Below are positions 1-64,000 of a stretch of DNA of 64,000 nucleotides, piece by piece. The notes beneath the pieces were generated by a model, which had not been told where the DNA came from, did not search any database, and saw only the letters and a list, made by a program, of their open reading frames with translations. The DNA is from Octopus vulgaris (lineage: Eukaryota). Numbering within the stretch: position 1 is the stretch's first letter; every line of letters begins with the position of its first letter. A program made the position numbers and the translations under genes. Location of the stretch: assembly GCA_951406725.2 (NCBI GenBank), contig OX597824.1, positions 31,124,001 to 31,188,000 of the forward strand, in the 5' to 3' direction.

Positions 1-240
1 AGTACACCATTCTTTTGTCACTATATAAGTATTAGCTGATTTGATTTACCATTCTAACCATTCTACTATATATGTAATAAGTTCTAAATAACTTGCTTAA
101 TTTCTGAGAATGGTTTTCGAGTAAAATCATTTTAGAATGTGAACAAACTCGTGTTTCAATCTTAAAATATATGCTCCACGTCTCCCCAGTGTCACATAAG
201 TGACAACGTGCTATCATTGTTAGTCAACTTTTCATGATGT

Positions 241-651
241 TCTTTTATTTGTTTCAATCATTTGACTGTGGCCATGCTTGAGCACCGCCTTAAAAGGCTT
301 TAGTTAAAGAAATCAGCCCCATGTCTTATTCTTTGTAAGCCTAGTACTTATTATGCTGGTCTCTTTTGCCGAACCGCTAAGTTACATAAACGCACCAGCA
401 TCTGTTATCAAGTGATGGTGGTGGTAATGGTAGTGTGGGAAACTCAGACACACACACATACAAACACACACATACATAAAGAAGATATATATATACGACG
501 AGCTTCTTTCGGTTTCCGTCTACTAAATCCACTCACAAGGCTATGGTCGGCCGGAGACTATAGTAGAAAACATGTCCAAGGTGCCACGAAGTGGGACTGT
601 ACTCGGAATTATGTGACTGGGAAGAAGTTCCTTATTAGCCACACCTGCGCC
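241..651 (-). mobile_element. tRNA-derived SINE-like repeat with internal (CA)n/(TA)n
   Basis: Minus strand starts with a degenerate tRNA-like head (GGCGCAGGTGTGGCT...GTACAGTCCC) then GGCACCTTGGACA; a related fragment recurs at ~25955-26050. Confidence 0.6.
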
Positions 652-1559
652 TAATAGACTAACTATTGAATTTAAGTAATACCGTTTTGTTCCTTTGGCA
701 CTATTTAACCTGTATAAAACGTAAGTTTTGATCTACTTGAAAGCAGAAGATCATTTCCTTTTCAACAGATTTTCCAGAGCTTATCCGAGAATTTCAATAC
801 ATCAGAAGGATTTTCAAGTTACTTTAATTAAGAAAGACGTTTTTGCATTTCTCGTATCTTGTGATATTCTCTTACATGACAAATATCTGCATTAGATTCT
901 AGTGAGATTATGAATCAGAATATGTGTGTGTATTTTTGTATGGCAGAATCGGTGAATCACTAGACACACTTTGTTGTAACAATTAAAATTCCGTTAGCTC
1001 TTTAGTACATTCTGGTTTCAATCCCATTGAACGTTCGTTTAGACGAAATTCCTACAATAAGACATAGATAGAACTTACTTTAATGAATCGCAATTCATTT
1101 TTGTGCAAATTGTACATAGAAATATTTATTGGAATAATACCCTAGATGTGAGACAGTGAGCTTACAAAATCTATAAATGCCAATTACAGAAGTCGTGTTC
1201 CGATTTGTATTTGAAGTTGTTCCAAAACTTTGGTGAAAGTTATGAACGCAACCCTTCATTGTTATATTTAACTTGAGAATATGATGCCTTACATCTTTTT
1301 AGGAGATCATTCATAAACGTCACTATATTATGGTTAATAAATGTATGTAAGTCAATAAACATAGTCCTGAATCAAACAAAAGATAAAAAGTGAAAATGAC
1401 AAACTTTAGGAATATACTTATTATATTGGTGAGAATTTATAATTTGACCTGAAGCTTTCTCTGATGTTTTTTCGTGAACACCAGTTACAAATATTTGGGC
1501 CATGTGTAAGCTCGTCGAGAGGAAGAGCACAACTAATCCAGAGAAATTGCATTATTTTG

Positions 1560-2170
1560 TTTTCTGCGTAGCTAATTTCGAATTATTATGAAAGATATAC
1601 TGGTCAAAACACTTCAGTCTTCATATTCGGCATTTCTGCTTTATGAGTTCAATAAAGGCAATAGCGCAACTGAAAACGCGAATAATATTAATGTAGTATA
1701 TAGAATCAGACAATAAACATAAGCCAGTGTCAACGGTAGTTCTAGAATTTCTGAGCCGGAACCTACAGCCTAGAAGACGAGCCTCATCCTGGAATATCTG
1801 TTGAGCTCGATGAGGACGTCCTGCAAACCCTGGTAGAAAAGAATCCCATCATAACTATTGAGAAACTAGCAGAGAAGCTTGGATTTGGCTATTGGAAAAG
1901 TCAGCAAATTGGGTCAACGGGTTCCTCACAAACTTCTCGAATCTAATCGCGCGCAGAGAGTGCTTATGTGCTCTTCTTTTCTGTCACGTCTCACGAATGA
2001 AGCGTTTTTCCACCGAATAGTGACTGGTGACAAGAAATGGGTTCTCTATAAAAATGTCAAGCACCGATGACAGTAAGCACCCACGTAAGGTTTTGTGTTA
2101 TGTTTGGTGGAATATGACAAGTTTAGTCCACTTTGACCTTTTAAAGCCTAACCAAACGATAATGCGAATT
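1560..2170 (+). mobile_element. Decayed mariner (Mos1/SETMAR-like) transposase
   Basis: Fragments RVPHKL (WVPHEL-like), RIVTGDKKWVLYKN and KVLCYVWWN..LLKPNQTI; frameshifted. Confidence 0.85.
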
Positions 2171-2848
2171 CGTCCTTTAATTGGAGTAATTTCCAAAAAG
2201 ATTTCTAACATTGTTTCTTCATATTTTACTTTGATTTTCGTAGTGTAAATTAGCGTAGATATAAAATGTCATATAAATATATTAAGTAAAAGATTTAACT
2301 TATTAAACAAATTTCAACAAATTCATTCATATTTTACGTAAACGGAGGAGATTAGATGTTAATATGGATTATGTTTTTTTTATTCATGTAGCTATACGAT
2401 CGCATCGTCCAAAAAGGCATTAAATTCATTTAAAAAATCTGAGTTGTCAAAATGTACTGGTCAGTAACCAAAAAATAAGAAAATAGCTAAAAAGACGTTA
2501 TAATTACATAGGTATGGTGTTATTACTCCTTTTGTAATGTGTTATTGTTCTTGGAGTCATGTCTATTTAAACTAGACTAAAAGATAACACTTGGTTGCTG
2601 ATATATATAATACTAATAAGGGTAATATACTCTCAATAGATTTGTATAAAGGAGCTAATTTAAAACTCCCATATAGGAAGTAAAAAAAACTGGTGAGACA
2701 GTATTTTAAGGAAAAGACAAACCAAATAAGGAAGTAAAGGATTATGTAATACTAGAGACTAGGATATATGTTTAACCGTCGATAGGTTTAGTAATTAATT
2801 AGAAAAAAGTGCTTGATAGTAACCATATATGGTTTCTGGTTTATAAAA

Positions 2849-3181
2849 TTAATAATTAGAATAGGAGAGTATTGTAGTTCGCTTGAAGCATAGTGTATTG
2901 TTTGTAATGAATCGTCGAAGGGCAAGGAAGTACGAGGGTAGATGTATGATCCTGATGGTGTTGGGAATCATGTTGATTTTTAAGCAGCGTTTAAGAAAGT
3001 TTATTTGGCATCCGATTTTTGCACGTTTCTCAGACAGCTTGATCAATTCCCTATCGGTCGCGAACTCGGCCTGGCCCAGGCGTAGAGATAGGAGAGTATT
3101 GTAGTTTGCCTGAAGCATTGTGTATTGTTTGTAAAGAATCGTCGAAGGGAAAGGCTGCGGAAACAGGATGGTAGATGTATG
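2849..3181 (-). mobile_element. Possible Penelope-like ORF N-terminal remnant with ~90-bp direct repeat
   Basis: INFLKRCLKINMIPNTI resembles the FLxRC...IP motif of Penelope N-termini; 2861-2948 is imperfectly repeated at 3088-3181. Confidence 0.4.
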
Positions 3182-4172
3182 TATAATTAAAATGGCATGT
3201 AAGTATTATGTCCAATTTTTACAGAAAAAGTAAGTGTAATATTACGGATCTATGAAGTGGTAGATACCTAAAGACAGTTAATAAGATAAAAATAAAAATA
3301 AAAAATAAAATTTTAAATAAGAATTAAAAATAAGAAATTAAAATTATTGAAGACGCGAGAAAATTTATTTACATTATCCGCTGCTAAAAACATATATAAT
3401 ATCTATATATATAAAATATATATAATATCTATGGAATGGTGTGGAAAAGTTATATTTAATAATAACGTAAACAGAGGAGAATAATTGTGGTGGAATTAGA
3501 GTTATATGTAGTGTAGGGGAGATAACAATTAAGGGAACAAACAGTAGCCTTATATTTTCTATATCTATAAAACAGTCCTTGGACGAAAATTGTATGCACA
3601 TTTCGTTTTGACTGTTAATGGCGGCACACCCGAAGCTAGGAACGTGCTGAAAATTAACAGGGATATTAAATGCGTGGTTTGGATGAGAGCCGCGACGGTT
3701 AAAATTCGCAAATTATAAAGATGTGGTTACTTTGGCAAAAAGTGAGTTTTTATCGATAAGAATGTAGGTTTGTGTGATTGGCTTTAATGCCCAGCGGCAT
3801 GCACTGCAGGCTGTTGTGCTTAATAAACATACATTTTGTCGCGAATTTTCGGCTTCTACGAAACCATTTTTCATTGTGAAAAAACGAGTGCCTTTTGAAC
3901 CTCATTTTCTTTTTAATCTTTTTATAAAAGTGAAAGGATTTCGTCCATTTATTTCTGTTGTCCACTTACGACGGTGATTCAGTTGACTAGGAAAACTATA
4001 CGTGATGAATATCCAATACCAAACTAACTTAATCTACATATTGAAACTGCATTAAACCTTGGCAAGCTTACCTTTACCTATTCAGAGTTACTTGAAAGGT
4101 GATGTTCCCTTCCCTCTCTTCTGATTGTTGTTACCTTTTTTTAAACTTTGATACCGTTGTTTGACTTTAAGG

Positions 4173-4256
4173 ATGCTTCTTTACCTAGCCATTATGATAT
4201 TTCGACTGCTGTCCATTGTTTCAAATAGCAACTTAAACTGTCCAAAGGACAGGTGT
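4173..4256 (+). CDS. Candidate first coding exon (signal-peptide-like) of galectin-like gene A
   Basis: ATG 4173 gives MLLYLAIMIFRLLSIVSNSNLNCPKDRC, resembling gene B MELYLYCFGLLFIAYDVYSLKC. Direct joining to 5224 needs the weaker phase-0 donor GTTTGC at 4257; the better-looking AG|GTGTGT at 4253 is phase 2. Confidence 0.35.
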
Positions 4257-5223
4257 GTTTGCTAGTCTATTTACATAAATATAAAAAGAAAAAAAGTAAA
4301 TAGATTGACATCGTGTGTATATGGATGTACACGCAAAAAGCTATTTGTCATACATAACGTTATACGCATAAATAATTATGCGTGTACATCCGGTACAACC
4401 ATGTGTGCAAACGATTTTTGTACATAGAAAAATAATTCACTGATAATTAATTACGTATGCATATATACATGCATACATACATACATACATACATACATAC
4501 ATACATACATACATACATAAATACATACATGCATATATACATACATTCTGCATGTATGAATATGGTCAGACATATTGTTGCACTTGAATGTATGTCTTTG
4601 CGTCGTGTGTTTACATGTACGTTTGTGTAATGTATATGCGAGCGCCTGGATATGAATACATGTAATCCCGACAAACTAGGATTCCATATACCCACGTCGT
4701 AAGAATTCACATGTGCACTGTTATGTGTATATAATGCAAAGGTGGATGAAAATATCAGGATATTTTATTCCTCGAGGAACAAAATAATTAGAATTAAACG
4801 TTTTTCAGACATAACTGTGAGGAGGCTATATTGCTCTTCTGATACCAGACTCTGTAGAAACAATCTATTCATTAGAGGATGTCTTGTGGAGAGTAAACAG
4901 TCTTTCCATGAATAGCATATCTAGAAAATTACCTCTGAAAACATTCACAAGAAAATATATATATCACTAATGAACGATGTGCTTGCAATGATCAATTCAA
5001 TCAATTCACTTCTTAAGTAAAGTTCAGTGTCACAGTCAGTATAAGTGCTTTAGTATCATTATAGGAATACATAAATACGTTTTTCGGTTTACCACGAAGT
5101 ACATTTTTTTTTGTCGCATATTATCTGTTTACAACTATTTCGTAACATTAAATGTAGGAGAACTGTTTCAAAATAGATGCCAATCATTGTTTACATGGCT
5201 TATATCATTTCTATTATTTACAG

Positions 5224-5306
5224 GTGCATAGATTAATTATGGAATTACCAAGACGCAGCCGAATGACTGTGATAATTAGGGGCATTCCAAGATCACCTTG
5301 TCTCAG
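5224..5306 (+). CDS. Galectin-like gene A, 83-nt exon (VHRLIMELPRRSRMTVIIRGIPRSPCL-R)
   Basis: TTTACAG acceptor, AG|GTAAC donor, phase 0 to 2; galectin VxIxGxP..R strand; same length and phases as gene B exon 51132-51214. Confidence 0.85.
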
Positions 5307-6609
5307 GTAACATATTCAACTTAACATCTTTTTCCAAGTAAATGATGATATAATGGTATACGTCCCTGTATGTCTTATTTATCTGTAGGTCTACACTTTA
5401 AAAATACTTCATTTCTTGTTATCATCAGAGAATGTTAATCATTCTCCTATAATTTTACTACTTCTACCTCCAATACCATTAACTTCATACCATCATCTGA
5501 AGTTATACTGAACTATATATATTCAATGAGGACCAGTTGTATCCTTTCCAATTTTATATACAGAATAACTAACTAGGTTAAATTCGGGTTTCTTTTTGCA
5601 TATAATCCTAGGTTTCATCCTCTTTATTGTTATATTATTTGATGTATTTATTGTTTGTGTTAGCTTTACATGAAAAACTGTTTATTATCAGCCTACACGT
5701 TCATAATTATCTGGGCTTGTAATTTTGCTATTTTCATATTCAGTTGTTACGAATTTATAGACATAACTATCAGTCGCGATATGAGTTTTGGTACTCCGTA
5801 AATCAAATATTTATTTACATAGAATGTTTTCCTTTATCGGATTTGAATAAAAAGATTGTATGAATTATTATTACCATTTCTTTGTCTATGAAGAATATTG
5901 ATTTTTCCTCTAGAGGAATGTACTTAATCTTATCCATGATACCCAATACTTTTCGTTATAGTTTACTAGTTGTTTGTTAGCCGACAATTAAAAAATACTG
6001 GTAGAAATATTTCTAACTAGATTACCTATAATATATGAAGGATAATTAGGTAATCTATGGATATATTGTATCCTGGGGTTTGGCTTATCTCTTTTTTTTT
6101 TCTATTATACTTATCATTATTATCTATATAATTTCTAACATGCTACTAATATGCATATTTTCGAAAGGAATTTATGCATTTGAATCTTAATGCCCTTTAT
6201 TTCTCTCCAGAATTCGTCTGTATCATATACATCTACCATTGAGCAATATACCACAATAGCTATTTACATATATATTAGAGGTCAGTGGTGTCAAAAATTG
6301 CTTCGGGCTTCTGCCATTCTTAATTGATTTATGAAAATAAGGAAATTGACCATTAATTATTTTTTGCGTCAACTATCCCATTCTTTCTGTTGATTTTCCA
6401 TGGACCATAGTCTTGAGCTCACAGGTTGAGATTGCTTGGAGATTGGAGGCATGTTCTTAAAGCCAGTGTAACCACGTTTCTTACTGGCATCAAAATATTA
6501 ATAGCTCTTTCTAAGATTCAATGCATATTAAATCTCTCAATGAATGCAATACATTTACTGTCTATCTTAACTTTACAGAACAGCAAACTATGTATGTATG
6601 TATGCATGT

Positions 6610-8780
6610 GTTGTTGTAGAGTACGACGCTTCCTGGCGAGAGTAAACTGAGCCACTACATGTAAAAAGTTGTTGTATGAGTAAGTGAGGATGTTCGTGTC
6701 GGAGAGTAGATCCTGCTAGTTCCACAGCCCGTGTGTTGATAGTTCAAAGTTGGAGTTCAACGTTTACAGTTCGATATAGCGTGTTGGACTGTTGGTTCTT
6801 AAATGATTGTTGTTAAGTTCCGTGTGGTTACTGCCCATTGATTCGATTATTTTGTTATTACCTGTTGCAGTGTATTCGTTAATCCATAAGGATATAACAT
6901 CTGGCGACGAGGATCGTTCGAAACTCACATTGGTTATTTGACAATTTCTGCGTCATGGGAAACCTATTAACCGCAGTATTACAGTTTCAAGAGAAACAAG
7001 AAGAACAACTACAGGGGTTGCAAAAACAAATACTGCAACAACAACAGCAACAAAACAACAATAACAAAAATTAAATGAGTTACTGTCGGGGAAGTCCGAA
7101 AATCCAGTATGCTCGTTTATGCCAGATGGCGTGGCTAACGCAATTTCTGAATCCGGAGGCGGGTATTACGTTTCCAGCGTATTATTGAAGATATGAGGAA
7201 AGTTTTAACAACGAGTTCAAGTCATGGTCGATGAAGCAGAAACTAAGTTTTTTACTACGCAAAGAAGCTCCTACTGAACATGAGCGTTACTGTAACATTA
7301 TTCTGCCAAAAGTCGAGTGAGAATGGCTTTCAAGAAACCGTGGAAGTGCCTTCAAAATTATTTTGTGATAGAAGTTCATTATTCAACAAAAGTACTGTTC
7401 GCGGCAATTAAATCGGTAAATAAAGAGTTGGACAGACTGGAAAAGAGTGGAAGTAGCAGAAAGGAGTCACGGTATGTATTTTTAAAAAATGATAAGATTA
7501 GGCTGTATGACGATTTCACTACAGAATTGGACGACTGCTTAAAAACATGAAGATTGTGTTTAAGAAAATGAAAGTTTTCAGGTTCACTTTGAGTGAAGAA
7601 AAATGCGAATTCTTTCTGCTATAAATTAAGTACTTAGGGCAAATAATTGATAAAAGTGGGAGACGTCCTGACGCGTCGAGGGCAGACGCAATAAGGAATA
7701 TGCCTGTACCGACAAATATTACAACTTTACAAGCATTTCTTGGGCTGGCAAACTATTATCAAAGCTATATTCCTGTTATGCACAAGTTAAGAGCTCTATT
7801 GCACAACTTATTTTAAAAAAAAAAGGAAATAAAGAGTAATTGGTCCACTAAATGCCTGAACACTTTTGAAGAAATTTAAAAATTCTTATCTTAGACGTGT
7901 CGTTAGCACATTACGATCCTGAAATGGACATCATTGTAGCATCTGATGCTTCCGACCACGGATTAGGTGCAGTTCTACTTCATAAATACGAAGACGGAAG
8001 TACAAAACCAGTGGAACACGTTTCGCGGTCGCTAACAGCGGCAGAGAAGAGATATTGTCAAATTGAAAAGGATGCCCTTGCAAATACTTTTGCAGTTAAA
8101 CATTTCACGGGTTTCTGTGTGGCAGAAGTGTTTTTAATTACAAAGAGACCATAAAACTTTGCTGTCGATTTATGGGTAAAAAAAAGGGTTTCCGATTCAT
8201 ACTGCGAATCGTCTGCAACGTTAAGGTGTAATATTACTAAATTATAATTTCAAAATGCAATACATCCCATCGAAAAGAATCGGTCATGCGGACTGGCTTT
8301 CGAGATTATTTCGAAAAATATGGAACTACTAGAACAAACTGTTATAGCCGCACTGCAGGCAGAAAATGAAATTAAAAGTGTTATGTTGAACGTTATCCAA
8401 GAACGTCCAGTCACGGTACAGAATATAAGAATGGAAGCTGTATTACGATGAGTATATTACGAAAATAAAAGAAACTTTAAAAAATTAGCAGAATATAAAT
8501 TCAGAAGCCATTAGTTTTTCAATTGGTGACGAAAGAGTGATGGTTACAAACTAATGTATTGCAACAATTTCCCAACGAACATCCAGGAATTGAAATGATG
8601 AAAGCTGTGGTGAAGAGTTACGTCTACTGGCCGTCTTAGGACCGTGTTATCGAAAACTTGGTGAGAACATGTTGAAGTTGGGTGCTCGCAGCCAAAGCCC
8701 CGCTAGTAAAATATCAATCCTGGCCAGAGACGAAGAACCCATGGTCTAAGTTACACAGTGACTATGCAGGACCGGTAAGT
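6610..8780 (+). mobile_element. Degenerate Ty3/Gypsy LTR retrotransposon (LTR ~6610-6899, gag, RT, RNase H, integrase remnants)
   Basis: TG...CA LTR followed by PBS-like TGGCGACGAG (6902); IKYLGQIID, FLGLANYY, IVASDASDHGLGAVL, SYVYWP, LHSDYAGP; many stops and frameshifts. Confidence 0.9.
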
Positions 8781-9081
8781 AACGAACGATTCGGGTTCCT
8801 GTTGGTATATGTTTTCATTCATGTGCGCTAACTACAGCATTAGAGAATTTCAACTCTTATTTCTAGCAATGTAGGCGTTTCTTAACACCCTAGTCGTATT
8901 TAGTGACATTAAAATTTTCCTTTTTGGTGAAACATTGCAACTTACTGTTCATGTTAATTTTAAGCATATACATTAACAAATCGCTAAATCATCTACTAAA
9001 TCATCTACTAATTTGGATGAAAAAAATATATATGTATACTAATAGAGAAGCAAATCCATAAAAAGGCGAATATCGAGTGGG

Positions 9082-9130
9082 CTTAATTGATGAGGCAACG
9101 GAAATTGCCCAAACTGACGTCAGTATTAAG
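9082..9130 (+). ncRNA. Degenerate type I hammerhead ribozyme
   Basis: Stem I CTTAA/TTAAG; tTGATGA; stem II GGCAA/TTGCC; cAAA; palindromic stem III ACTGACGTCAGT then A. Two core substitutions (C3, G12). Confidence 0.75.
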
Positions 9131-9388
9131 ATTTCTCGAACGGCATTTTTCGGAAGATTCAGGCCCCTGTTATTGCATATGCTTTCATTCATTTTATCTC
9201 ATATTTCTAGCAATTTAGGTGTTTCTTAACACTCTAGTCACATTTAGTGACAATTATAATCCCCCATTTGAGAAACATTGCAACCTACTCTTTATATATA
9301 TATGTGTGTGTGTGTTCCTATATATGCATAAACACATATATATATATAATTATGTTTATAAGTATGTATGTATGTATGTGTGTGTGTC

Positions 9389-9438
<50 letters not shown>

Positions 9439-9442
9439 TACA

Positions 9443-9757
9443 TAATACGAAAAAGAGATCACATTGGAGAAACGATGGTTATGCTATGATCTTCATTGCC
9501 TTACAGCTTTTTCTACTATAAGATGCAGTGGACTTGGAGTTGAGTGGCTGAATAACATCCTGTGGCTTAATCGGCGCCTCCAATATCAAGTCCAACATAT
9601 TTAGGAAAATACCAATTACAAATGTAGGCACTGATTAAGATATAGGATATTCAGCCACTCAAATTCGAGTCCACTGTATCTTATAGTAGAAATAGATGTA
9701 AGATAATGAAGTTCATAATATAACCATCGTTTCTTCTGTGTTGTCTCTTTTTTGTAT

Positions 9758-9759
<2 letters not shown>
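9443..9759. repeat. Imperfect fold-back, arms ~9443-9582 / 9623-9759
   Basis: e.g. TTTCTACTATAAGATGCAGTGGACT vs AGTCCACTGTATCTTATAGTAGAAA; flanked by (TA)n on both sides. Confidence 0.9.
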
Positions 9760-9798
<39 letters not shown>

Positions 9799-10190
9799 CG
9801 TACTTTTATTTAATCTTATTATTTTATTATTTTATAATTATTATATGTGAACTAAGATCTAAAAGTATTAAGTGTGATTGTTTTGTAAAATAGTTTGCAA
9901 CGTAAAATATTAGAGTATAGCTAGTGAAAAGATATGCTATAGTTTATTAATGTTATTCTTAAAGCTAAATTATATCTTCACAGATAAATAGATATTTGTA
10001 TCTATTTACTCTATTTTTTACCTTAGGTTTTTAACATGATAAATGTATTATTGCCACCTGGTCCTACTGTTGAAGTTTCAAATTTAGTTCATGGAGTTTC
10101 TTCTATAAGAACAAACATGATTTAATTTCCTTAAGAAATATTGTTTAATTCTATTAGATTATTTATTTAACTCTTATTCTTATTATTGTT

Positions 10191-10290
10191 GACCTGAGGA
10201 ATGACTACTTTTAAATTGAATTGTTTTTCGACTAAATTTAAATTTAATTGTGGCTCGAATTGAAATTATTGCCATGAAACGTACGTAGTC
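10191..10290 (+). ncRNA. Type I hammerhead ribozyme motif with intact catalytic core
   Basis: GAC-CTGAGGA-ATG...(AT-rich insert)...CAT-GAAA-CGTACG-TA-GTC: CUGANGA, GAAA, palindromic stem III, GUA cleavage triplet, 3-bp stem I. Confidence 0.7.
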
Positions 10291-10906
10291 TTTTTACTTA
10301 TATATTGTTTATTGTTTTTATGATCTAGTTATTTGTTTTATAATATATTTTATTTTTTCTTAATGATTTGGTTTATGTCTATCATTGTTTGAATTACATA
10401 ATAGTGTTTTTTCTCTAATTTATAAATATTATAATTTTTTCCATCGTCTTGACTTAACAGCCCTCATCGTTTGTTTTTACTGCATTATTCTCTTTGCTCT
10501 GTCTTTTACTGTCTTGTTTTGTTCTTACTATCCTGTTCTTGCTACCAGTTTAAACCCCTCCGCAAAAAATCCCAAATTTTATTTAATTTGCTTTGCGGGA
10601 AGAACTGTTTCAACTAAGTCGCGTCTTGTCCTTTGCTTCGAACGTGGAGTAGAGGAAACAGAGACAACTGAAGAAGGGGAATATTCTTTGTGTTGTATGT
10701 CTTGTACTCTGTTTTTTCGTTGTTTGAGTTTTTGTATTTAAGTTTCAAATTGTGTTCGACGTTTTGTTTATGTCTTGTACCCATATATGCATGTATATAT
10801 ACATATAAATGTAGATATGCACATATATGTATGTATATATGCATATATTTATATATTATTTATATTATTATTATATATATATACATACATATAAACATAT
10901 ATAGGA

Positions 10907-10941
<35 letters not shown>

Positions 10942-11194
10942 CTGACACACACACATACGCACACACACACACACACATATATATATAATTAATATACACA
11001 AGATTGAAATGTTTCCCAAAAACGAGGATTATAGTTCATAATATAATCACCATTTTTCGTGTATCATCTCTTTATTTCGCAACCACTCTATTCTCGTTGC
11101 AATTTTTGTGCTGAAACATACTTATATTCAGTTCTACACCGAGTTATTACTCTCGTAGTTCCTAAGCCAAACATACATACATACATACATGCAT

Positions 11195-11294
<100 letters not shown>

Positions 11295-11519
11295 GTATAT
11301 ATACCGAAGATGACGTCCAGAAGACTGGTTCTGTTTCCGCTGTTTAGAAATTATTAAACTGAGTTCTTGCCAGTTTTTAAATACGTTTTTACTGGCAAAT
11401 ATTTCAAAAGAAAGAAGGCTGGGAATACCACCTGATGATCCGAAACGTTAGCTCCGATTACTGGAATAAGGAGTGTTGGTGTGCTCTATGTCTTTATGTA
11501 CATACATGCACAAATGTCT

Positions 11520-11554
<35 letters not shown>

Positions 11555-11599
11555 CAAATCTGTTTCAGTGTGTATATTTATGCTATATTTTCTTTACAG

Positions 11600-11798
11600 A
11601 TTAACTATGAATTTGAGGAATGGTGGCAATATACCTTTACATATGGATATCCGCTTTAACTATCTGAGAAATTGGAAACAAATTATTTTTGACAACTATC
11701 ATGGTGACTTTATTAGACAAGAAAGAATCAATATGTTTCCATTTCAATGTGATGTCCCATTTGAGATTGAGATATATACAACTCGATGGTACTTCAAG
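11600..11798 (+). CDS. Galectin-like gene A, CRD core exon
   Basis: TTTCTTTACAG acceptor, AAG|GTATG donor, phase 2 to 0; LTMNLRNGGNIPLHMDIRFNY...QERINMFPFQCDVPFEIEIYTTRWYFK carries galectin LHxxxRF and FPF motifs. Confidence 0.92.
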
Positions 11799-12439
11799 GT
11801 ATGCCAAATTATTTTCTTATTGACTATAGTAAACGAGGGTGAATGCTGTTGAACACCAACATTTTGTAAAAGGAAATTTTTAGCATATGTGATTTGATGA
11901 AATTAGTAGTGGATTTATCAAAGGTTGCATGTTTGTCAGATGTGTTATTAGTAAAGATTAACAAATTGAAGTAGATATGAACTGAATATAATCAGTTATA
12001 TTTATTCCATATTGTATTACATATTTCAAGGATAAAATTGGAAACATAAATAAATGAATTGAATTGACCGCGTTAAATTCAATGTTTAGATAATGTCAGT
12101 CATCATGACTTCTTATCATCTCAGCAGATATATTATCAGACAAATATTTTCCATTGATCAGGATTTAAAACAATGGGACGTACACATAAATACAAAACAC
12201 CTTTACCCGTCGAGGGCTTATATGCCCCAACACTGAACTATTTTCTTTTGTCAAAACACGGTGATCGCTTATAAGCTTTAAGCTTTAAGCTTACAAATTA
12301 TCGTTATTTACAGAATTGTCACTTGTTACTGCTTTTCACTTCATTGCATATATATATATATCAGGTGATGCTATTAAGTTAGACATGGCCTGGACCAATC
12401 TTTGGTCGAAACATATCTAAGTTTATCTAAGTCTAAGTT

Positions 12440-12488
<49 letters not shown>

Positions 12489-12512
12489 GTGTGTATGTAT
12501 ATATATATATAT

Positions 12513-12984
12513 ATACAAATTAAATTAGAGATAAAACCACTATTAGGCAAATCAAACAGTAAAAAACATAAACCAAAACATAAAAATATATATAATTAAT
12601 ATAACATACAAAATAGATAAAATTTTAAATTAAATCATTTAAAATTTTTAATTTATATTTATAAATTTCTATATTTATATTTTTTAAATTTCAAATTTAT
12701 AAATGGTATAAACTTTTAATTTTTAATTTTTAAAAAATAAATAAATAAATATAAATATTAAAAAATTAAAAGTTTTTAAATTTATAAATTTAAAGAAAAT
12801 ATAAAAAATTTATAAAAATTTATAAATATAAATTAAAAATTTTAAATTTAAATAATTTAATTTTAAATTTTATATTTTATATATTTTGTATATTATATTA
12901 ATTATATTTATTTTTATCTTTTGGTTTATGTTTTTCACTGTTTGATTTGCATAATAGTGATTTTATCTCTAATTTAATTTATAT
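12513..12984. repeat. AT-rich imperfect fold-back (~220-bp arms) with one-sided tail to ~13050
   Basis: AAATTAAATTAGAGATAAAACCACTATTAGGCAAATCAAACAGT vs ACTGTTTGATTTGCATAATAGTGATTTTATCTCTAATTTAATTT; lies between (TA)n tracts. Confidence 0.9.
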
Positions 12985-13047
12985 TTATACTGTAAAATTT
13001 GATTTAATCCTAAATCTAATTTTTCCCTGTAAATTTGGATTTACTTC

Positions 13048-13146
<99 letters not shown>

Positions 13147-13823
13147 CCTAGCACACATCACGCATATTACTGAACGCGAGGTGCACGGTGGTATGCACTT
13201 GTCCATGAAGGCAGGCGGTGTAACTGGGCAAGATGAAGCTTGTAATCAAACTTCATAATTATACATATATACCTACACATGGACTCTGTTATTACATTTG
13301 GGTTGCTTCCATTTGCAAGTGTAGTTCATAGAACCTTACCAAACTTAGTAGACAGTACAGATTGTATTTCGTCTGCGCGAGTAAAATCTCATTGACTTCA
13401 GCTTACGTAGATTTCTTTGGAAAGTGAAGTTCTTAGAGGAATAGGGACATATGAAGAATTGCCATTCTGCGAGTGACAAACCTAATGTAGTGACTTCAGG
13501 ATTCCTTGTACTGCTTGATCCCACTTAACGTTCAATTTTACCTAAATCTATAAATAGAAATTTTAATCCTTACAATGAATTTTTATATGAATTTTTGAAG
13601 AATGGGGCGAGGCATATCCAACTGATCACATCAGACTGGATTTTATTTTTCAGCTTCTACTACACCACTTTCCTCAAATTTGCTGGTATGGAGGTCTCGT
13701 TTGTTATGGGCTTAAATCTCAAATAAAAAGCAATATGTTTTAAATTTATGATGCTTTTCTTATTATATTGATAAAATTTTTGATTTTAAGGAAATTAATT
13801 GTAGCTTTTCTCGTACAATTTAG

Positions 13824-13934
13824 ATTTCTCTTAATGGTATTCTTGCCCACTTCTACAAGAATATACAGCGTGACCTAGTGAAACAACTAGAGATACTGAA
13901 CCAAATTGAGGTTATTGCCGTGGAAATTAAGTGA
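13824..13934 (+). CDS. Galectin-like gene A, terminal exon (ISLNGILAHFYKNIQRDLVKQLEILNQIEVIAVEIK*)
   Basis: TTTAG acceptor, phase 0; continues YFK|ISLNG as in the galectin C-terminal strands; TGA at 13932-13934. Confidence 0.85.
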   Translation: MSLNGILAHFYKNIQRDLVKQLEILNQIEVIAVEIK

Positions 13935-14149
13935 ACCTTTGTTCAAAACTGCCTGTCCTCCTCCTACTATGCTCAGAGAAAATAACTAACACTAAAATAT
14001 TTCGAAACTCTTTACAGTTTGTAGAATTGAAACGATTTGCTAAAATTAGAGTTGATGAAGCCTCCAAATAAATTTGTGACTTTTACATTGTACGATGAAC
14101 GTGATGTTGTTTGTTTTTATTTAAAAGTGTACATACATAAAAAAAACTC

Positions 14150-17100
14150 GTTTCTCTAGCTCCATTTCGTTTCTCAGTCGCTGCTTATATCACCGCCTCA
14201 TCCCTAAATGTTTCCGACTCTGTTTTCACCCCACTCTCTAATCTGCTCCAACCATTCTACCCATACTCCGTACTACATCCTACCGCCTTATGCGTGCCAC
14301 CATTCGCTCTAATCACTCCAAAATACGCACCATCGAAAGTCTTCTCCATCTCGCTTTTTCCATCTTCTCCTCTCAGTCGCCCTCCCATGCCAACACCACA
14401 TTACGTTGCATAATCCATTTAAATCATCTCTTTCATCAATTTCTTGCCAACACCAAACAACATAAACTCCACTCACTCCTCCATTCCATCACACCCGATG
14501 CCACTACCCCAACTCCTCTACTACTCCTCTCCCTCCCTGATACCCTCCCCAACACCCGTCCTCCCAGCCCCAACTCACATACCCCCATCTCCTCCCTCCC
14601 AGCCTTCCACTATACCCACCACCCCTCTTACTTCTACCCCACCGCTCCTCTTAGTTCTATCCCATCCACCCCCTTCACCACTTCAGTCTGTACTTACCAT
14701 TCCTCCAGGTCTTCCCCTCTCTGAGGCGGAGCGCTCCCTCCATGTTAGGTTGTGTGCACTTTTCGGCGACACTTCACCTGCATCTAATGAGGACTACTTC
14801 ACCGACTTGGGCCGCCGACTATCCCAGTGAACGCCAGCTCCTTGCCAGTTCCAAGCAGTCGATCTTTATGCGGGCGCCTGCCAGCGTGCTGTGGACAGGT
14901 TTAACTTTTCTAGGCGTCCCCGTCTTCTAAACGTCTCCCCAGCCGAACTCTCGGCCCTTCGATGTCTCCGACGCCGCACTGACATCGTCATAAAACCGGC
15001 CGACAAGGATGGAGCCGTGGTGGTGTGGCGCGCGGACCTCTACAAGGCCGAAGCTCTCTGCCAACTTCAAGACACCTCCTTCTAATACACTTTACCCTCT
15101 GACCCCATGATCAGCTACCAACAGACGTTGTCCTTCACTATCCATGACCTCATCTCCTCCTCCCGTCTACCCCACCACCTCCAACCTCATTGTCCGCACC
15201 CCTTGCACCCCCACCATTTACTTCCTCCCCCCAATCCACAAACGTAACAACCCTGGCCACCCCATCGTCCTTGCCTGCAACTGCCCCAGCGAACTCGTCT
15301 CCAGATATCTTGACCGTGTCTTTGCCCCCTGGTGGTTTCCCTCCCCTCTCATATCCATGACACCAACTACGCGCTTCGTTTATTCAACTCTTTCTCCTTC
15401 TCTCCTAGCCACTCTAAACTTCTCTTCACCCTCGACATCCAGAGCCTTTACACGGTGATCCCTCACCACGAGGGGATGCATGCACTCCAACATTTCCTTG
15501 ACCTTCGACCCAGCCCCCAACCTGACACATTCACACTAGTTCGTCTGGACGAACTTGTCCTATCAGTGAACTGCTTCTCGTTCGCGGGTGATTTCTACCA
15601 GTAGTCTCGGGAGTGGCCATGGGAACGAGAATGGGCCCCAACTATGCGAACCAGTTCGTTGGCTACGTTGAGGCCTAAATATTCTCAATTTTCACTGGTC
15701 CCACTCCCGAACTATACGGCCGCTATATTGACGACTGTATCGGTGCGACCTCACTTTCACATCTAGAATCCTTCCCCTCTTTTGTCAAATCTTTCCATCC
15801 TGCCCTCCACTTCTCCTGCACTATCTCTGATACCTCTGTCTCCTTTCTTGACATTTCGGTCATCATTCATCACTCCACCCTCACCACCTCCATCCACTAC
15901 AAACACACAGACTCACACTCATACCTCAACTTCTCTTCTTCCCACCCTAAATATACCAAGATTTCTATCCCCTATTCCCAATTCCTCCGTCTAGGAAGAC
16001 TCTGTAGTGACGACCATGACTTTGAGACTCCGTCTCAACTCATGGCTCGCCACTTCAGCCTACGTGGTTATCCCCTCACCACTATCCACACCGCCCTTGC
16101 CAGAGCACGTTCCGTGGACCGTGCATCTGCTCTCTTCCCCCGAACTCGCCCCGCCGTCTCCCGCCTCCCATTTCCCATCACCTACCACCCCACTACCCTA
16201 CTTCTCCAACGCACCATTCTCCGAGCCTTCCGGCGACTTCAGTCCCACCCCTCCACTTCGCACATCTTCCCTAACCGACCTCTCCCCTTCTTCAAACGAG
16301 CTCACAACGTACGAGACCTCTTGGTCGACAGCTTCTTCCCTACACCAACCTCCCAACCCGGCTCATTCTCCTGCTCCCGCCCATGCTGTCGCACTTGCTC
16401 TTACCTCTCCAACATCACCCTCCTCACCAGCACCCATCATCGACCCAATCACATCACCGACTCCTTCACCTGTACTTCTACTGCATCTCCTGCTCTCTCT
16501 GTCATTCTCTCTACATCGGGCAAACGGGACGTCTCTTGGCTGACCGGTTCGCGGAACACCTCCGAGACATCCGACTCGGCAATGACACCCCGATCTCGCG
16601 CCATTTTCGCTCTACCGGTCACTCTTTGTCCGTGTTCGGACTGTCTTTGCATAGGGACCATCCGGACTTCCGCTTGTGCCGTGAACAGGGATTAATCTTC
16701 TCTCTTCGCTCCTTTGCGCCACATGAGCTCAAATCTCCGCCCCTCTTCATCTAACTTCCTCCCCTCGCCTCTCTCCCCCTCACATCTACATCCTCCCATC
16801 ACCTCTCCTCTCTTATGCCGACTCCTACTTCTTCCCTTCACTCCTACTCTCCTTCTTTCTTCTCTTCACTCCCTTCATCGTCACCCCTCCCACGTAAGCC
16901 CATCCCACCCCTACACATTCCAACCCAACCTTCCCTATCCTTCCCCATTCCACACCACACCCACATACCCCACCTTTACCCCCACCCTCCGCCTACCCAA
17001 ACCCCATCTCTACCCCACCCTCCGTCTAACCCACTCCCCACCTTTTCCTCCACTCCCGCCTCCCCCACGTCCCAACACCATCACACCACACCACACCACA

Positions 17101-17530
17101 CCACTATACACACAACCCATCACATCACAACATACGACCTTGCACACATCAGCACTGACCACTTCCCAGATCCACATTTTCACACCTACACATACACACA
17201 CGCAATCGTCAAGATCACCAGTCCTCTTCCACACGCACATATAAACTCTCTCATACACACGCACGCGCACCCTCATGTTGGGATCACCACCACTTTGTTA
17301 TCTCCCCTTCTCCCTAGCTCTCCTGTGTGACCCTTCTGTCCAGCCTTCCCCATGATAGATCGCTAGCCACTACACATTCTTTATTTTCTCTCCTTGTTCT
17401 TTCTGTGTTCCTTTCTGTGGAAGAGTCTAGGCTCGAAACGTTAAATACTTTTTCATTTCCGAGCGTTATACTAATACATCTGTTTGTTGTCTACACCACC
17501 TGTCTTCGTCTTTTGTTTGTTTTTTTGTGA
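14150..17530 (+). mobile_element. Penelope-like retroelement, near full length but disrupted (RT + GIY-YIG + pLTR)
   Basis: IKPADKDGAVVV, FTLDIQSLYTVIPH, GVAMGTRMGPNYAN, RYIDDC, IPYSQFLRL, YIGQTGRLLADRFAEHL; C-rich 3' region; hammerhead-like motif at 17415-17443. Confidence 0.93.
17415..17443 (+). ncRNA. Degenerate minimal hammerhead in Penelope 3' pLTR
   Basis: CTGTGGAAGAGTCTAGGCTCGAAACGTTA matches the PLE pattern CTGANGA-stem II-GAAACGTH with a mutated 5' core. Confidence 0.55.
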
Positions 17531-17538
17531 ATTCTCCC

Positions 17539-17570
<32 letters not shown>

Positions 17571-17589
17571 CATACATACATACATACAT

Positions 17590-18960
17590 ACATACATACA
17601 TACATTTGCAGTATCAGTGCTGATCTCAATAGAGAAGACCTGGATGGAAAGCACTCAGCATACAAAAAAAATGACCATACATGAATATGTTGCCCGGAAG
17701 CTTGAAGAAGACAGTAGAATTGACACGAAGCGCAGCCTCTCTTGGACACAAGACCACTACATCACATCAAATTTGAAGGCTATGCGTTTGCAAGCCAGGA
17801 ACAGAGGATTGCCACAACGTACCTGGTGATCAAGAGAGACAGTGACGCTCTTATAATCCCATGGTGCAACCACATGTGAGGTCTATGTCATGTTTCTGTA
17901 GAAGACATTACACATGTGATTAGTAGCTGTCCTAAATTATCGTCACAGTAATACCTCCTTCTGCGGACGATGTTGTTGCTAAAACAATTTATAATGCCAT
18001 CCACAAAAAAGACTATCCTGAATTAAACTTGGAAAATCCTTCTATTATGGAATACGTTCATAAAAAAACCAACTCAAGAAATACTGGTGGAATATTCCCA
18101 TAAGAAATTCTGTCGAATGTAAGCATAACAGTCCAGATATTGTTGTTTGAGGCAGTGGGCAAATGTATGTACCATCATATAAATATCTCTTTGAAAATCA
18201 GAGAAAAAGAGGATATCTATGGACCGCTGCTTCGAAACCTCCAGCTTCTATATCCAGACTATGAATTCATATTCATACCAATAATAATTGGAGCACAAGG
18301 TTTTGTTAGAAAATGCTTAAAGGAGAATCTGGATAAACTGGGATTTTCAGAAAGAGAAATTGCCCGGCTGATTCGTACATTAGAAGTCTACTCTGTGAGT
18401 GGAACAGTATAAATATGCAAGACTTTTCTCAAGTTCCAAATGTGAATTTGTCTGTGTTAACTACAGCCCATAGATGGAACTTTGTCTCTTTGTTGGAAAC
18501 CGGCTTCAATCTCAGTGGAAGATTTATAATAATTAAAAAAATAGGACATACGTACGTAGCCACTCATAATAAAAAAGGGATACTGGTGCAATGTCCCAGT
18601 GAAAACCTCAGTAAAACGTAAGTACAACAGACCTGATACATGGATTTGGGATAGAGAAGAGAAACAGTTATGAAAATTAGCTACCCAGCGAATGTTAACA
18701 TTGATCTGAAGACCAGCGAAAAAGAGAATAACTACGCTGAACTATTGTGAAATCTGCAGTTACTCTAACCAGATTACAAGTTCAAGTTTATACCTGTAAT
18801 TACAGACGCCCTGTGATAAGTAACACACTGCTTAAATACCAATCTTGAGAAATTAGGCTTCTCAAAAACAGAAAAGAGAAAGCTAATTCGAAGACTACAG
18901 ATCTTATCCATCACTGGGACTGTAAAAATCTGTGAAACATTCCAGAAGTTTATCATTTAA
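17590..18960 (+). mobile_element. Two 3' fragments of RLE-type (R4/Dong or NeSL-like) non-LTR retrotransposons
   Basis: CHVSVEDITHVISSCPKL zinc knuckle, HNSPDI endonuclease motif, FIPIIIGAQG; second related fragment ~18540-18960. Confidence 0.75.
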
Positions 18961-19229
18961 ATATATATGAACATGTCTAAATATGCAATACATACATAAA
19001 ACAAAACATAAAAATCTGCACACATGCATATTCTTACAAAATTTGGTTCATGGCGTTGTATAATATTCGAAAGTGTTCCGTACACACACACTCTCATCCC
19101 CCCCCACACACACACACACGCAAATATATATGTTGTGGTGAGAGTAATGCAGCCTCTGACGAGAATAGACTGGACCACTACATATGAATAGTAACGGTCT
19201 GACGTACTCGAGCAGTTCGCAGTTTGTTT

Positions 19230-20930
19230 TTTCTGTTCGATTTGATCATTTTTTGATCCCTGTGAGTTGCATTGTTGATGATTGATGAAGGTCTCTCGTG
19301 GGGGTGAACTTAGTTATTTGGTCTAATTGTTGAATTGTCGAATTGTTAGCTGCTGTTATTTTTATATTTGTTTTCTTCCCCATTTATAGCTGGAGTTGTG
19401 GGAGGGGAAGCGATAGAAAGCGAAGCAGTTCCGGTTGGCAGCTATGCTGCAGCAAATGGAAGAGGCTTAGCTGTGGACGTTCTGCATGTTCGAGAGGAAA
19501 AGAAGTTGAAGCGGTTCGACAAGCTTATTGGGAGCGAAGGTGCCAGCCTGAGGTTGACCCCGCCGCAAGATGTGACAGCGATTATGACTAGGCAGACAGT
19601 GATATGTAGAACGCTGTCCACAGCAACGAAGGGGATTGAGGTTGCTGCGGTGGAAGCATTGAAGGAGAGCTTGAAGGAGATGAAGGGCCTCATAACTTTC
19701 TATACCAGAGGGAGGAAGTACGGTGCAGCGGAGGTTGGGTTCGCGAGCGAACGAGACGCGATGAAACAATCCACTGTGACGCTTGGGTCATCAGTGTGGG
19801 TGCTGCTGCCAACTTGCTGTGGCAAGCGTGTGGCCAGAATGAGAATCGGCGGGGTTTCCCCCGGAGATTGATGAAGTGTGGCTGTTGGCAGCCATTTTGT
19901 ATAACACAGAGGAAGAAGCGAAAGTTTTGGAGGTGACAGGAGCACTGAGGTAGACTGGTGGGGGTGCGGCCTCGAGGTGGCGGTTCGGTTTGCAGGATTT
20001 ACACAGGGTTGTGGAGGCGGATCGTACTGCCGGGAGCGGTGAAATTGGGAGTGGTAGTGGAGGGAGGACCTCCCATATGCTGCCAGTGTAGAGTGCAGGG
20101 TATCCCCGGAAGCACGACGGGTATGTTATGGAGCAGGAGGGGTACGGAGGGGAGGGGAGCGGGGCGTCGAGGAGCAAGGGCCGGACTGCGATAGGAGTGC
20201 AGGTGGTGTGGAGGAGTAATGTTCGGTGGTGAGGATGGTGAGAAAGAGAAAGAGAGAGAAGCGCGGACTCACCACCGGGGAGGCGCAGAGGAGAGGGTGA
20301 ATTTGTAGAGGTGAGAGGAGGAAGGACGGGAGATGCCAGCAGCATCGAATGAAAAAGCTACAGAGAAGAAAGAGGTATCAATGCCAGTAACATCGGAGGA
20401 GACCAAGAATGGAAGACAGGAAGGATCACAGAAAGGGAAGCATATATGGAATTTGATAGAATATAAAAAAAGTGTTGAAATTGAGAAGAAGATTACAAAA
20501 ATAAAATTTGCAATTAGGGTAAGGTTAGCACCGAACGAGTTCAATGAAATCACCAAAGCAATCCTGCTTGATAAAGCGAGAAGTGAGAAATTAAAAGAAC
20601 TATCTGGAGATAAAATGGAGGTAACGGGACTGCAGGTTCAATTTGATGAATTGCCACCAATGGTGGAATTCCATGAGTTGACACAGTATCTAGTGTATTA
20701 AAAAAGGAAGAGTAAGTAAAATTTTAAAAATTTAATAGTGACTTTTTAAAAATGCAAAAAGAAAATAGAACTGATTTTTAAACGTTGTCCATAAACAGTT
20801 AAATGACACTGCCTGTGAGTGGGGAGCAGGTAAGACATTTCATTTTCATTTTCTTCATTATTATATTCATAAATTTCATTCGTTCGTTATATGTTTTATG
20901 CACCCCACTGTGCTGTGTTGTTTGTCCGTG
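19230..20930 (+). mobile_element. Probable LINE ORF1 (gag-like) remnant nested in the Gypsy element
   Basis: GA-rich broken reading frame ending VVVEGGPPICCQCRVQG (degenerate CCHC knuckle); internal stops; no splice structure. Confidence 0.45.
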
Positions 20931-21018
20931 TTAATTGAATTACACTGAAGGAAATCCGAAAATTCAGTAAGTTCGTTTATGCCAGGCGGCGTGGCGAACT
21001 TGATTTCTGAATTTACTT

Positions 21019-21579
21019 TGTAGTGATCCTATACAACGGCGCGCGCTCGCGCACCGTCCATTTGTATTTCGCGCGTGCGGAGTTGGTGCTTTCACCACCG
21101 GAAGAAGAACCCTTTTTGCCTACGTAGCAGTTAGCCGAGGCAAGGAGATCGTAAGACGTTGACCACCAGCGTCCAGCAAGCAGCGACTTGAGACAGCAGC
21201 GACTGAAGGCGACGGTCACGTATATTTTTTCTCCGTCCGAACTTGATTCTAGCAGCACCTTACCAAAAGGCCTTTAACCAAATTGTTGCAGACCACATCT
21301 TCCCCCTGTTCCGGACGCCATCTTTGACCAGTGTCGTTTTGCATTTGAACACTTTCTTATTTTACAGCGATAAGGTTCAGCACTGACACATTTATACCAA
21401 AGGGATACCAGATAACCACTTATTGTTACTGTTACCACATTAGAGAATAAAGTAGTATATATATCTTTTACGTCTGCGTCTTGTTGTTTCTGACTGGTAG
21501 AATTCTGGATTATTAAAGCAACGGCTAGTGATTGCCTCTTGTACCCCGAAAGTACAAGAGAAGATATATTCACTAAGCA
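21019..21579 (+). mobile_element. Probable solo LTR inserted in Gypsy gag
   Basis: Starts TGTAGTGA, ends TCACTAAGCA, has an internal AATAAA and interrupts gag-like sequence; no clear TSD. Confidence 0.5.
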
Positions 21580-21851
21580 TCGTTTCAACTTATTATCCGG
21601 AGAAGAGTATTGTGTTTCCTGCGTAATATAGAAGGTACGAGGATATTTTTTAACAAAGATTGCAAGTTATGGTCGAATGAGGAGTATGTGAGCCTATTAC
21701 TACGCAAGGTAGCTTCGGTCGAGCATGAACGCTACTTTAGTTTTATATTGCCCAAAAACTATTGAATTACTATCAAAGATCTTTTGTGACAAACGTTCGT
21801 TATTTAACACTAGAAAGGAGTGTTGAAACTTACTAAAGTGACGATTATATA

Positions 21852-22032
21852 TTTCTTTATTGCCCACAAGGGGCTAAACATAGAGGGGACAAACAAGGAC
21901 AGACAAAGGGATTAAGTCGATTACATCGACCTCAGTGCGTAACTGGTACTTAATTTATCGACCCCGAAAGATTGAAAGGCAAAGTCGACCTCAGCGGAAT
22001 TTGAACTCACAACGTAACGGCAGACGAAATAC
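21852..22032 (-). mobile_element. tRNA-derived SINE, 5'-truncated copy
   Basis: Near-identical to copies at 28026-28254 and 42281-43120. Confidence 0.9.
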
Positions 22033-23192
22033 TGCAAATTGTGGACGCTGTTATCTGACTGGGAATTTGCAATCCCTTATTTGGACGATATATTAAGAGT
22101 AATTCACATGAACAGCAAGTGGATCATATAAAAGTTGTGTTCAAGAAAATTAAAGAGTATGGGTTCACTTTGTGTGAAGAAAAATGCGACTTCTTTTAGC
22201 CTCAAATTAAGTACTTAGGGCAAATAACTGATAAAAATGGTAGTGTGACCCGTCGAGAGCAGACGCAATAAAGAATATGCCTGCTTCGACAAATACACTA
22301 ACATAACAAACGTTTCTTGGGTTGGCAAACTACTACCAAAACTACATTCTAGCATGCACGAATTAAGAGCTCCATTGAATGACTAATTAAAAAAGGAAGT
22401 AAAGTGGAATTGGTCGATTAAATGCCAAAATGAGTTTGAAGAAAAAAATTCTAATCGCAGATTTGTCTCTAGTGCATTTCGATCCTAAAATGGACATTGT
22501 TGTAGTTTCTGATGCTTCGAAGTACGGAGTAGGAGCAGCTTTGCTACACAAGTATAAAGATAGAAGTACGAAATTCATGTTTCGCGCTCGCTGATAGCAG
22601 CAGAGAAAAAACACAGCCAGGTCACTCTTGGGCGCTACTGGTAACATGTACCCCAGTACAACATGTCGCATACACTGGGACATCGAGAAATTGGTGAAAG
22701 CTGGTAGATGTCACGCGCTCAGCGGCCAAAGTACGACCAGTAAAATATCTATCATGTCCTGTGAAGAGGAAGATATTGTGTAAAAATACAAATTTAAGAT
22801 TGCAGACTGAACACCTTCGCTCAAGCGAAAAAAATACTAAAAATTAATAATCTTAAATAAAATTTCTTTATTCCTTCGCAACTCGAAATTTCAAAAGAGG
22901 ACATGTTGTGACGAGAGTATGACAACCTCTGAGGAGAATAGATAGGAGCTCTACATATAAATAGTACCGGTGTGACGTACTCGAGCTGTTCGTAGATTGG
23001 TCTTCGAAGTCCAGATAGAGTTTACAGTGATGGAAATATTGATTGTTGGTTCGTAAAAGATTGTTGGTTCATTACATGTTTGTTACTGCCGCTGTTTCTA
23101 TTTTGTTTTGTTATAACAATGTTACAGTGTCTTCTTTATGTATCGTCGACAATATCAACCGTACTACTATATTCGATGCGTAAAGATATAAC

Positions 23193-23312
<120 letters not shown>

Positions 23313-24113
23313 TATGTATATCTAAATGTATATGCATGCATATATATGTGTGTACATATATATATGTGTTTATATATGTGTGTGTATATATATATGTATA
23401 TATATGTTTATGTGTATATATATGCTTGTGTATATATATTTATATACACACACTCACACGGAGTTATATACATTTAAACCCATTCACGTACATATCGTAA
23501 ATACACAAAATATCGTCGCACATACGTATACTTACACCTATGCATACATACATACATACAGACATACACATATATACATATACATACATACATACATACA
23601 TACATACATACATACATACATACATACATACTTACGTACGTACATATGCGTGTATATATACATATACATAAAAGCATTCATCAGAATTCACGCTGACATA
23701 ATTTTTTTCTACCTGCTAGAAATAAGAGTATATTTCGGTTCGCATGACCTTATACTGTTGAATGTGTTATTTTCAGTGTAAATTTTTTTGGTAGCCTAAA
23801 TGAGGGTTTTAACTCTTATTTCTAGCGGGCAGACACTTTAACGTGTCCTTTGATTAATGTAATTTTAATTCCATAGCTATATAGTGCTGATTTAGGCCTG
23901 CAACCACCTGTATTAATATTGTTATTATAACCTATTTGTATTGCCTTTGATAATAATAACAATATTAATATCTATATAAATATTCACTTCTGAATATTTT
24001 TGCTGCTGATTAGTACTTTTCACACTGAGACTATCCACGATTTGGCGCTAAGCAATCAAGGACGCCAACAGATTCCAACGTGTCGGACAGGGAAGATATT
24101 TCAAAGGGTTAAG

Positions 24114-24164
24114 ATGTGCTGATAAAGGTAAGATCTTTGTATCAAACCAGGAACCGGTCCACAT
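24114..24164 (+). ncRNA. Degenerate type I hammerhead ribozyme
   Basis: Stem I ATGTG/CACAT; CTGATaA; stem II GGT/ACC; GgAA; ACCGGT-C (GUC triplet). Two core substitutions. Confidence 0.65.
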
Positions 24165-24406
24165 ATATACATGTTCAATTAAATGTAAAAATAAGTGCTT
24201 TATATATGTATGTGGTGGGAACTTTTTTTCGATTCGCTCGCTCGTATACTGTTGAATCTATTATGATCAGTGTAAATATTTTTGGTGGTCCAAATGTGGG
24301 TTTTAACTCTAATTTCTAGCGCGTGGACACTTTAATTGTCCTCTGATTAGACATGGCCTGGACCAATCTTTGGTCGAAACATATCTAAGTTATCTAAGTT
24401 ATCTAA

Positions 24407-24489
<83 letters not shown>

Positions 24490-24510
24490 TAGATAGATAG
24501 ATAGATATAT

Positions 24511-24561
<51 letters not shown>

Positions 24562-24779
24562 TGTATATATATATGTATATGTATATATATATGTGTATAT
24601 ATAAGTATATATATATCTATGTATATATGTATGTATATGTATGTGTATATATGTATATATGCATGTATGTATATATGTATGTATATATATCTATGTATAT
24701 ATGTATATATATGTATATGTATATATGCATATGTATATATATGTGTATATACAAATGTAATGGTTTTATGAGTGAGCAA

Positions 24780-25150
24780 ACTTAGTTGGTTTCGATCGGT
24801 GGGAGTCTTCTGTAACTTTTATATTAGGTCGTCAAGTATGAAATTTGTAGAAAAGAAAAAGAAGTTTGCCAATGTTTCATAAATACAAGGCATAATTTTA
24901 TTCATCAATGTATGCACCCATATTGTCAATACACTTTTGCCATTTCAGCGATAGCTTGTCCATCCCGGAACTGTAAAAGCCTGGCAATCTAGAATCAATA
25001 AAGTCTTGGAAGGCCTGTTTTACAGCATCGTCGGAATTAATTTTTTTCCTTTCGAAAAGTTATCCAAATTCTGGAAGAAGTGGTAATCAGTGGAGGTAAG
25101 ATCCGGTGAGTATGGTGGATGATGGAGAACTTCCAACTCCAACTCCTGTT
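24780..25150 (-). mobile_element. Mariner transposase 3' fragment
   Basis: Minus strand HPPYSPDLTSTDYHFFQNLDNF (YSPDL motif). Confidence 0.85.
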
Positions 25151-25154
25151 GTTT

Positions 25155-25757
25155 GCGATCTGTGGTAAAATTTTAATTTCCTTCATGGACAAGTTAGTTA
25201 TATTCTTAGCGAAGATTAGTGCCTTATTTATTAAAATTGGGTTAATTGATTGGTAATAGTCGTTAATATCTAGCTGTATGAATTTGCATGTTTTCTTGCC
25301 GCGAATGTTGGTAAACCAGCTCAATGCATCCAGTGTTTTGGACCAAAGGCCAAGTTTAAGTTTAGATTTTAGAGAGTGTAGATATTTATCTATAATTATT
25401 TTGCTGAGCTTTCCTAAGCCTGATTTACAAGGTCAAATCAACCTTACTGTTGAGTCAATCTAAAAATTTCCTTTATGGTCTTTAAGGCTAACTCTAGGTT
25501 TTGGGGGTTCATAAATCTCAGTAATGTCGTCAATTCCGTAATCGTTCATTATTTTTTTAGCATCAAGATTAATACATCTTTATTTATTAGTTTGTATTTT
25601 TTTGAGTACTTCTTTATGTAACACTTTGTGGTATAAATCTACGTCTACGTTGTATAAACCTCCAGTTTTGTCAATCTGTACTATTATTCCTTTCAATTTC
25701 TCAAGTTCATCTATTTTGTTCTTTAATTTGAGTGTTTCTTCTTGACAGGGTTTTCCT
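25155..25757 (-). mobile_element. Penelope-like RT fragment
   Basis: LKDHKGNF, WFTNIRGKKTCKFIQLDINDYYQSINP. Confidence 0.75.
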
Positions 25758-26329
25758 TAAACATAATATTTAAGTAATTTTAAGTAATTTTCTAGTACAT
25801 ACATACATACATACATACATACATACATACATACACACGCACACATACATACATACATACATACATACATACATACATACATACATACATACATACATAC
25901 ATACATACACACATACATACATACATACATACATACATACATACATACACATTTATGACGGGTTTTTCTCAGTTTCCTTGTACTGAATCCAACCACAAGG
26001 TTTTGGTTAACTCGAAGCTAGAGACATTTTCCCAGGATGTCATAGAGTGGCTGATTTTGTATCATCATGCAATTACTGCTGGACAAAAGCCTTCATAACT
26101 TTGAAAAATATTCATCCATTTTCATCAAAGCATGCTTAAGTAGTCTAATCTGTGATAATGACAGTTTGCTCGACCGAAGCTTATTGGTACTAACAAGGAA
26201 TTATTTGTATATATGTTCATTTTCATTTATTTTTTCGAATTTTATATTAATGGAGGTAAAGATGCTTGATAATATTCATTATGTGTGCCTTGTACTTTAT
26301 GATATAACCTTCAGTTTTTCTTTCTTTGT

Positions 26330-27370
26330 AGATAATTGCATTTAAATAAAATGAAATGCGTAACCTGTCTGATTTTAAAAGAGGGAAAATATTTGGAGCG
26401 CGAATAGCTGCAGCTTCAGTCCCTAAAACTCATAAATTTATATTTCAAGAGGTACAGTTATGAAAATCATGTTGACATTCCAAAACTAAGGTGAGGTCAG
26501 ACCTGGCGCGTATACTTTTGACGGAAGGAAAAGGCCACAGTGTTGGTCTTTAGATAGTGAGTCATTGATGTGTAAAGGCTATCGAAACGCGGCAGCAAAT
26601 TTGACAACAGAAATAAATCACCATCTTGCCAAATAAACATCCTCCAAAACCGCTCGTCGTGTGCTACATAAATTTAGACACCATGAGATCACTTCACTTG
26701 TTATACTTCTGTCAACAATGATAAACGGAAAAAATGGTGTCTAAACTACCAGAATTGTTCAATGGCTAAACGGAGCCTTATCATCTCTTGTGGATCATCA
26801 TTTAGCAATTGTCCTACACCGAAGCAAGTTTATGTCTCGAGAAGCTTTCACCTATTGTAAAGTGTGGAGATGGTTCTGTGATGATTTGGGCAGCCATTTT
26901 ATAGAATTCTCTTGACCTTTTAGTTTTTACCATGACAAGATTGACGCCAAGAAGTATCTCAGTATTTGGTCAAATAATTCCATGACAGAATACAAACATT
27001 GCTCTCTAATTGTAGTTCAATCATCCAGGAAGCTACTGTGCTGGTTTACTCAATGAAGTTGTTACGAATAACACGAAAGCAAATTATACCATCTGGATTG
27101 GCCTCCACAGTCATTTCATCATAATATAGTCGAAGAGTCATGGTGCATTTTGGGGTAGCATTTGAGGATACACTTCCTTCAGCCATGGCCACTGAAAGAG
27201 CTAAAGTAGGTTTTACTTGAAAAATGGTTAAAACATTTCCGAATAGCAGTTCAGAAACGTGCCAATTTCTCGCCATTTTGAAGCCGTGATTAAAGGTGGA
27301 CCAAAACTGAATTAAATAATAAAACTTCTATTTAACACGTTGTTTTTATTATATTGTTAAACTCCTCTGT
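26330..27370 (+). mobile_element. Highly decayed Tc1-like transposon
   Basis: Remnant PIVKCGDGSVMIWAAI and a WPPQS-like motif. Confidence 0.55.
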
Positions 27371-27469
27371 ATGTGAACATGTATGCAATGGTACTTACAT
27401 GCATAGAATTGCAAATATGGATCGTATTCATGTACTAAATTTGATTTAATTTGACAGCAACTTTGAGGA

Positions 27470-27870
27470 CTCGGCGCTGAAATCTTTTGTCGCGACATGT
27501 TCTGTCTGGTTTTGTGATTCCCACGTTTTCACGATTTGTATTGTGAAATTTAGTTACCGAGCTAAGATCTCCAAAGGTTATTGGTAGACATGTAAATTTA
27601 TAATCCGGATAGAGTACCTGCAGAAACCTCATTAGTTCGGTGCATGTTTCTCATTGACCTTTAACATTATGTTGACAAACGCTGGACAAATGGTTTCAGT
27701 TATGCTGCACAAATTCTTCTCTCTGTCTCTCAAATCCTGTCTGTTGTGCTATAGATTATGGCGATTTTGAGGGTGACATTCCACCAGATTCTTTTGAATA
27801 AATGAGTGGTTATATCGTGTGCATCGCTGTAAAAAATTTTTTACCTGTCTCTTCAGGATTATCCTTTCTA
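27470..27870 (-). mobile_element. RLE-type non-LTR 3' fragment
   Basis: LQVLYPDYKFTCLPITFG, homologous to the 18140-18960 fragments. Confidence 0.65.
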
Positions 27871-27886
27871 CGAATTTCATTATATG

Positions 27887-27919
<33 letters not shown>

Positions 27920-28025
27920 TGTATGCATGTATGTATGTATGCATGTATGTATGCATGTATGTATGTTTCAAAGTTATATAGCAAATCCTATCAATAAGAA
28001 AGTATACACTAAAGTGTAATATAGA

Positions 28026-28254
28026 ATTCTTTACTACCCACAAGGGGCTAAACACAGAGGGGACAAACAAGGACAGACAAACGGATTAAGTCGATTACAT
28101 CGACCCCAGTGCGTAACTGGTACTTATTTAATCAACCCCGAAAGGATGAAAGGCAAAGTCGACCTCGGCGGAATTTGAACTCAGACTGTAACGGCAGACG
28201 AAATACGGCTACACATTTCGCCCGGCGCACTAACCTATCTGCCAGCTCGCCGCC
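28026..28254 (-). mobile_element. tRNA-derived SINE, full length
   Basis: Minus strand GGCGGCGAGCTGGCAGA (A-box-like) and GAGTTCAAATTCC (B box); a diverged + strand relative lies at ~28528-28730. Confidence 0.9.
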
Positions 28255-28734
28255 TGTAATATAGCCATACATTTTATAGCAGTACTTAAAAGGGCAGGAA
28301 GTTAATATACCAAATGACACCGATAAACAGATATATACAAACTCAAATGCGGCAGATCACCAGAGGAGGTAATTACATACATAGATGCACACACAAACAT
28401 ACAGACACATGCATGTCCTTGCCAAAATAATAAGGTGTGTTGATATGTATGCATACATATTGATACATTATAGTATATAAAGCAGGAAATAAGAAACTTA
28501 CACAGTCCATTAACTTTGCATATAAAAGTGAACTAGCAGAAACTTTTGAGCGCTGTGCAAAGTGCTTAACGGCATTCGTCCAACTATACGTTCTGGGTTC
28601 AAATTCCGCCGCGATCAACTTTGCCGTTCGTCTGGTCGATATCGATAAAAATGTCTATTAGATGAGCACAGCAGTCGATGCAATCGTCTTAATCCCTCCC
28701 CCAAAATTCCTGGCCAAAATTTGAAACGAATACT

Positions 28735-28837
<103 letters not shown>

Positions 28838-28899
28838 CTTTTTATTTCTTTAGCGCAAATGCCTCTTAATGCGCTCGTAAAAGCTCTTATGCTTTTACA

Positions 28900-30830
28900 A
28901 CACTAATATGATTAACAGTAATAATAACAAAAAATAGTAGGAATAATGATGAGATGCAGACTAAGATAAATAACAACATTAAAAATAATAATGAAAGTAT
29001 TACCAACAATGTGAAAATTAACAATAATAAGAATATTAATATGAATAATAATATGAATTTAATTATAAATAAGAATAAAAATAACGCACCTCTAAGAACC
29101 AATATTGCTCCCGTTAAGAATGATAATATCAAACAATATAAACTAAATAAACCGTACAGAAATAACTCTTATAAAACTGATAGTAATAATAGTAAAAATA
29201 ACTATAGAAAGAAATATAATAATAATGACCATACCCTTACGCTCTACAAGAATACCGACGACAGTTGCTACACCAAAAATAATAATTTTGTTTATAATCC
29301 CTTTTGCGATGCAGCTTAAAACATAGTTCATTCTATAATGAGACATACTCAAGCACTTGAACTTAGACAACAAAAACTCAGAAATATTTAGGAATAAAAT
29401 TAGAGTAGGCCATAGCTTAACTAGCAACCTAGCTACTATGATAGCCTCGATCAACAATTTAAAGCTAGATGTCTTCTATGAAACTAGGAAAAATAACAAC
29501 AAAATATCGCAACCAATCGACAGATATAATGGCATCCATAATAACTTTCCCTCAAATAACACGGACAACGACCTTATAAATAATAACCCCGCTCAACACA
29601 ACATACGCACAGATAAGCTTAATAATCTATGTGGCTGTAGAGACAAAAGCAATTGTGAATACTCCAATATTTGCAAAACTAAAAACGTAATCTACCAATG
29701 CGATGTACTCGCAAATAATTACAAGAAATCTTATATAGGAGCAACAAAAAATGAAATGATACTTAGATACAATTCTCACTGATCTAGTTTCAGAAATAGA
29801 AGTAAAGCGAACTCTACAGGACTTAGTAATTACATTTGGGAATTGAAAAACAAACATATTAACTATAATTTAGAATGGTGTATCCTAGCCAAAACTTTCT
29901 CATATAACATTAACAATAATCTCTGTGAGCTCTGTATAAACGAAAAATTCTTCATTTTAATGGCCAAATCACCTCTACTTAACAAAAGACACAAGAAGGA
30001 TAGTTTTTGTCTGCATAAAGACTGATTCGTATTCTCAAAGTGTCGATAAACCCTATTTATCCTTTAAATATCGCTAACCCCTATTGTAAGGTTATTAGCG
30101 ACCTTACTTAACCTCTTATTACCTCCCCTTAACCGTCCTACTGATTAGCACTACTCAACTTCACTCCAAATTATAAACTAATTACTTAACTTTAAACTTA
30201 TCTTACATACTACCTTGGTTACTATTTTCCAATAATTTAATTCCATATGATAGCTAGGCTACCGATCTATTTTACAAGCTATAATTTCCCTATCGATCTT
30301 ATTGTTTATCTATGCACTCTTCAACCATTTCTATTGGTCCTTTATTTAGCCAATTTACACACTTTATCGTACATATTCTAAATATTAACTTTAGCCTTAA
30401 ACTACAGCGTCCTTTGAAAATACAGGAACTAATTTACAAACTATAAGTTAGTGTCACAAGTAACTACACCGGATATTCCCAATAGCGATAACTCTCTCAG
30501 ATTACACTGGCGGTCAACTAGCAATTAGCACCAGCTGTCAGAACCTACGGACACGTGGAATTATGAAACTAACTAATTATAAGACCATGGATTTAACTAA
30601 CTCTCTTCTCTTCTATCCTCCAACTGATATATTGAATTATGGAATTCATTAAAATGGAAGTCTTTTGAATTAACGAACTTCTTATTTTTATTTTCCTTGC
30701 TCTTCCTCACATTTTATTTCTATTGTCCGTCTATTTATCTTTGCCATATAATCGTTCCAATGATGTTTATCAATTGCAATGAGGTAAATGTAAATTTACC
30801 CCAGTTTGATATACTGAAACAGCTGTAAAC
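28900..30830 (+). mobile_element. AT-rich Penelope-like 3' remnant (GIY-YIG endonuclease and 3' region)
   Basis: CGCRDKSNC...NVIYQC...SYIGATKN..RYNSH*, LSNYIWELK, CELCINEK, LLNKR; Asn-rich linker; decayed hammerhead at 30754-30830. Confidence 0.85.
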
Positions 30831-31633
30831 ATACTCTCTTCTTAATTAAATAATGACTTTATAACACCAATGATCCACTTCTCACTGTTTATTGCTCCAT
30901 TTCTTATCGTCTTTATATATATTAAACCACAGTTTAAACATTTTCGCGCTGTATTACATAATTTTTGCATTGGATAACCCGAAACTATAGTAGGTGACGT
31001 ATTCCAAATAACCACACGTTATTCTAGAACTGATACACAGGCAATTGTGAAGCGAAATATTTAAAAACAGAGTTTCCCTGAGCATTTTATCTTATATTAG
31101 ATAAATTTGTATCAACCAACTGCGACGTCAATCTGAGCGATGGAATGTACCCCCACCGAACCTTCTTCACGCGTAATAGAAATACAGTCAGGTTTTGCAT
31201 CTGTAATATAGTGAGTTAAATAATTTCGATAACCTGAAAATATCAATGGAGCTAGCCAATAAAATTACCGTGTAGGGATTTTAAATATATAACCTATTAC
31301 TTGTTTTTCTATTTTGAACACATCTGCATAAGATTTTATAAACTAATAACACTGATAATTTTAGTTAACCATAGTTTTACAACTCGACTCTTTACATACA
31401 TGTAACCCTACTGAACGCAAAGTTAAATTGATTAATGCATTTATGTATTTCTGAGGCATCAATTCATTTTATTTTGTTAACTCATGACATTTGTAAATCA
31501 TTCGCTTCATTATTTTTCTTGCATTTAATTAAACTCTTACTAAAAATTGAACGATCTCAAGTGTAATAAGTTATGACGTTTTTTTGCCAACCTATTTTCC
31601 TCATCAGTATCACACTTTTTAAACGGCTCCTGT

Positions 31634-33856
31634 TCATACCGGGATTTTATGAAAATCCGCCCAGGGCTGTTAAACGGAAAATTCTATTTTATAAAGCTAT
31701 TTTTCGGCTTAAATTACCGCCCACCTATAATAAGCGCTCATAGGCGGTAATACAGAAGTAAAATATTTCACCTTGGATAAAAAAATATTCTCAAAAACCA
31801 TATTTATTTTATACAATTCCAATGAACTTCTATCGTTTCAGTTATCAAATATATAGACATAAAGAAACTGAAACGGCCTAAAAAGAAGTAGCATATTAAA
31901 AAATATTTTGGAGTTAACAATGGATCTATTAGGAAATATTGAAAATTAAACTATTTAAAACATGAATAGAAGCCTCGTATGAACAAATAATGTCCTTGGG
32001 CATTTATGGTAGAATAATAACCGAATAGTTACAATAACCGAATAGTTACGAATTTTTTCATTTGTTGCTTGGCCATAATTCACATCAGAGCTAATTTCAC
32101 TTGCATCTCATCTTCTTCATTTTGTGCATCTGGCACATTTACCTCAAAGCCAGACAAAACATCCTGTAAGCGTGAGTTTAAGAGGCTATATTCTACAGTC
32201 TGTCCACGAGGAGCAACTCCACAACATTCAAAAGCACGCTTTATAGATTCTTCATTTAAAGTGGCAACAGCTTGGGTTACAAAGTTCACTATCTCTTGAC
32301 AAGAAAGTTTTTTGCGATATCCTTTATTTGTATACTCCTTTTTGCCATTTGAAAATCAATTCTACCATTCAGCACGAAGGGCTTTCTTGAAAGGACCAAT
32401 AATTGATACATCTAATGGCTGCAAGTAAGATGTCTTAGGAGGTATAAGTTTGAGAATTGTATTCCTACGTTTGAACACTTCTAGGAGCTCTGTTTCTTGT
32501 GCACTGAGCATATATCCATGAATTTTGAGCATGAAATAGTTGTGCTGTTCTCTGCCCAAACACTTTGTCAGTCCACAGCTGCATTAGTTCGTATGTGACT
32601 GATCTCCTGTTGGAGACTGTTAAGCAGATATTCTTTGGGACCTTGATTTTAGGCACGTTTTCAATCCTTTAAGGAGAGTAATTCTTTTCAACACCTTTCC
32701 TGCAGCATTAACACACAACACAACAGTAAAACGAGCTTTGGTAGCACCATAGTGTCTAGCATCTACATTTTTATTGCCAACGAAGTCTATGGTTGTTGAA
32801 CTCAACATGTCAACGTGTACAGGTATTTCATCTACATTATAAAATCTGGTCAGCATCCTTATCTGCTGTCAATACTGGAATGCTATCGATTGTCACTGGT
32901 GATTTGTGCCTTTTCTCCAAGTGTTTTATTGTCTGCTTGACCAACATGTGTGATCTCTCTCACAGTCAGTTTATTCCGTTTCATGAAATTGAAAATCCAT
33001 TTATCAGAACATCTAAAGCTGTTCATTTCAATTTCAAACCTTTTTACCAATTCAAAAGTATATTCCCGTAAACGGTGATAATTTTTACAATTATATTGTT
33101 TGCACGCTGAACAACAATCCATAGTAAGAGTTCAATCTCTAGATCTCTATGTGCTGGTCCTCCACCTCCACTAATTGTTCTGCGCCTCTTCTTGTCTGAC
33201 ATATTGATTAACTCAGTTTCTTTTATGCACCATTCTCTCAATCGTTTACTATCAATACCTAAGTATCTTGACGCAGCAGATAAATTACCAGAATGTTCTT
33301 TCATTCATTTAATAGCACTGAATTTTTCACTAATGGTATATGATCGTTGAACACGTTTTGATATATTTTCTTTCGGCTCCATTATTGGGAATAAAAATTC
33401 TTTGAATTTATCTACAGACGTATTTACTCCACAAAAACTTACTGTACAATAACGTAGTGAAGCTTGCAACGAGATAATTACTAGTGACACACGTAAGGAA
33501 CATTAACAGCAAGACAGTGGTTATTCCCTGGATACGGCGTTCAATAAGAACTTGTGTTACAAATTGAGGTATTCAAGGTAAATGAGATCACGTAGCAATG
33601 ATGATAAATATAATCGGATCAGACAAGTAGCGTGGTGCAGCCGACGTCTTTCAGGTAGTAGTAATCAATCAAAGGTGTTACATTATTCCTCCGACGAAAT
33701 AAGGCTAGGTCCGAACAGAGCAAATGGACGTCTAAACACAATGCAAACAAGAACACTAACTCTGTTTCAGCTTTTAACCACAAATAACTGCCCATCCAAA
33801 TAAACGCCCATGGACGATCAAATTGATGGTCGGATTTTCGGAAAACCCTGGAATGA
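31634..33856 (-). mobile_element. pogo/Tigger-like DNA transposon, disrupted
   Basis: RSYTISEK, CSDKWIFNFMKRNKL (CENP-B HTH), NVDEIPV, LQPLDVSIIGPFK; ~30-bp imperfect TIRs near 31634 and 33826-33856. Confidence 0.88.
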
Positions 33857-36419
33857 TTCTCATATTTTGCTATTCAGTCTAGACACGTTATATCTATGCA
33901 CTTTCTAAATCCTTAATTGTATGTAGTTTACACTCACTATTTTTTCTTTTATTCAACTACATAACACCAAGAGTAGAGAGAACATTTTTAATCAAAGCCT
34001 AACTCTTTTGCTTTGGCTAAAATAAACAATTAGACATTACATAGATATTTCTACAATCTGAGACACAATATGGACAGAGATTAAGATTCTTCATAACCGC
34101 AGTAATTTTTTAATAAAGACAATAGCAGATAACTAACATTAGAATGAAGTGCTATTCATTTAACTAGATGGGTATTTTTAATAATTTGATATTAGATTCT
34201 GATAAATTACTTGAACAATACATAAAGTTTCATTCGTCGTTTTTACATCTTATAAATTGGACTAAGTTATATTGACTTTCTTTCCTGTGAAATAAAGACG
34301 TGACCTTTGCAGTCATTGAGTTACCACTAAAACTTGTGACAATAGACTATTACCAACACACAACAGTCACTTATATCCTTCCCAAACTACGGTTTTCAAT
34401 GGAAAACTAATTGAAATATCGTAACAAGGTAACTAAGCAGTATTTAAGACTCGGATCATCAAAAGCTTACATTGTTATGATATTAGCATCTTCTTTGTAT
34501 TTAGCTTTAATACACTTTACGAAATTGTAGTTTTGACATTTTTATAAGTGTAGAAATCCCACTTTAACATTTATATATTTCTCCTCGTGTAGGAAAAATG
34601 ATTGGATAACAGCAAATGAGCATAAAAGTTATTTCCATCAACCGTCTTCGCTGATTTATTGTTATCTAAGGAAGATAGACAAATGTTTTTTTCAGTTGAT
34701 CTTATATGCATTTCATATATTATTCTGAATGAGTTGACAAAAACGAGTATTTGCTGATAAGTAAAAATGATATTTATTGCTAGAATATAGATAGAAAGTT
34801 AATAGAATATTTTATTGGGTAAAAATAGCGCTTGTTAGTTTTCTCACGTAGATTTCTTAAGTGTTTATTTAGCAAGAATGTCGTTGTAATGAGATTCTTG
34901 CATGTATATCAGTATATATAAGTACAACTATGTGGCATGTATTTTCCATGACCACCATTTCATTCTTTTTACAAGAGATGTGTCACATTTGCTACAGATT
35001 GACCTTATATGCGATTTTCTATGCACAGGATCAGACTATGAAAAGAAAAGAGAGAAAAAAAGAAAAGAAAATATTAAGATAAATAATAACAACGGAAATG
35101 GAGCTAGAAAAATAAGAATCAATGAAGATAGATGAAGGCTATAGAAACCACCTATTTCCATAAAAAATAATTGTAAAATGCTGTGAAATATTTTGTCAGG
35201 TGAATAGGCTTAGCATACTATGCAAGATAGTGTGTATTAGCCGAGCAACAGAGACAAGAATTTTATGGTTATTAATGCCTAAGTATCCTATAGCATCCAT
35301 TAATACTTGCGTGCGGTAAGTGAATATGGTAAGAAAAAAGATAATTGCTTTTTACATTCAATTTGTGTTTACTACGAATACTCGTGTAAAATAAGCTAGT
35401 TCTTTCAAGAATTGTTTAGTTTTAATTCTAATATTTTAGTTTACCAACGAACCGTTTTATACTAGAATGATAGTGTACCACGGAGAAAAGCTTTCATGAT
35501 TTAACACAGCCAATGTGGTGAATTGATAATAAATATAATGTATTTTTTCTCAAGAAATAAGTACAATAAGCTGTTCTTGACCTTTGTATTGGCTGTCATA
35601 ACAAAATGCTCTATAAAATTGCATGCACATTTGGAGATTTTCAGTGAAGTCATGTCTTTAGCAATACTTTCACCTTCATTGCCACACTCAACATCAGCAC
35701 AACTCACCCGCTCCTGCTGTTTGTTTCTTTTACTCACCAAACTTAACCAATGGACATTAACTTTGCCAAGCGTCCCTTACGCACACTGACATCTCCTTTT
35801 CAATTAACTGCTTCACTTCTGGTTCAGTAACGTTACCTGGAACGTAAGGTTCCTGCTGGTGCTTGCTGTGAAAAGTATAAGGAAAATTAATAACTACGAC
35901 TTATTTGAGAAAAAAGAAATGCATTTTAACAAAGGAATTTTGTAATTGAAATAACTACATTCAGCGATTTGGGGACCATCAAACGCTGCATCGAACTGGA
36001 AGTGATAATCATTAAATGTAATAACCTAATAGAATTGTAGGATAAAAATTAAGGAAAATATGATAACCGACCGTTAAGGCATAACAATAATTAAGAGGTA
36101 ATATCTCATTTGCCGACAGAGAAAGAAGCAAAGAAATATTGAGGAATCAATTAATATCTATGACCAAATGCGACTCATAAATAAATATGACTCCAGTGTT
36201 TTTTTTTAAAGTGGGTCAAAAAAGATGTACACAAGAATACGTATAGTCATAAACTGATACTGATGTTTGGTTCCATATAATTATATTCCAGATTCAAATG
36301 GAAACACTTAATTTCCTTTTATGGATTGAATTTCAAGTTTTGGACTCACATGCAGTCAATTTATTGCTTAAACGTTGCCTATATATGAACAAAGCTTGGT
36401 CAAAATTACTTAAGAAGTA

Positions 36420-37600
36420 ACTGCGATATTTGATTTTTTCCATGTATCTATGTTAATTACCGAGAAATCACTGGTCGTATCCAATTGTAACTTTACGTTT
36501 GTGTTATTAATTTTTACATACACAAATCTCCTTTGAGGCTCATTCGTATTCTGTTTACGTGATTTTTTTCTGTTGAAGGGTATTTTAGGTTTTGTTTTAC
36601 TCTGTGATTATTTTATGACCTATCTTACCACACTTGAAGCATTTTATATTTTTAACGGACAGTTACTTTTAAAATGTAGACCACCGCATCCACAACATGG
36701 ATTCAGACTTGACATTTTTCTCTTTTTTCTTATCTGTTACCGTTCGACACGTATGGATATGAGACCAATCGTTCTCTTCAATTTTATCTGCGTCATGTCA
36801 TAGATTTATGATCCTCTGGCATTCTTCTGCTCCTATCTGTAGAGTTAAAATTTGGTCCTGTTCTAATTTTGTTAATATCCGGGAACGTGTATCTGCATCT
36901 TTGCTTGCAGTAAGCCTTTGAGCAAAAATTAAACGTTTGAACATGTCCTGGGTTGATTCATTTAATTTTAATTTTTCACACACTCTATTAACAACTCCGG
37001 TATAGGTGACGAAATTTTATTATTCTTTTTATCAATTTTAAACATTGCCAGCGAGTATTGAACAGGGAACTTCTGTCACTGAAATTTTTCGATAAAATAT
37101 TGACTGTCTCATCGAAATAAATGTCAACTGGCTTCTTAGGCAGAATATAATTACTATATTTTTTCGTGTTAGGCAGGGGATAACTTTCTTAAAAGTAGTC
37201 GTACTTTTTTCTCGTCAGACCAATTTTTATATTCTTCTCTGAAGATTTCTTCGTATCTTCGAAAATATGCAGAGAAGGTAATCCTTTCTTCTGAATTATA
37301 ACTGAATACTTCAATTGAGTTTGCTACGCTGTCTGGCGTGTACTTCTTCAGCATCAATTTCAGCGACTGTTGGTTTTGTCGTTGTTGTTGTCGTAGTTGC
37401 TGTTGCAGTTGTTGTTGTCACTTCTGGTTTTGTTGGTGTAGTTTCTGTTGTTGTTGCTGCTGTTGCCGTTGCATTTTCACCACGGTAGTCAATAAGTCCT
37501 CCGTGTTAAATGTGTTTTCTTTTGGGGGGGATTTCGTACCAAAAAACAACAAAAAAAATTTGACGCCCAACGCAAGCTTCGAACACTTGTCGCCACTTTT
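36420..37600 (-). mobile_element. Third Gypsy remnant (gag + protease)
   Basis: PBS-like TGGCGACAA on minus at ~37595; poly-Q, FSAYFRRYEEIF...KKVRLLLRKL; knuckle CCGCGGLHFKSNCP. Confidence 0.8.
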
Positions 37601-38512
37601 AAATCTTGGTGTTGGATAAATGATTTAATGAAGTAGGGGGAAAGGAATATTTACACGACGCAATACGATTACTATTGCACAAGGTTAACCGCTCTCTTTC
37701 AACGGCTCACAGTAAACTGCTTACCCATGAAATCAACAGTTCTTTATTTATAGCAATGTATCAGTCCACTTTTAATCACATGGGGTGATTGGAATCCTTC
37801 CACAACAATAAATGAAGCAAAAAATAAAGAAAAAATTCTAAAAGTAATGTGAACATTCAATATATCTTAGAAGTAAACGAGGCATCAAAATGTCCGATGT
37901 ACAACGTTCATAAAGAAACTAAATGAAGGTGATGCAGAGGTTTTATCTATCGATTGACAGATATAAGCCCTGAGTAGCAAACAATTTGTTTATTGAAAGT
38001 ATTTAAAAAAAAGTCAGTGGCTTTGGTTAGTCTCAGCTCCTTCTGGCTGACGAGACACAATATATCGAAAGACAATTGTCCCAGAAAGTCGGGTGCCAAT
38101 GAGACGAGTGTGTTGAACACAGTCTTGTATTAAAAGGGTGAACCCCATGCCATCAACTAAAGCTCCTAATACATTTGGCGTCTGAGCCTGCCTAAACGTG
38201 TTAAGTAAAAATATTAAATATTCATTACTAATGTTACATACTTGTTGTATGTGTTTTGTTTATACGCTTGTTAGCTGCAGTATTCGTCCTTTAAAATCGG
38301 TGGTTAAAAAATAACACGGAATATCTCAAACCAAGGGAAACGAACCACTCCTTAGGTGAATGAGAACAGTGGATATCTCTGTTATTTCAAGACATCGACA
38401 CCATATATCCGAGTCACTCCAAAGCGGATTCGAATCACTAGTCTGAGGTATATATGCAGGTAGCATAAAATCTGTCTGCTGATGTGTAACAGCACCCCAT
38501 AAGTAAAGCAAA

Positions 38513-38834
38513 ATTGAATTTTAAATTAGAAGCAGCCCTGACAATGTAAACATAATCAATGTCACATACTTAATGTATGTATTTTGTTGATATTCTTATT
38601 ATTCGTCCAGGAGAAAGTCCCTTTAAGACGTCGAATATTATAAGAACTTTGAATACCTCAAACCAGGAGAAGCGAACTGACCCGTACGGAAATCAGAGTT
38701 TTTGTAACATTCGACATCTTAAAGGGACTTTTCCTGGAGGAATCTCGCAGCTACTAAGCACATAAACAAAACATACATTATGTGACCTCGGTAACGTTTA
38801 CATAATTAGAGCGGCTTCTAATTTAAAATTCAAT
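38513..38834. repeat. Imperfect fold-back (~140-bp arms)
   Basis: ATTGAATTTTAAATTAGAAGC vs GCTTCTAATTTAAAATTCAAT; TCCAGGAGAAAGTCCCTTTAAGACGTCGAAT vs ATTCGACATCTTAAAGGGACTTTTCCTGGA. Confidence 0.85.
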
Positions 38835-38997
38835 GATGCAAATATTCAGTCCAGATCTCGTAGGCAGTGCATGTAAATAAAAAAAACAATTAAAATTGTT
38901 TTTTAAATGACAGTATTTAATCCCAGCACCAACTTTAGCCACTCTCTCACCTACGCTTTGTGGCAAATTGTATTGTCGTGGTTTATAAACGCTTTGC

Positions 38998-39071
38998 GAA
39001 TTCTGCTTCGCAATGATAGAAAGAGCCGACATCGAAGGATCAAAAAGCGACGTCACTGCGAACACTTGGCC

Positions 39072-39113
<42 letters not shown>

Positions 39114-39396
39114 ACGGCGGACGCATAGGTCGCCGCTGTTCGGAAACGATCGATGGGCCACACTTTCGCGGTCCGTATTCGTACTGAAAATCGAGATCTA
39201 GCGAGCTTTTGCCCTTTTGTTCAACGTGTGGTTTCCGTCCACGCTGAGCTCACCTTGGGACACCTGCGTTACCGTTTGACAGACGTACCGCCCCAGTCAA
39301 ACTCCCCAACCGACACTGTTCTCGACTAAGGGTCGCGCATCGGCTGCGTCGGCACCCGCAAAGGCGCACGACATGCACCACGCGCTTCGCACCAGA
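38998..39396 (-). pseudogene. 28S rRNA: Isolated 28S rRNA fragment (domain V / peptidyl-transferase region)
   Basis: Reverse complement of conserved LSU motifs: GAGCCGACATCGAAGGATCAAAAAGCGACGTC, CAAGCCAGTTATCCCTGTGGTAACTTTTCTGACACC, GTACCGCCCCAGTCAAACTCCCC; only ~400 bp, with substitutions. Confidence 0.95.
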
Positions 39397-39721
39397 TAAT
39401 GAACCTCCATACTATATACAAACAATCTGGATCAGCCATAAGAAAGCTTCAAGTGACACAAATTTTGACCTGAGTGCTTTATGAATGGTTATAAAAATTT
39501 ATTCCTTTGTGTAACTAGCAGGATAAATCAAAACAAACACAAACTTCTTTCATCAAACGCAAAAACTATCAGCAGCATCCCTTCCTCTCTACCAACATCA
39601 TACACTCACAAACTTCTGTTCGTCTCCATCCTAACCATGTCTCCTGTTTGCCTACACTCTTGCTACTTTTTAATTAAACTACGCTAACGGACAAAGGAAC
39701 ACCCTGCAAGGAATAATATAT

Positions 39722-41312
39722 ACAGGATGGTGCAAAAGTAGGCTAAAAGTTGTACCCTCTGTGTGAAAAGCCTAGCTGCATCCGAAAAAATATATATTAT
39801 GAAACAAAAATAAACACAAAATTTATTACACGAATCTGTTACCCCCACTGTATTGTTCCACGAAGAGTTGCATTTTTATAAATTCGCGCTGGTATATTGC
39901 GGTCTACTTGAAAGGTATTGCAAAGATCACTCACTGTTTCATTTGCGACCCCATCTTTAATTTTCTGGTAGCATAGAAGTATTGCCAGTCTATCTCTCTC
40001 ACTAATTTGTTCGTCTCGCCTGCGAGCCATCTAAAGTTAATAATGATTCTGCTAATACCACGTGTAAACATGTGTTGAACAGAACTCACTGAATAAATCT
40101 TAATTAACTGTGTTGTCAATTGTATGCACCAGACATATGCTAACGTGTATGCAGCCAGACTTTTCACACAGAGGATATATTTTTTATTGCAAAAGTAGGC
40201 TGAGTTTTTAATTTTTTTATATTTTTACATGACAATGAAGCATAATGGCGAGAAATATGACAGACGAGGAAAGAAAGTGGCTCCTAAATAATTATTGGAA
40301 ATTTGAAAATGCGGAAACAGTTCACCAGAAGTGGGCAGAAACCTTTCACACTGTGCCGCCTTCATGACAGGCGATTTACAAATGAAGACACAAATTCAAA
40401 GTGATGGGTTCAGTAAAGAACTCCATGAAATCCAGACGTCCTCGAACTGTCCCCACTAAGGCAAACTCAATGTACGTAGCATTGACATTTATGAATAGCC
40501 CTAAGAAATCTAACAGACGAGCATCGGCTGAGTTGGGCATCTCAGGAAGGCCCTCTCGGCCGTTTCATGAATACAATGAACTTCAAACCATACCGACCTA
40601 GACACCTGCAACACCTAACAGAGGATGGTCCAGATCGTCATGTGGAGTTCGCAGAAGTCATGTTGAATGAGATTCGAGAAAACCCGCAATTCGTTGACCA
40701 GATTGTTTGGTCGGATGAGGCTTGTTATCAGGTCATGTCAACCGACATAATTGTGCTTACTGGTATTACAACCCCACCACCAAACACTAATAACTAAGAT
40801 GAATTAGCCAGGTGTCACTGTTTGAGCAGATCTGTCGTGTTCAGGAATCTTTCGGCCTGTCATTTTCAACTACCTTGAAATTTTGCGCGAGGAGGTCGTG
40901 CCCGCAATGCAGACAATGCCCAACTTTGGCAATTTTATTCTCACGAGATGGGGCACCACCGCATTATGCTGTTCATGTGCGTAATTTTATCAGTGAAATG
41001 TTCCCAGGGAGGTGAATTAAGTGACGTGGGAGTATTGAATGGCCGCCCCAGATCTAACGCCCATAGATTTTTTTTTCTGAGATGTGAAAGAGAAGGTATT
41101 TCAGAGAAGACCACACACTCTGCCTCAGCTACGTGGATTCATTACAGAAGCCTGTCTGGAAATTAACACTGATCTGGACCTGTGCCGTAGTGTGGCTGAT
41201 AGACTCAAAGAATGTGTCAATGTTTGGGCTAACATTGTACAACGTTGTTTTTATTTTTTAATAATAAAATATACAACTATACAACTGTAAGCCTATTTTT
41301 GCACCACCATAT
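39722..41312 (+). mobile_element. Tc1/mariner-superfamily transposon, disrupted
   Basis: TIRs GGTGCAAAAGTAGGCT / AGCCTATTTTTGCACC flanked by TA; IVWSDEA, DGAPPHYAVHVRNF, EWPP motifs. Confidence 0.88.
39755..40175 (-). mobile_element. Short non-autonomous TIR element nested at a TA in the left end of the Tc1/mariner element
   Basis: CCTCTGTGTGAAAAGCCTAGCTGCA / TGCAGCCAGACTTTTCACACAGAGG with TA on both sides; carries an HTH-like 63-aa ORF. Confidence 0.8.
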
Positions 41313-41407
41313 ATAACGCTTTAAAAACTACAATATATACTGATCTAATAACCGCTAATAAGTTGGAACTGTGAAGTCCCTCTCAACCATTTCCTACGAA
41401 ATGTACG

Positions 41408-41521
41408 TTAAATATGTACTCCACTAAGACTTGAGTGATCCTTGAATGTAATGTGAAATTCTTTCGCTGGATAACTTGACATAAAACAACCGTTAATAAA
41501 AATACATGTGTATGTATGTGT
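41408..41521 (-). CDS. Galectin-like gene B, terminal exon (THTYTCIFINGCFMSSYPAKEFHITFKDHSSLSGVHI*)
   Basis: IFING..Y...VHI* aligns with gene A ISLNG..Y...VEIK*; nearest in-frame acceptor is (CT)n-CACACATACAG at 41522-41523. Confidence 0.65.
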   Translation of the reverse strand, partial: THTYTCIFINGCFMSSYPAKEFHITFKDHSSLSGVHI

Positions 41522-41544
41522 CTGTATGTGTGAGAGAGAGAGAG

Positions 41545-41585
<41 letters not shown>

Positions 41586-42280
41586 GTGAGTGGCAAAGAG
41601 AGTGAAAATATTTTCATTCGAGTGTGCTTTTGTGCATGCGTGTGCATATATTGTAATATATTAATGACAAATTTTCCGTTCCTAACTATAAATCTAGGTA
41701 GTATCGAAGAAAAAGCTTTACTTGATTTCAATAGTTGTGAGCAGAACTTTTCCCCAAACTGCTATGATGGTCACTTTTTCAAGAATAGCAGGAGATAGTT
41801 TGTAGTCTGTGTAGTGATGTCCATTGGTATAAATCTAGGTTTTGAAATAAAAAGGCAATAAATTTCATTGAAGTCGCAAAATTAATGAATGAAATGTATG
41901 AATAAGGCGAAGCAATGCAGAACACAAAATGAAAATGTGAATACAGTCATATCTAGTACCATTCATCAATAATTCACTGAGAACCAAAAATAATTTGTAA
42001 TGTATTTCTTTTTACTATTTTACAGGTTTTAGTAAGATTATTGAATTGCGATAAACCAATGACGGTATCGATGTCTGCAGTAAAACGGTTATAGTGAATA
42101 ATTTACTGAGACTTATTTTGCTGGTACTGAGGGGATGAATAGAAAACCCATCAGTAGAATTTGAACAGTAAATTAATAGAAGAAATAATAGGGCAACCGG
42201 AATTCTCTAAAGCTGGTAATTGTTTCTAAACCTGCTTTGTCATTTTTACGTGAAAGCAAAATAATATATTTGTATATATT

Positions 42281-43120
42281 TCTTTATTGCCCACAAGGGG
42301 CTAAACATAGAGGGGGCAAACAAAGACAGACAAAGGGATTAAGTCGATTACATCGACCCCAGTGCGTAAATGGTACTTAATTTATCGACCCCGAAAGGAT
42401 GAAGGCAAGGTCGACCTCGGCGGAATTTGAACTCAGAACGTAACGGCAGACGAAATACCTGTTGCTTTATTACCGACAAGGGGCTAAACATAGAAGGGAC
42501 AAACGAGGACAGACAAAGGGATTAAGTCGATTACATCGACCCCAGTGCGTAAATGGTACTTAATTTATCGACCCCGAAAGGATGAAAGGCAATGTCGACC
42601 TCGGCGGAATTTGAACTCAGAACGTAACGGCAGACGAAATACCTGTTGCTTTATTATCGACAAGGGGTTAAACATAGAGGGGACAAACGAGGACAGACAA
42701 AGGGATTAAGTCGATTACATCGACCCCAGTGCGTAAATGGTACTTAATTTATTGACCCCGAAAGGATGAAAGGCAAAGTCGACCTCGGCGGAATTTGAAC
42801 TCAGAACGTAACGGCAGACGAAATACCGCAAATCATTTCGCCCGGCGCGCTAACGTTTCTGCCAGCTCGCCGCCTTAAAATAATATATATTTCTTTATTA
42901 CCCACAAGGGGCTAAACATAGAGGGGACAAACAAGGACTGACAAATGGATTAAGTCTATTACATCGACCCCAGTGCGTAACTGGTGCTTAATTTATCGAC
43001 CCCGAAAGGATGAAAGGCAAAGTCGACCTCGGCGGAATTTGAACTCAGAAAGTAGCGGCAGACGAAATATCGCTAAGCATTTCGCCCGGCGCGCTAAAGT
43101 TTCTGCCAGCTCGCCGCCTT
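42281..43120 (-). mobile_element. Tandem array of four SINE copies (two truncated, two full length)
   Basis: Units start near 42281, 42465, 42649 and 42891; flanked by AAAATA(A/C)TATATTTGTATA at 42258 and 43121 (TSD-like). Confidence 0.92.
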
Positions 43121-43307
43121 AAAATACTATATTTGTATAACCAGCTGAAATCGTGAAGGTTGTCATCTTTGCAATACATTGAATTTTTAATGCCAATATA
43201 ATTTATTTTTCCATCTGTTTACATATATACAATATTCAAATGAAATGTTATATGTAGTCGCTTTCAGATCTTGTCTGCTTTATTACTCAATCAAAACCTA
43301 TAAAACA

Positions 43308-44789
43308 TTAGAGTAATGATTTTTAAAATTTTTTTCTGATATTGAACATGGCCAGGATGACTTGTTATGAGAAATGATGAGAAAACAGTGCCTAGCAGTT
43401 CACTTTTTTAAAAAATCTTTGGGATCTTTTCGGTTTGAACGGCAGTTTTTTCTAGCGGTGTCATGAAATTGTCACCCAATAATTATGACCCTAGTCTCGA
43501 TCTATTGCATTTCAATCTGTTTTAGGGTTAGGGGCGGGGGAAGGGTATCTTTTTTTCTTCAGAAATGTAAATAAACCCAATCTGTTTCTTAAACGAGGGA
43601 CATATTCATACGTCACAGAATGTTTTCAGCTCAATAGACGTCATTGATTGGTTGAAATTGCAGAAATTGAAGAAAACAACAACAAATATCTTACAAACTA
43701 TAGAATTTTCTCAATAAAGCCAAGAGAAAAAGATGTTTTATAAACACATTCTACTAGTATACGAAGTTTAAAAGTGTTTAGTTACGTGGAAATTATTTTT
43801 AAAAAACTGCCGTTCAAACCGAAAATAACCAAACTTTGAAACACCTCCCCCACCAACTAATATTTCTATTTTCAAATGTGTCACACTTGCATTGCCTTAG
43901 TCAAACTCACATTACGTTCGGTATTAGTGCTTCACATTATTTTATTAGATTTAAAGGAGTTTATGACTGAAGTTACTTCCTGGCCAAATGTCAATAACTA
44001 TATACACAGTAGTAAACGTTGCTTCACATTTTGAGTAGTATTATCTGTTGTTGAGATAATTCATGAATGCATTATTCTTTCTATTGCAGATATTAAAATA
44101 TGTTGCTTTAATCAGTGAAATAAAAACATCAATCATGTCATTTAAGCAGACAAGTCAAGCAACTGCAGTAAACAAGAAAAAGTGGCAAAAAAAAATAATA
44201 ATAATTTGAAAAATCTATTAAAAAGCGAAGAATAATACTGAATGTGAAACATGAGTTGACTGAACTAACTAGAATCCCCAGAAAATCCGGTATCACTGGA
44301 AGGTATAATGTATTAGTAAAAGTTTAAAAATCCAGACATGCAAGAAATCAGCTCATTGCTCAGAAACTAGAGAATCTATGGAAAAAAAATTTGATTTTCT
44401 GTATATAACATTAAGGTTTATTGTAAGGAAAGTAAATATTCTGTTGACAAGGTATGATACCCTTTTGAAACGTCCGAACTAGGTCAAAATTTTGAAGATT
44501 TGTTTGACATTACTAATCAACATGGCAGCTGGTTATCTGAAGAAGACAAAGACTTTTACAGTACACAAATTCGAAGTGGCGGTATAAATGGCTACACCAC
44601 ATCTCAGTCAGCTATGGTTCATCCTTCAAAGGGAACATTTTCCTCATCAAGAGTGGCAGATTCATCTTCACAAGCGTTTCTCCCATATGCTGAAGCAGGT
44701 AAAGTAACGTGCCTGAAGAATTCTCAAATATTACACAAATTGTTTTGTATGCATTGATGCCACTAATATGAACTCATTTCTTGCAGATA

Positions 44790-44845
<56 letters not shown>

Positions 44846-46282
44846 GAAACTCCTACTTCTGATTCTGCAGATGAAATCACATTACCAATAGACGGACGAG
44901 TAGGTACCTCTAAACAACAGCATTCAACTCAGAAATCAATGAACTTGCTGAAAAAACAAAAAAGGAATTGAAGCAGTCATAAAGCAGCCAACGTCTACAA
45001 ACAGCTGAGAGAGGAAGGAGTATATCTCCCCACTCCGTCACAGTCAGGGGTGTACAAAGCTGCTATGAGAGAGGCTGCAAAGATGAAGCAGGAACTAAAA
45101 GAAACTTTACAAAAATAACCAGTGGGTGCCCTATTTTGATGGAAAGGTTATAAAGGGTAAAGAACGTTGTTGTGAAAACCAACACAAGAGAAATTAGATT
45201 AGCAGCACTAACTCGAAAAAATGGCAGAGCAGATAGCATTTTTCAAGGACAAAAGGAAGTTTTGGATGATTACGAATTGTGGCCAGTAATCAAAATAATC
45301 ATCACAGACACTTGTAGTGTAAATGCAGGAAAGCATAATGGAGTGGTCATTCAACTTCAGAACGAATTTGTAGAGCGACGATATCCTGCACCTCAATACA
45401 TTGGTTGCCAGCATCATGTATTAGACCGCCTCCTAAAACATGTGATGGATGATACACTGAAAGGAAAACCTGCATCACTTAATATATCATATCCGTTCAG
45501 AGACGATTTAATGAAAAGCTATGAGGATTTGGTGTCAGAATGAAAACACGACGAAACAAAACTTCAAATGGATAATAATCCTGGTTGAAGAGATGATCTT
45601 AAGTTTTCATTTGAACTTGGTCATGCTTTCCGATTTTATCAGCAACAAAGCATTTTCCTAGAAATTAAGTTTAGAAAACTCTCCTAGAATTAGCAATGCA
45701 CGTCGGAATTCACGAGCAATCTTAGCCATTCTCACATACATGCCTCTGCCACAAAATAGAGAAATCTCTACGATGTGTGTTGTTTTATCAGCAGAAACTG
45801 GATGGAAATGTGGTTTTGTGACCAAAGGTTTGACAGCATGGCCTACCAGAAACTTTCAGAAGCAGTTTCTGGAAATACTAAAACAAGCAAATGTTTGAAC
45901 GTTAATTAGAATCTTGAAAAATCAGTGATTCAAGATGTTCAGCGTTCAAATATATGTGCTGAACGTGCAGTAAAAATAATGAGGAATTAGATTGCAGGTC
46001 TTCTGAAAAATTAAATCTACGATTTGTTTTAACCAAGAAGAACCTTTGAAAACTACTGTTGTATTAGTCTGCATTTATTACATTAACAATGCATAACAGT
46101 ACAGTACGTCTTATTACTTGAACAATATATTCATGTCCCGTAGAACAAGTGTTGTCAAATATATTGTCATCGGTGGGGGAGTGTTTTGTGAAAGAAATGA
46201 TTATGATTTTTTTGCCATTATACCATAAAGTTCACCATCTGGTACCATGGCCTTACTCGACTTGAAAAAAATCACCACCCTA
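43308..46282 (+). mobile_element. hAT-superfamily (hATm-like) transposon, disrupted
   Basis: Right end reads TTAGGGTGGTGATTTTT on minus, left end TTAGAGTAATGATTTTT; LYFDGK, ITDTCSVNAG, IGCQHHVLD, NICAERAVK motifs; (TCA)n at 44790-44844. Confidence 0.75.
43421..43830. mobile_element. MITE nested in the hAT element
   Basis: TIRs TTTTCGGTTTGAACGGCAGTTTTTT / AAAAAACTGCCGTTCAAACCGAAAA. Confidence 0.85.
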
Positions 46283-46435
46283 ATAAAACATCTATATATT
46301 TCTCGCTCACGCGGTTACCTTCGTTCAAGTACAACATAGACACTCACAGTGAAACCTGATTATTGCTCCGAAATAAATGAAATAACGATAATTTATAGAT
46401 ACTACTATGAAGAACATAGCAACACCTTCACATAC

Positions 46436-46658
46436 CTTGTAACGATCTAATTCTTCCTGTATTGTTATATTAAATTGCTCACCACAAGTAAATGGGAAAC
46501 GGGAAGATATATTTCCACCATTCCAAAAGCCTTTCACTCTGGTCGCATAAAGAACTTTCTTTCGATTATAAGAATGACTTCCATGAAACCGTATATCAAA
46601 ATGTAAGGCTACATCAGAATAAGTTACACTAATATTATTCATCATATTGAATGCAACT
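46436..46658 (-). CDS. Galectin-like gene B, CRD core exon
   Basis: TTTCAG acceptor, AAG|GTATG donor, phase 2 to 0; [24 protein letters not shown]...[32 protein letters not shown]. Confidence 0.92.
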
Positions 46659-46709
46659 CTGAAACGATATAAAAATAAAGCATGACTCAATTATGTATAT
46701 ATGTATATG

Positions 46710-46756
<47 letters not shown>

Positions 46757-46806
46757 AAGTATATTTGTATATATATATATATGTGTGTGTGTATACATAT
46801 GTTTGT

Positions 46807-46847
<41 letters not shown>

Positions 46848-46850
<3 letters not shown>

Positions 46851-47321
46851 TTTATTTGTGAATTAAGGCTACCATTGGTTTCATGTTAAGAAAAGTAGGA
46901 AAATATCCCAGTGTCTTAACAATTTTTCAAGCCGATCACATGGAAAAAGGTGTTCGCCTGCATTTTGGAAAACAGTCTTTTCTCGTCTACGGTATTTCTT
47001 GTAAATTTACGTAAATGAAATTATGAAACAATGAATTAAGGGGCGTTGCTCTAGGGTGGGGCATCTTTTAGAGTTTGACAAATCCAAGAGAGACAAACTC
47101 TAAAAGATACCACCCTAAAGTAACGTCCCTTGATTCCTTATTTCATGGTTTCCTTGATGTGAATTTACGATAAATCCCGTGAACGAAAAATGATTGTTTT
47201 CCAAAATGGAGGCGAATACCTTTCTCCATGTGATCGGCATGAAAAATTGGTAATAAACTAGGATATTTTACAGCCTTTCTTAACATGAAACTAATGGCAG
47301 CCTTAATTTACAAATAAAGAA
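46848..47321. repeat. Imperfect fold-back, arms 46848-47077 / 47094-47321
   Basis: TTCTTTATTTGTGAATTAAGGCTACCATTGGTTTCATGTTAAGAAA vs TTTCTTAACATGAAACTAATGGCAGCCTTAATTTACAAATAAAGAA; ~16-nt loop. Confidence 0.92.
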
Positions 47322-47459
47322 ATTACATATCAACCAATGTAGTGTTGAGCACTCATTTCATCGTTCGATATTAATCATTTCAGCTCTCCGGTTTTATCCG
47401 GTGTATCAGTGGAATACTAAAAGATGTTAGCTGCACATTAATGGATATGGGTATATTAC

Positions 47460-49498
47460 TATTTATGTATAAGAAAAAGAAGAAAATGGAGAAATTGACA
47501 GATAGATATCAATTTATTGAAACTAATCCAAGTTCGAACAATATCAAACTCATAGAACCTACAATTATTTCCATGTCCAATCAATTAATTCAAATTAGAA
47601 AAATTAAATTAAAGACCCATATTAAATTATAGCTAATTGAATATTTTGTCAGGTTCAGAATTTGATAGAAAAAGGAACTACATCCCAATGTGTTGATATA
47701 TCATTGGTAGACTCAGCATTAAATTCAGATACGTGCGCTTGTGCATTCTAATGTATTTTGAAAAAAAAGTTACTTGTGTATATACTACTTTGTTTTGATT
47801 TATTTATGCATGTGCACTAATAAATCTTCTAACGTACAAAGGGAAACAACCCACGTTGGATCCCATCTTAACCTAAAGACTAGCGGTAGGAACAATAATT
47901 ATAATGAATGTAATTATATAAATAAAAATAGAAATAAGAATAAAAATGAAAGTATATATTGTGATTGCAAATTTAGAAATTACTGTTTGTTTAAAAATTA
48001 TTGCAAGCAAAAAATGTAGTATATAGATGTAAAGTGAAACCTGAAGGTAAAATTATTTCTGTATCGGTTCAACGGAAAATTATGTCAAAACACGTATTGC
48101 TGACCATCAATACATCTTTAATAATAAAAATAAGTCGGCTTATACCAGTCTTAGCAAATTAATTTAGGACTTGAAGGACAAGAATAAAAAGTATAGCATA
48201 AAGTGGGAAATAAGCCATGTAGATACTAATTGTGACCTTTGTATTGAAGAATTATTTCAGATTTTGACTTCTAGACGTAAGCTTCTTACGGGGGGGGGGG
48301 GAATCCTGTGTTCACGCCTGTAAATATGTATTTAATAATTACCATTAAAATAAAATGAAAACGTTACTAAAACAATAAGTTAACTATCTTATAAAACGAC
48401 TATCTAAAAATATGTAGAAAATCATAATTATAATTAAAATAATAAGTAATATTAAAGTAAAAAATACTATGTATTAATTGGATAATGGATTAAATATATT
48501 AACTTTGATTACACTAATATTAATGTGTATTCCTCAATATGTATGTTTTTCTCCTTGTTATAATAAAAATATATATATTGTGCACAAATCTTGATGACGT
48601 AGTGTACAGGTATGATATATAGTAAATAGTTTGAATTCGTCATCATCACGTAGTATGTGGCAAACAATAGATATATTTATGATTTAAATTACATTAAATA
48701 AATTAGTACTTAATTGTTAATACTATTAATTGTAACCAAGAAGCTTAGAAAATAATTCTTAGTCGATATTACAATAAAAAATCAAAGAAAAAATGTATTG
48801 TATACAAGTCTTGCCGATGTAATATGCTGCTACCGTGCTATGAAAACAGACTGAATTTCATCATGGTCATGTTAAATTTCATCATGGTCATGTGATACAT
48901 AGTTAAAGTATGATTTATGTTTTAAATTATAAAAATGAAAATTCAGCATTTAATTATTAATACTGGAGGTTATATCTAGGTGACTTACAATATAATCCTT
49001 AACTGATTAAAAAACTTTACTGACGTTTCGTACTTTCACAAGTAGTAATGAAAATTAGGAATAAATGTTTTTAATTACAATTAACTGTGACAAAATATCG
49101 TTTAGACAATCTAACGGCTCCTTTGTTTTTCAATACATTAACACAGGCATGCGCACAAATAAATTAAAACAAAGTTGCATATATACAAGTAGCGCTTTAA
49201 AAAAAATACATTAGAATGCACAAGCGCACAATCTGAATTTAATGCTGAGTCTATCAATGATATATCAACACATTGGGATGTAGTTCCTTTTTCTATCAAG
49301 TTCTGATCCTGACGAAATGTTCAATTAACTATGATTCAATATGAATCTTTAAATTAATTTTTCTAATTTGAATTAATTGATTGGACATGGAAACAATTGT
49401 AGGTTCTGTGAGTTTGATATTGTTCGAAATTGGATTTGTTTCAATAAATTGATATCTATCTGTCAATTTCTCCATGTTCTTTTTCTTATACATGAATA
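47460..49498 (+). mobile_element. Penelope-like GIY-YIG remnant bracketed by ~350-bp inverted repeats
   Basis: Arms ~47460-47815 / 49147-49498; internal CDCKFRNYCLFKNYC, VVYRC, CIGSTENYVKTRIADH, CDLCIE at ~47950-48250. Confidence 0.85.
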
Positions 49499-51131
49499 CA
49501 TACATATGTGTGTGTGTGTTTATTTATGTATGTATGTATACATGTAGATATATGGACATGTATCAAGTAGTGGGGAATGTAGATGATCTAGCGAGTAATT
49601 TGTTAGCGACTCCAACGCATATTTGGCTAACCGTACTCAGGAAGGGTACATTATTTCAAACTATCATTCAATAGGTAAGTATAACAGACAGTGGAATGCA
49701 AACGGTTGTATATTGATATTAATCATTCTGTGCATCCATTTATGTGATAACAAATGCCGTACATTTTACGTGGTGTATAAAATAATAAAGGAATATGAAT
49801 GGACAGCTCAACTTATACCATGTACATTTCCATAGCACGGCTATTTATTCAATAACTGTTAGTAATATTACATAATATTTCATATGTTACATTATTACAT
49901 AACCACACAATTTCTTCGGGTAGTATTGAACATATTATTAGTGAAATCCATGTGTGAAGAAAATTGTTAAAATTAAATAATGAATTTAGAAGGTTCTTTA
50001 GAAAAAAACAGTCAATAAAAGCACTTCAGTTGGGATGCGAAAATTGAATTACAATCAATCAACAAGTTTTATTTTCAGAGAGAAGTTGTAGTCATAGTAA
50101 TAATGGTAGATTTTGCTGGTTGACAAGGAAGTAGTTTATTCTATATCCGTTCATTGAATAAATTCATTTATCAACCAAGAGTTTATCAAGAGCACTTACA
50201 GCAATAAATTATTTGATTAAACAATAGCGCTTAAAGCAAATTTGGACAACGAAGGAATAGATATGCAGACAATGAGCTGTTATTTGTCCGCCAATCGTCT
50301 ACACGTATCAGTAAATAATTTGTTTGCTGATTCCTGTAAATAAAATCTTATACTCTTATAAGATTCATCGGTCCAGCTGTGGGGTTACCTCAACTAAGGT
50401 GACACACAATCAGCCCAAAATACCGCGATGTTTTGAAGTATCATTTCATCTGTAATCCAGTGGATCACATATGCTATGGACTCACGTCACCAAAACAGAA
50501 GATGCGCTCTCCTGTGGCGATAAACAACAGTGATCAGGTATTCACGTTCAATCTGCCACAAGGTGTTTAGAATAAAAAGATAGGTTGTTGTTTAGATTCT
50601 CGTTCTGTGTTCACATGAATTATTGCAATGTAGATTTTTTCTCAAAGTTCCTTAATTTTTCTCTTCCATTAGCTGAATGACTTTTCGTACAACTTTTTAA
50701 AAATTGTTTTAAAGTCTCTAACATTATTTGAGAAAGAATAATTCTCGGTGAAGTGTAAGAAAATCAGGCTTTTGTTTTTGTTTACCTTCAGAAGGTGGGA
50801 TGCAAGAATGTCTCAAAGATTTAAAGTGATGAACCTTTGACCATGGAAGTGTTATGGTCTCAACTCTCACAGCATTTCTGCTATATATTTTAGCAGGAAA
50901 GTAAGTCTGCCAATTCTATAAACAATAGATTCCAATTCAAATTCAGACTTAAATAGTTTCTAATAAAAAGGACTTTTAATTGAAAAATATTTGCTACATC
51001 AATACCACGACCTACTTTATTCAAACAAAAACTGTAAATACGAGAGCAAAATATACTATAAATGACCTGTTGCATAATATATTTTGTCATCGTTATTTAT
51101 AGCAAAAGAAATGTCTAGTAAGAATTGTTAC

Positions 51132-51214
51132 CTTGTGCAAGGATTCACGAAACGACCCAAATAGGTCACTCTTCTATTTTTACCTGGTGGTAAATATGCA
51201 TCCATCATAACTGG
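51132..51214 (-). CDS. Galectin-like gene B, 83-nt exon (PVMMDAYLPPGKNRRVTYLGRFVNPCT-R)
   Basis: TTTTCTTTTCTATACAG acceptor, AG|GTAAC donor, phase 0 to 2; matches the gene A 83-nt exon. Confidence 0.88.
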
Positions 51215-51743
51215 CTGTATAGAAAAGAAAAGTAATTATTTTGCATAAGTAAACAATGTTTCAAATCTTCCTGTTTTCTACAACGTTCTGTCTTTGCTAA
51301 ACTTACGAAAGACTGGTAAGATAAATAAAGAAAAACATGCTGCAAATAAAGAAACCTGTAAAGAACACAGTAACAAATAAAGAACATTGTAACAAGTTGA
51401 AACAGAAATATGTTGTGATTGGACTCCAGTTAACTGAATATAGACTAGAGCATCCTCTACGTGATGAATAGCATACATTATCTAAACAGCAATTAAACTG
51501 TGAAAACATGAAGAGAATACTTCAAAACATTTAGTCATGTGCTTTTCTACTTCTCTTACACAATTTGTTTAACAAAACGCATCTTCAACGCTCAATATAT
51601 TTTCTAATTTAGGAAAGAAAACACTACTATGAATAAATTTTAAAGAATTAAAATTTCTGTGATGTGACATATTAATTCCATAAGAAGAGTGAAGTGTGTC
51701 AAAAATGTGTGCATTTATGCAATTGGAAATTTCATTTAAAGAA

Positions 51744-52648
51744 TACGATCGGTACCCAAAAGTAACCGGAACCTTTTTTGTGGGACAAGCCCGTTGTAGT
51801 TTGGGCATCCACCGCTAGAACCCAGTTAATTCAAACCTTCAGACATCAGTCTGCCGACCGGCGTCTTTTACTGGAGTCGTACTGTCGAGTGGTGCGTCTT
51901 TGTTTTGCAATGCTTCTCCCCGGTTCGTCGATTTTCGTGGTGGCTGAAACGAAGGGACAGATAGCATCCGTGAAATTCTGTTTTCTACTGGGGAAAACGG
52001 CAGCCGAAACAGTTGTCGTGCATCAAACAGCTTACAAGGACGCTGCCATGAGGAAAGCACAAGTTCACGAGTGGTTTTTACGCTTTATTAATGGTCACTT
52101 GTCACTTGGAGACCAACCTCATTCAGGGCGGCCGTCAAACTCCCGAACGAATGAAAGCATCATGAAAATTCATGAACTGATCTGGAGAGCTGTCGTTGAA
52201 CAATTGGTGGACTTGTTGATAGGTTTGAGTGTCCTGCAGCTCCTGCCAACGAATTTTGAACGAGGAATTGCGAATGAAAAGAGTTAAAGCAAAATTTTGG
52301 CATCGCTTGCTCACGGAGGATCAAAAGCAATCACGAATGAATACGTGTCGTGAACTGAGAGAACAGTTGGAAGTTGATCCGGACAGTTTTTCGAAGATTA
52401 TTACTGGTGATGAAAGCTTGTGCAAAAGAACTTGCAGATGTAGGAAAGGTGAAGAAAAAAACGATGGAGGCGTTGAACGGCATCACTTCGTAAGAGTTCC
52501 AGCACTGCTTCGAACAGTGGAAAGCGCGTCTGGACCGATCCATTGCTTCAAATGGAGAAGACTTTGAAGGCGATAAAAGTGTAAACGTAAAATTAAGTTA
52601 ATAAAATAACATGGCAAAATTCTTGTTTCTTTTGAGTGCCCCTTCGTA
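51744..52648 (+). mobile_element. Internally deleted mariner element
   Basis: TA-flanked imperfect TIRs; SVKFCFLLGKTAAET, HSGRPS, IITGDES then a jump to the C-terminus. Confidence 0.9.
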
Positions 52649-53703
52649 ATTATTGAAACTGATTTTTTCTTTAAATTAAAAATACATTATTATTCTGATA
52701 TTTATACAATCACATGGTTATAAGTACCTTAGTAGTTAGTTTGGGAGTGTCGGGCTACTTTTGAGAATTTTGTTTACGACTGAAAAACATCTCATCTAAA
52801 AGATTCGGACATCTTCTTAACGTCACGGAATCAGAATTAAACACTAGTTCATACGAGCGCTTTCACGATTTGGCCATATTTCACACAAGACATAAAGATA
52901 ATACACATGCTTTGAAATCAAGATCCCGATTCGCATTTAACGAAAGATAATTTATAGATAAATAGATAGATAGACAGACATACATACATACACAGACGCA
53001 GATACGCACTCGCATACACATACTCACACACACGCATATATATATGTGTATAAACATATATGTACATACATACATACATACATACATACATACATACATA
53101 CATACATACATACATACATACATTCATACATACATATAAGGGAGGAATTTCGATCATCACCATGTTGTGAGTTGTACCTAAAATATATATGTAAAATAAA
53201 AGGAGGAAAATGCACACACTTTACATGGTTTTAATATATTTTTTAATATATTTTATATTGTGTTTGACGACCGGTTTCGCTTTCGCTAACCATGATACTG
53301 AAATTATTGTAATTTCGTATTTTCTTAAGGAGATTTTAGTCCATTTTGTGTATGGAAAAGTTTGTGAATAAATGTTAAGTAGAAAAATCTCAGAGGAGGT
53401 AATTGGTGATCATTATTATTAGGGACAGGGGAGGTAATTGTTCATCTTTCGGGGCGAGGATAAATGAATATATATATACACACAAAATCTCAAAAGCTAA
53501 GGTAGTGAGATAAAATATGTACAATGATGGGTGTGTGATAATGAATTAAAATATATACTGAAATCAAAGCTGATTATGCTTTAGACGTGTTCTGTATTTT
53601 CGATGTCCGTTGAAAACAAATTGTACTGGATTTCACTTTAGTGCTCTTGGTATGAGAAATGTCTAAAACCTTAAATGGTATTTAGAGATTCAATCAGAGC
53701 GAT

Positions 53704-54438
53704 TATATATTAGAGAGTAAAGGTAGGAAAAGTTATATCTTAAAAATCGCAGTAGAGATAATTCTATAATATAAGCAATATTGCATTAATAAATAAAGTC
53801 CAGCTATGATCATAAAATTTTGTTTTTAAATTTTGAAAGTGCTTACGATCCTTTCATGAATATACTACCACTCGAAATGAAATCTAAAGCTGATAAGCAT
53901 TATTTGGAAGTTATATCCACTCGCCAGAGAAAATGATTAATTTCGGTGTAGTAAATCGAATGATGGAAATGCTATTTAAAATCGGATGAGAAAGGCGTTG
54001 TTTAAAAAGTTGTAGGTATGGATCTGTGTTGGCATAAATTTGAGCTAAAAATTCTGAAAACTGGTTTTATTTTATTTTTTCGAAATTTTTAGCTCAAATT
54101 GTACTGACACAGATCTATACCTATTACTTTTTAAACAACACTTTTCTCATACGATTTTAATTGGTATTTCCATCATTCGATTTACTACACCGAAATTAAT
54201 CCTTTTCTCTGACGTGTGGATATACTTCCCAATAATGATTATCAAATTTAGATTTCATTTCGAGAGGTAGTATATTCATGAAACGATCGTAGTAACTTTC
54301 AAAACTTTATAAGAAAATTTTATGATCATAACTGTACTTCATCTGTTTATTTATTAATACAATACTACTTATATTATGGAATTAACTCTACTGTGATTTT
54401 TCACATATAACTTTTCATAATTTACTCTCTAATATATA
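53704..54438. repeat. Imperfect fold-back, ~355-bp arms (53704-54060 / 54077-54438)
   Basis: ATTAATTTCGGTGTAGTAAATCGAATGATGGAAAT vs ATTTCCATCATTCGATTTACTACACCGAAATTAAT. Confidence 0.92.
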
Positions 54439-54628
54439 TGTATATGTATATAAATGTATATATACATATATGTGTGTGTGTATGTATGTATGTATGTATG
54501 TATGTATGTATGTATGTATGTATGTATGTATGTATATAAATATATAGCATGGCCACAGCTCGTGAGCTGAAACTAGATAAAAATAAAAATAAAAATAAAA
54601 ATAAAAAATATATATATATATATGTATG

Positions 54629-54659
<31 letters not shown>

Positions 54660-54661
<2 letters not shown>

Positions 54662-57572
54662 CATCATCATCATCCTTTAACGTCCGCTTTCTATGCTGGC
54701 ATAGGTTTGACAGTTTAACAGAGGACTGGCGAGCCAGATGGCTGCACCAGGCTCCAATCAGATCTGGCAGAGTTTCTACAGCTGGATGCTCTTCCTAACG
54801 CCAACCACTCCGAAAGTGTAGTGAGTGCTTTTACGTGCCACGGGCACGAGGGGAATTGAAGCGGTACTGGCAACGGCCACGCTCAAATAGTGTTTTTACG
54901 TGCCACATGCACGGGAGCCAATCCATCAGCACTAGCAACGACCTCGCTCGAATGTTGTTTCTCACGTGCTACCGGCACAAGTGCGAGTAAGGCGACGCTG
55001 GTAACGATCACGCTCGAATGGTGCTTTTTGCGTACCACGACATGGGAGCCAGTCAGTGGCCCTGGCAACGATCACGCTCGGATGATGCTCTTAGCGCTGC
55101 ACTAGCACGGATGCCAGTCATGCAGTGCTGTCATCGAATTTGATTCCGATTTCACTTGCCTCGGCAGGTCTTCGCAAGCAGAGTTTAGTGTCCAATGAAA
55201 AAAAGGTACGCATAAGTGGGATGGTTACACCACTGCCATAGGCCACGGGTTATGGTCTCACTTGGCTTGCCGGGTCTTCTCAAGCACAGCATATTTCCAA
55301 AGGTCTCGGTCGCTAGTCATTGCCCCGGTGAGGCCTAATGTTCGAAGGTCGTACTTCACCGTCTCATCCCAGGTCTTCCTGGGTCTACCTCTTCCACAGG
55401 TTCCCTCAACCGTTAGGGTGTGACACTTTTTCACACAGCTATCCTCATACATTCTCACCACATGACCATACCAGCGCAGTCGTCTCTCTTGCACACTACA
55501 TCTGATGCTTCTTAGGTTCAACTTTTCTCTCAAGGTACTTACACTCTGTCGAGTATGTACACTGACATTACACATCCATCAGAGAATACTGGCTTCGTTC
55601 CTTGCAAGCTTACGCATGTTCTCAGCAGTCACGGCCCATGTATTTGTACACAAGCGTCATACAGTCTACCTTTTACTCTGAGCGAGAGGCTCTTTGTCAC
55701 CAGCAGAGGTAGGAGCTCTCTGAACTTTGCCCAGGCTATTCTTATTCTAGCAGCTACACTTTCAGAACACCCACCCCCGTTACTGACTTGGTCACCTAGG
55801 TAACGGAAGCTATCAACTACTTCTAATTTTTCTTCCTGGAATGTGGCAGAAGTTGTTCTCTGCACATTTTCAGTGTTTATTGTTCCTGAGCATCTGCCAC
55901 ATACAAAAACTATCTTCCCAGTTAGCCTTCCTTTGATATTGCTACACTTCTTATGTGTCCATAGCTTACATTGGGTACATCTTATAGAGTTTCTACCTAC
56001 GCCTTTTCTACAGATCGAGCAGATTTGTAGTTTGTCTGCCTTCCTACTTATTAGGACTTTGGTTTTAGCTTGGTTGACTCTAAGGCCATTCGATTCTAAT
56101 CCTTGCTTCCACACCTGAAACTTCTCCTCTAGTTCTGATAGTGACTCAGCGATTAGAGCAAGGTCATCAGCATACAGGAGCACCCAGGGGCACCTTGTCT
56201 TGAAATCCTCTGTTATTGCCTGGAGGAATATGATAAATAGGAGGGGCTGAGGACTGAACCTTGGTGGACCCCTACCTCTACCTGAAATTCTTCACTGTAT
56301 TCGTTGCCAATCCTCACCTTACTGATAGCGTTCCTGTACATGGCTTGCACAGCTCTCACTAACCATTCATCTATCCCTAGTTTCCTCATTGACCTCTAGA
56401 TAAGGGATCGGAGGACCCTGTCAAAGGCTTTCTCCATGTCAACGAAAGCCAGGTACAGAGGTATTTCTCCTGCAGCTGTCTTACCAGAAATATAGCATCA
56501 GTGGTGCTTTTCCCTGGCACGAACTCAAACTGCATCTCATCTAAACCGACTCTTTCTCTAATTAGTTGGGCTATGACCCTCTCCGTGACCTTCATTACCT
56601 GATCCAACAACTTGACACCTCTGTAATTATTTGTATTTAAAGCGTCACCTTTACCTTTGTAGCAGTTGACTATGGTGCTGTTACACCAGTCATTGGGCAT
56701 GACTCCTTCAGGTTAACTATACGGGTGACTAGGCTATAGCCGACACCGCCAGATATTTTGAGCATCTCTGTGGTGATTCCGGATGGGCCGGGTGCTTTCC
56801 CTGTCTTCATACTTTTCAATGCTTTATCTACCAAGGTACTGTCATTTCGGATAGCTGGTCCCTCTGTTGGGTCGACATTCGGTAGACTCTCTTTATCCCA
56901 TGCATTTTCTTTATTCAGCAACCTTTCATAGTGGCGTCTCCAAACCACTCTCTTTGCATCCTCATTTAGGGCAAGTGAACCATCATCTATGCGGACACAT
57001 TTCTCTCCTACCACATCACGATTCTTTCTCACACACTGTCTTGCAACACGAAATACCTCAAGTCTTTGGCCCTCACGGCGCAGAACATTGGCCAATTTTT
57101 TCTTATTTGCTCCCCCTCTGGCTAAATAAACCTGTCTCCTAGCTTCCCTTCTGACAGCCTGATACAATTCCCTGCTACCACCATTCTTCCAGTCCTTCCA
57201 AACCTGTTTCTTTTCTCTAATAGCCCTGTCAACCACATTGTTCCACCACGACGTTATCTTGGGTCGAGAGGGGACTTTGCACCATCCACAGATCTGATCA
57301 GTGACTCTCAGCATGTTGTCCCGTAGAAACTGCCAGTTGTCTTCCACATCATGTGATGCTATATCCCCTTCTATTTCATCAAGGGCTTCGAGTAATACGT
57401 CTCTAAATCTCTGTCCATTCGCAGGATCTTTAAGCTTCCAGACACTTCTCCTCCATGCTGGTCGTATTCTAAGCATCCATTTAGCCCTGATCCTGAAGTC
57501 GCTAATTACTAGTCTATGTTGAGGGGTACATTCTTCGCCTGGGAAGGTTTTGGCATTTATAAGTAGCCATCT
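54660..57572 (-). mobile_element. RTE-clade LINE, 5'-truncated and frameshifted
   Basis: GKAPGPSG, NYRGVKLL, GVHQGSVLSP, LLYADDL, RRLRWYGHV, RGRPRKTW; (GAT)n tail at 54660-54673; a short related 3' fragment at ~60713-60845. Confidence 0.95.
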
Positions 57573-58172
57573 TAGGTTAGTTAAGATATGTTTGTGACAT
57601 ATTTCAACTGCTAAAAAGCAAATATACTACAGTTACTTTGAAGTAAATATTTCCCTTGTGGTAAAAGGTGTGAAAACCCAGTTTTTTTGTGTCGCCATCT
57701 ATCAGGAATCCCAGACTTTATTGACACTTGTCAATGGGATGTACTTAAGCGAGACAACTCTGAACAAGCTTATAAAGCAATAGCTTTATGTAAAATTCAG
57801 TCAACTGATATATTATTATTGATGTTGTTGTTTTTGTTTAAAGCAGTTTGATTCGACTTAAGTTGCTTGAAGTTTTCTAGGTCTTTACAGAAACCATGCA
57901 CGTCGGGCTCGGGTTGCCATGTAACCTGCCTTTAACAATGGCAGTCCAGTTTCTGGTAGTCACATCGAAGTTACTGCACCTCTCCATTCGGCCACCTGAA
58001 GCTGACGAGCTAGATTTCTGTTAGACTCCCACGAAATTTAATTTGCATGACACCGAATGAAATTGTTCAGAATAATGTATTTAACTCCTAAATGCGCTGA
58101 GTACCTCTTTCTTTTTGTTCACACACGTATGTACAGAGAAAGTGAAAGGAAGAAAGATAAATAGATAGAAGG

Positions 58173-58231
<59 letters not shown>

Positions 58232-59393
58232 TTAGATAGATAGATAGACATATTGTAATAAATTTATCTCACATACGTGATAAATTGATTTCTTTCATTA
58301 GCTCTTTAAAAAATTATAAGTATCAACAATTTACAGTACAACTTTGCTGAGAAGTATAAACTGGAAACGTACTCACTAATGGAAGCATCAGCTGTTGCAT
58401 TATGTCCACGTCAGCATAAAAGACGTTTTAGACACGCATCAGAAATATTATATTTCGTTATGTTAATAAACTTCAAAATTAAATATAATATACAATTCTA
58501 AATGCAACAATTTTATAAATTGCAAACATTTTTATCGAATACTGTTGAATTTTTATACTATCAGGAGCATAGACAAGAATTGATTACTGAAGTTTGAAGG
58601 TGAGCTGAGGAAATGACGCAAAACTACCACAGTCACAAATTTAGATAAATTATGTAGGTGGTGGTGCATTGAATGATGTGAGCAAATAGTTTGAAATGAA
58701 GGGAAATGTAAATTATAGAAAAATGTAAAAAAAAAAGCAAACTGCGCGCTCATTATTAACAACAGGGATGAAAAGGAAGTGTGTTACAAAAAATGCAAAC
58801 TTAATTTTACTAAATATTTTATTTGCTTGACAAGAAAGAAAATTTAGGACGTGTTAGTAAGTAAGAGCCACCATATTTGTTGGTCATGTTGACTCTTTTT
58901 AACATAGCATTTTCTACTCAAGTCTGCTAGGATGAATGAATACTGGAATTTAGACAAATAAAAAGTAATTTATATAAAATATCCACGGTAAATTTTGAAA
59001 AATTACAGAAAATAAGCATCAACAAATGTCTCGGGATGGTAGGTTGACGTTATTTTGTCGATGTATAGCAACAGAATAAAATGTTGATGTAGAATAGAAT
59101 ACAATGTTTATTCAGGAAATTTTCCATTGGAAACAAATGAAGAGAAAATATTTAAAGTTTTCTTAGCTGTACTATTGTTTTACATTTTTATTTGTACTAG
59201 TGTTTTACATTAAATATTCCGACATCAACACTGGTAAATAACATTTAATAGGAATCAAAAACCTTAAATGAATATCAGGCGATACCAAATACTTTGAATC
59301 GTATTTCTGAAAGATTTTCATCCAAAGATGGGATTAACTGAAAAAATAACGTACAAAATAAAATGAGAGAATCAAAAAAATCATGTCTCTTAC

Positions 59394-59555
59394 ATAAGTA
59401 GGTGCTTCTGATTTCATATATTCTCCAATCACTAACGAGTTCCTGCGAATACGTTCTTGAATGCATCCAATTTCATCCGCATGTTGATCACACTTTAGGC
59501 TGTATACATCATAAGCAATGAACAGAAGGCCAAAACAATACAAATACAATTCCAT
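59394..59555 (-). CDS. Galectin-like gene B, first coding exon (signal peptide + pro-segment, 54 aa)
   Basis: CAACAATGG start with in-frame TGA 9 nt upstream; MELYLYCFGLLFIAYDVYSLKCDQHADEIGCIQERIRRNSLVIGEYMKSEAPTY; phase-0 donor GTAAGA joins to PVMM, giving galectin-like PTYPV. Confidence 0.75.
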
Positions 59556-59876
59556 TGTTGCTCAATGACAAAGTAACACTGACAGCGCGACGCTAATGAT
59601 GTGGCACTGAGCAGAAGTCGGAAACGAACGATAGGTTTTTAGACATGAGTTCGTGTGTTTCCGTATCGAGCATATTCCAATTTTACAAAAACGCCAAAAA
59701 AAAACATTGTCCAGCATCTATTTCCGTACATTATAACTTATACATGCATCACTACATAGAAAAAGTCTATGTGGCTGGCAACTTGGATTTTCTCCTATAT
59801 TACAATGAAATCCCAACCATTTACACTGCATAAGATCGGCACTCAGTGTCTGTCTCTCTTACACTATTTATGGTCA

Positions 59877-59934
<58 letters not shown>

Positions 59935-60060
59935 GCAAGGATTGCATTTTTATATTCAGGTATGTCTATTAACAGGAATATTAGACATACTCACAATCTC
60001 GAGATCTTACCCCTTATATTGGAAGGGACTGTATAGTGAAACAATACTTTGATTTCCTGT

Positions 60061-60177
<117 letters not shown>

Positions 60178-60680
60178 TATATATTATATATTATATATCA
60201 TATATATATATATATATATGTCATATGAATGTAGTTCGCTAATGAAATAATTATCTTCATAAGTATGATGATCTCTTTGCTGAAATTATTTATTGTTTTT
60301 TGGGTGAATTTATCATTATCATTTCACTTTGCTTATGTTCTATATAGGTCTTTAATCTAATACTACATTTGATAGATTAAATTACTTTCCAAAATGTAGG
60401 ATGACATAACTTTCATTTGGAATTTTGTATACCATACATCGTGTGAAAAATAAGTCCGTTAATTGTAGATATCTAATGGATCAATCACTAATTCTTTATA
60501 TTGACAAAAGTCAGATTGAAAAAGAGTCTTAGTAGAAGTTGGTTTTCACGCATAAGAGCTTTTGTTGTTGGAAATTCTGATATAGTAGTTTCAGTTTCAC
60601 TTCTTGAATATGTATATATGTGTGTATATGTATACACACATACACACAAATGTGTGTCTGTGTATATACATAATAGTATA

Positions 60681-60716
<36 letters not shown>

Positions 60717-61201
60717 TCACCATCATCATTGTTTAACGTCCAACTTCCATACAAGTATGGGTTGGAAAATTTGACAGGAACCAGTCAGGCAGAAGGCTAC
60801 CTCTAGGCTACTGTACCTGTTTTAGCAGGATGCCCTTCCTAACAGGCGAATATCATCAAATTTATACGAAACTGTTTGATTAAATATTCTTCTTTTTTCC
60901 TTTACTTTTTTCTTTCCTCTTTCTTTCTGTCTTTTTTCTGTCTTTTTCTTTACGCCTGTTATAAAATTGAAACTTAAAGACTGATGATGTCATTCCATCA
61001 ATGTGTGGACGCTGGTTTCTCTCGTTCATACTTTAAATTAAAATTTATATAATTTTGAATTTTTAGCACTTCATATTTTGAACTCGACAAAGTCAAGCTT
61101 ACTGTCGAAATATCGCTCAACCAATAAAATATCTATCACAATCGAATCGCGCTCTTCGTCTTGACTGTTTGCTTTTGTGAAAAGTTGCGTTAATCCTTTT
61201 A

Positions 61202-61217
61202 AAATAATAATAATAAC

Positions 61218-61307
<90 letters not shown>

Positions 61308-61423
61308 AAGAAGAAGAAAAGAAGAAGAAGAAAAAGAAGTAGAAGAAGGGGGAGGAGGAGGAGGAAGAAGAAGAAGAAGAAGAAGAAGAAGAAGAAGAAG
61401 AAGAAGAAGAAGAAGAAGAAGAA
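61202..61423 (+). repeat. Compound (TAA)n-(GAA)n microsatellite; many other (TA)n, (CA)n, (TACA)n, (TAGA)n tracts occur across the window
   Basis: Directly visible. Confidence 0.98.
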
Positions 61424-61544
61424 ACTACAAAATTAGCTACACTACAAAATCAGTACGCCTACTTGCTGGTACGAACATTCACACTACAAAGTCAGCACTC
61501 TTAATTACTGATATGAACATCATCCTAAGTCAGTGGTTGAAGGT

Positions 61545-62046
61545 AAAAGTGTTACTATCCTCTAACACCGATAGAACGATCCAGGCTAACTGACCAGACA
61601 ATTATTAAAGACGGGGAAGAAAATACTTGTACACTAATAGACGTAAGTGTACCCACTGATGAAAATATATCTATCAAAGAATTTGACAAACTAAGCAAAT
61701 ATAAGGACCTGGAAATTGAAATACAAAAGATGCGGTATCTTAAAACGAGAACTGTTCCTGTTATTGTAGGTGCCCTAGGTATGATAAAAAAGGATGTCAG
61801 AAACATCTAGATAAGATCCCAAGAAAACCATGTCTCAGAGAAAGCCAAAAGATTGTTCTGACAAGTACTGCCCACATCCTCAGAAAACTCTGTCCATTTA
61901 AATGCCTGTGTTGTATTACATGAAGCTATTTCACTACCTCCTCTCCCCAAACTTTAAGTTATATTATAACATTTATTATCTTTCACTCGCCCCAAGACGC
62001 TAGGTGTGCCTCGGAAAGTGACTGTAACAAAGATGCAGATTAAAAG

Positions 62047-62047
<1 letters not shown>
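61545..62047 (+). mobile_element. 3' end of an R4/Dong-like non-LTR element followed by (TAA)n
   Basis: PDIII-like, LIDVSVP, KLSKYKDLEIEI, VPVIVGALG (RLE domain), then a 3' UTR ending in (TAA)n. Confidence 0.8.
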
Positions 62048-62139
<92 letters not shown>

Positions 62140-64000
62140 CAACGCTACTGAGCAAACAATCAACGCTACTGAGCAACAAAAAGAGAACAAAAATACTCCG
62201 CAAATATAACATCACAGAGAAAGATTTGCCTGAAATAAAAGAAAAGCTGAAGCAAGATATCCTTGCCAAAGCACAAAGGATCCGCCGGTACAAGAAACGC
62301 CAACGCTTCTTTGAAGAAAACAAAAAGTTCAACTCCAACCCCAAAAAGTTCTACCAAGAACTGGGCAAAAATAAAATAGAAGTCACTGCAGCACCAACGG
62401 CAGAAGAATTGGAAGAATTCTGGGGAGAAATATGGTCGGCGAACGAACCACCAAAAAAAAGGAGTATCAAAATAACAAACTCGGCATCTGAACAACTTTG
62501 GACCCCCATAACAACTGAAGAGGTCACCCAGGCACTGCAAAGACTAAGCAACTGGAAGGCACCTGGGCATGACAAGATCCCCAACTTCTGGTTGAAATAT
62601 CTAACAGGAATGCACAAAAAGCTGACTGAAAACTTTAACAACGTACTAGCAGAGCCAGAGACAATGCCTGAATGGCTCACGAAGGGGAAAACCATCTTAA
62701 TTCCGAAATCAAATGAAACAGAAAAACCAGAAAACTACAGACCAATAACCTGCCTCCCTACTATGTTCAAGGCATTTACTGCAGTGATATCACAAAGGCT
62801 GAACAAGCACCTGGATGAAAACAAACTGTTCCCAGAAGAGCAGAAAGGATGCCGCAAAGGCTCATATGGCTGTAAAGATCAACTAATGATTAATAAAGCC
62901 ATAACTGAAGACAGCCACAGAAAGAAGAAAGGCCTCAGTATGGCCTGGATTGACTACAAAAAGGCGTTTGATAGCATCCCCCACACATGGATCCTCGAAA
63001 CACTAGCCATTAACAAAGTAGCACCAACAATCATAAAATTCATAGAGCACTCTATGAATAAATGGCAAACAGTCCTACACCTCCAAACAAAAGAGGGACT
63101 CATGAAAACCAAAGACATCCTCATTAGAAGAGGAATATTCCAGGGAGACACGCTCTCTCCACTCCTTTTCTGCTTGGCACTGTCACCTCTATCTGATATG
63201 CTAAATAGAACTGGATACGGATATAAATGTTACGGCAAAACGATCAGCCACCTTTTATATATGGATGACCTAAAACTATACGCTGCAAATGACAAACAGC
63301 TGGAAACACTATTAAAAACAGTTCATGGATTTACCAAAGAAATAGATATGAAATTTGGATTAGAAAAATGCGCCAAAGTAACCATGAAAAGAAGAAAACT
63401 AGTTAAGAGTAACAACATCACACTAGATAAAACCAATGAAATAAAAGAATTAGACCAAAGCCAAACTTACAAATACTTAGGAATCCATGAACTAGATAAG
63501 ACACAACACACACAAATGAAAGAGAAAATAAAAAAGAATATTATAGACGAGTTAGATCAATACTAAACACAGAGCTCAATGCTGAAAACAAGATAATAGG
63601 TATCAACACTTTAGCTGTCCCAGTTATAAGTTACAGCTACAATATCCTTAACTGGACACGAAATGAACTGACCAAAATAGATAGGAAAACAAGAAAAATA
63701 ATGACAGGATCCAGGATGCATCACCCAAAATCTGACATAGAAAGACTATATATATACAACGTATAGAAGGTGGTAGAGGCCTTATACAGCTGGAAAACTA
63801 CTATAAAATAACCACCATAGGACTGCAAAAATATCTACTTCAGAAGGAAGGAAAACTGATCCAGATAGCGGCAAAACACGAGCAAAACAAAAAACTGTTC
63901 TCAGTATTTAAGGAAGCTGACAAATACAAACAAGAAATCATACCACCTAATAAACATGAAGAAGAAGAAGAAGAAGAAGATGAAGAAACAACAAAAGCTA
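62140..64000 (+). mobile_element. R4/Dong-like non-LTR retrotransposon RT, 5'-truncated, runs off the window
   Basis: 446-aa ORF with NWKAPGHD, NYRPITCL, WIDYKKAFDSIPH, GIFQGDTLSPLLF, LYMDDLK; frameshift near 63535; starts in (TAA)n. Confidence 0.93.

Follow-up and report, generated by a model that had tools for sequence, protein, structure and literature searches.

A stretch of 64,000 nucleotides from Octopus vulgaris (GCA_951406725.2 OX597824.1:31124001-31188000), referred to below as the window and numbered from its first letter, contains two real, single-domain galectin-like genes, gene A on the + strand and gene B on the − strand, which share a pair of cysteines that is rare among galectin domains. 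Galectins are the standard example of leaderless, unglycosylated and disulfide-free lectins. The two octopus genes are an unusual variant within this known family, for which sponges and snails offer precedents. The explanation that we favour, with a confidence a little above even when taken as a whole, is that they are old duplicates, that the product of gene B would be secreted and disulfide-bonded, and that the ability to bind lactosamine has degenerated.

The Two Genes and Their Exons

A preliminary description of this DNA had proposed a convergent pair of diverged paralogs with the same exon architecture, and most of what it reported at the level of sequence was found again: both genes have an 83-nt exon of phase 0-2 with a GTAAC donor and a core exon ending K|GTATG, both carry the cysteine motifs (SPCLR/NPCTR and FPFQC/FPFTC), and in both the next exon opens with IxxNG. 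The description of this last exon as terminal probably holds for gene A and fails for gene B, in which the exon is internal in the public model P0001. Since that model adds a 3′ exon, the distance between the facing stops, put at about 27.5 kb, is 27,783 bp with the read-through stop of gene B but 21,822 bp with the stop of P0001 (21.8 kb instead of 27.8 kb). Identity is indeed low: the proteins spliced from the exons named in that description, 130 and 140 residues long, have 40 of 149 aligned columns in common, with a local score of 99 against 27.7 ± 4.7 (maximum 53) in 2000 shuffles. The core exons of both genes lie above the cut-off of the Pfam family Gal-bind_lectin (PF00337), and in the PDB they match galectin-3 or congerins. 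The interpretation placed on these features (neighbouring loops, passage through the ER, paralogy and a larger cluster) found support in part, as set out below.

Gene B is made up of five exons on the − strand. The first coding exon (59394-59555) encodes signal-peptide-like residues 1-19, followed by a C-x8-C helix and a dibasic site, and 53 of its 54 residues are identical to P0001, a 229-residue “galectin-4-like [Octopus sinensis]” protein that contains a sequence identical to the gene B core exon. The 83-nt first CRD exon (51132-51214) encodes C80, a cysteine kept in P0007; the core (W) exon (46436-46658, 223 nt), which has an F4-type end, encodes C140 and three sequons, and P0015 is 65% identical to it. 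The third CRD exon (41722-41834; Pfam E 0.0033) is followed by a read-through stop at 41720-41718, and the last exon of the public model (35757-35865) encodes a tail that includes a sequon, C222 and a predicted helix and is identical to P0001 at 35 of 35 residues. Together, these exons rebuild 228 of the 229 residues of P0001, with one substitution. In P0001, the IxxNG exon splices at 41722 (donor AA|GTAAAG) to exon 35865-35757, whose acceptor is clean. Likewise, in a second model, P0007 (82% identical to gene B), the 83-nt exon directly follows the first exon. The five-exon structure rests on gene models, and a short form ending at the read-through stop may also be made. A hydrophobic 49-nt stretch (51356-51308), considered as a leader exon for gene B, was dropped since it is absent from the public model. 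A word-indexed protein search matched P0001 to itself alone, which is weak evidence.

AlphaFold gives the CRD of gene B a galectin fold, with pLDDT values of 81-97 by block and of about 65 for the tail helix (208-221), and Foldseek matches it to galectin-3, -4, -8, -9 and -10 with TM values of 0.79-0.90 by target. A search of a structure atlas returned generic galectin clusters for the whole protein and no usable match for residues 1-56. The homodimer prediction scored 0.01 and is not used as evidence. A beta-sandwich CRD of about 130 residues is found in gene B by fold and Pfam match and in gene A by the Pfam score of its core exon.

Gene A has an 83-nt first CRD exon of phase 0-2 (5224-5306, cysteine codon 5299-5301), which is the best of 72 candidates by a narrow margin (12.3 versus 10.8). 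Its core exon (11600-11798, 199 nt, cysteine codon 11748-11750) has an F4-type end and an HxDxRF motif, scores 24.4 bits against PF00337 (cut-off 22.1) and finds galectin-3 as its best PDB match. The third CRD exon, running to a TGA (13824-13934), is probably terminal; when scored against six near relatives, it comes first among 342 acceptor candidates (20.0 versus −6.1 ± 5.7), and an AATAAA at 14067, downstream of the TGA, fits a real 3′ end. A profile search of the window with background third exons did not return it at E ≤ 5. No convincing fourth exon was found; a weak donor-like AA|GTGAAC is present at the position where gene B splices.

Splicing of gene A is seen in a single public run, X1, the RNA origin of which is a guess: one contig continues from 5306 into the opening 9 letters of the core exon (compared by eye), and over the 1.9-kb stretch examined, X1 contigs cover 5224-5306 only. 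Run X4 has 0 contigs on that stretch, and a dip in X3 depth over the exon was not counted as a finding. Upstream of the 83-nt exon, the contigs have two different ends, neither of which could be located within the window, so the start of gene A and any leader lie outside it. One of these ends reads AYDGDYLSD in frame, nine residues that may loosely resemble the end of the first exon of gene B. With the core exon as a query, no longer protein was found, which again is weak evidence.

The pair had been suggested as a possible part of a larger cluster, but the window contains no third galectin core exon. Neither tblastn with 151 proteins nor exon profiles over 2304 segments revealed a further copy in it; since the profile of the first CRD exon barely detects A or B, this search excludes core exons only. 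In run X2 (DNA), two half-depth contigs with 0 and 14 differences in 132 letters overlap the 83-nt exon of gene A, and 5432-5815 lies under one contig at full depth; the divergent contig may represent either a second allele, itself divergent, or a portion of a further copy. In X1, the longest contig of this exon has four differences, and the three variants that can be placed all change residues. These variants are leads only.

A Probable Leader and Secretory Route

That galectins normally lack a signal peptide is stated in the accessible text of several papers (PMC13084444, PMC3396283, PMC8878817, PMC11934519, PMC8497297), two of which describe native disulfides as typically absent (PMC13084444, PMC3396283). 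Gene B departs from this pattern, judging by a hydropathy that is conserved in two other sequences. Its N-terminus has the highest 10-residue hydropathy among 142 Met-starting proteins, P0007 being third; the putative signal peptide lacks a basic n-region. By eye, the likely −3/−1 positions are occupied by small residues in P0001, P0007 and P0052. The N-terminal pattern, dibasic site included, is kept in P0007 and P0052, and C-x8-C is present in all three N-terminal sequences. Moreover, the CRD of gene B contains three sequons, a number reached in 20 of 499 other galectin domains, and all three are present, by eye, in the P0015 orthologue fragment (65% identical). Gene B therefore appears to be exported via the classical secretion route, as far as its sequence can tell. 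The passage through the ER that had been suggested for both genes is thus supported for gene B and not for gene A, which has no visible leader, its 5′ exons being outside the window.

The Cysteine Pair

The cysteines were compared with a background of 150 proteins found with gene B, of which 147 gave 499 CRDs. Among the 483 other domains in which both sites are filled, P0015 being left out, cysteine occurs 44 times at site 1, 6 times at site 2 and once at both, against an expectation of 0.55, so that Cys-Cys is not enriched elsewhere. At site 1 alone, cysteine is found in 9% of domains and needs no partner. The only other domain with both, P0061, belongs to a tandem galectin without a hydrophobic N-terminus. 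Of two separate orthologue fragments of gene B, P0007 (82% identical) retains C80 and P0015 (65%) retains C140, neither showing both.

In the AlphaFold model of gene B, the loop that follows strand 68-76 contains C80, and the one that leads into strand 143-150 contains C140; the strand names used for this CRD (F2, F3, F4) are our assignment from general galectin topology. Mean-field coupling analysis of the 498 background domains served as a proxy for the proximity of the cysteines. Positions 80 and 140 rank 86th of 7297 pairs, and no position couples to 140 more strongly than 80 does. Coupling is also seen for pairs 74-144, 69-147 and 73-145, which indicates that the strands flanking the two cysteines pair with each other. 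Pairs on neighbouring strands make up 32 of the top 90 versus 466 of 7297 overall. The rank of 80-140 is 84 without P0061 and 141 without every domain bearing cysteine at either site, and it is unstable, ranging from 63 to 938 in eight 70% subsamples (214-938 in seven of them). The proposal that the two loops are neighbours in the galectin sandwich is therefore supported indirectly, and sites 80 and 140 are probably close together. Because the pair is rare, each cysteine is retained by one of the orthologue fragments and the two positions show co-variation in other galectins, a C80-C140 disulfide is likely in the gene B protein, presumed to be secreted.

Gene A has the same pair and probably forms the same bond. 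It may instead be that only the product of gene B is secreted and disulfide-bonded and that gene A encodes a leaderless cytosolic galectin, its cysteines kept by descent as free or redox-sensitive thiols. We consider this unlikely. It would agree with the lack of sequons in the CRD of gene A, with the search of 1-5200, in which no convincing signal exon was found, with the larger number of sugar-binding residues that gene A retains, and with P0061, which has both cysteines and no leader. However, the 5′ exons of gene A lie beyond the window and have at least two upstream forms, one of them ending with the nine residues loosely like gene B, and both cysteines have persisted along a branch as long as about 2 changes per site, which suggests selection.

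A Probable Common Origin of the Two Genes

The common origin of A and B, proposed in the preliminary description, is likely in our estimation and falls short of proof. A three-exon CRD with a W exon ending in strand F4 is the standard galectin type (PMC5751359, PMC3396283), and gene B conforms to it, its W exon boundary K156|I157 falling within strand 154-159; being generic, the layout alone is no proof of paralogy. Nor are A and B mutual closest matches by identity, since the partner gene ranks 42nd and 73rd of 500 comparisons.

More specific features favour a common origin. When A and B are placed by exon start, both have 18 residues before the F2 glycine, a spacing present in 2 of 271 anchored domains (one being the P0047 C-domain), whereas 244 have 20. 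This two-residue shortening is accompanied by 8 shared residues that are rare elsewhere (means 2.3 and 2.0), a number matched by 4 of 498 domains in the case of A and by 1 of 498 in that of B. Their third exons also end alike, with EIK at the same place.

Phylogenies are weak on this point. In a quick 107-row tree, which omits the near-copy P0080, a five-row group unites A, B and P0015 with the P0047 C-domain and P0142 (SH-aLRT 82). In a careful 32-row tree, the rows of which were chosen from the 107-row result, A and B form a clade at 73/59, with a warning of long branches. When A is left out, gene B is placed with P0142, P0080 and the C-domain of P0047 at 97/98; when B is left out, gene A enters this P0047 group in none of 200 bootstrap trees. 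When gene A was forced into that group, the tree was 1.65 log units better than the free search (p-AU 0.655), so the grouping is not rejected.

The two genes might also descend from different galectin domains, the cysteine pair having arisen by convergence after secretion or by chance and the clade being due to long-branch attraction. This agrees with the best matches of gene A, which are generic galectins with gene B not among them, with the partner ranks, with the departure of gene A from the P0047 group when B is removed and with the generic exon layout (PMC5751359). It is nevertheless improbable given that the genes are adjacent within 22 kb and have first CRD exons of equal length (83 nt), besides the rare spacing, the shared rare residues and the common EIK end.

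The Sugar-Binding Site

At the canonical binding positions H44, N46, R48, N61, W68, E71 and R73 (PMC5297725), gene B has H, D, R, A, W, G and I, so that three of seven are kept (H, R and W) and the equivalents of N61, E71 and R73 are lost. Gene A has H, D, R, D or N, F, Q and R, keeping H, R48 and R73, and N61 in one of two alignments. Both B and P0015 replace N61, which is kept in 444 of 499 domains, and E71 (424 of 499), while gene A replaces W68 (458 of 499) and E71. As both genes depart from the galectin signature, they are better called galectin-like than shown galectins. Normal lactosamine binding has likely been lost in gene B, on the evidence of these residues; its loss in gene A is uncertain. 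That both are ordinary beta-galactoside lectins of shifted specificity, the cysteine pair being merely stabilising, would fit the H and R of HxNxR kept in both genes and the W kept in B, the Asp that takes the place of N46 in 42 of 499 domains and also occurs in the binding site modelled for a sponge galectin (PMC13084444), and a report that the eight residues are not all essential (PMC5297725), but the replacement of N61 and E71 in B and P0015 and of W68 and E71 in A makes this very improbable.

A Proposed History

In the history that we propose, A and B would be old, fast-diverged duplicates of the C-terminal domain of one P0047-like tandem-repeat galectin. Gene B would then have acquired a 5′ exon encoding a signal peptide, and its product would consequently enter the ER, be N-glycosylated and be secreted classically. 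In that oxidising setting, an intradomain C80-C140 disulfide would connect the loops that follow strand F2 and precede F3. As its sugar site is degenerate, the protein most likely would not bind lactosamine in the usual way and would serve outside the cell in recognition or in the matrix, with a different ligand, while gene A would keep more of the site. A bolder version, which we hold only as a speculation with the odds well against it, is that the genes represent an octopod-specific family of secreted, glycosylated, disulfide-stapled proteins that do not bind lactosamine and evolve rapidly in self/non-self or gamete recognition; the gene B precursor would be cut at the dibasic site to free a C-x8-C peptide, and deeply divergent alleles of the first CRD exon of gene A would be maintained by balancing selection.

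Comparison with Known Systems

With the galectin family PF00337 and its F4-type CRD, the genes share the fold, the Pfam match and the three-exon CRD (PMC5751359), but gene B adds a leader resembling a signal peptide, sequons and helical extensions at both the N- and the C-terminus, and its site is degenerate. Lophotrochozoan galectins are mostly two- or four-domain and leaderless in the accessible text of one paper (PMC8878817), and single-CRD forms are also allowed (PMC5877582). The C-terminal CRD of the P0047-type invertebrate tandem-repeat galectin, with which gene B groups, has the HxDxRF motif and the 18-residue spacing in common with it; P0047 differs from gene B in that it contains two CRDs and an intact site but lacks a leader and both cysteines. 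A second CRD is not seen in gene B, which has one Pfam stretch in P0001, whereas gene A may have one upstream of the window.

Signal peptides are known from the sponge galectins of Geodia cydonium and Chondrilla australiensis (hRTL), and sponge galectins resemble gene B in having a single CRD and a leader, which in their case is cleaved, with Asp at the N46 position in one of them (PMC13084444). Cinachyrella CchG-1 has a disulfide, but between subunits, and the sponge proteins bind sugar, unlike what is proposed for gene B (PMC13084444). The likeness is by description only.

Nothing about genes A and B, or about a secreted octopus galectin, was found in the literature searched, which included few subscription papers. 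Snail GREPs (galectin-related proteins) carry Ig domains, whereas the galectin domain of gene B stands alone in Pfam, with no Ig match and 35 residues from leader to CRD. GREPs are molluscan plasma proteins with a galectin domain, named along with FREPs and CREPs (PMC8995041, PMC8878817), and the accessible text of one paper reports them only in Heterobranchia (PMC8878817). As for cephalopods, galectins figure in octopus papers as annotations only, namely one transcript in haemocytes (PMC4199593) and a “galectin-3” that increases upon fertilisation in the O. maya oviducal gland (PMC8976471), and there is a report of a squid haemocyte galectin (PMC3349304).

For GRIFIN and GRP (HSPC159), the absence of carbohydrate binding comes from experiment, whereas for gene B it is predicted from residues. 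Both of the former are vertebrate, leaderless proteins. They have the galectin fold and have lost binding residues, which has been read as co-option (PMC3396283).

Why galectins avoid the ER is an open question and the topic of a paper cited in PMC7429544. If a lineage acquired a leader, glycans and a disulfide as its binding residues were lost, one could test directly whether passage through the ER is linked to the loss of lactosamine binding, and gene A, with its more intact site, is the natural comparison for gene B. Since exceptions are already known in sponges and snails, the octopus pair would be an independent case of such a departure and not a new principle.

The 83-nt Exon of Gene A

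The first galectin-domain exon of gene A (window 5224-5306, + strand) lies in a stretch of high local variation (window 5201-5332). In the DNA run X2, a half-depth contig carries 14 differences across this stretch. Three variants could be placed at the exon, all of which alter a residue. An A-to-G change at the exon was found only in X1, a run that may be RNA, and may represent either an allele or editing. X1 also contains two differing upstream partners of the exon, about 69 and 298 letters long, which suggests that the first exon of gene A varies or that two genes resemble each other here.

The N-Terminal Segment and Additional Cysteines of Gene B

Downstream of the signal-peptide-like leader of gene B, a C-x8-C segment is followed by RIRR or RIRK (window 59394-59500, - strand), a pattern present in all three sequences compared. 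Judging from the motif, RIRR/RIRK is possibly a convertase site. Since gene B has three cysteines outside the galectin domain, including C222, one of these may be free or bonded between chains.

Intronic and Repetitive Sequences

The last intron of the public model of gene B contains a 661-nt fragment of large-subunit rRNA (window 38890-39550, - strand; Rfam RF02543, 288.7 bits). The first intron holds a transposon relic, a reverse transcriptase that also carries a PHD finger (window 55632-56291, - strand), and another, a Mos1-type transposase helix-turn-helix, lies upstream of gene A (window 1588-1713, + strand). Further relics were assigned by eye at about 6600-8800, 14300-16700, and 62100-64000; window 15410-15601 had no Pfam match.

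Other Galectin-Domain Proteins

Among the proteins matched with gene B, P0078 (752 residues) opens with a sequence resembling a signal peptide, carries two galectin domains and is possibly another leader-bearing galectin; neither cysteine of the pair common to genes A and B is present in it. Four others, P0002-P0005, are 2490-3840 residues long, with 18-23 matched galectin stretches each.

Follow-up and report, generated by a model that had tools for sequence, protein, structure and literature searches.

A putatively secreted octopod galectin-like gene with a first exon likely copied from a neighboring TMED10 gene

Galectins almost always avoid the ER; those that bear a signal peptide are rare, and the origin of their leaders is unknown. 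Here, we analyzed a 64,000-nt stretch of octopus DNA (the window) and identified on its minus strand a gene that is real and that is a chimera in which a first exon almost certainly copied from TMED10 is joined to one galectin-fold domain. Judged from its sequence and that of its relatives, the product probably belongs to a likely secreted, fast-evolving octopod family that would function in surface recognition rather than in standard beta-galactoside binding.

The coding exons of this gene, together with an interval that an earlier sequence-only reading had taken for its last exon, are as follows.

59394..59555, minus strand: exon 1 (coding), with a predicted signal peptide (residues 1-19) and a putative relic of the TMED10 GOLD N-terminus (residues 20-54); phase-0 donor
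51132..51214, minus strand: exon 2, 83 nt, phase 0 to 2; first galectin-domain strands; Cys80; both junctions in contig X1
46436..46658, minus strand: exon 3, galectin-domain core; sequons N90, N131, and N145; PF00337 E 5.6e-8; contigs in 4/4 runs
41722..41834, minus strand: true exon 4, last domain strands; supported by loose ends of the X1, X9, and X11 contigs and by P0003
35757..35865, minus strand: exon 5, C-terminal tail of 35 residues; sequon N205, Cys222; based on the O. sinensis model P0003
41408..41521, minus strand: rejected exon 4 of the sequence-only reading; intronic, with an acceptor within a CT/CA microsatellite

Splice junctions were assessed using contigs from public sequencing runs (four for exon 1 and four for exon 3), which were guessed to be RNA; the contigs used here are spliced and, therefore, represent RNA. 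A single 431-nt contig from run X1 starts at 59426, covers the last 33 nt of exon 1, and bridges 59394>51214, 51132>46658, and 46436>41834. The loose ends of the contigs match the exon ends in the window letter for letter, and contig depth is low (3-6). Exon 1 is touched by a contig in 1 of the 4 runs (X1; none from X2, X3, and X5), while exon 3 is joined to 41834 in 3 of 4 runs with 3 organism labels (X1, X9, and X11), the X2 contig stopping within exon 3. Two further contig joints, at 58488-58713 and at 45068-45104, were disregarded because they stem from repeats. The four exons proposed previously, with a product of 193 aa, translate as claimed and have GT-AG borders, and the first three are real; 59394>51214, the junction whose absence had been named as fatal to that model, and 51132>46658 are both present in the X1 contig. 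Its last exon is not supported: none of the four runs with contigs over exon 3 enters 41521, and the junction 46436>41521 was not seen. In profile scoring, 41408-41521 reached E 21 vs E 6e-6 for the true exon 4, and the possibility that this interval is a diverged copy of the true exon 4 was rejected, as there is no detectable similarity.

The 229-aa O. sinensis protein P0003 (XP_029643127.1), the sole protein retrieved by the exon-3 peptide in a word-index search, matches the window exons 59555-59394, 51214-51132, 46658-46436, 41834-41722, and 35865-35757 with a single difference (A14V). Its name, 'galectin-4-like', is all that the database label says of the gene. Reading past 41722 leads to a stop at 41720-41718, at the same position as in the paralogues, and yields a product of 194 aa ending in IEIK. 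In the O. sinensis model, exon 4 is spliced from a donor within the ancestral Lys-stop codons (AAG TAA), whose GT it uses. No contig in the runs examined reaches the exon 4>5 junction, and no informative homologue of exon 5 was found within the 464 kb searched. The protein, thus, has one of two ends: IEIK, for a length of 194 aa, or the tail of 35 residues, for 229 aa.

Exon 1 is almost certainly derived from TMED10. A genome search with this exon returned two further matches, both of which are local. One of them, at C11:31218042 on the plus strand, is located 35 kb away in a head-to-head orientation and is the first exon of TMED10/p24delta, as identified by PF01105 over cut-off and by the TMED10 chains 5azx (E 2e-12) and 21gl (E 1e-11) in the PDB; further intact TMED10 exons lie at C11:31.226-31.234 Mb. 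The two first exons share 43% identity across 49 aa (E 2e-13), and their DNA alignment spans the 5' flank, the ATG, the exon, and the phase-0 GTAAGA donor at 63-67% identity with a score of 229.5 vs a maximum of 107 in 300 shuffles. Two additional features in the window relate to TMED10.

59556..59669, minus strand: 5' flank/UTR with homology to the corresponding flank of TMED10 (nhmmer E 3e-20); co-duplicated, with a putative promoter function
654..862 (second piece 139-238), plus strand: decayed TMED10-exon-1-like remnant without an open leader frame; five-copy profile E 2.4e-12 and 4.4e-10; missed by the TMED10-only query

Using TMED10 only as a query, we identified 13 related copies within 514 kb around the gene (E 3e-20 to 0.04) vs 0 copies in three control regions (150 kb), and genome-wide searches for TMED10-like copies returned local ones only. 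ATG, frame, and donor are intact in 6 of the 13 copies, i.e. the gene and five leaders of a paralogue array described below, and broken in the other 7. The derived leaders have in common a shortening by two codons relative to TMED10, in favor of a single initial capture. We also considered, and rejected, a dispersed transposon with the 5' end of TMED10 as its cargo, as DNA searches, in which copies under ~65% identity would be missed, gave two and one matches, all local. Among the best 150 of 286 HMMER matches, only P0009 and P0054 matched exon 1; P0022 was dismissed as an exon-1 relative, being an unrelated repeat protein. P0009 had no match in the PDB at E 10 and, therefore, the link to TMED10 is visible only via the octopus TMED10 exon. 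P0002 and P0003 had no PF01105 match in a Pfam scan, and only the exon-1 relic aligns to TMED10. Exons 1 and 2 are annotated jointly in the O. bimaculoides models P0009 and P0154, and, across 82 aa, the gene and O. bimaculoides share 82% identity; the RefSeq model P0154 runs into unrelated sequence after exon 2 and is without the galectin core.

Because exon 1 is a duplicate of TMED10 exon 1, its predicted signal peptide is that of TMED10. The hydrophobic N-terminus proposed previously is present, and the predicted cleavage site VYS|L corresponds by homology to where mature TMED10 starts, with the solved TMED10 chains beginning right after it. The h-region is shorter and weaker than that of TMED10 (best 8-mer KD 2.7 vs 3.2), and ATG1 has an A at −3 and a G at +4. 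In the AF2 model, residues 1-60, which include the N-terminal 54 residues, have a pLDDT of 39-50 per block; the signal and the galectin domain are separated by 35 residues, in which a Pfam scan found no Ig family. The product is likely routed to the ER, N-glycosylated, and secreted. The previous proposal of a galectin-fold protein that has a signal, is probably glycosylated, and comes from an undescribed family, here of octopods, is supported by the TMED10 homology and by the retention of the sequons in an orthologue with 65% identity.

Two alternatives concern the N-terminus. In one, translation starts mainly at Met47 to give a leaderless cytosolic galectin-like protein, and the TMED10 copy supplies the promoter and UTR only. 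Met47 is kept in P0009 and P0054, and the sole contig on exon 1 begins at 59426, 9 nt upstream of Met47, with the signal-peptide codons being without contig cover in the 4 runs. However, this contig has a depth of 4 and no loose end, and its end, therefore, carries no information. Moreover, the 46 codons upstream of Met47 are open in the four sequences compared (window, P0003, P0009, and P0054) although their flanks align only with frame changes, Met47 has a weak codon context, and the ATG and hydrophobic core are kept in the five array leaders, which have no Met47 equivalent. We, therefore, regard a Met47 start as very unlikely and favor initiation at ATG1 followed by removal of the TMED10-type signal peptide. 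In the other alternative, which accords with the sequence-only description of a Cys pro-segment with a furin-type site, a furin-type convertase would cut RIRR|NS and free a disulfide-looped 19-residue pro-peptide, and the mature lectin would start with NSLVIG. The two Cys residues and RIRR are indeed present, RIRR fits R-x-R-R, and the chance of R-x-[KR]-R within the first 35 mature residues is ~1.3% as estimated by shuffling; if secreted, the protein would meet convertases. RIRR aligns to EIHK of TMED10, and both Arg gains are common to three lineages, the dibasic pair (RK/RR) being kept despite an unconserved furin consensus. RIRR itself is present in the window and in P0003, while P0009 and P0154 of O. 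bimaculoides as well as P0054 have RIRK with Lys at P1, and RIRK in O. bimaculoides makes furin cleavage doubtful. None of the five neighboring array leaders has an R-x-R-R equivalent, and the mature protein is basic (pI 8.7) with other basic clusters. The segment can also be explained without a protease: Cys31 is inherited from the GOLD domain of TMED10, and Cys22, which is Phe in TMED10, is new and common to P0009 and P0054. From these alignments, we take the Cys/RIRR segment to be a relic of the TMED10 GOLD N-terminus, and we consider the prepro reading weak and maturation by furin rather unlikely.

For the lectin part, sequence comparisons suggest that exons 2-4 were most likely copied from a galectin with two domains that lies on this contig as well (C11:55.19-55.21 Mb; 55.186 Mb), namely from its C-terminal domain, here referred to as the candidate parent. 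The parent branch has a tree support of 94/94, which is under the starred threshold, and the branches are long. DNA matches to the exons of the parent domain comprise exons 2, 3, and 4 of the gene and exons 2 and 3 of the array unit U5 (E 3e-5 to 5e-13), and exon 4 and the parent's last exon with their flanks are 65% identical over 208 columns (E 5e-13). The parent domain begins at a phase-0 acceptor, and a copied domain would, therefore, splice in frame to a first exon from TMED10; the gene has retained the Lys-stop of the parent (AAG TAA). While the conventional parent matches galectin-9 at 3e-27, the putatively secreted octopod family matches weakly, and the U5 exon matches galectin-3 best. 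The putatively secreted genes form one clade in only 6% of the bootstrap trees, and the tree, therefore, does not tell one origin from two.

The protein contains one galectin CRD, and the Pfam and AlphaFold/Foldseek checks suggested for this claim confirmed it. PF00337 matches residues 67-192 with E 1.5e-18, and Foldseek matched the AF2 model to galectin-9N with E 1e-12 and a TM by target of ~0.8, the pLDDT being 63-92 per block across the domain; the ESM Atlas returned generic galectin clusters only. The domain deviates from the galectin signature H-x-N-x-R, V-x-N, and W-x-x-E-x-R (as in the part of PMC13084444 that defines it). H101, R105, and W127 are kept, the signature Asn is replaced by Asp103 as in the parent domain, and the canonical N, E, and R are replaced by A120, G130, and I132, while the parent retains Asn, Trp, and Glu. 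The three N-x-S/T sequons claimed for the CRD are present at N90, N131, and N145, with N131 falling inside the former W-x-x-E-x-R motif. At least three sequons in the domain would occur by chance with a frequency of ~13% (shuffling); all three are kept in the orthologue P0017 (65% identity) and are absent from the parent at those positions. These comparisons show a partial loss of the canonical galactose contacts, and a role as a beta-galactoside lectin would fit less well than surface recognition. For a putatively secreted galectin-fold protein that fails both the signature and the leaderless tests, we prefer the name galectin-like.

The sequence-only reading had missed the paralogue array, the TMED10 origin of exon 1, and the partial loss of galactose-binding residues. 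A PF00337 scan of the plus strand identified another five central exons between C11:30.96 and 31.14 Mb, including one in the window at 11600. The array consists of tandem units (U1-U5) ~40-45 kb apart with alignable blocks that are mostly 85-96% identical. Each unit has a first exon of 38-39 codons that encodes a hydrophobic core and VYS and ends in a phase-0 donor. In U2-U5, this is followed by an 83-nt exon 2 that agrees with that of the gene in length, phase, Cys, and GTAACA donor, while U1 is without exon 2. With predicted exon joins, 4 of the 5 units (U2-U5) give open proteins of 168-169 aa with a pI of 9.4-9.9. A protein search with the U5 array exon (word-index search) found no record. 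The parts of U5 in the window are as follows.

5224..5306, plus strand: U5 exon 2, 83 nt; exon 1, derived from TMED10, is found beyond the window at C11:31118227
11600..11798, plus strand: U5 central galectin exon; PF00337 E 3.2e-5
13824..13934, plus strand: U5 last exon, ending VEIK*

Among the four array genes, 77 of 130 domain positions are variable. dN (0.18-0.34) exceeds dS (0.025-0.13) in 6/6 array pairs, which are not independent of each other (Nei-Gojobori; Fisher p 0.0002-0.034), giving a dN/dS of ~2-7.5 for the array domains, and codon positions 1+2 differ twice as often as position 3. The array exons are 18-20% diverged, i.e. ~3x more than the adjacent non-coding DNA (0.7-8.4%), in which gene conversion could lower divergence, and the signal codons are 4.7% diverged. 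This is the pattern expected from coding sequence under positive selection; it was demonstrated for the array domains rather than for the minus-strand gene. Alternatively, the family could be a functionless by-product of local duplication, comprising transcribed but drifting chimeras. The many decayed leader copies, the lack of exon 2 in U1, the low contig depth (3-6), and the eroded binding site are in agreement with this possibility, as is a protein identity to P0054/P0017 (63-65%) that is not above that of the translated flanks. However, open frames and splice sites were kept in the gene and four array units while 7/13 leader copies decayed, the sequons and Cys residues are conserved, and, unlike under drift, dN exceeds both dS and non-coding divergence. 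We, therefore, consider drift highly improbable and favor a functional, fast-evolving family of likely secreted proteins.

We propose the following history and mechanism. The front part of TMED10, comprising its 5' flank, its first exon, and the phase-0 donor, would have been duplicated locally many times, and the three C-terminal-domain exons of a two-domain galectin, promoterless and with a phase-0 acceptor, would have been copied beside these leader copies. In-frame splicing of one leader copy would have provided promoter and signal peptide together, and signal-peptide gain by exon shuffling is a known route. The gene would then have duplicated to give the minus-strand member and the plus-strand array of five units. 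In the protein, signal peptidase would cut at VYS|L, the new Cys22 would form a disulfide with Cys31, the partnerless cysteine of the GOLD relic, and Cys80 and Cys140 could pair. The loss of three canonical contacts together with the sequon in W-x-x-E-x-R would reduce self-binding to ER glycans, and the protein may recognize the surface of gametes or of foreign cells through a ligand different from lactose. In the array members, amino acids change more rapidly than silent sites do, a pattern reminiscent of an arms race.

As a site of action, our judgement places the reproductive tract or egg coat first, short of an even chance, with a mucosal or immune site close behind, saliva or venom as the least probable, and all other sites slightly ahead of the latter. 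More specifically, the family might be under strong diversifying selection owing to a role in the oviducal gland, where it would mediate recognition between sperm and egg or of the egg coat, a tentative idea that we find more doubtful than not. In the section of PMC8976471 on the O. maya oviducal gland, a 'galectin-3' transcript with a best match of E 1.5e-6 is up at fertilisation. This is suggestive only of a transcript that may belong to the octopod family, as the programs for the E values differ. If the gamete-recognition reading is true, this would be the first candidate gamete-recognition family of cephalopods and a natural test of ER avoidance by galectins. The dN/dS of the array makes it a candidate for involvement in reproductive isolation or host defence in octopus. 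With the leader donor intact next door, failed copies around it, and a likely lectin donor on the same contig, the way in which exon capture gave rise to a likely secreted family can be read stepwise. Also, the changes that would accompany re-routing (new cysteines, sequons, and an eroded galactose site) make the leaderlessness of galectins testable with natural proteins.

A literature search, with most subscription journals and bioRxiv supplements outside its scope, found no description of the octopod family or of a TMED10-galectin fusion. Galectins are described as cytosolic, non-glycosylated, and leaderless in a passage of PMC13084444, and lophotrochozoan galectins as generally containing two or four domains in a passage of PMC8878817. 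A statement in PMC8497297 presents the absence of a signal as characteristic of galectins of vertebrates and refers to Kutzner 2020 for the addition of one, and a single haemocyte galectin transcript is mentioned in PMC4199593, in a passage without detail. The octopus gene resembles the canonical galectins (galectin-3, -4, -8, and -9) and the molluscan tandem-repeat galectins in fold, three-exon domain, H-x-D-x-R, and W, but has a predicted signal peptide, sequons, a single domain, and three lost contacts. The sponge galectins of Geodia cydonium and Chondrilla australiensis (hRTL) are also single-domain proteins with a cleaved leader; unlike the octopus gene, they keep the beta-galactoside residues, and their leader donor is not named in the passage concerned (PMC13084444), whereas that of the octopus gene is identifiable and adjacent. 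Snail GREP, with a signal peptide, an IgSF part, and a galectin domain, is likewise a molluscan secreted chimera that ends in a galectin domain (as outlined in PMC10875847), but the octopus gene has no IgSF domain, and GREPs are restricted to heterobranch gastropods with one gene in B. glabrata, according to a passage of PMC8878817. In human cells, TMEDs are reported to affect the unconventional release of galectin-1 and -3 (bioRxiv 10.1101/2025.05.04.652080); next to the TMED10-derived leader, this reads as a coincidence. TMED10/p24delta/Tmp21 (PF01105) almost certainly provided the gene with its 5' flank and donor as well as with the signal peptide and the first residues of GOLD; unlike TMED10, the octopus gene is without a complete GOLD domain, a coiled coil, a membrane anchor (TM helix), and a cytosolic tail. 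Lysin, bindin, and conotoxins represent secreted families of recognition proteins or toxins that evolve fast, their signal being conserved and their mature part variable. The array resembles them in its evolutionary pattern only, i.e. in the low divergence of the signal codons vs the domain exons and in dN > dS, and the sequences are unrelated.

In the O. sinensis model of the chimeric galectin-like gene, the donor of exon 4 is a GT located within the ancestral Lys-stop codons (AAG TAA; window 41718-41723, minus strand). In that model the former stop is converted to a splice site, adding a new tail.

On contig C11 of the searched genome (G000), which carries the window, galectin-like units with TMED10-derived leaders form a tandem array:
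C11:30949135-31137934, array of five units
Window 5224-13934, array member U5
The unit products are basic (pI 9.4-9.9), dN/dS for the units is ~2-7.5, and U1 is missing exon 2. Numerous decayed TMED10-exon-1-like remnants, several in each unit, occupy C11:30893170-31124862, and several have ATA at the ATG-aligned position. We also observed a broken second copy of exon 1 of the chimeric gene with its flanks (~66-74% DNA identity) 16 kb upstream of that exon at C11:31199768 (minus strand), disrupted by a frameshift and stops. Separately, an intronless p24/TMED-family frame at C11:49252237-49252767 (plus strand), open for 244 aa and spanning the entire PF01105 profile, is possibly a retrocopy.

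The window also contains repeats and long reading frames:
42273-43132, tandem repeat (184-244 bp)
12508-12989, 46837-47330 and 53704-54438, large inverted repeats
15111-16751 (plus), 55261-57626 (minus) and 62139-63563 (plus), long reading frames
The tandem repeat, with related copies at ~21850 and ~28020, is probably a SINE-like element, and the long frames resemble reverse-transcriptase retroelement remnants.

Three conventional octopus galectin genes (two two-domain, one four-domain) were identified:
C11:55164846-55205920
C11:33137085-33162700
C3:144465404-144499797
Several of their domains have H-x-D-x-R or H-x-N-x-R with non-canonical neighbours.
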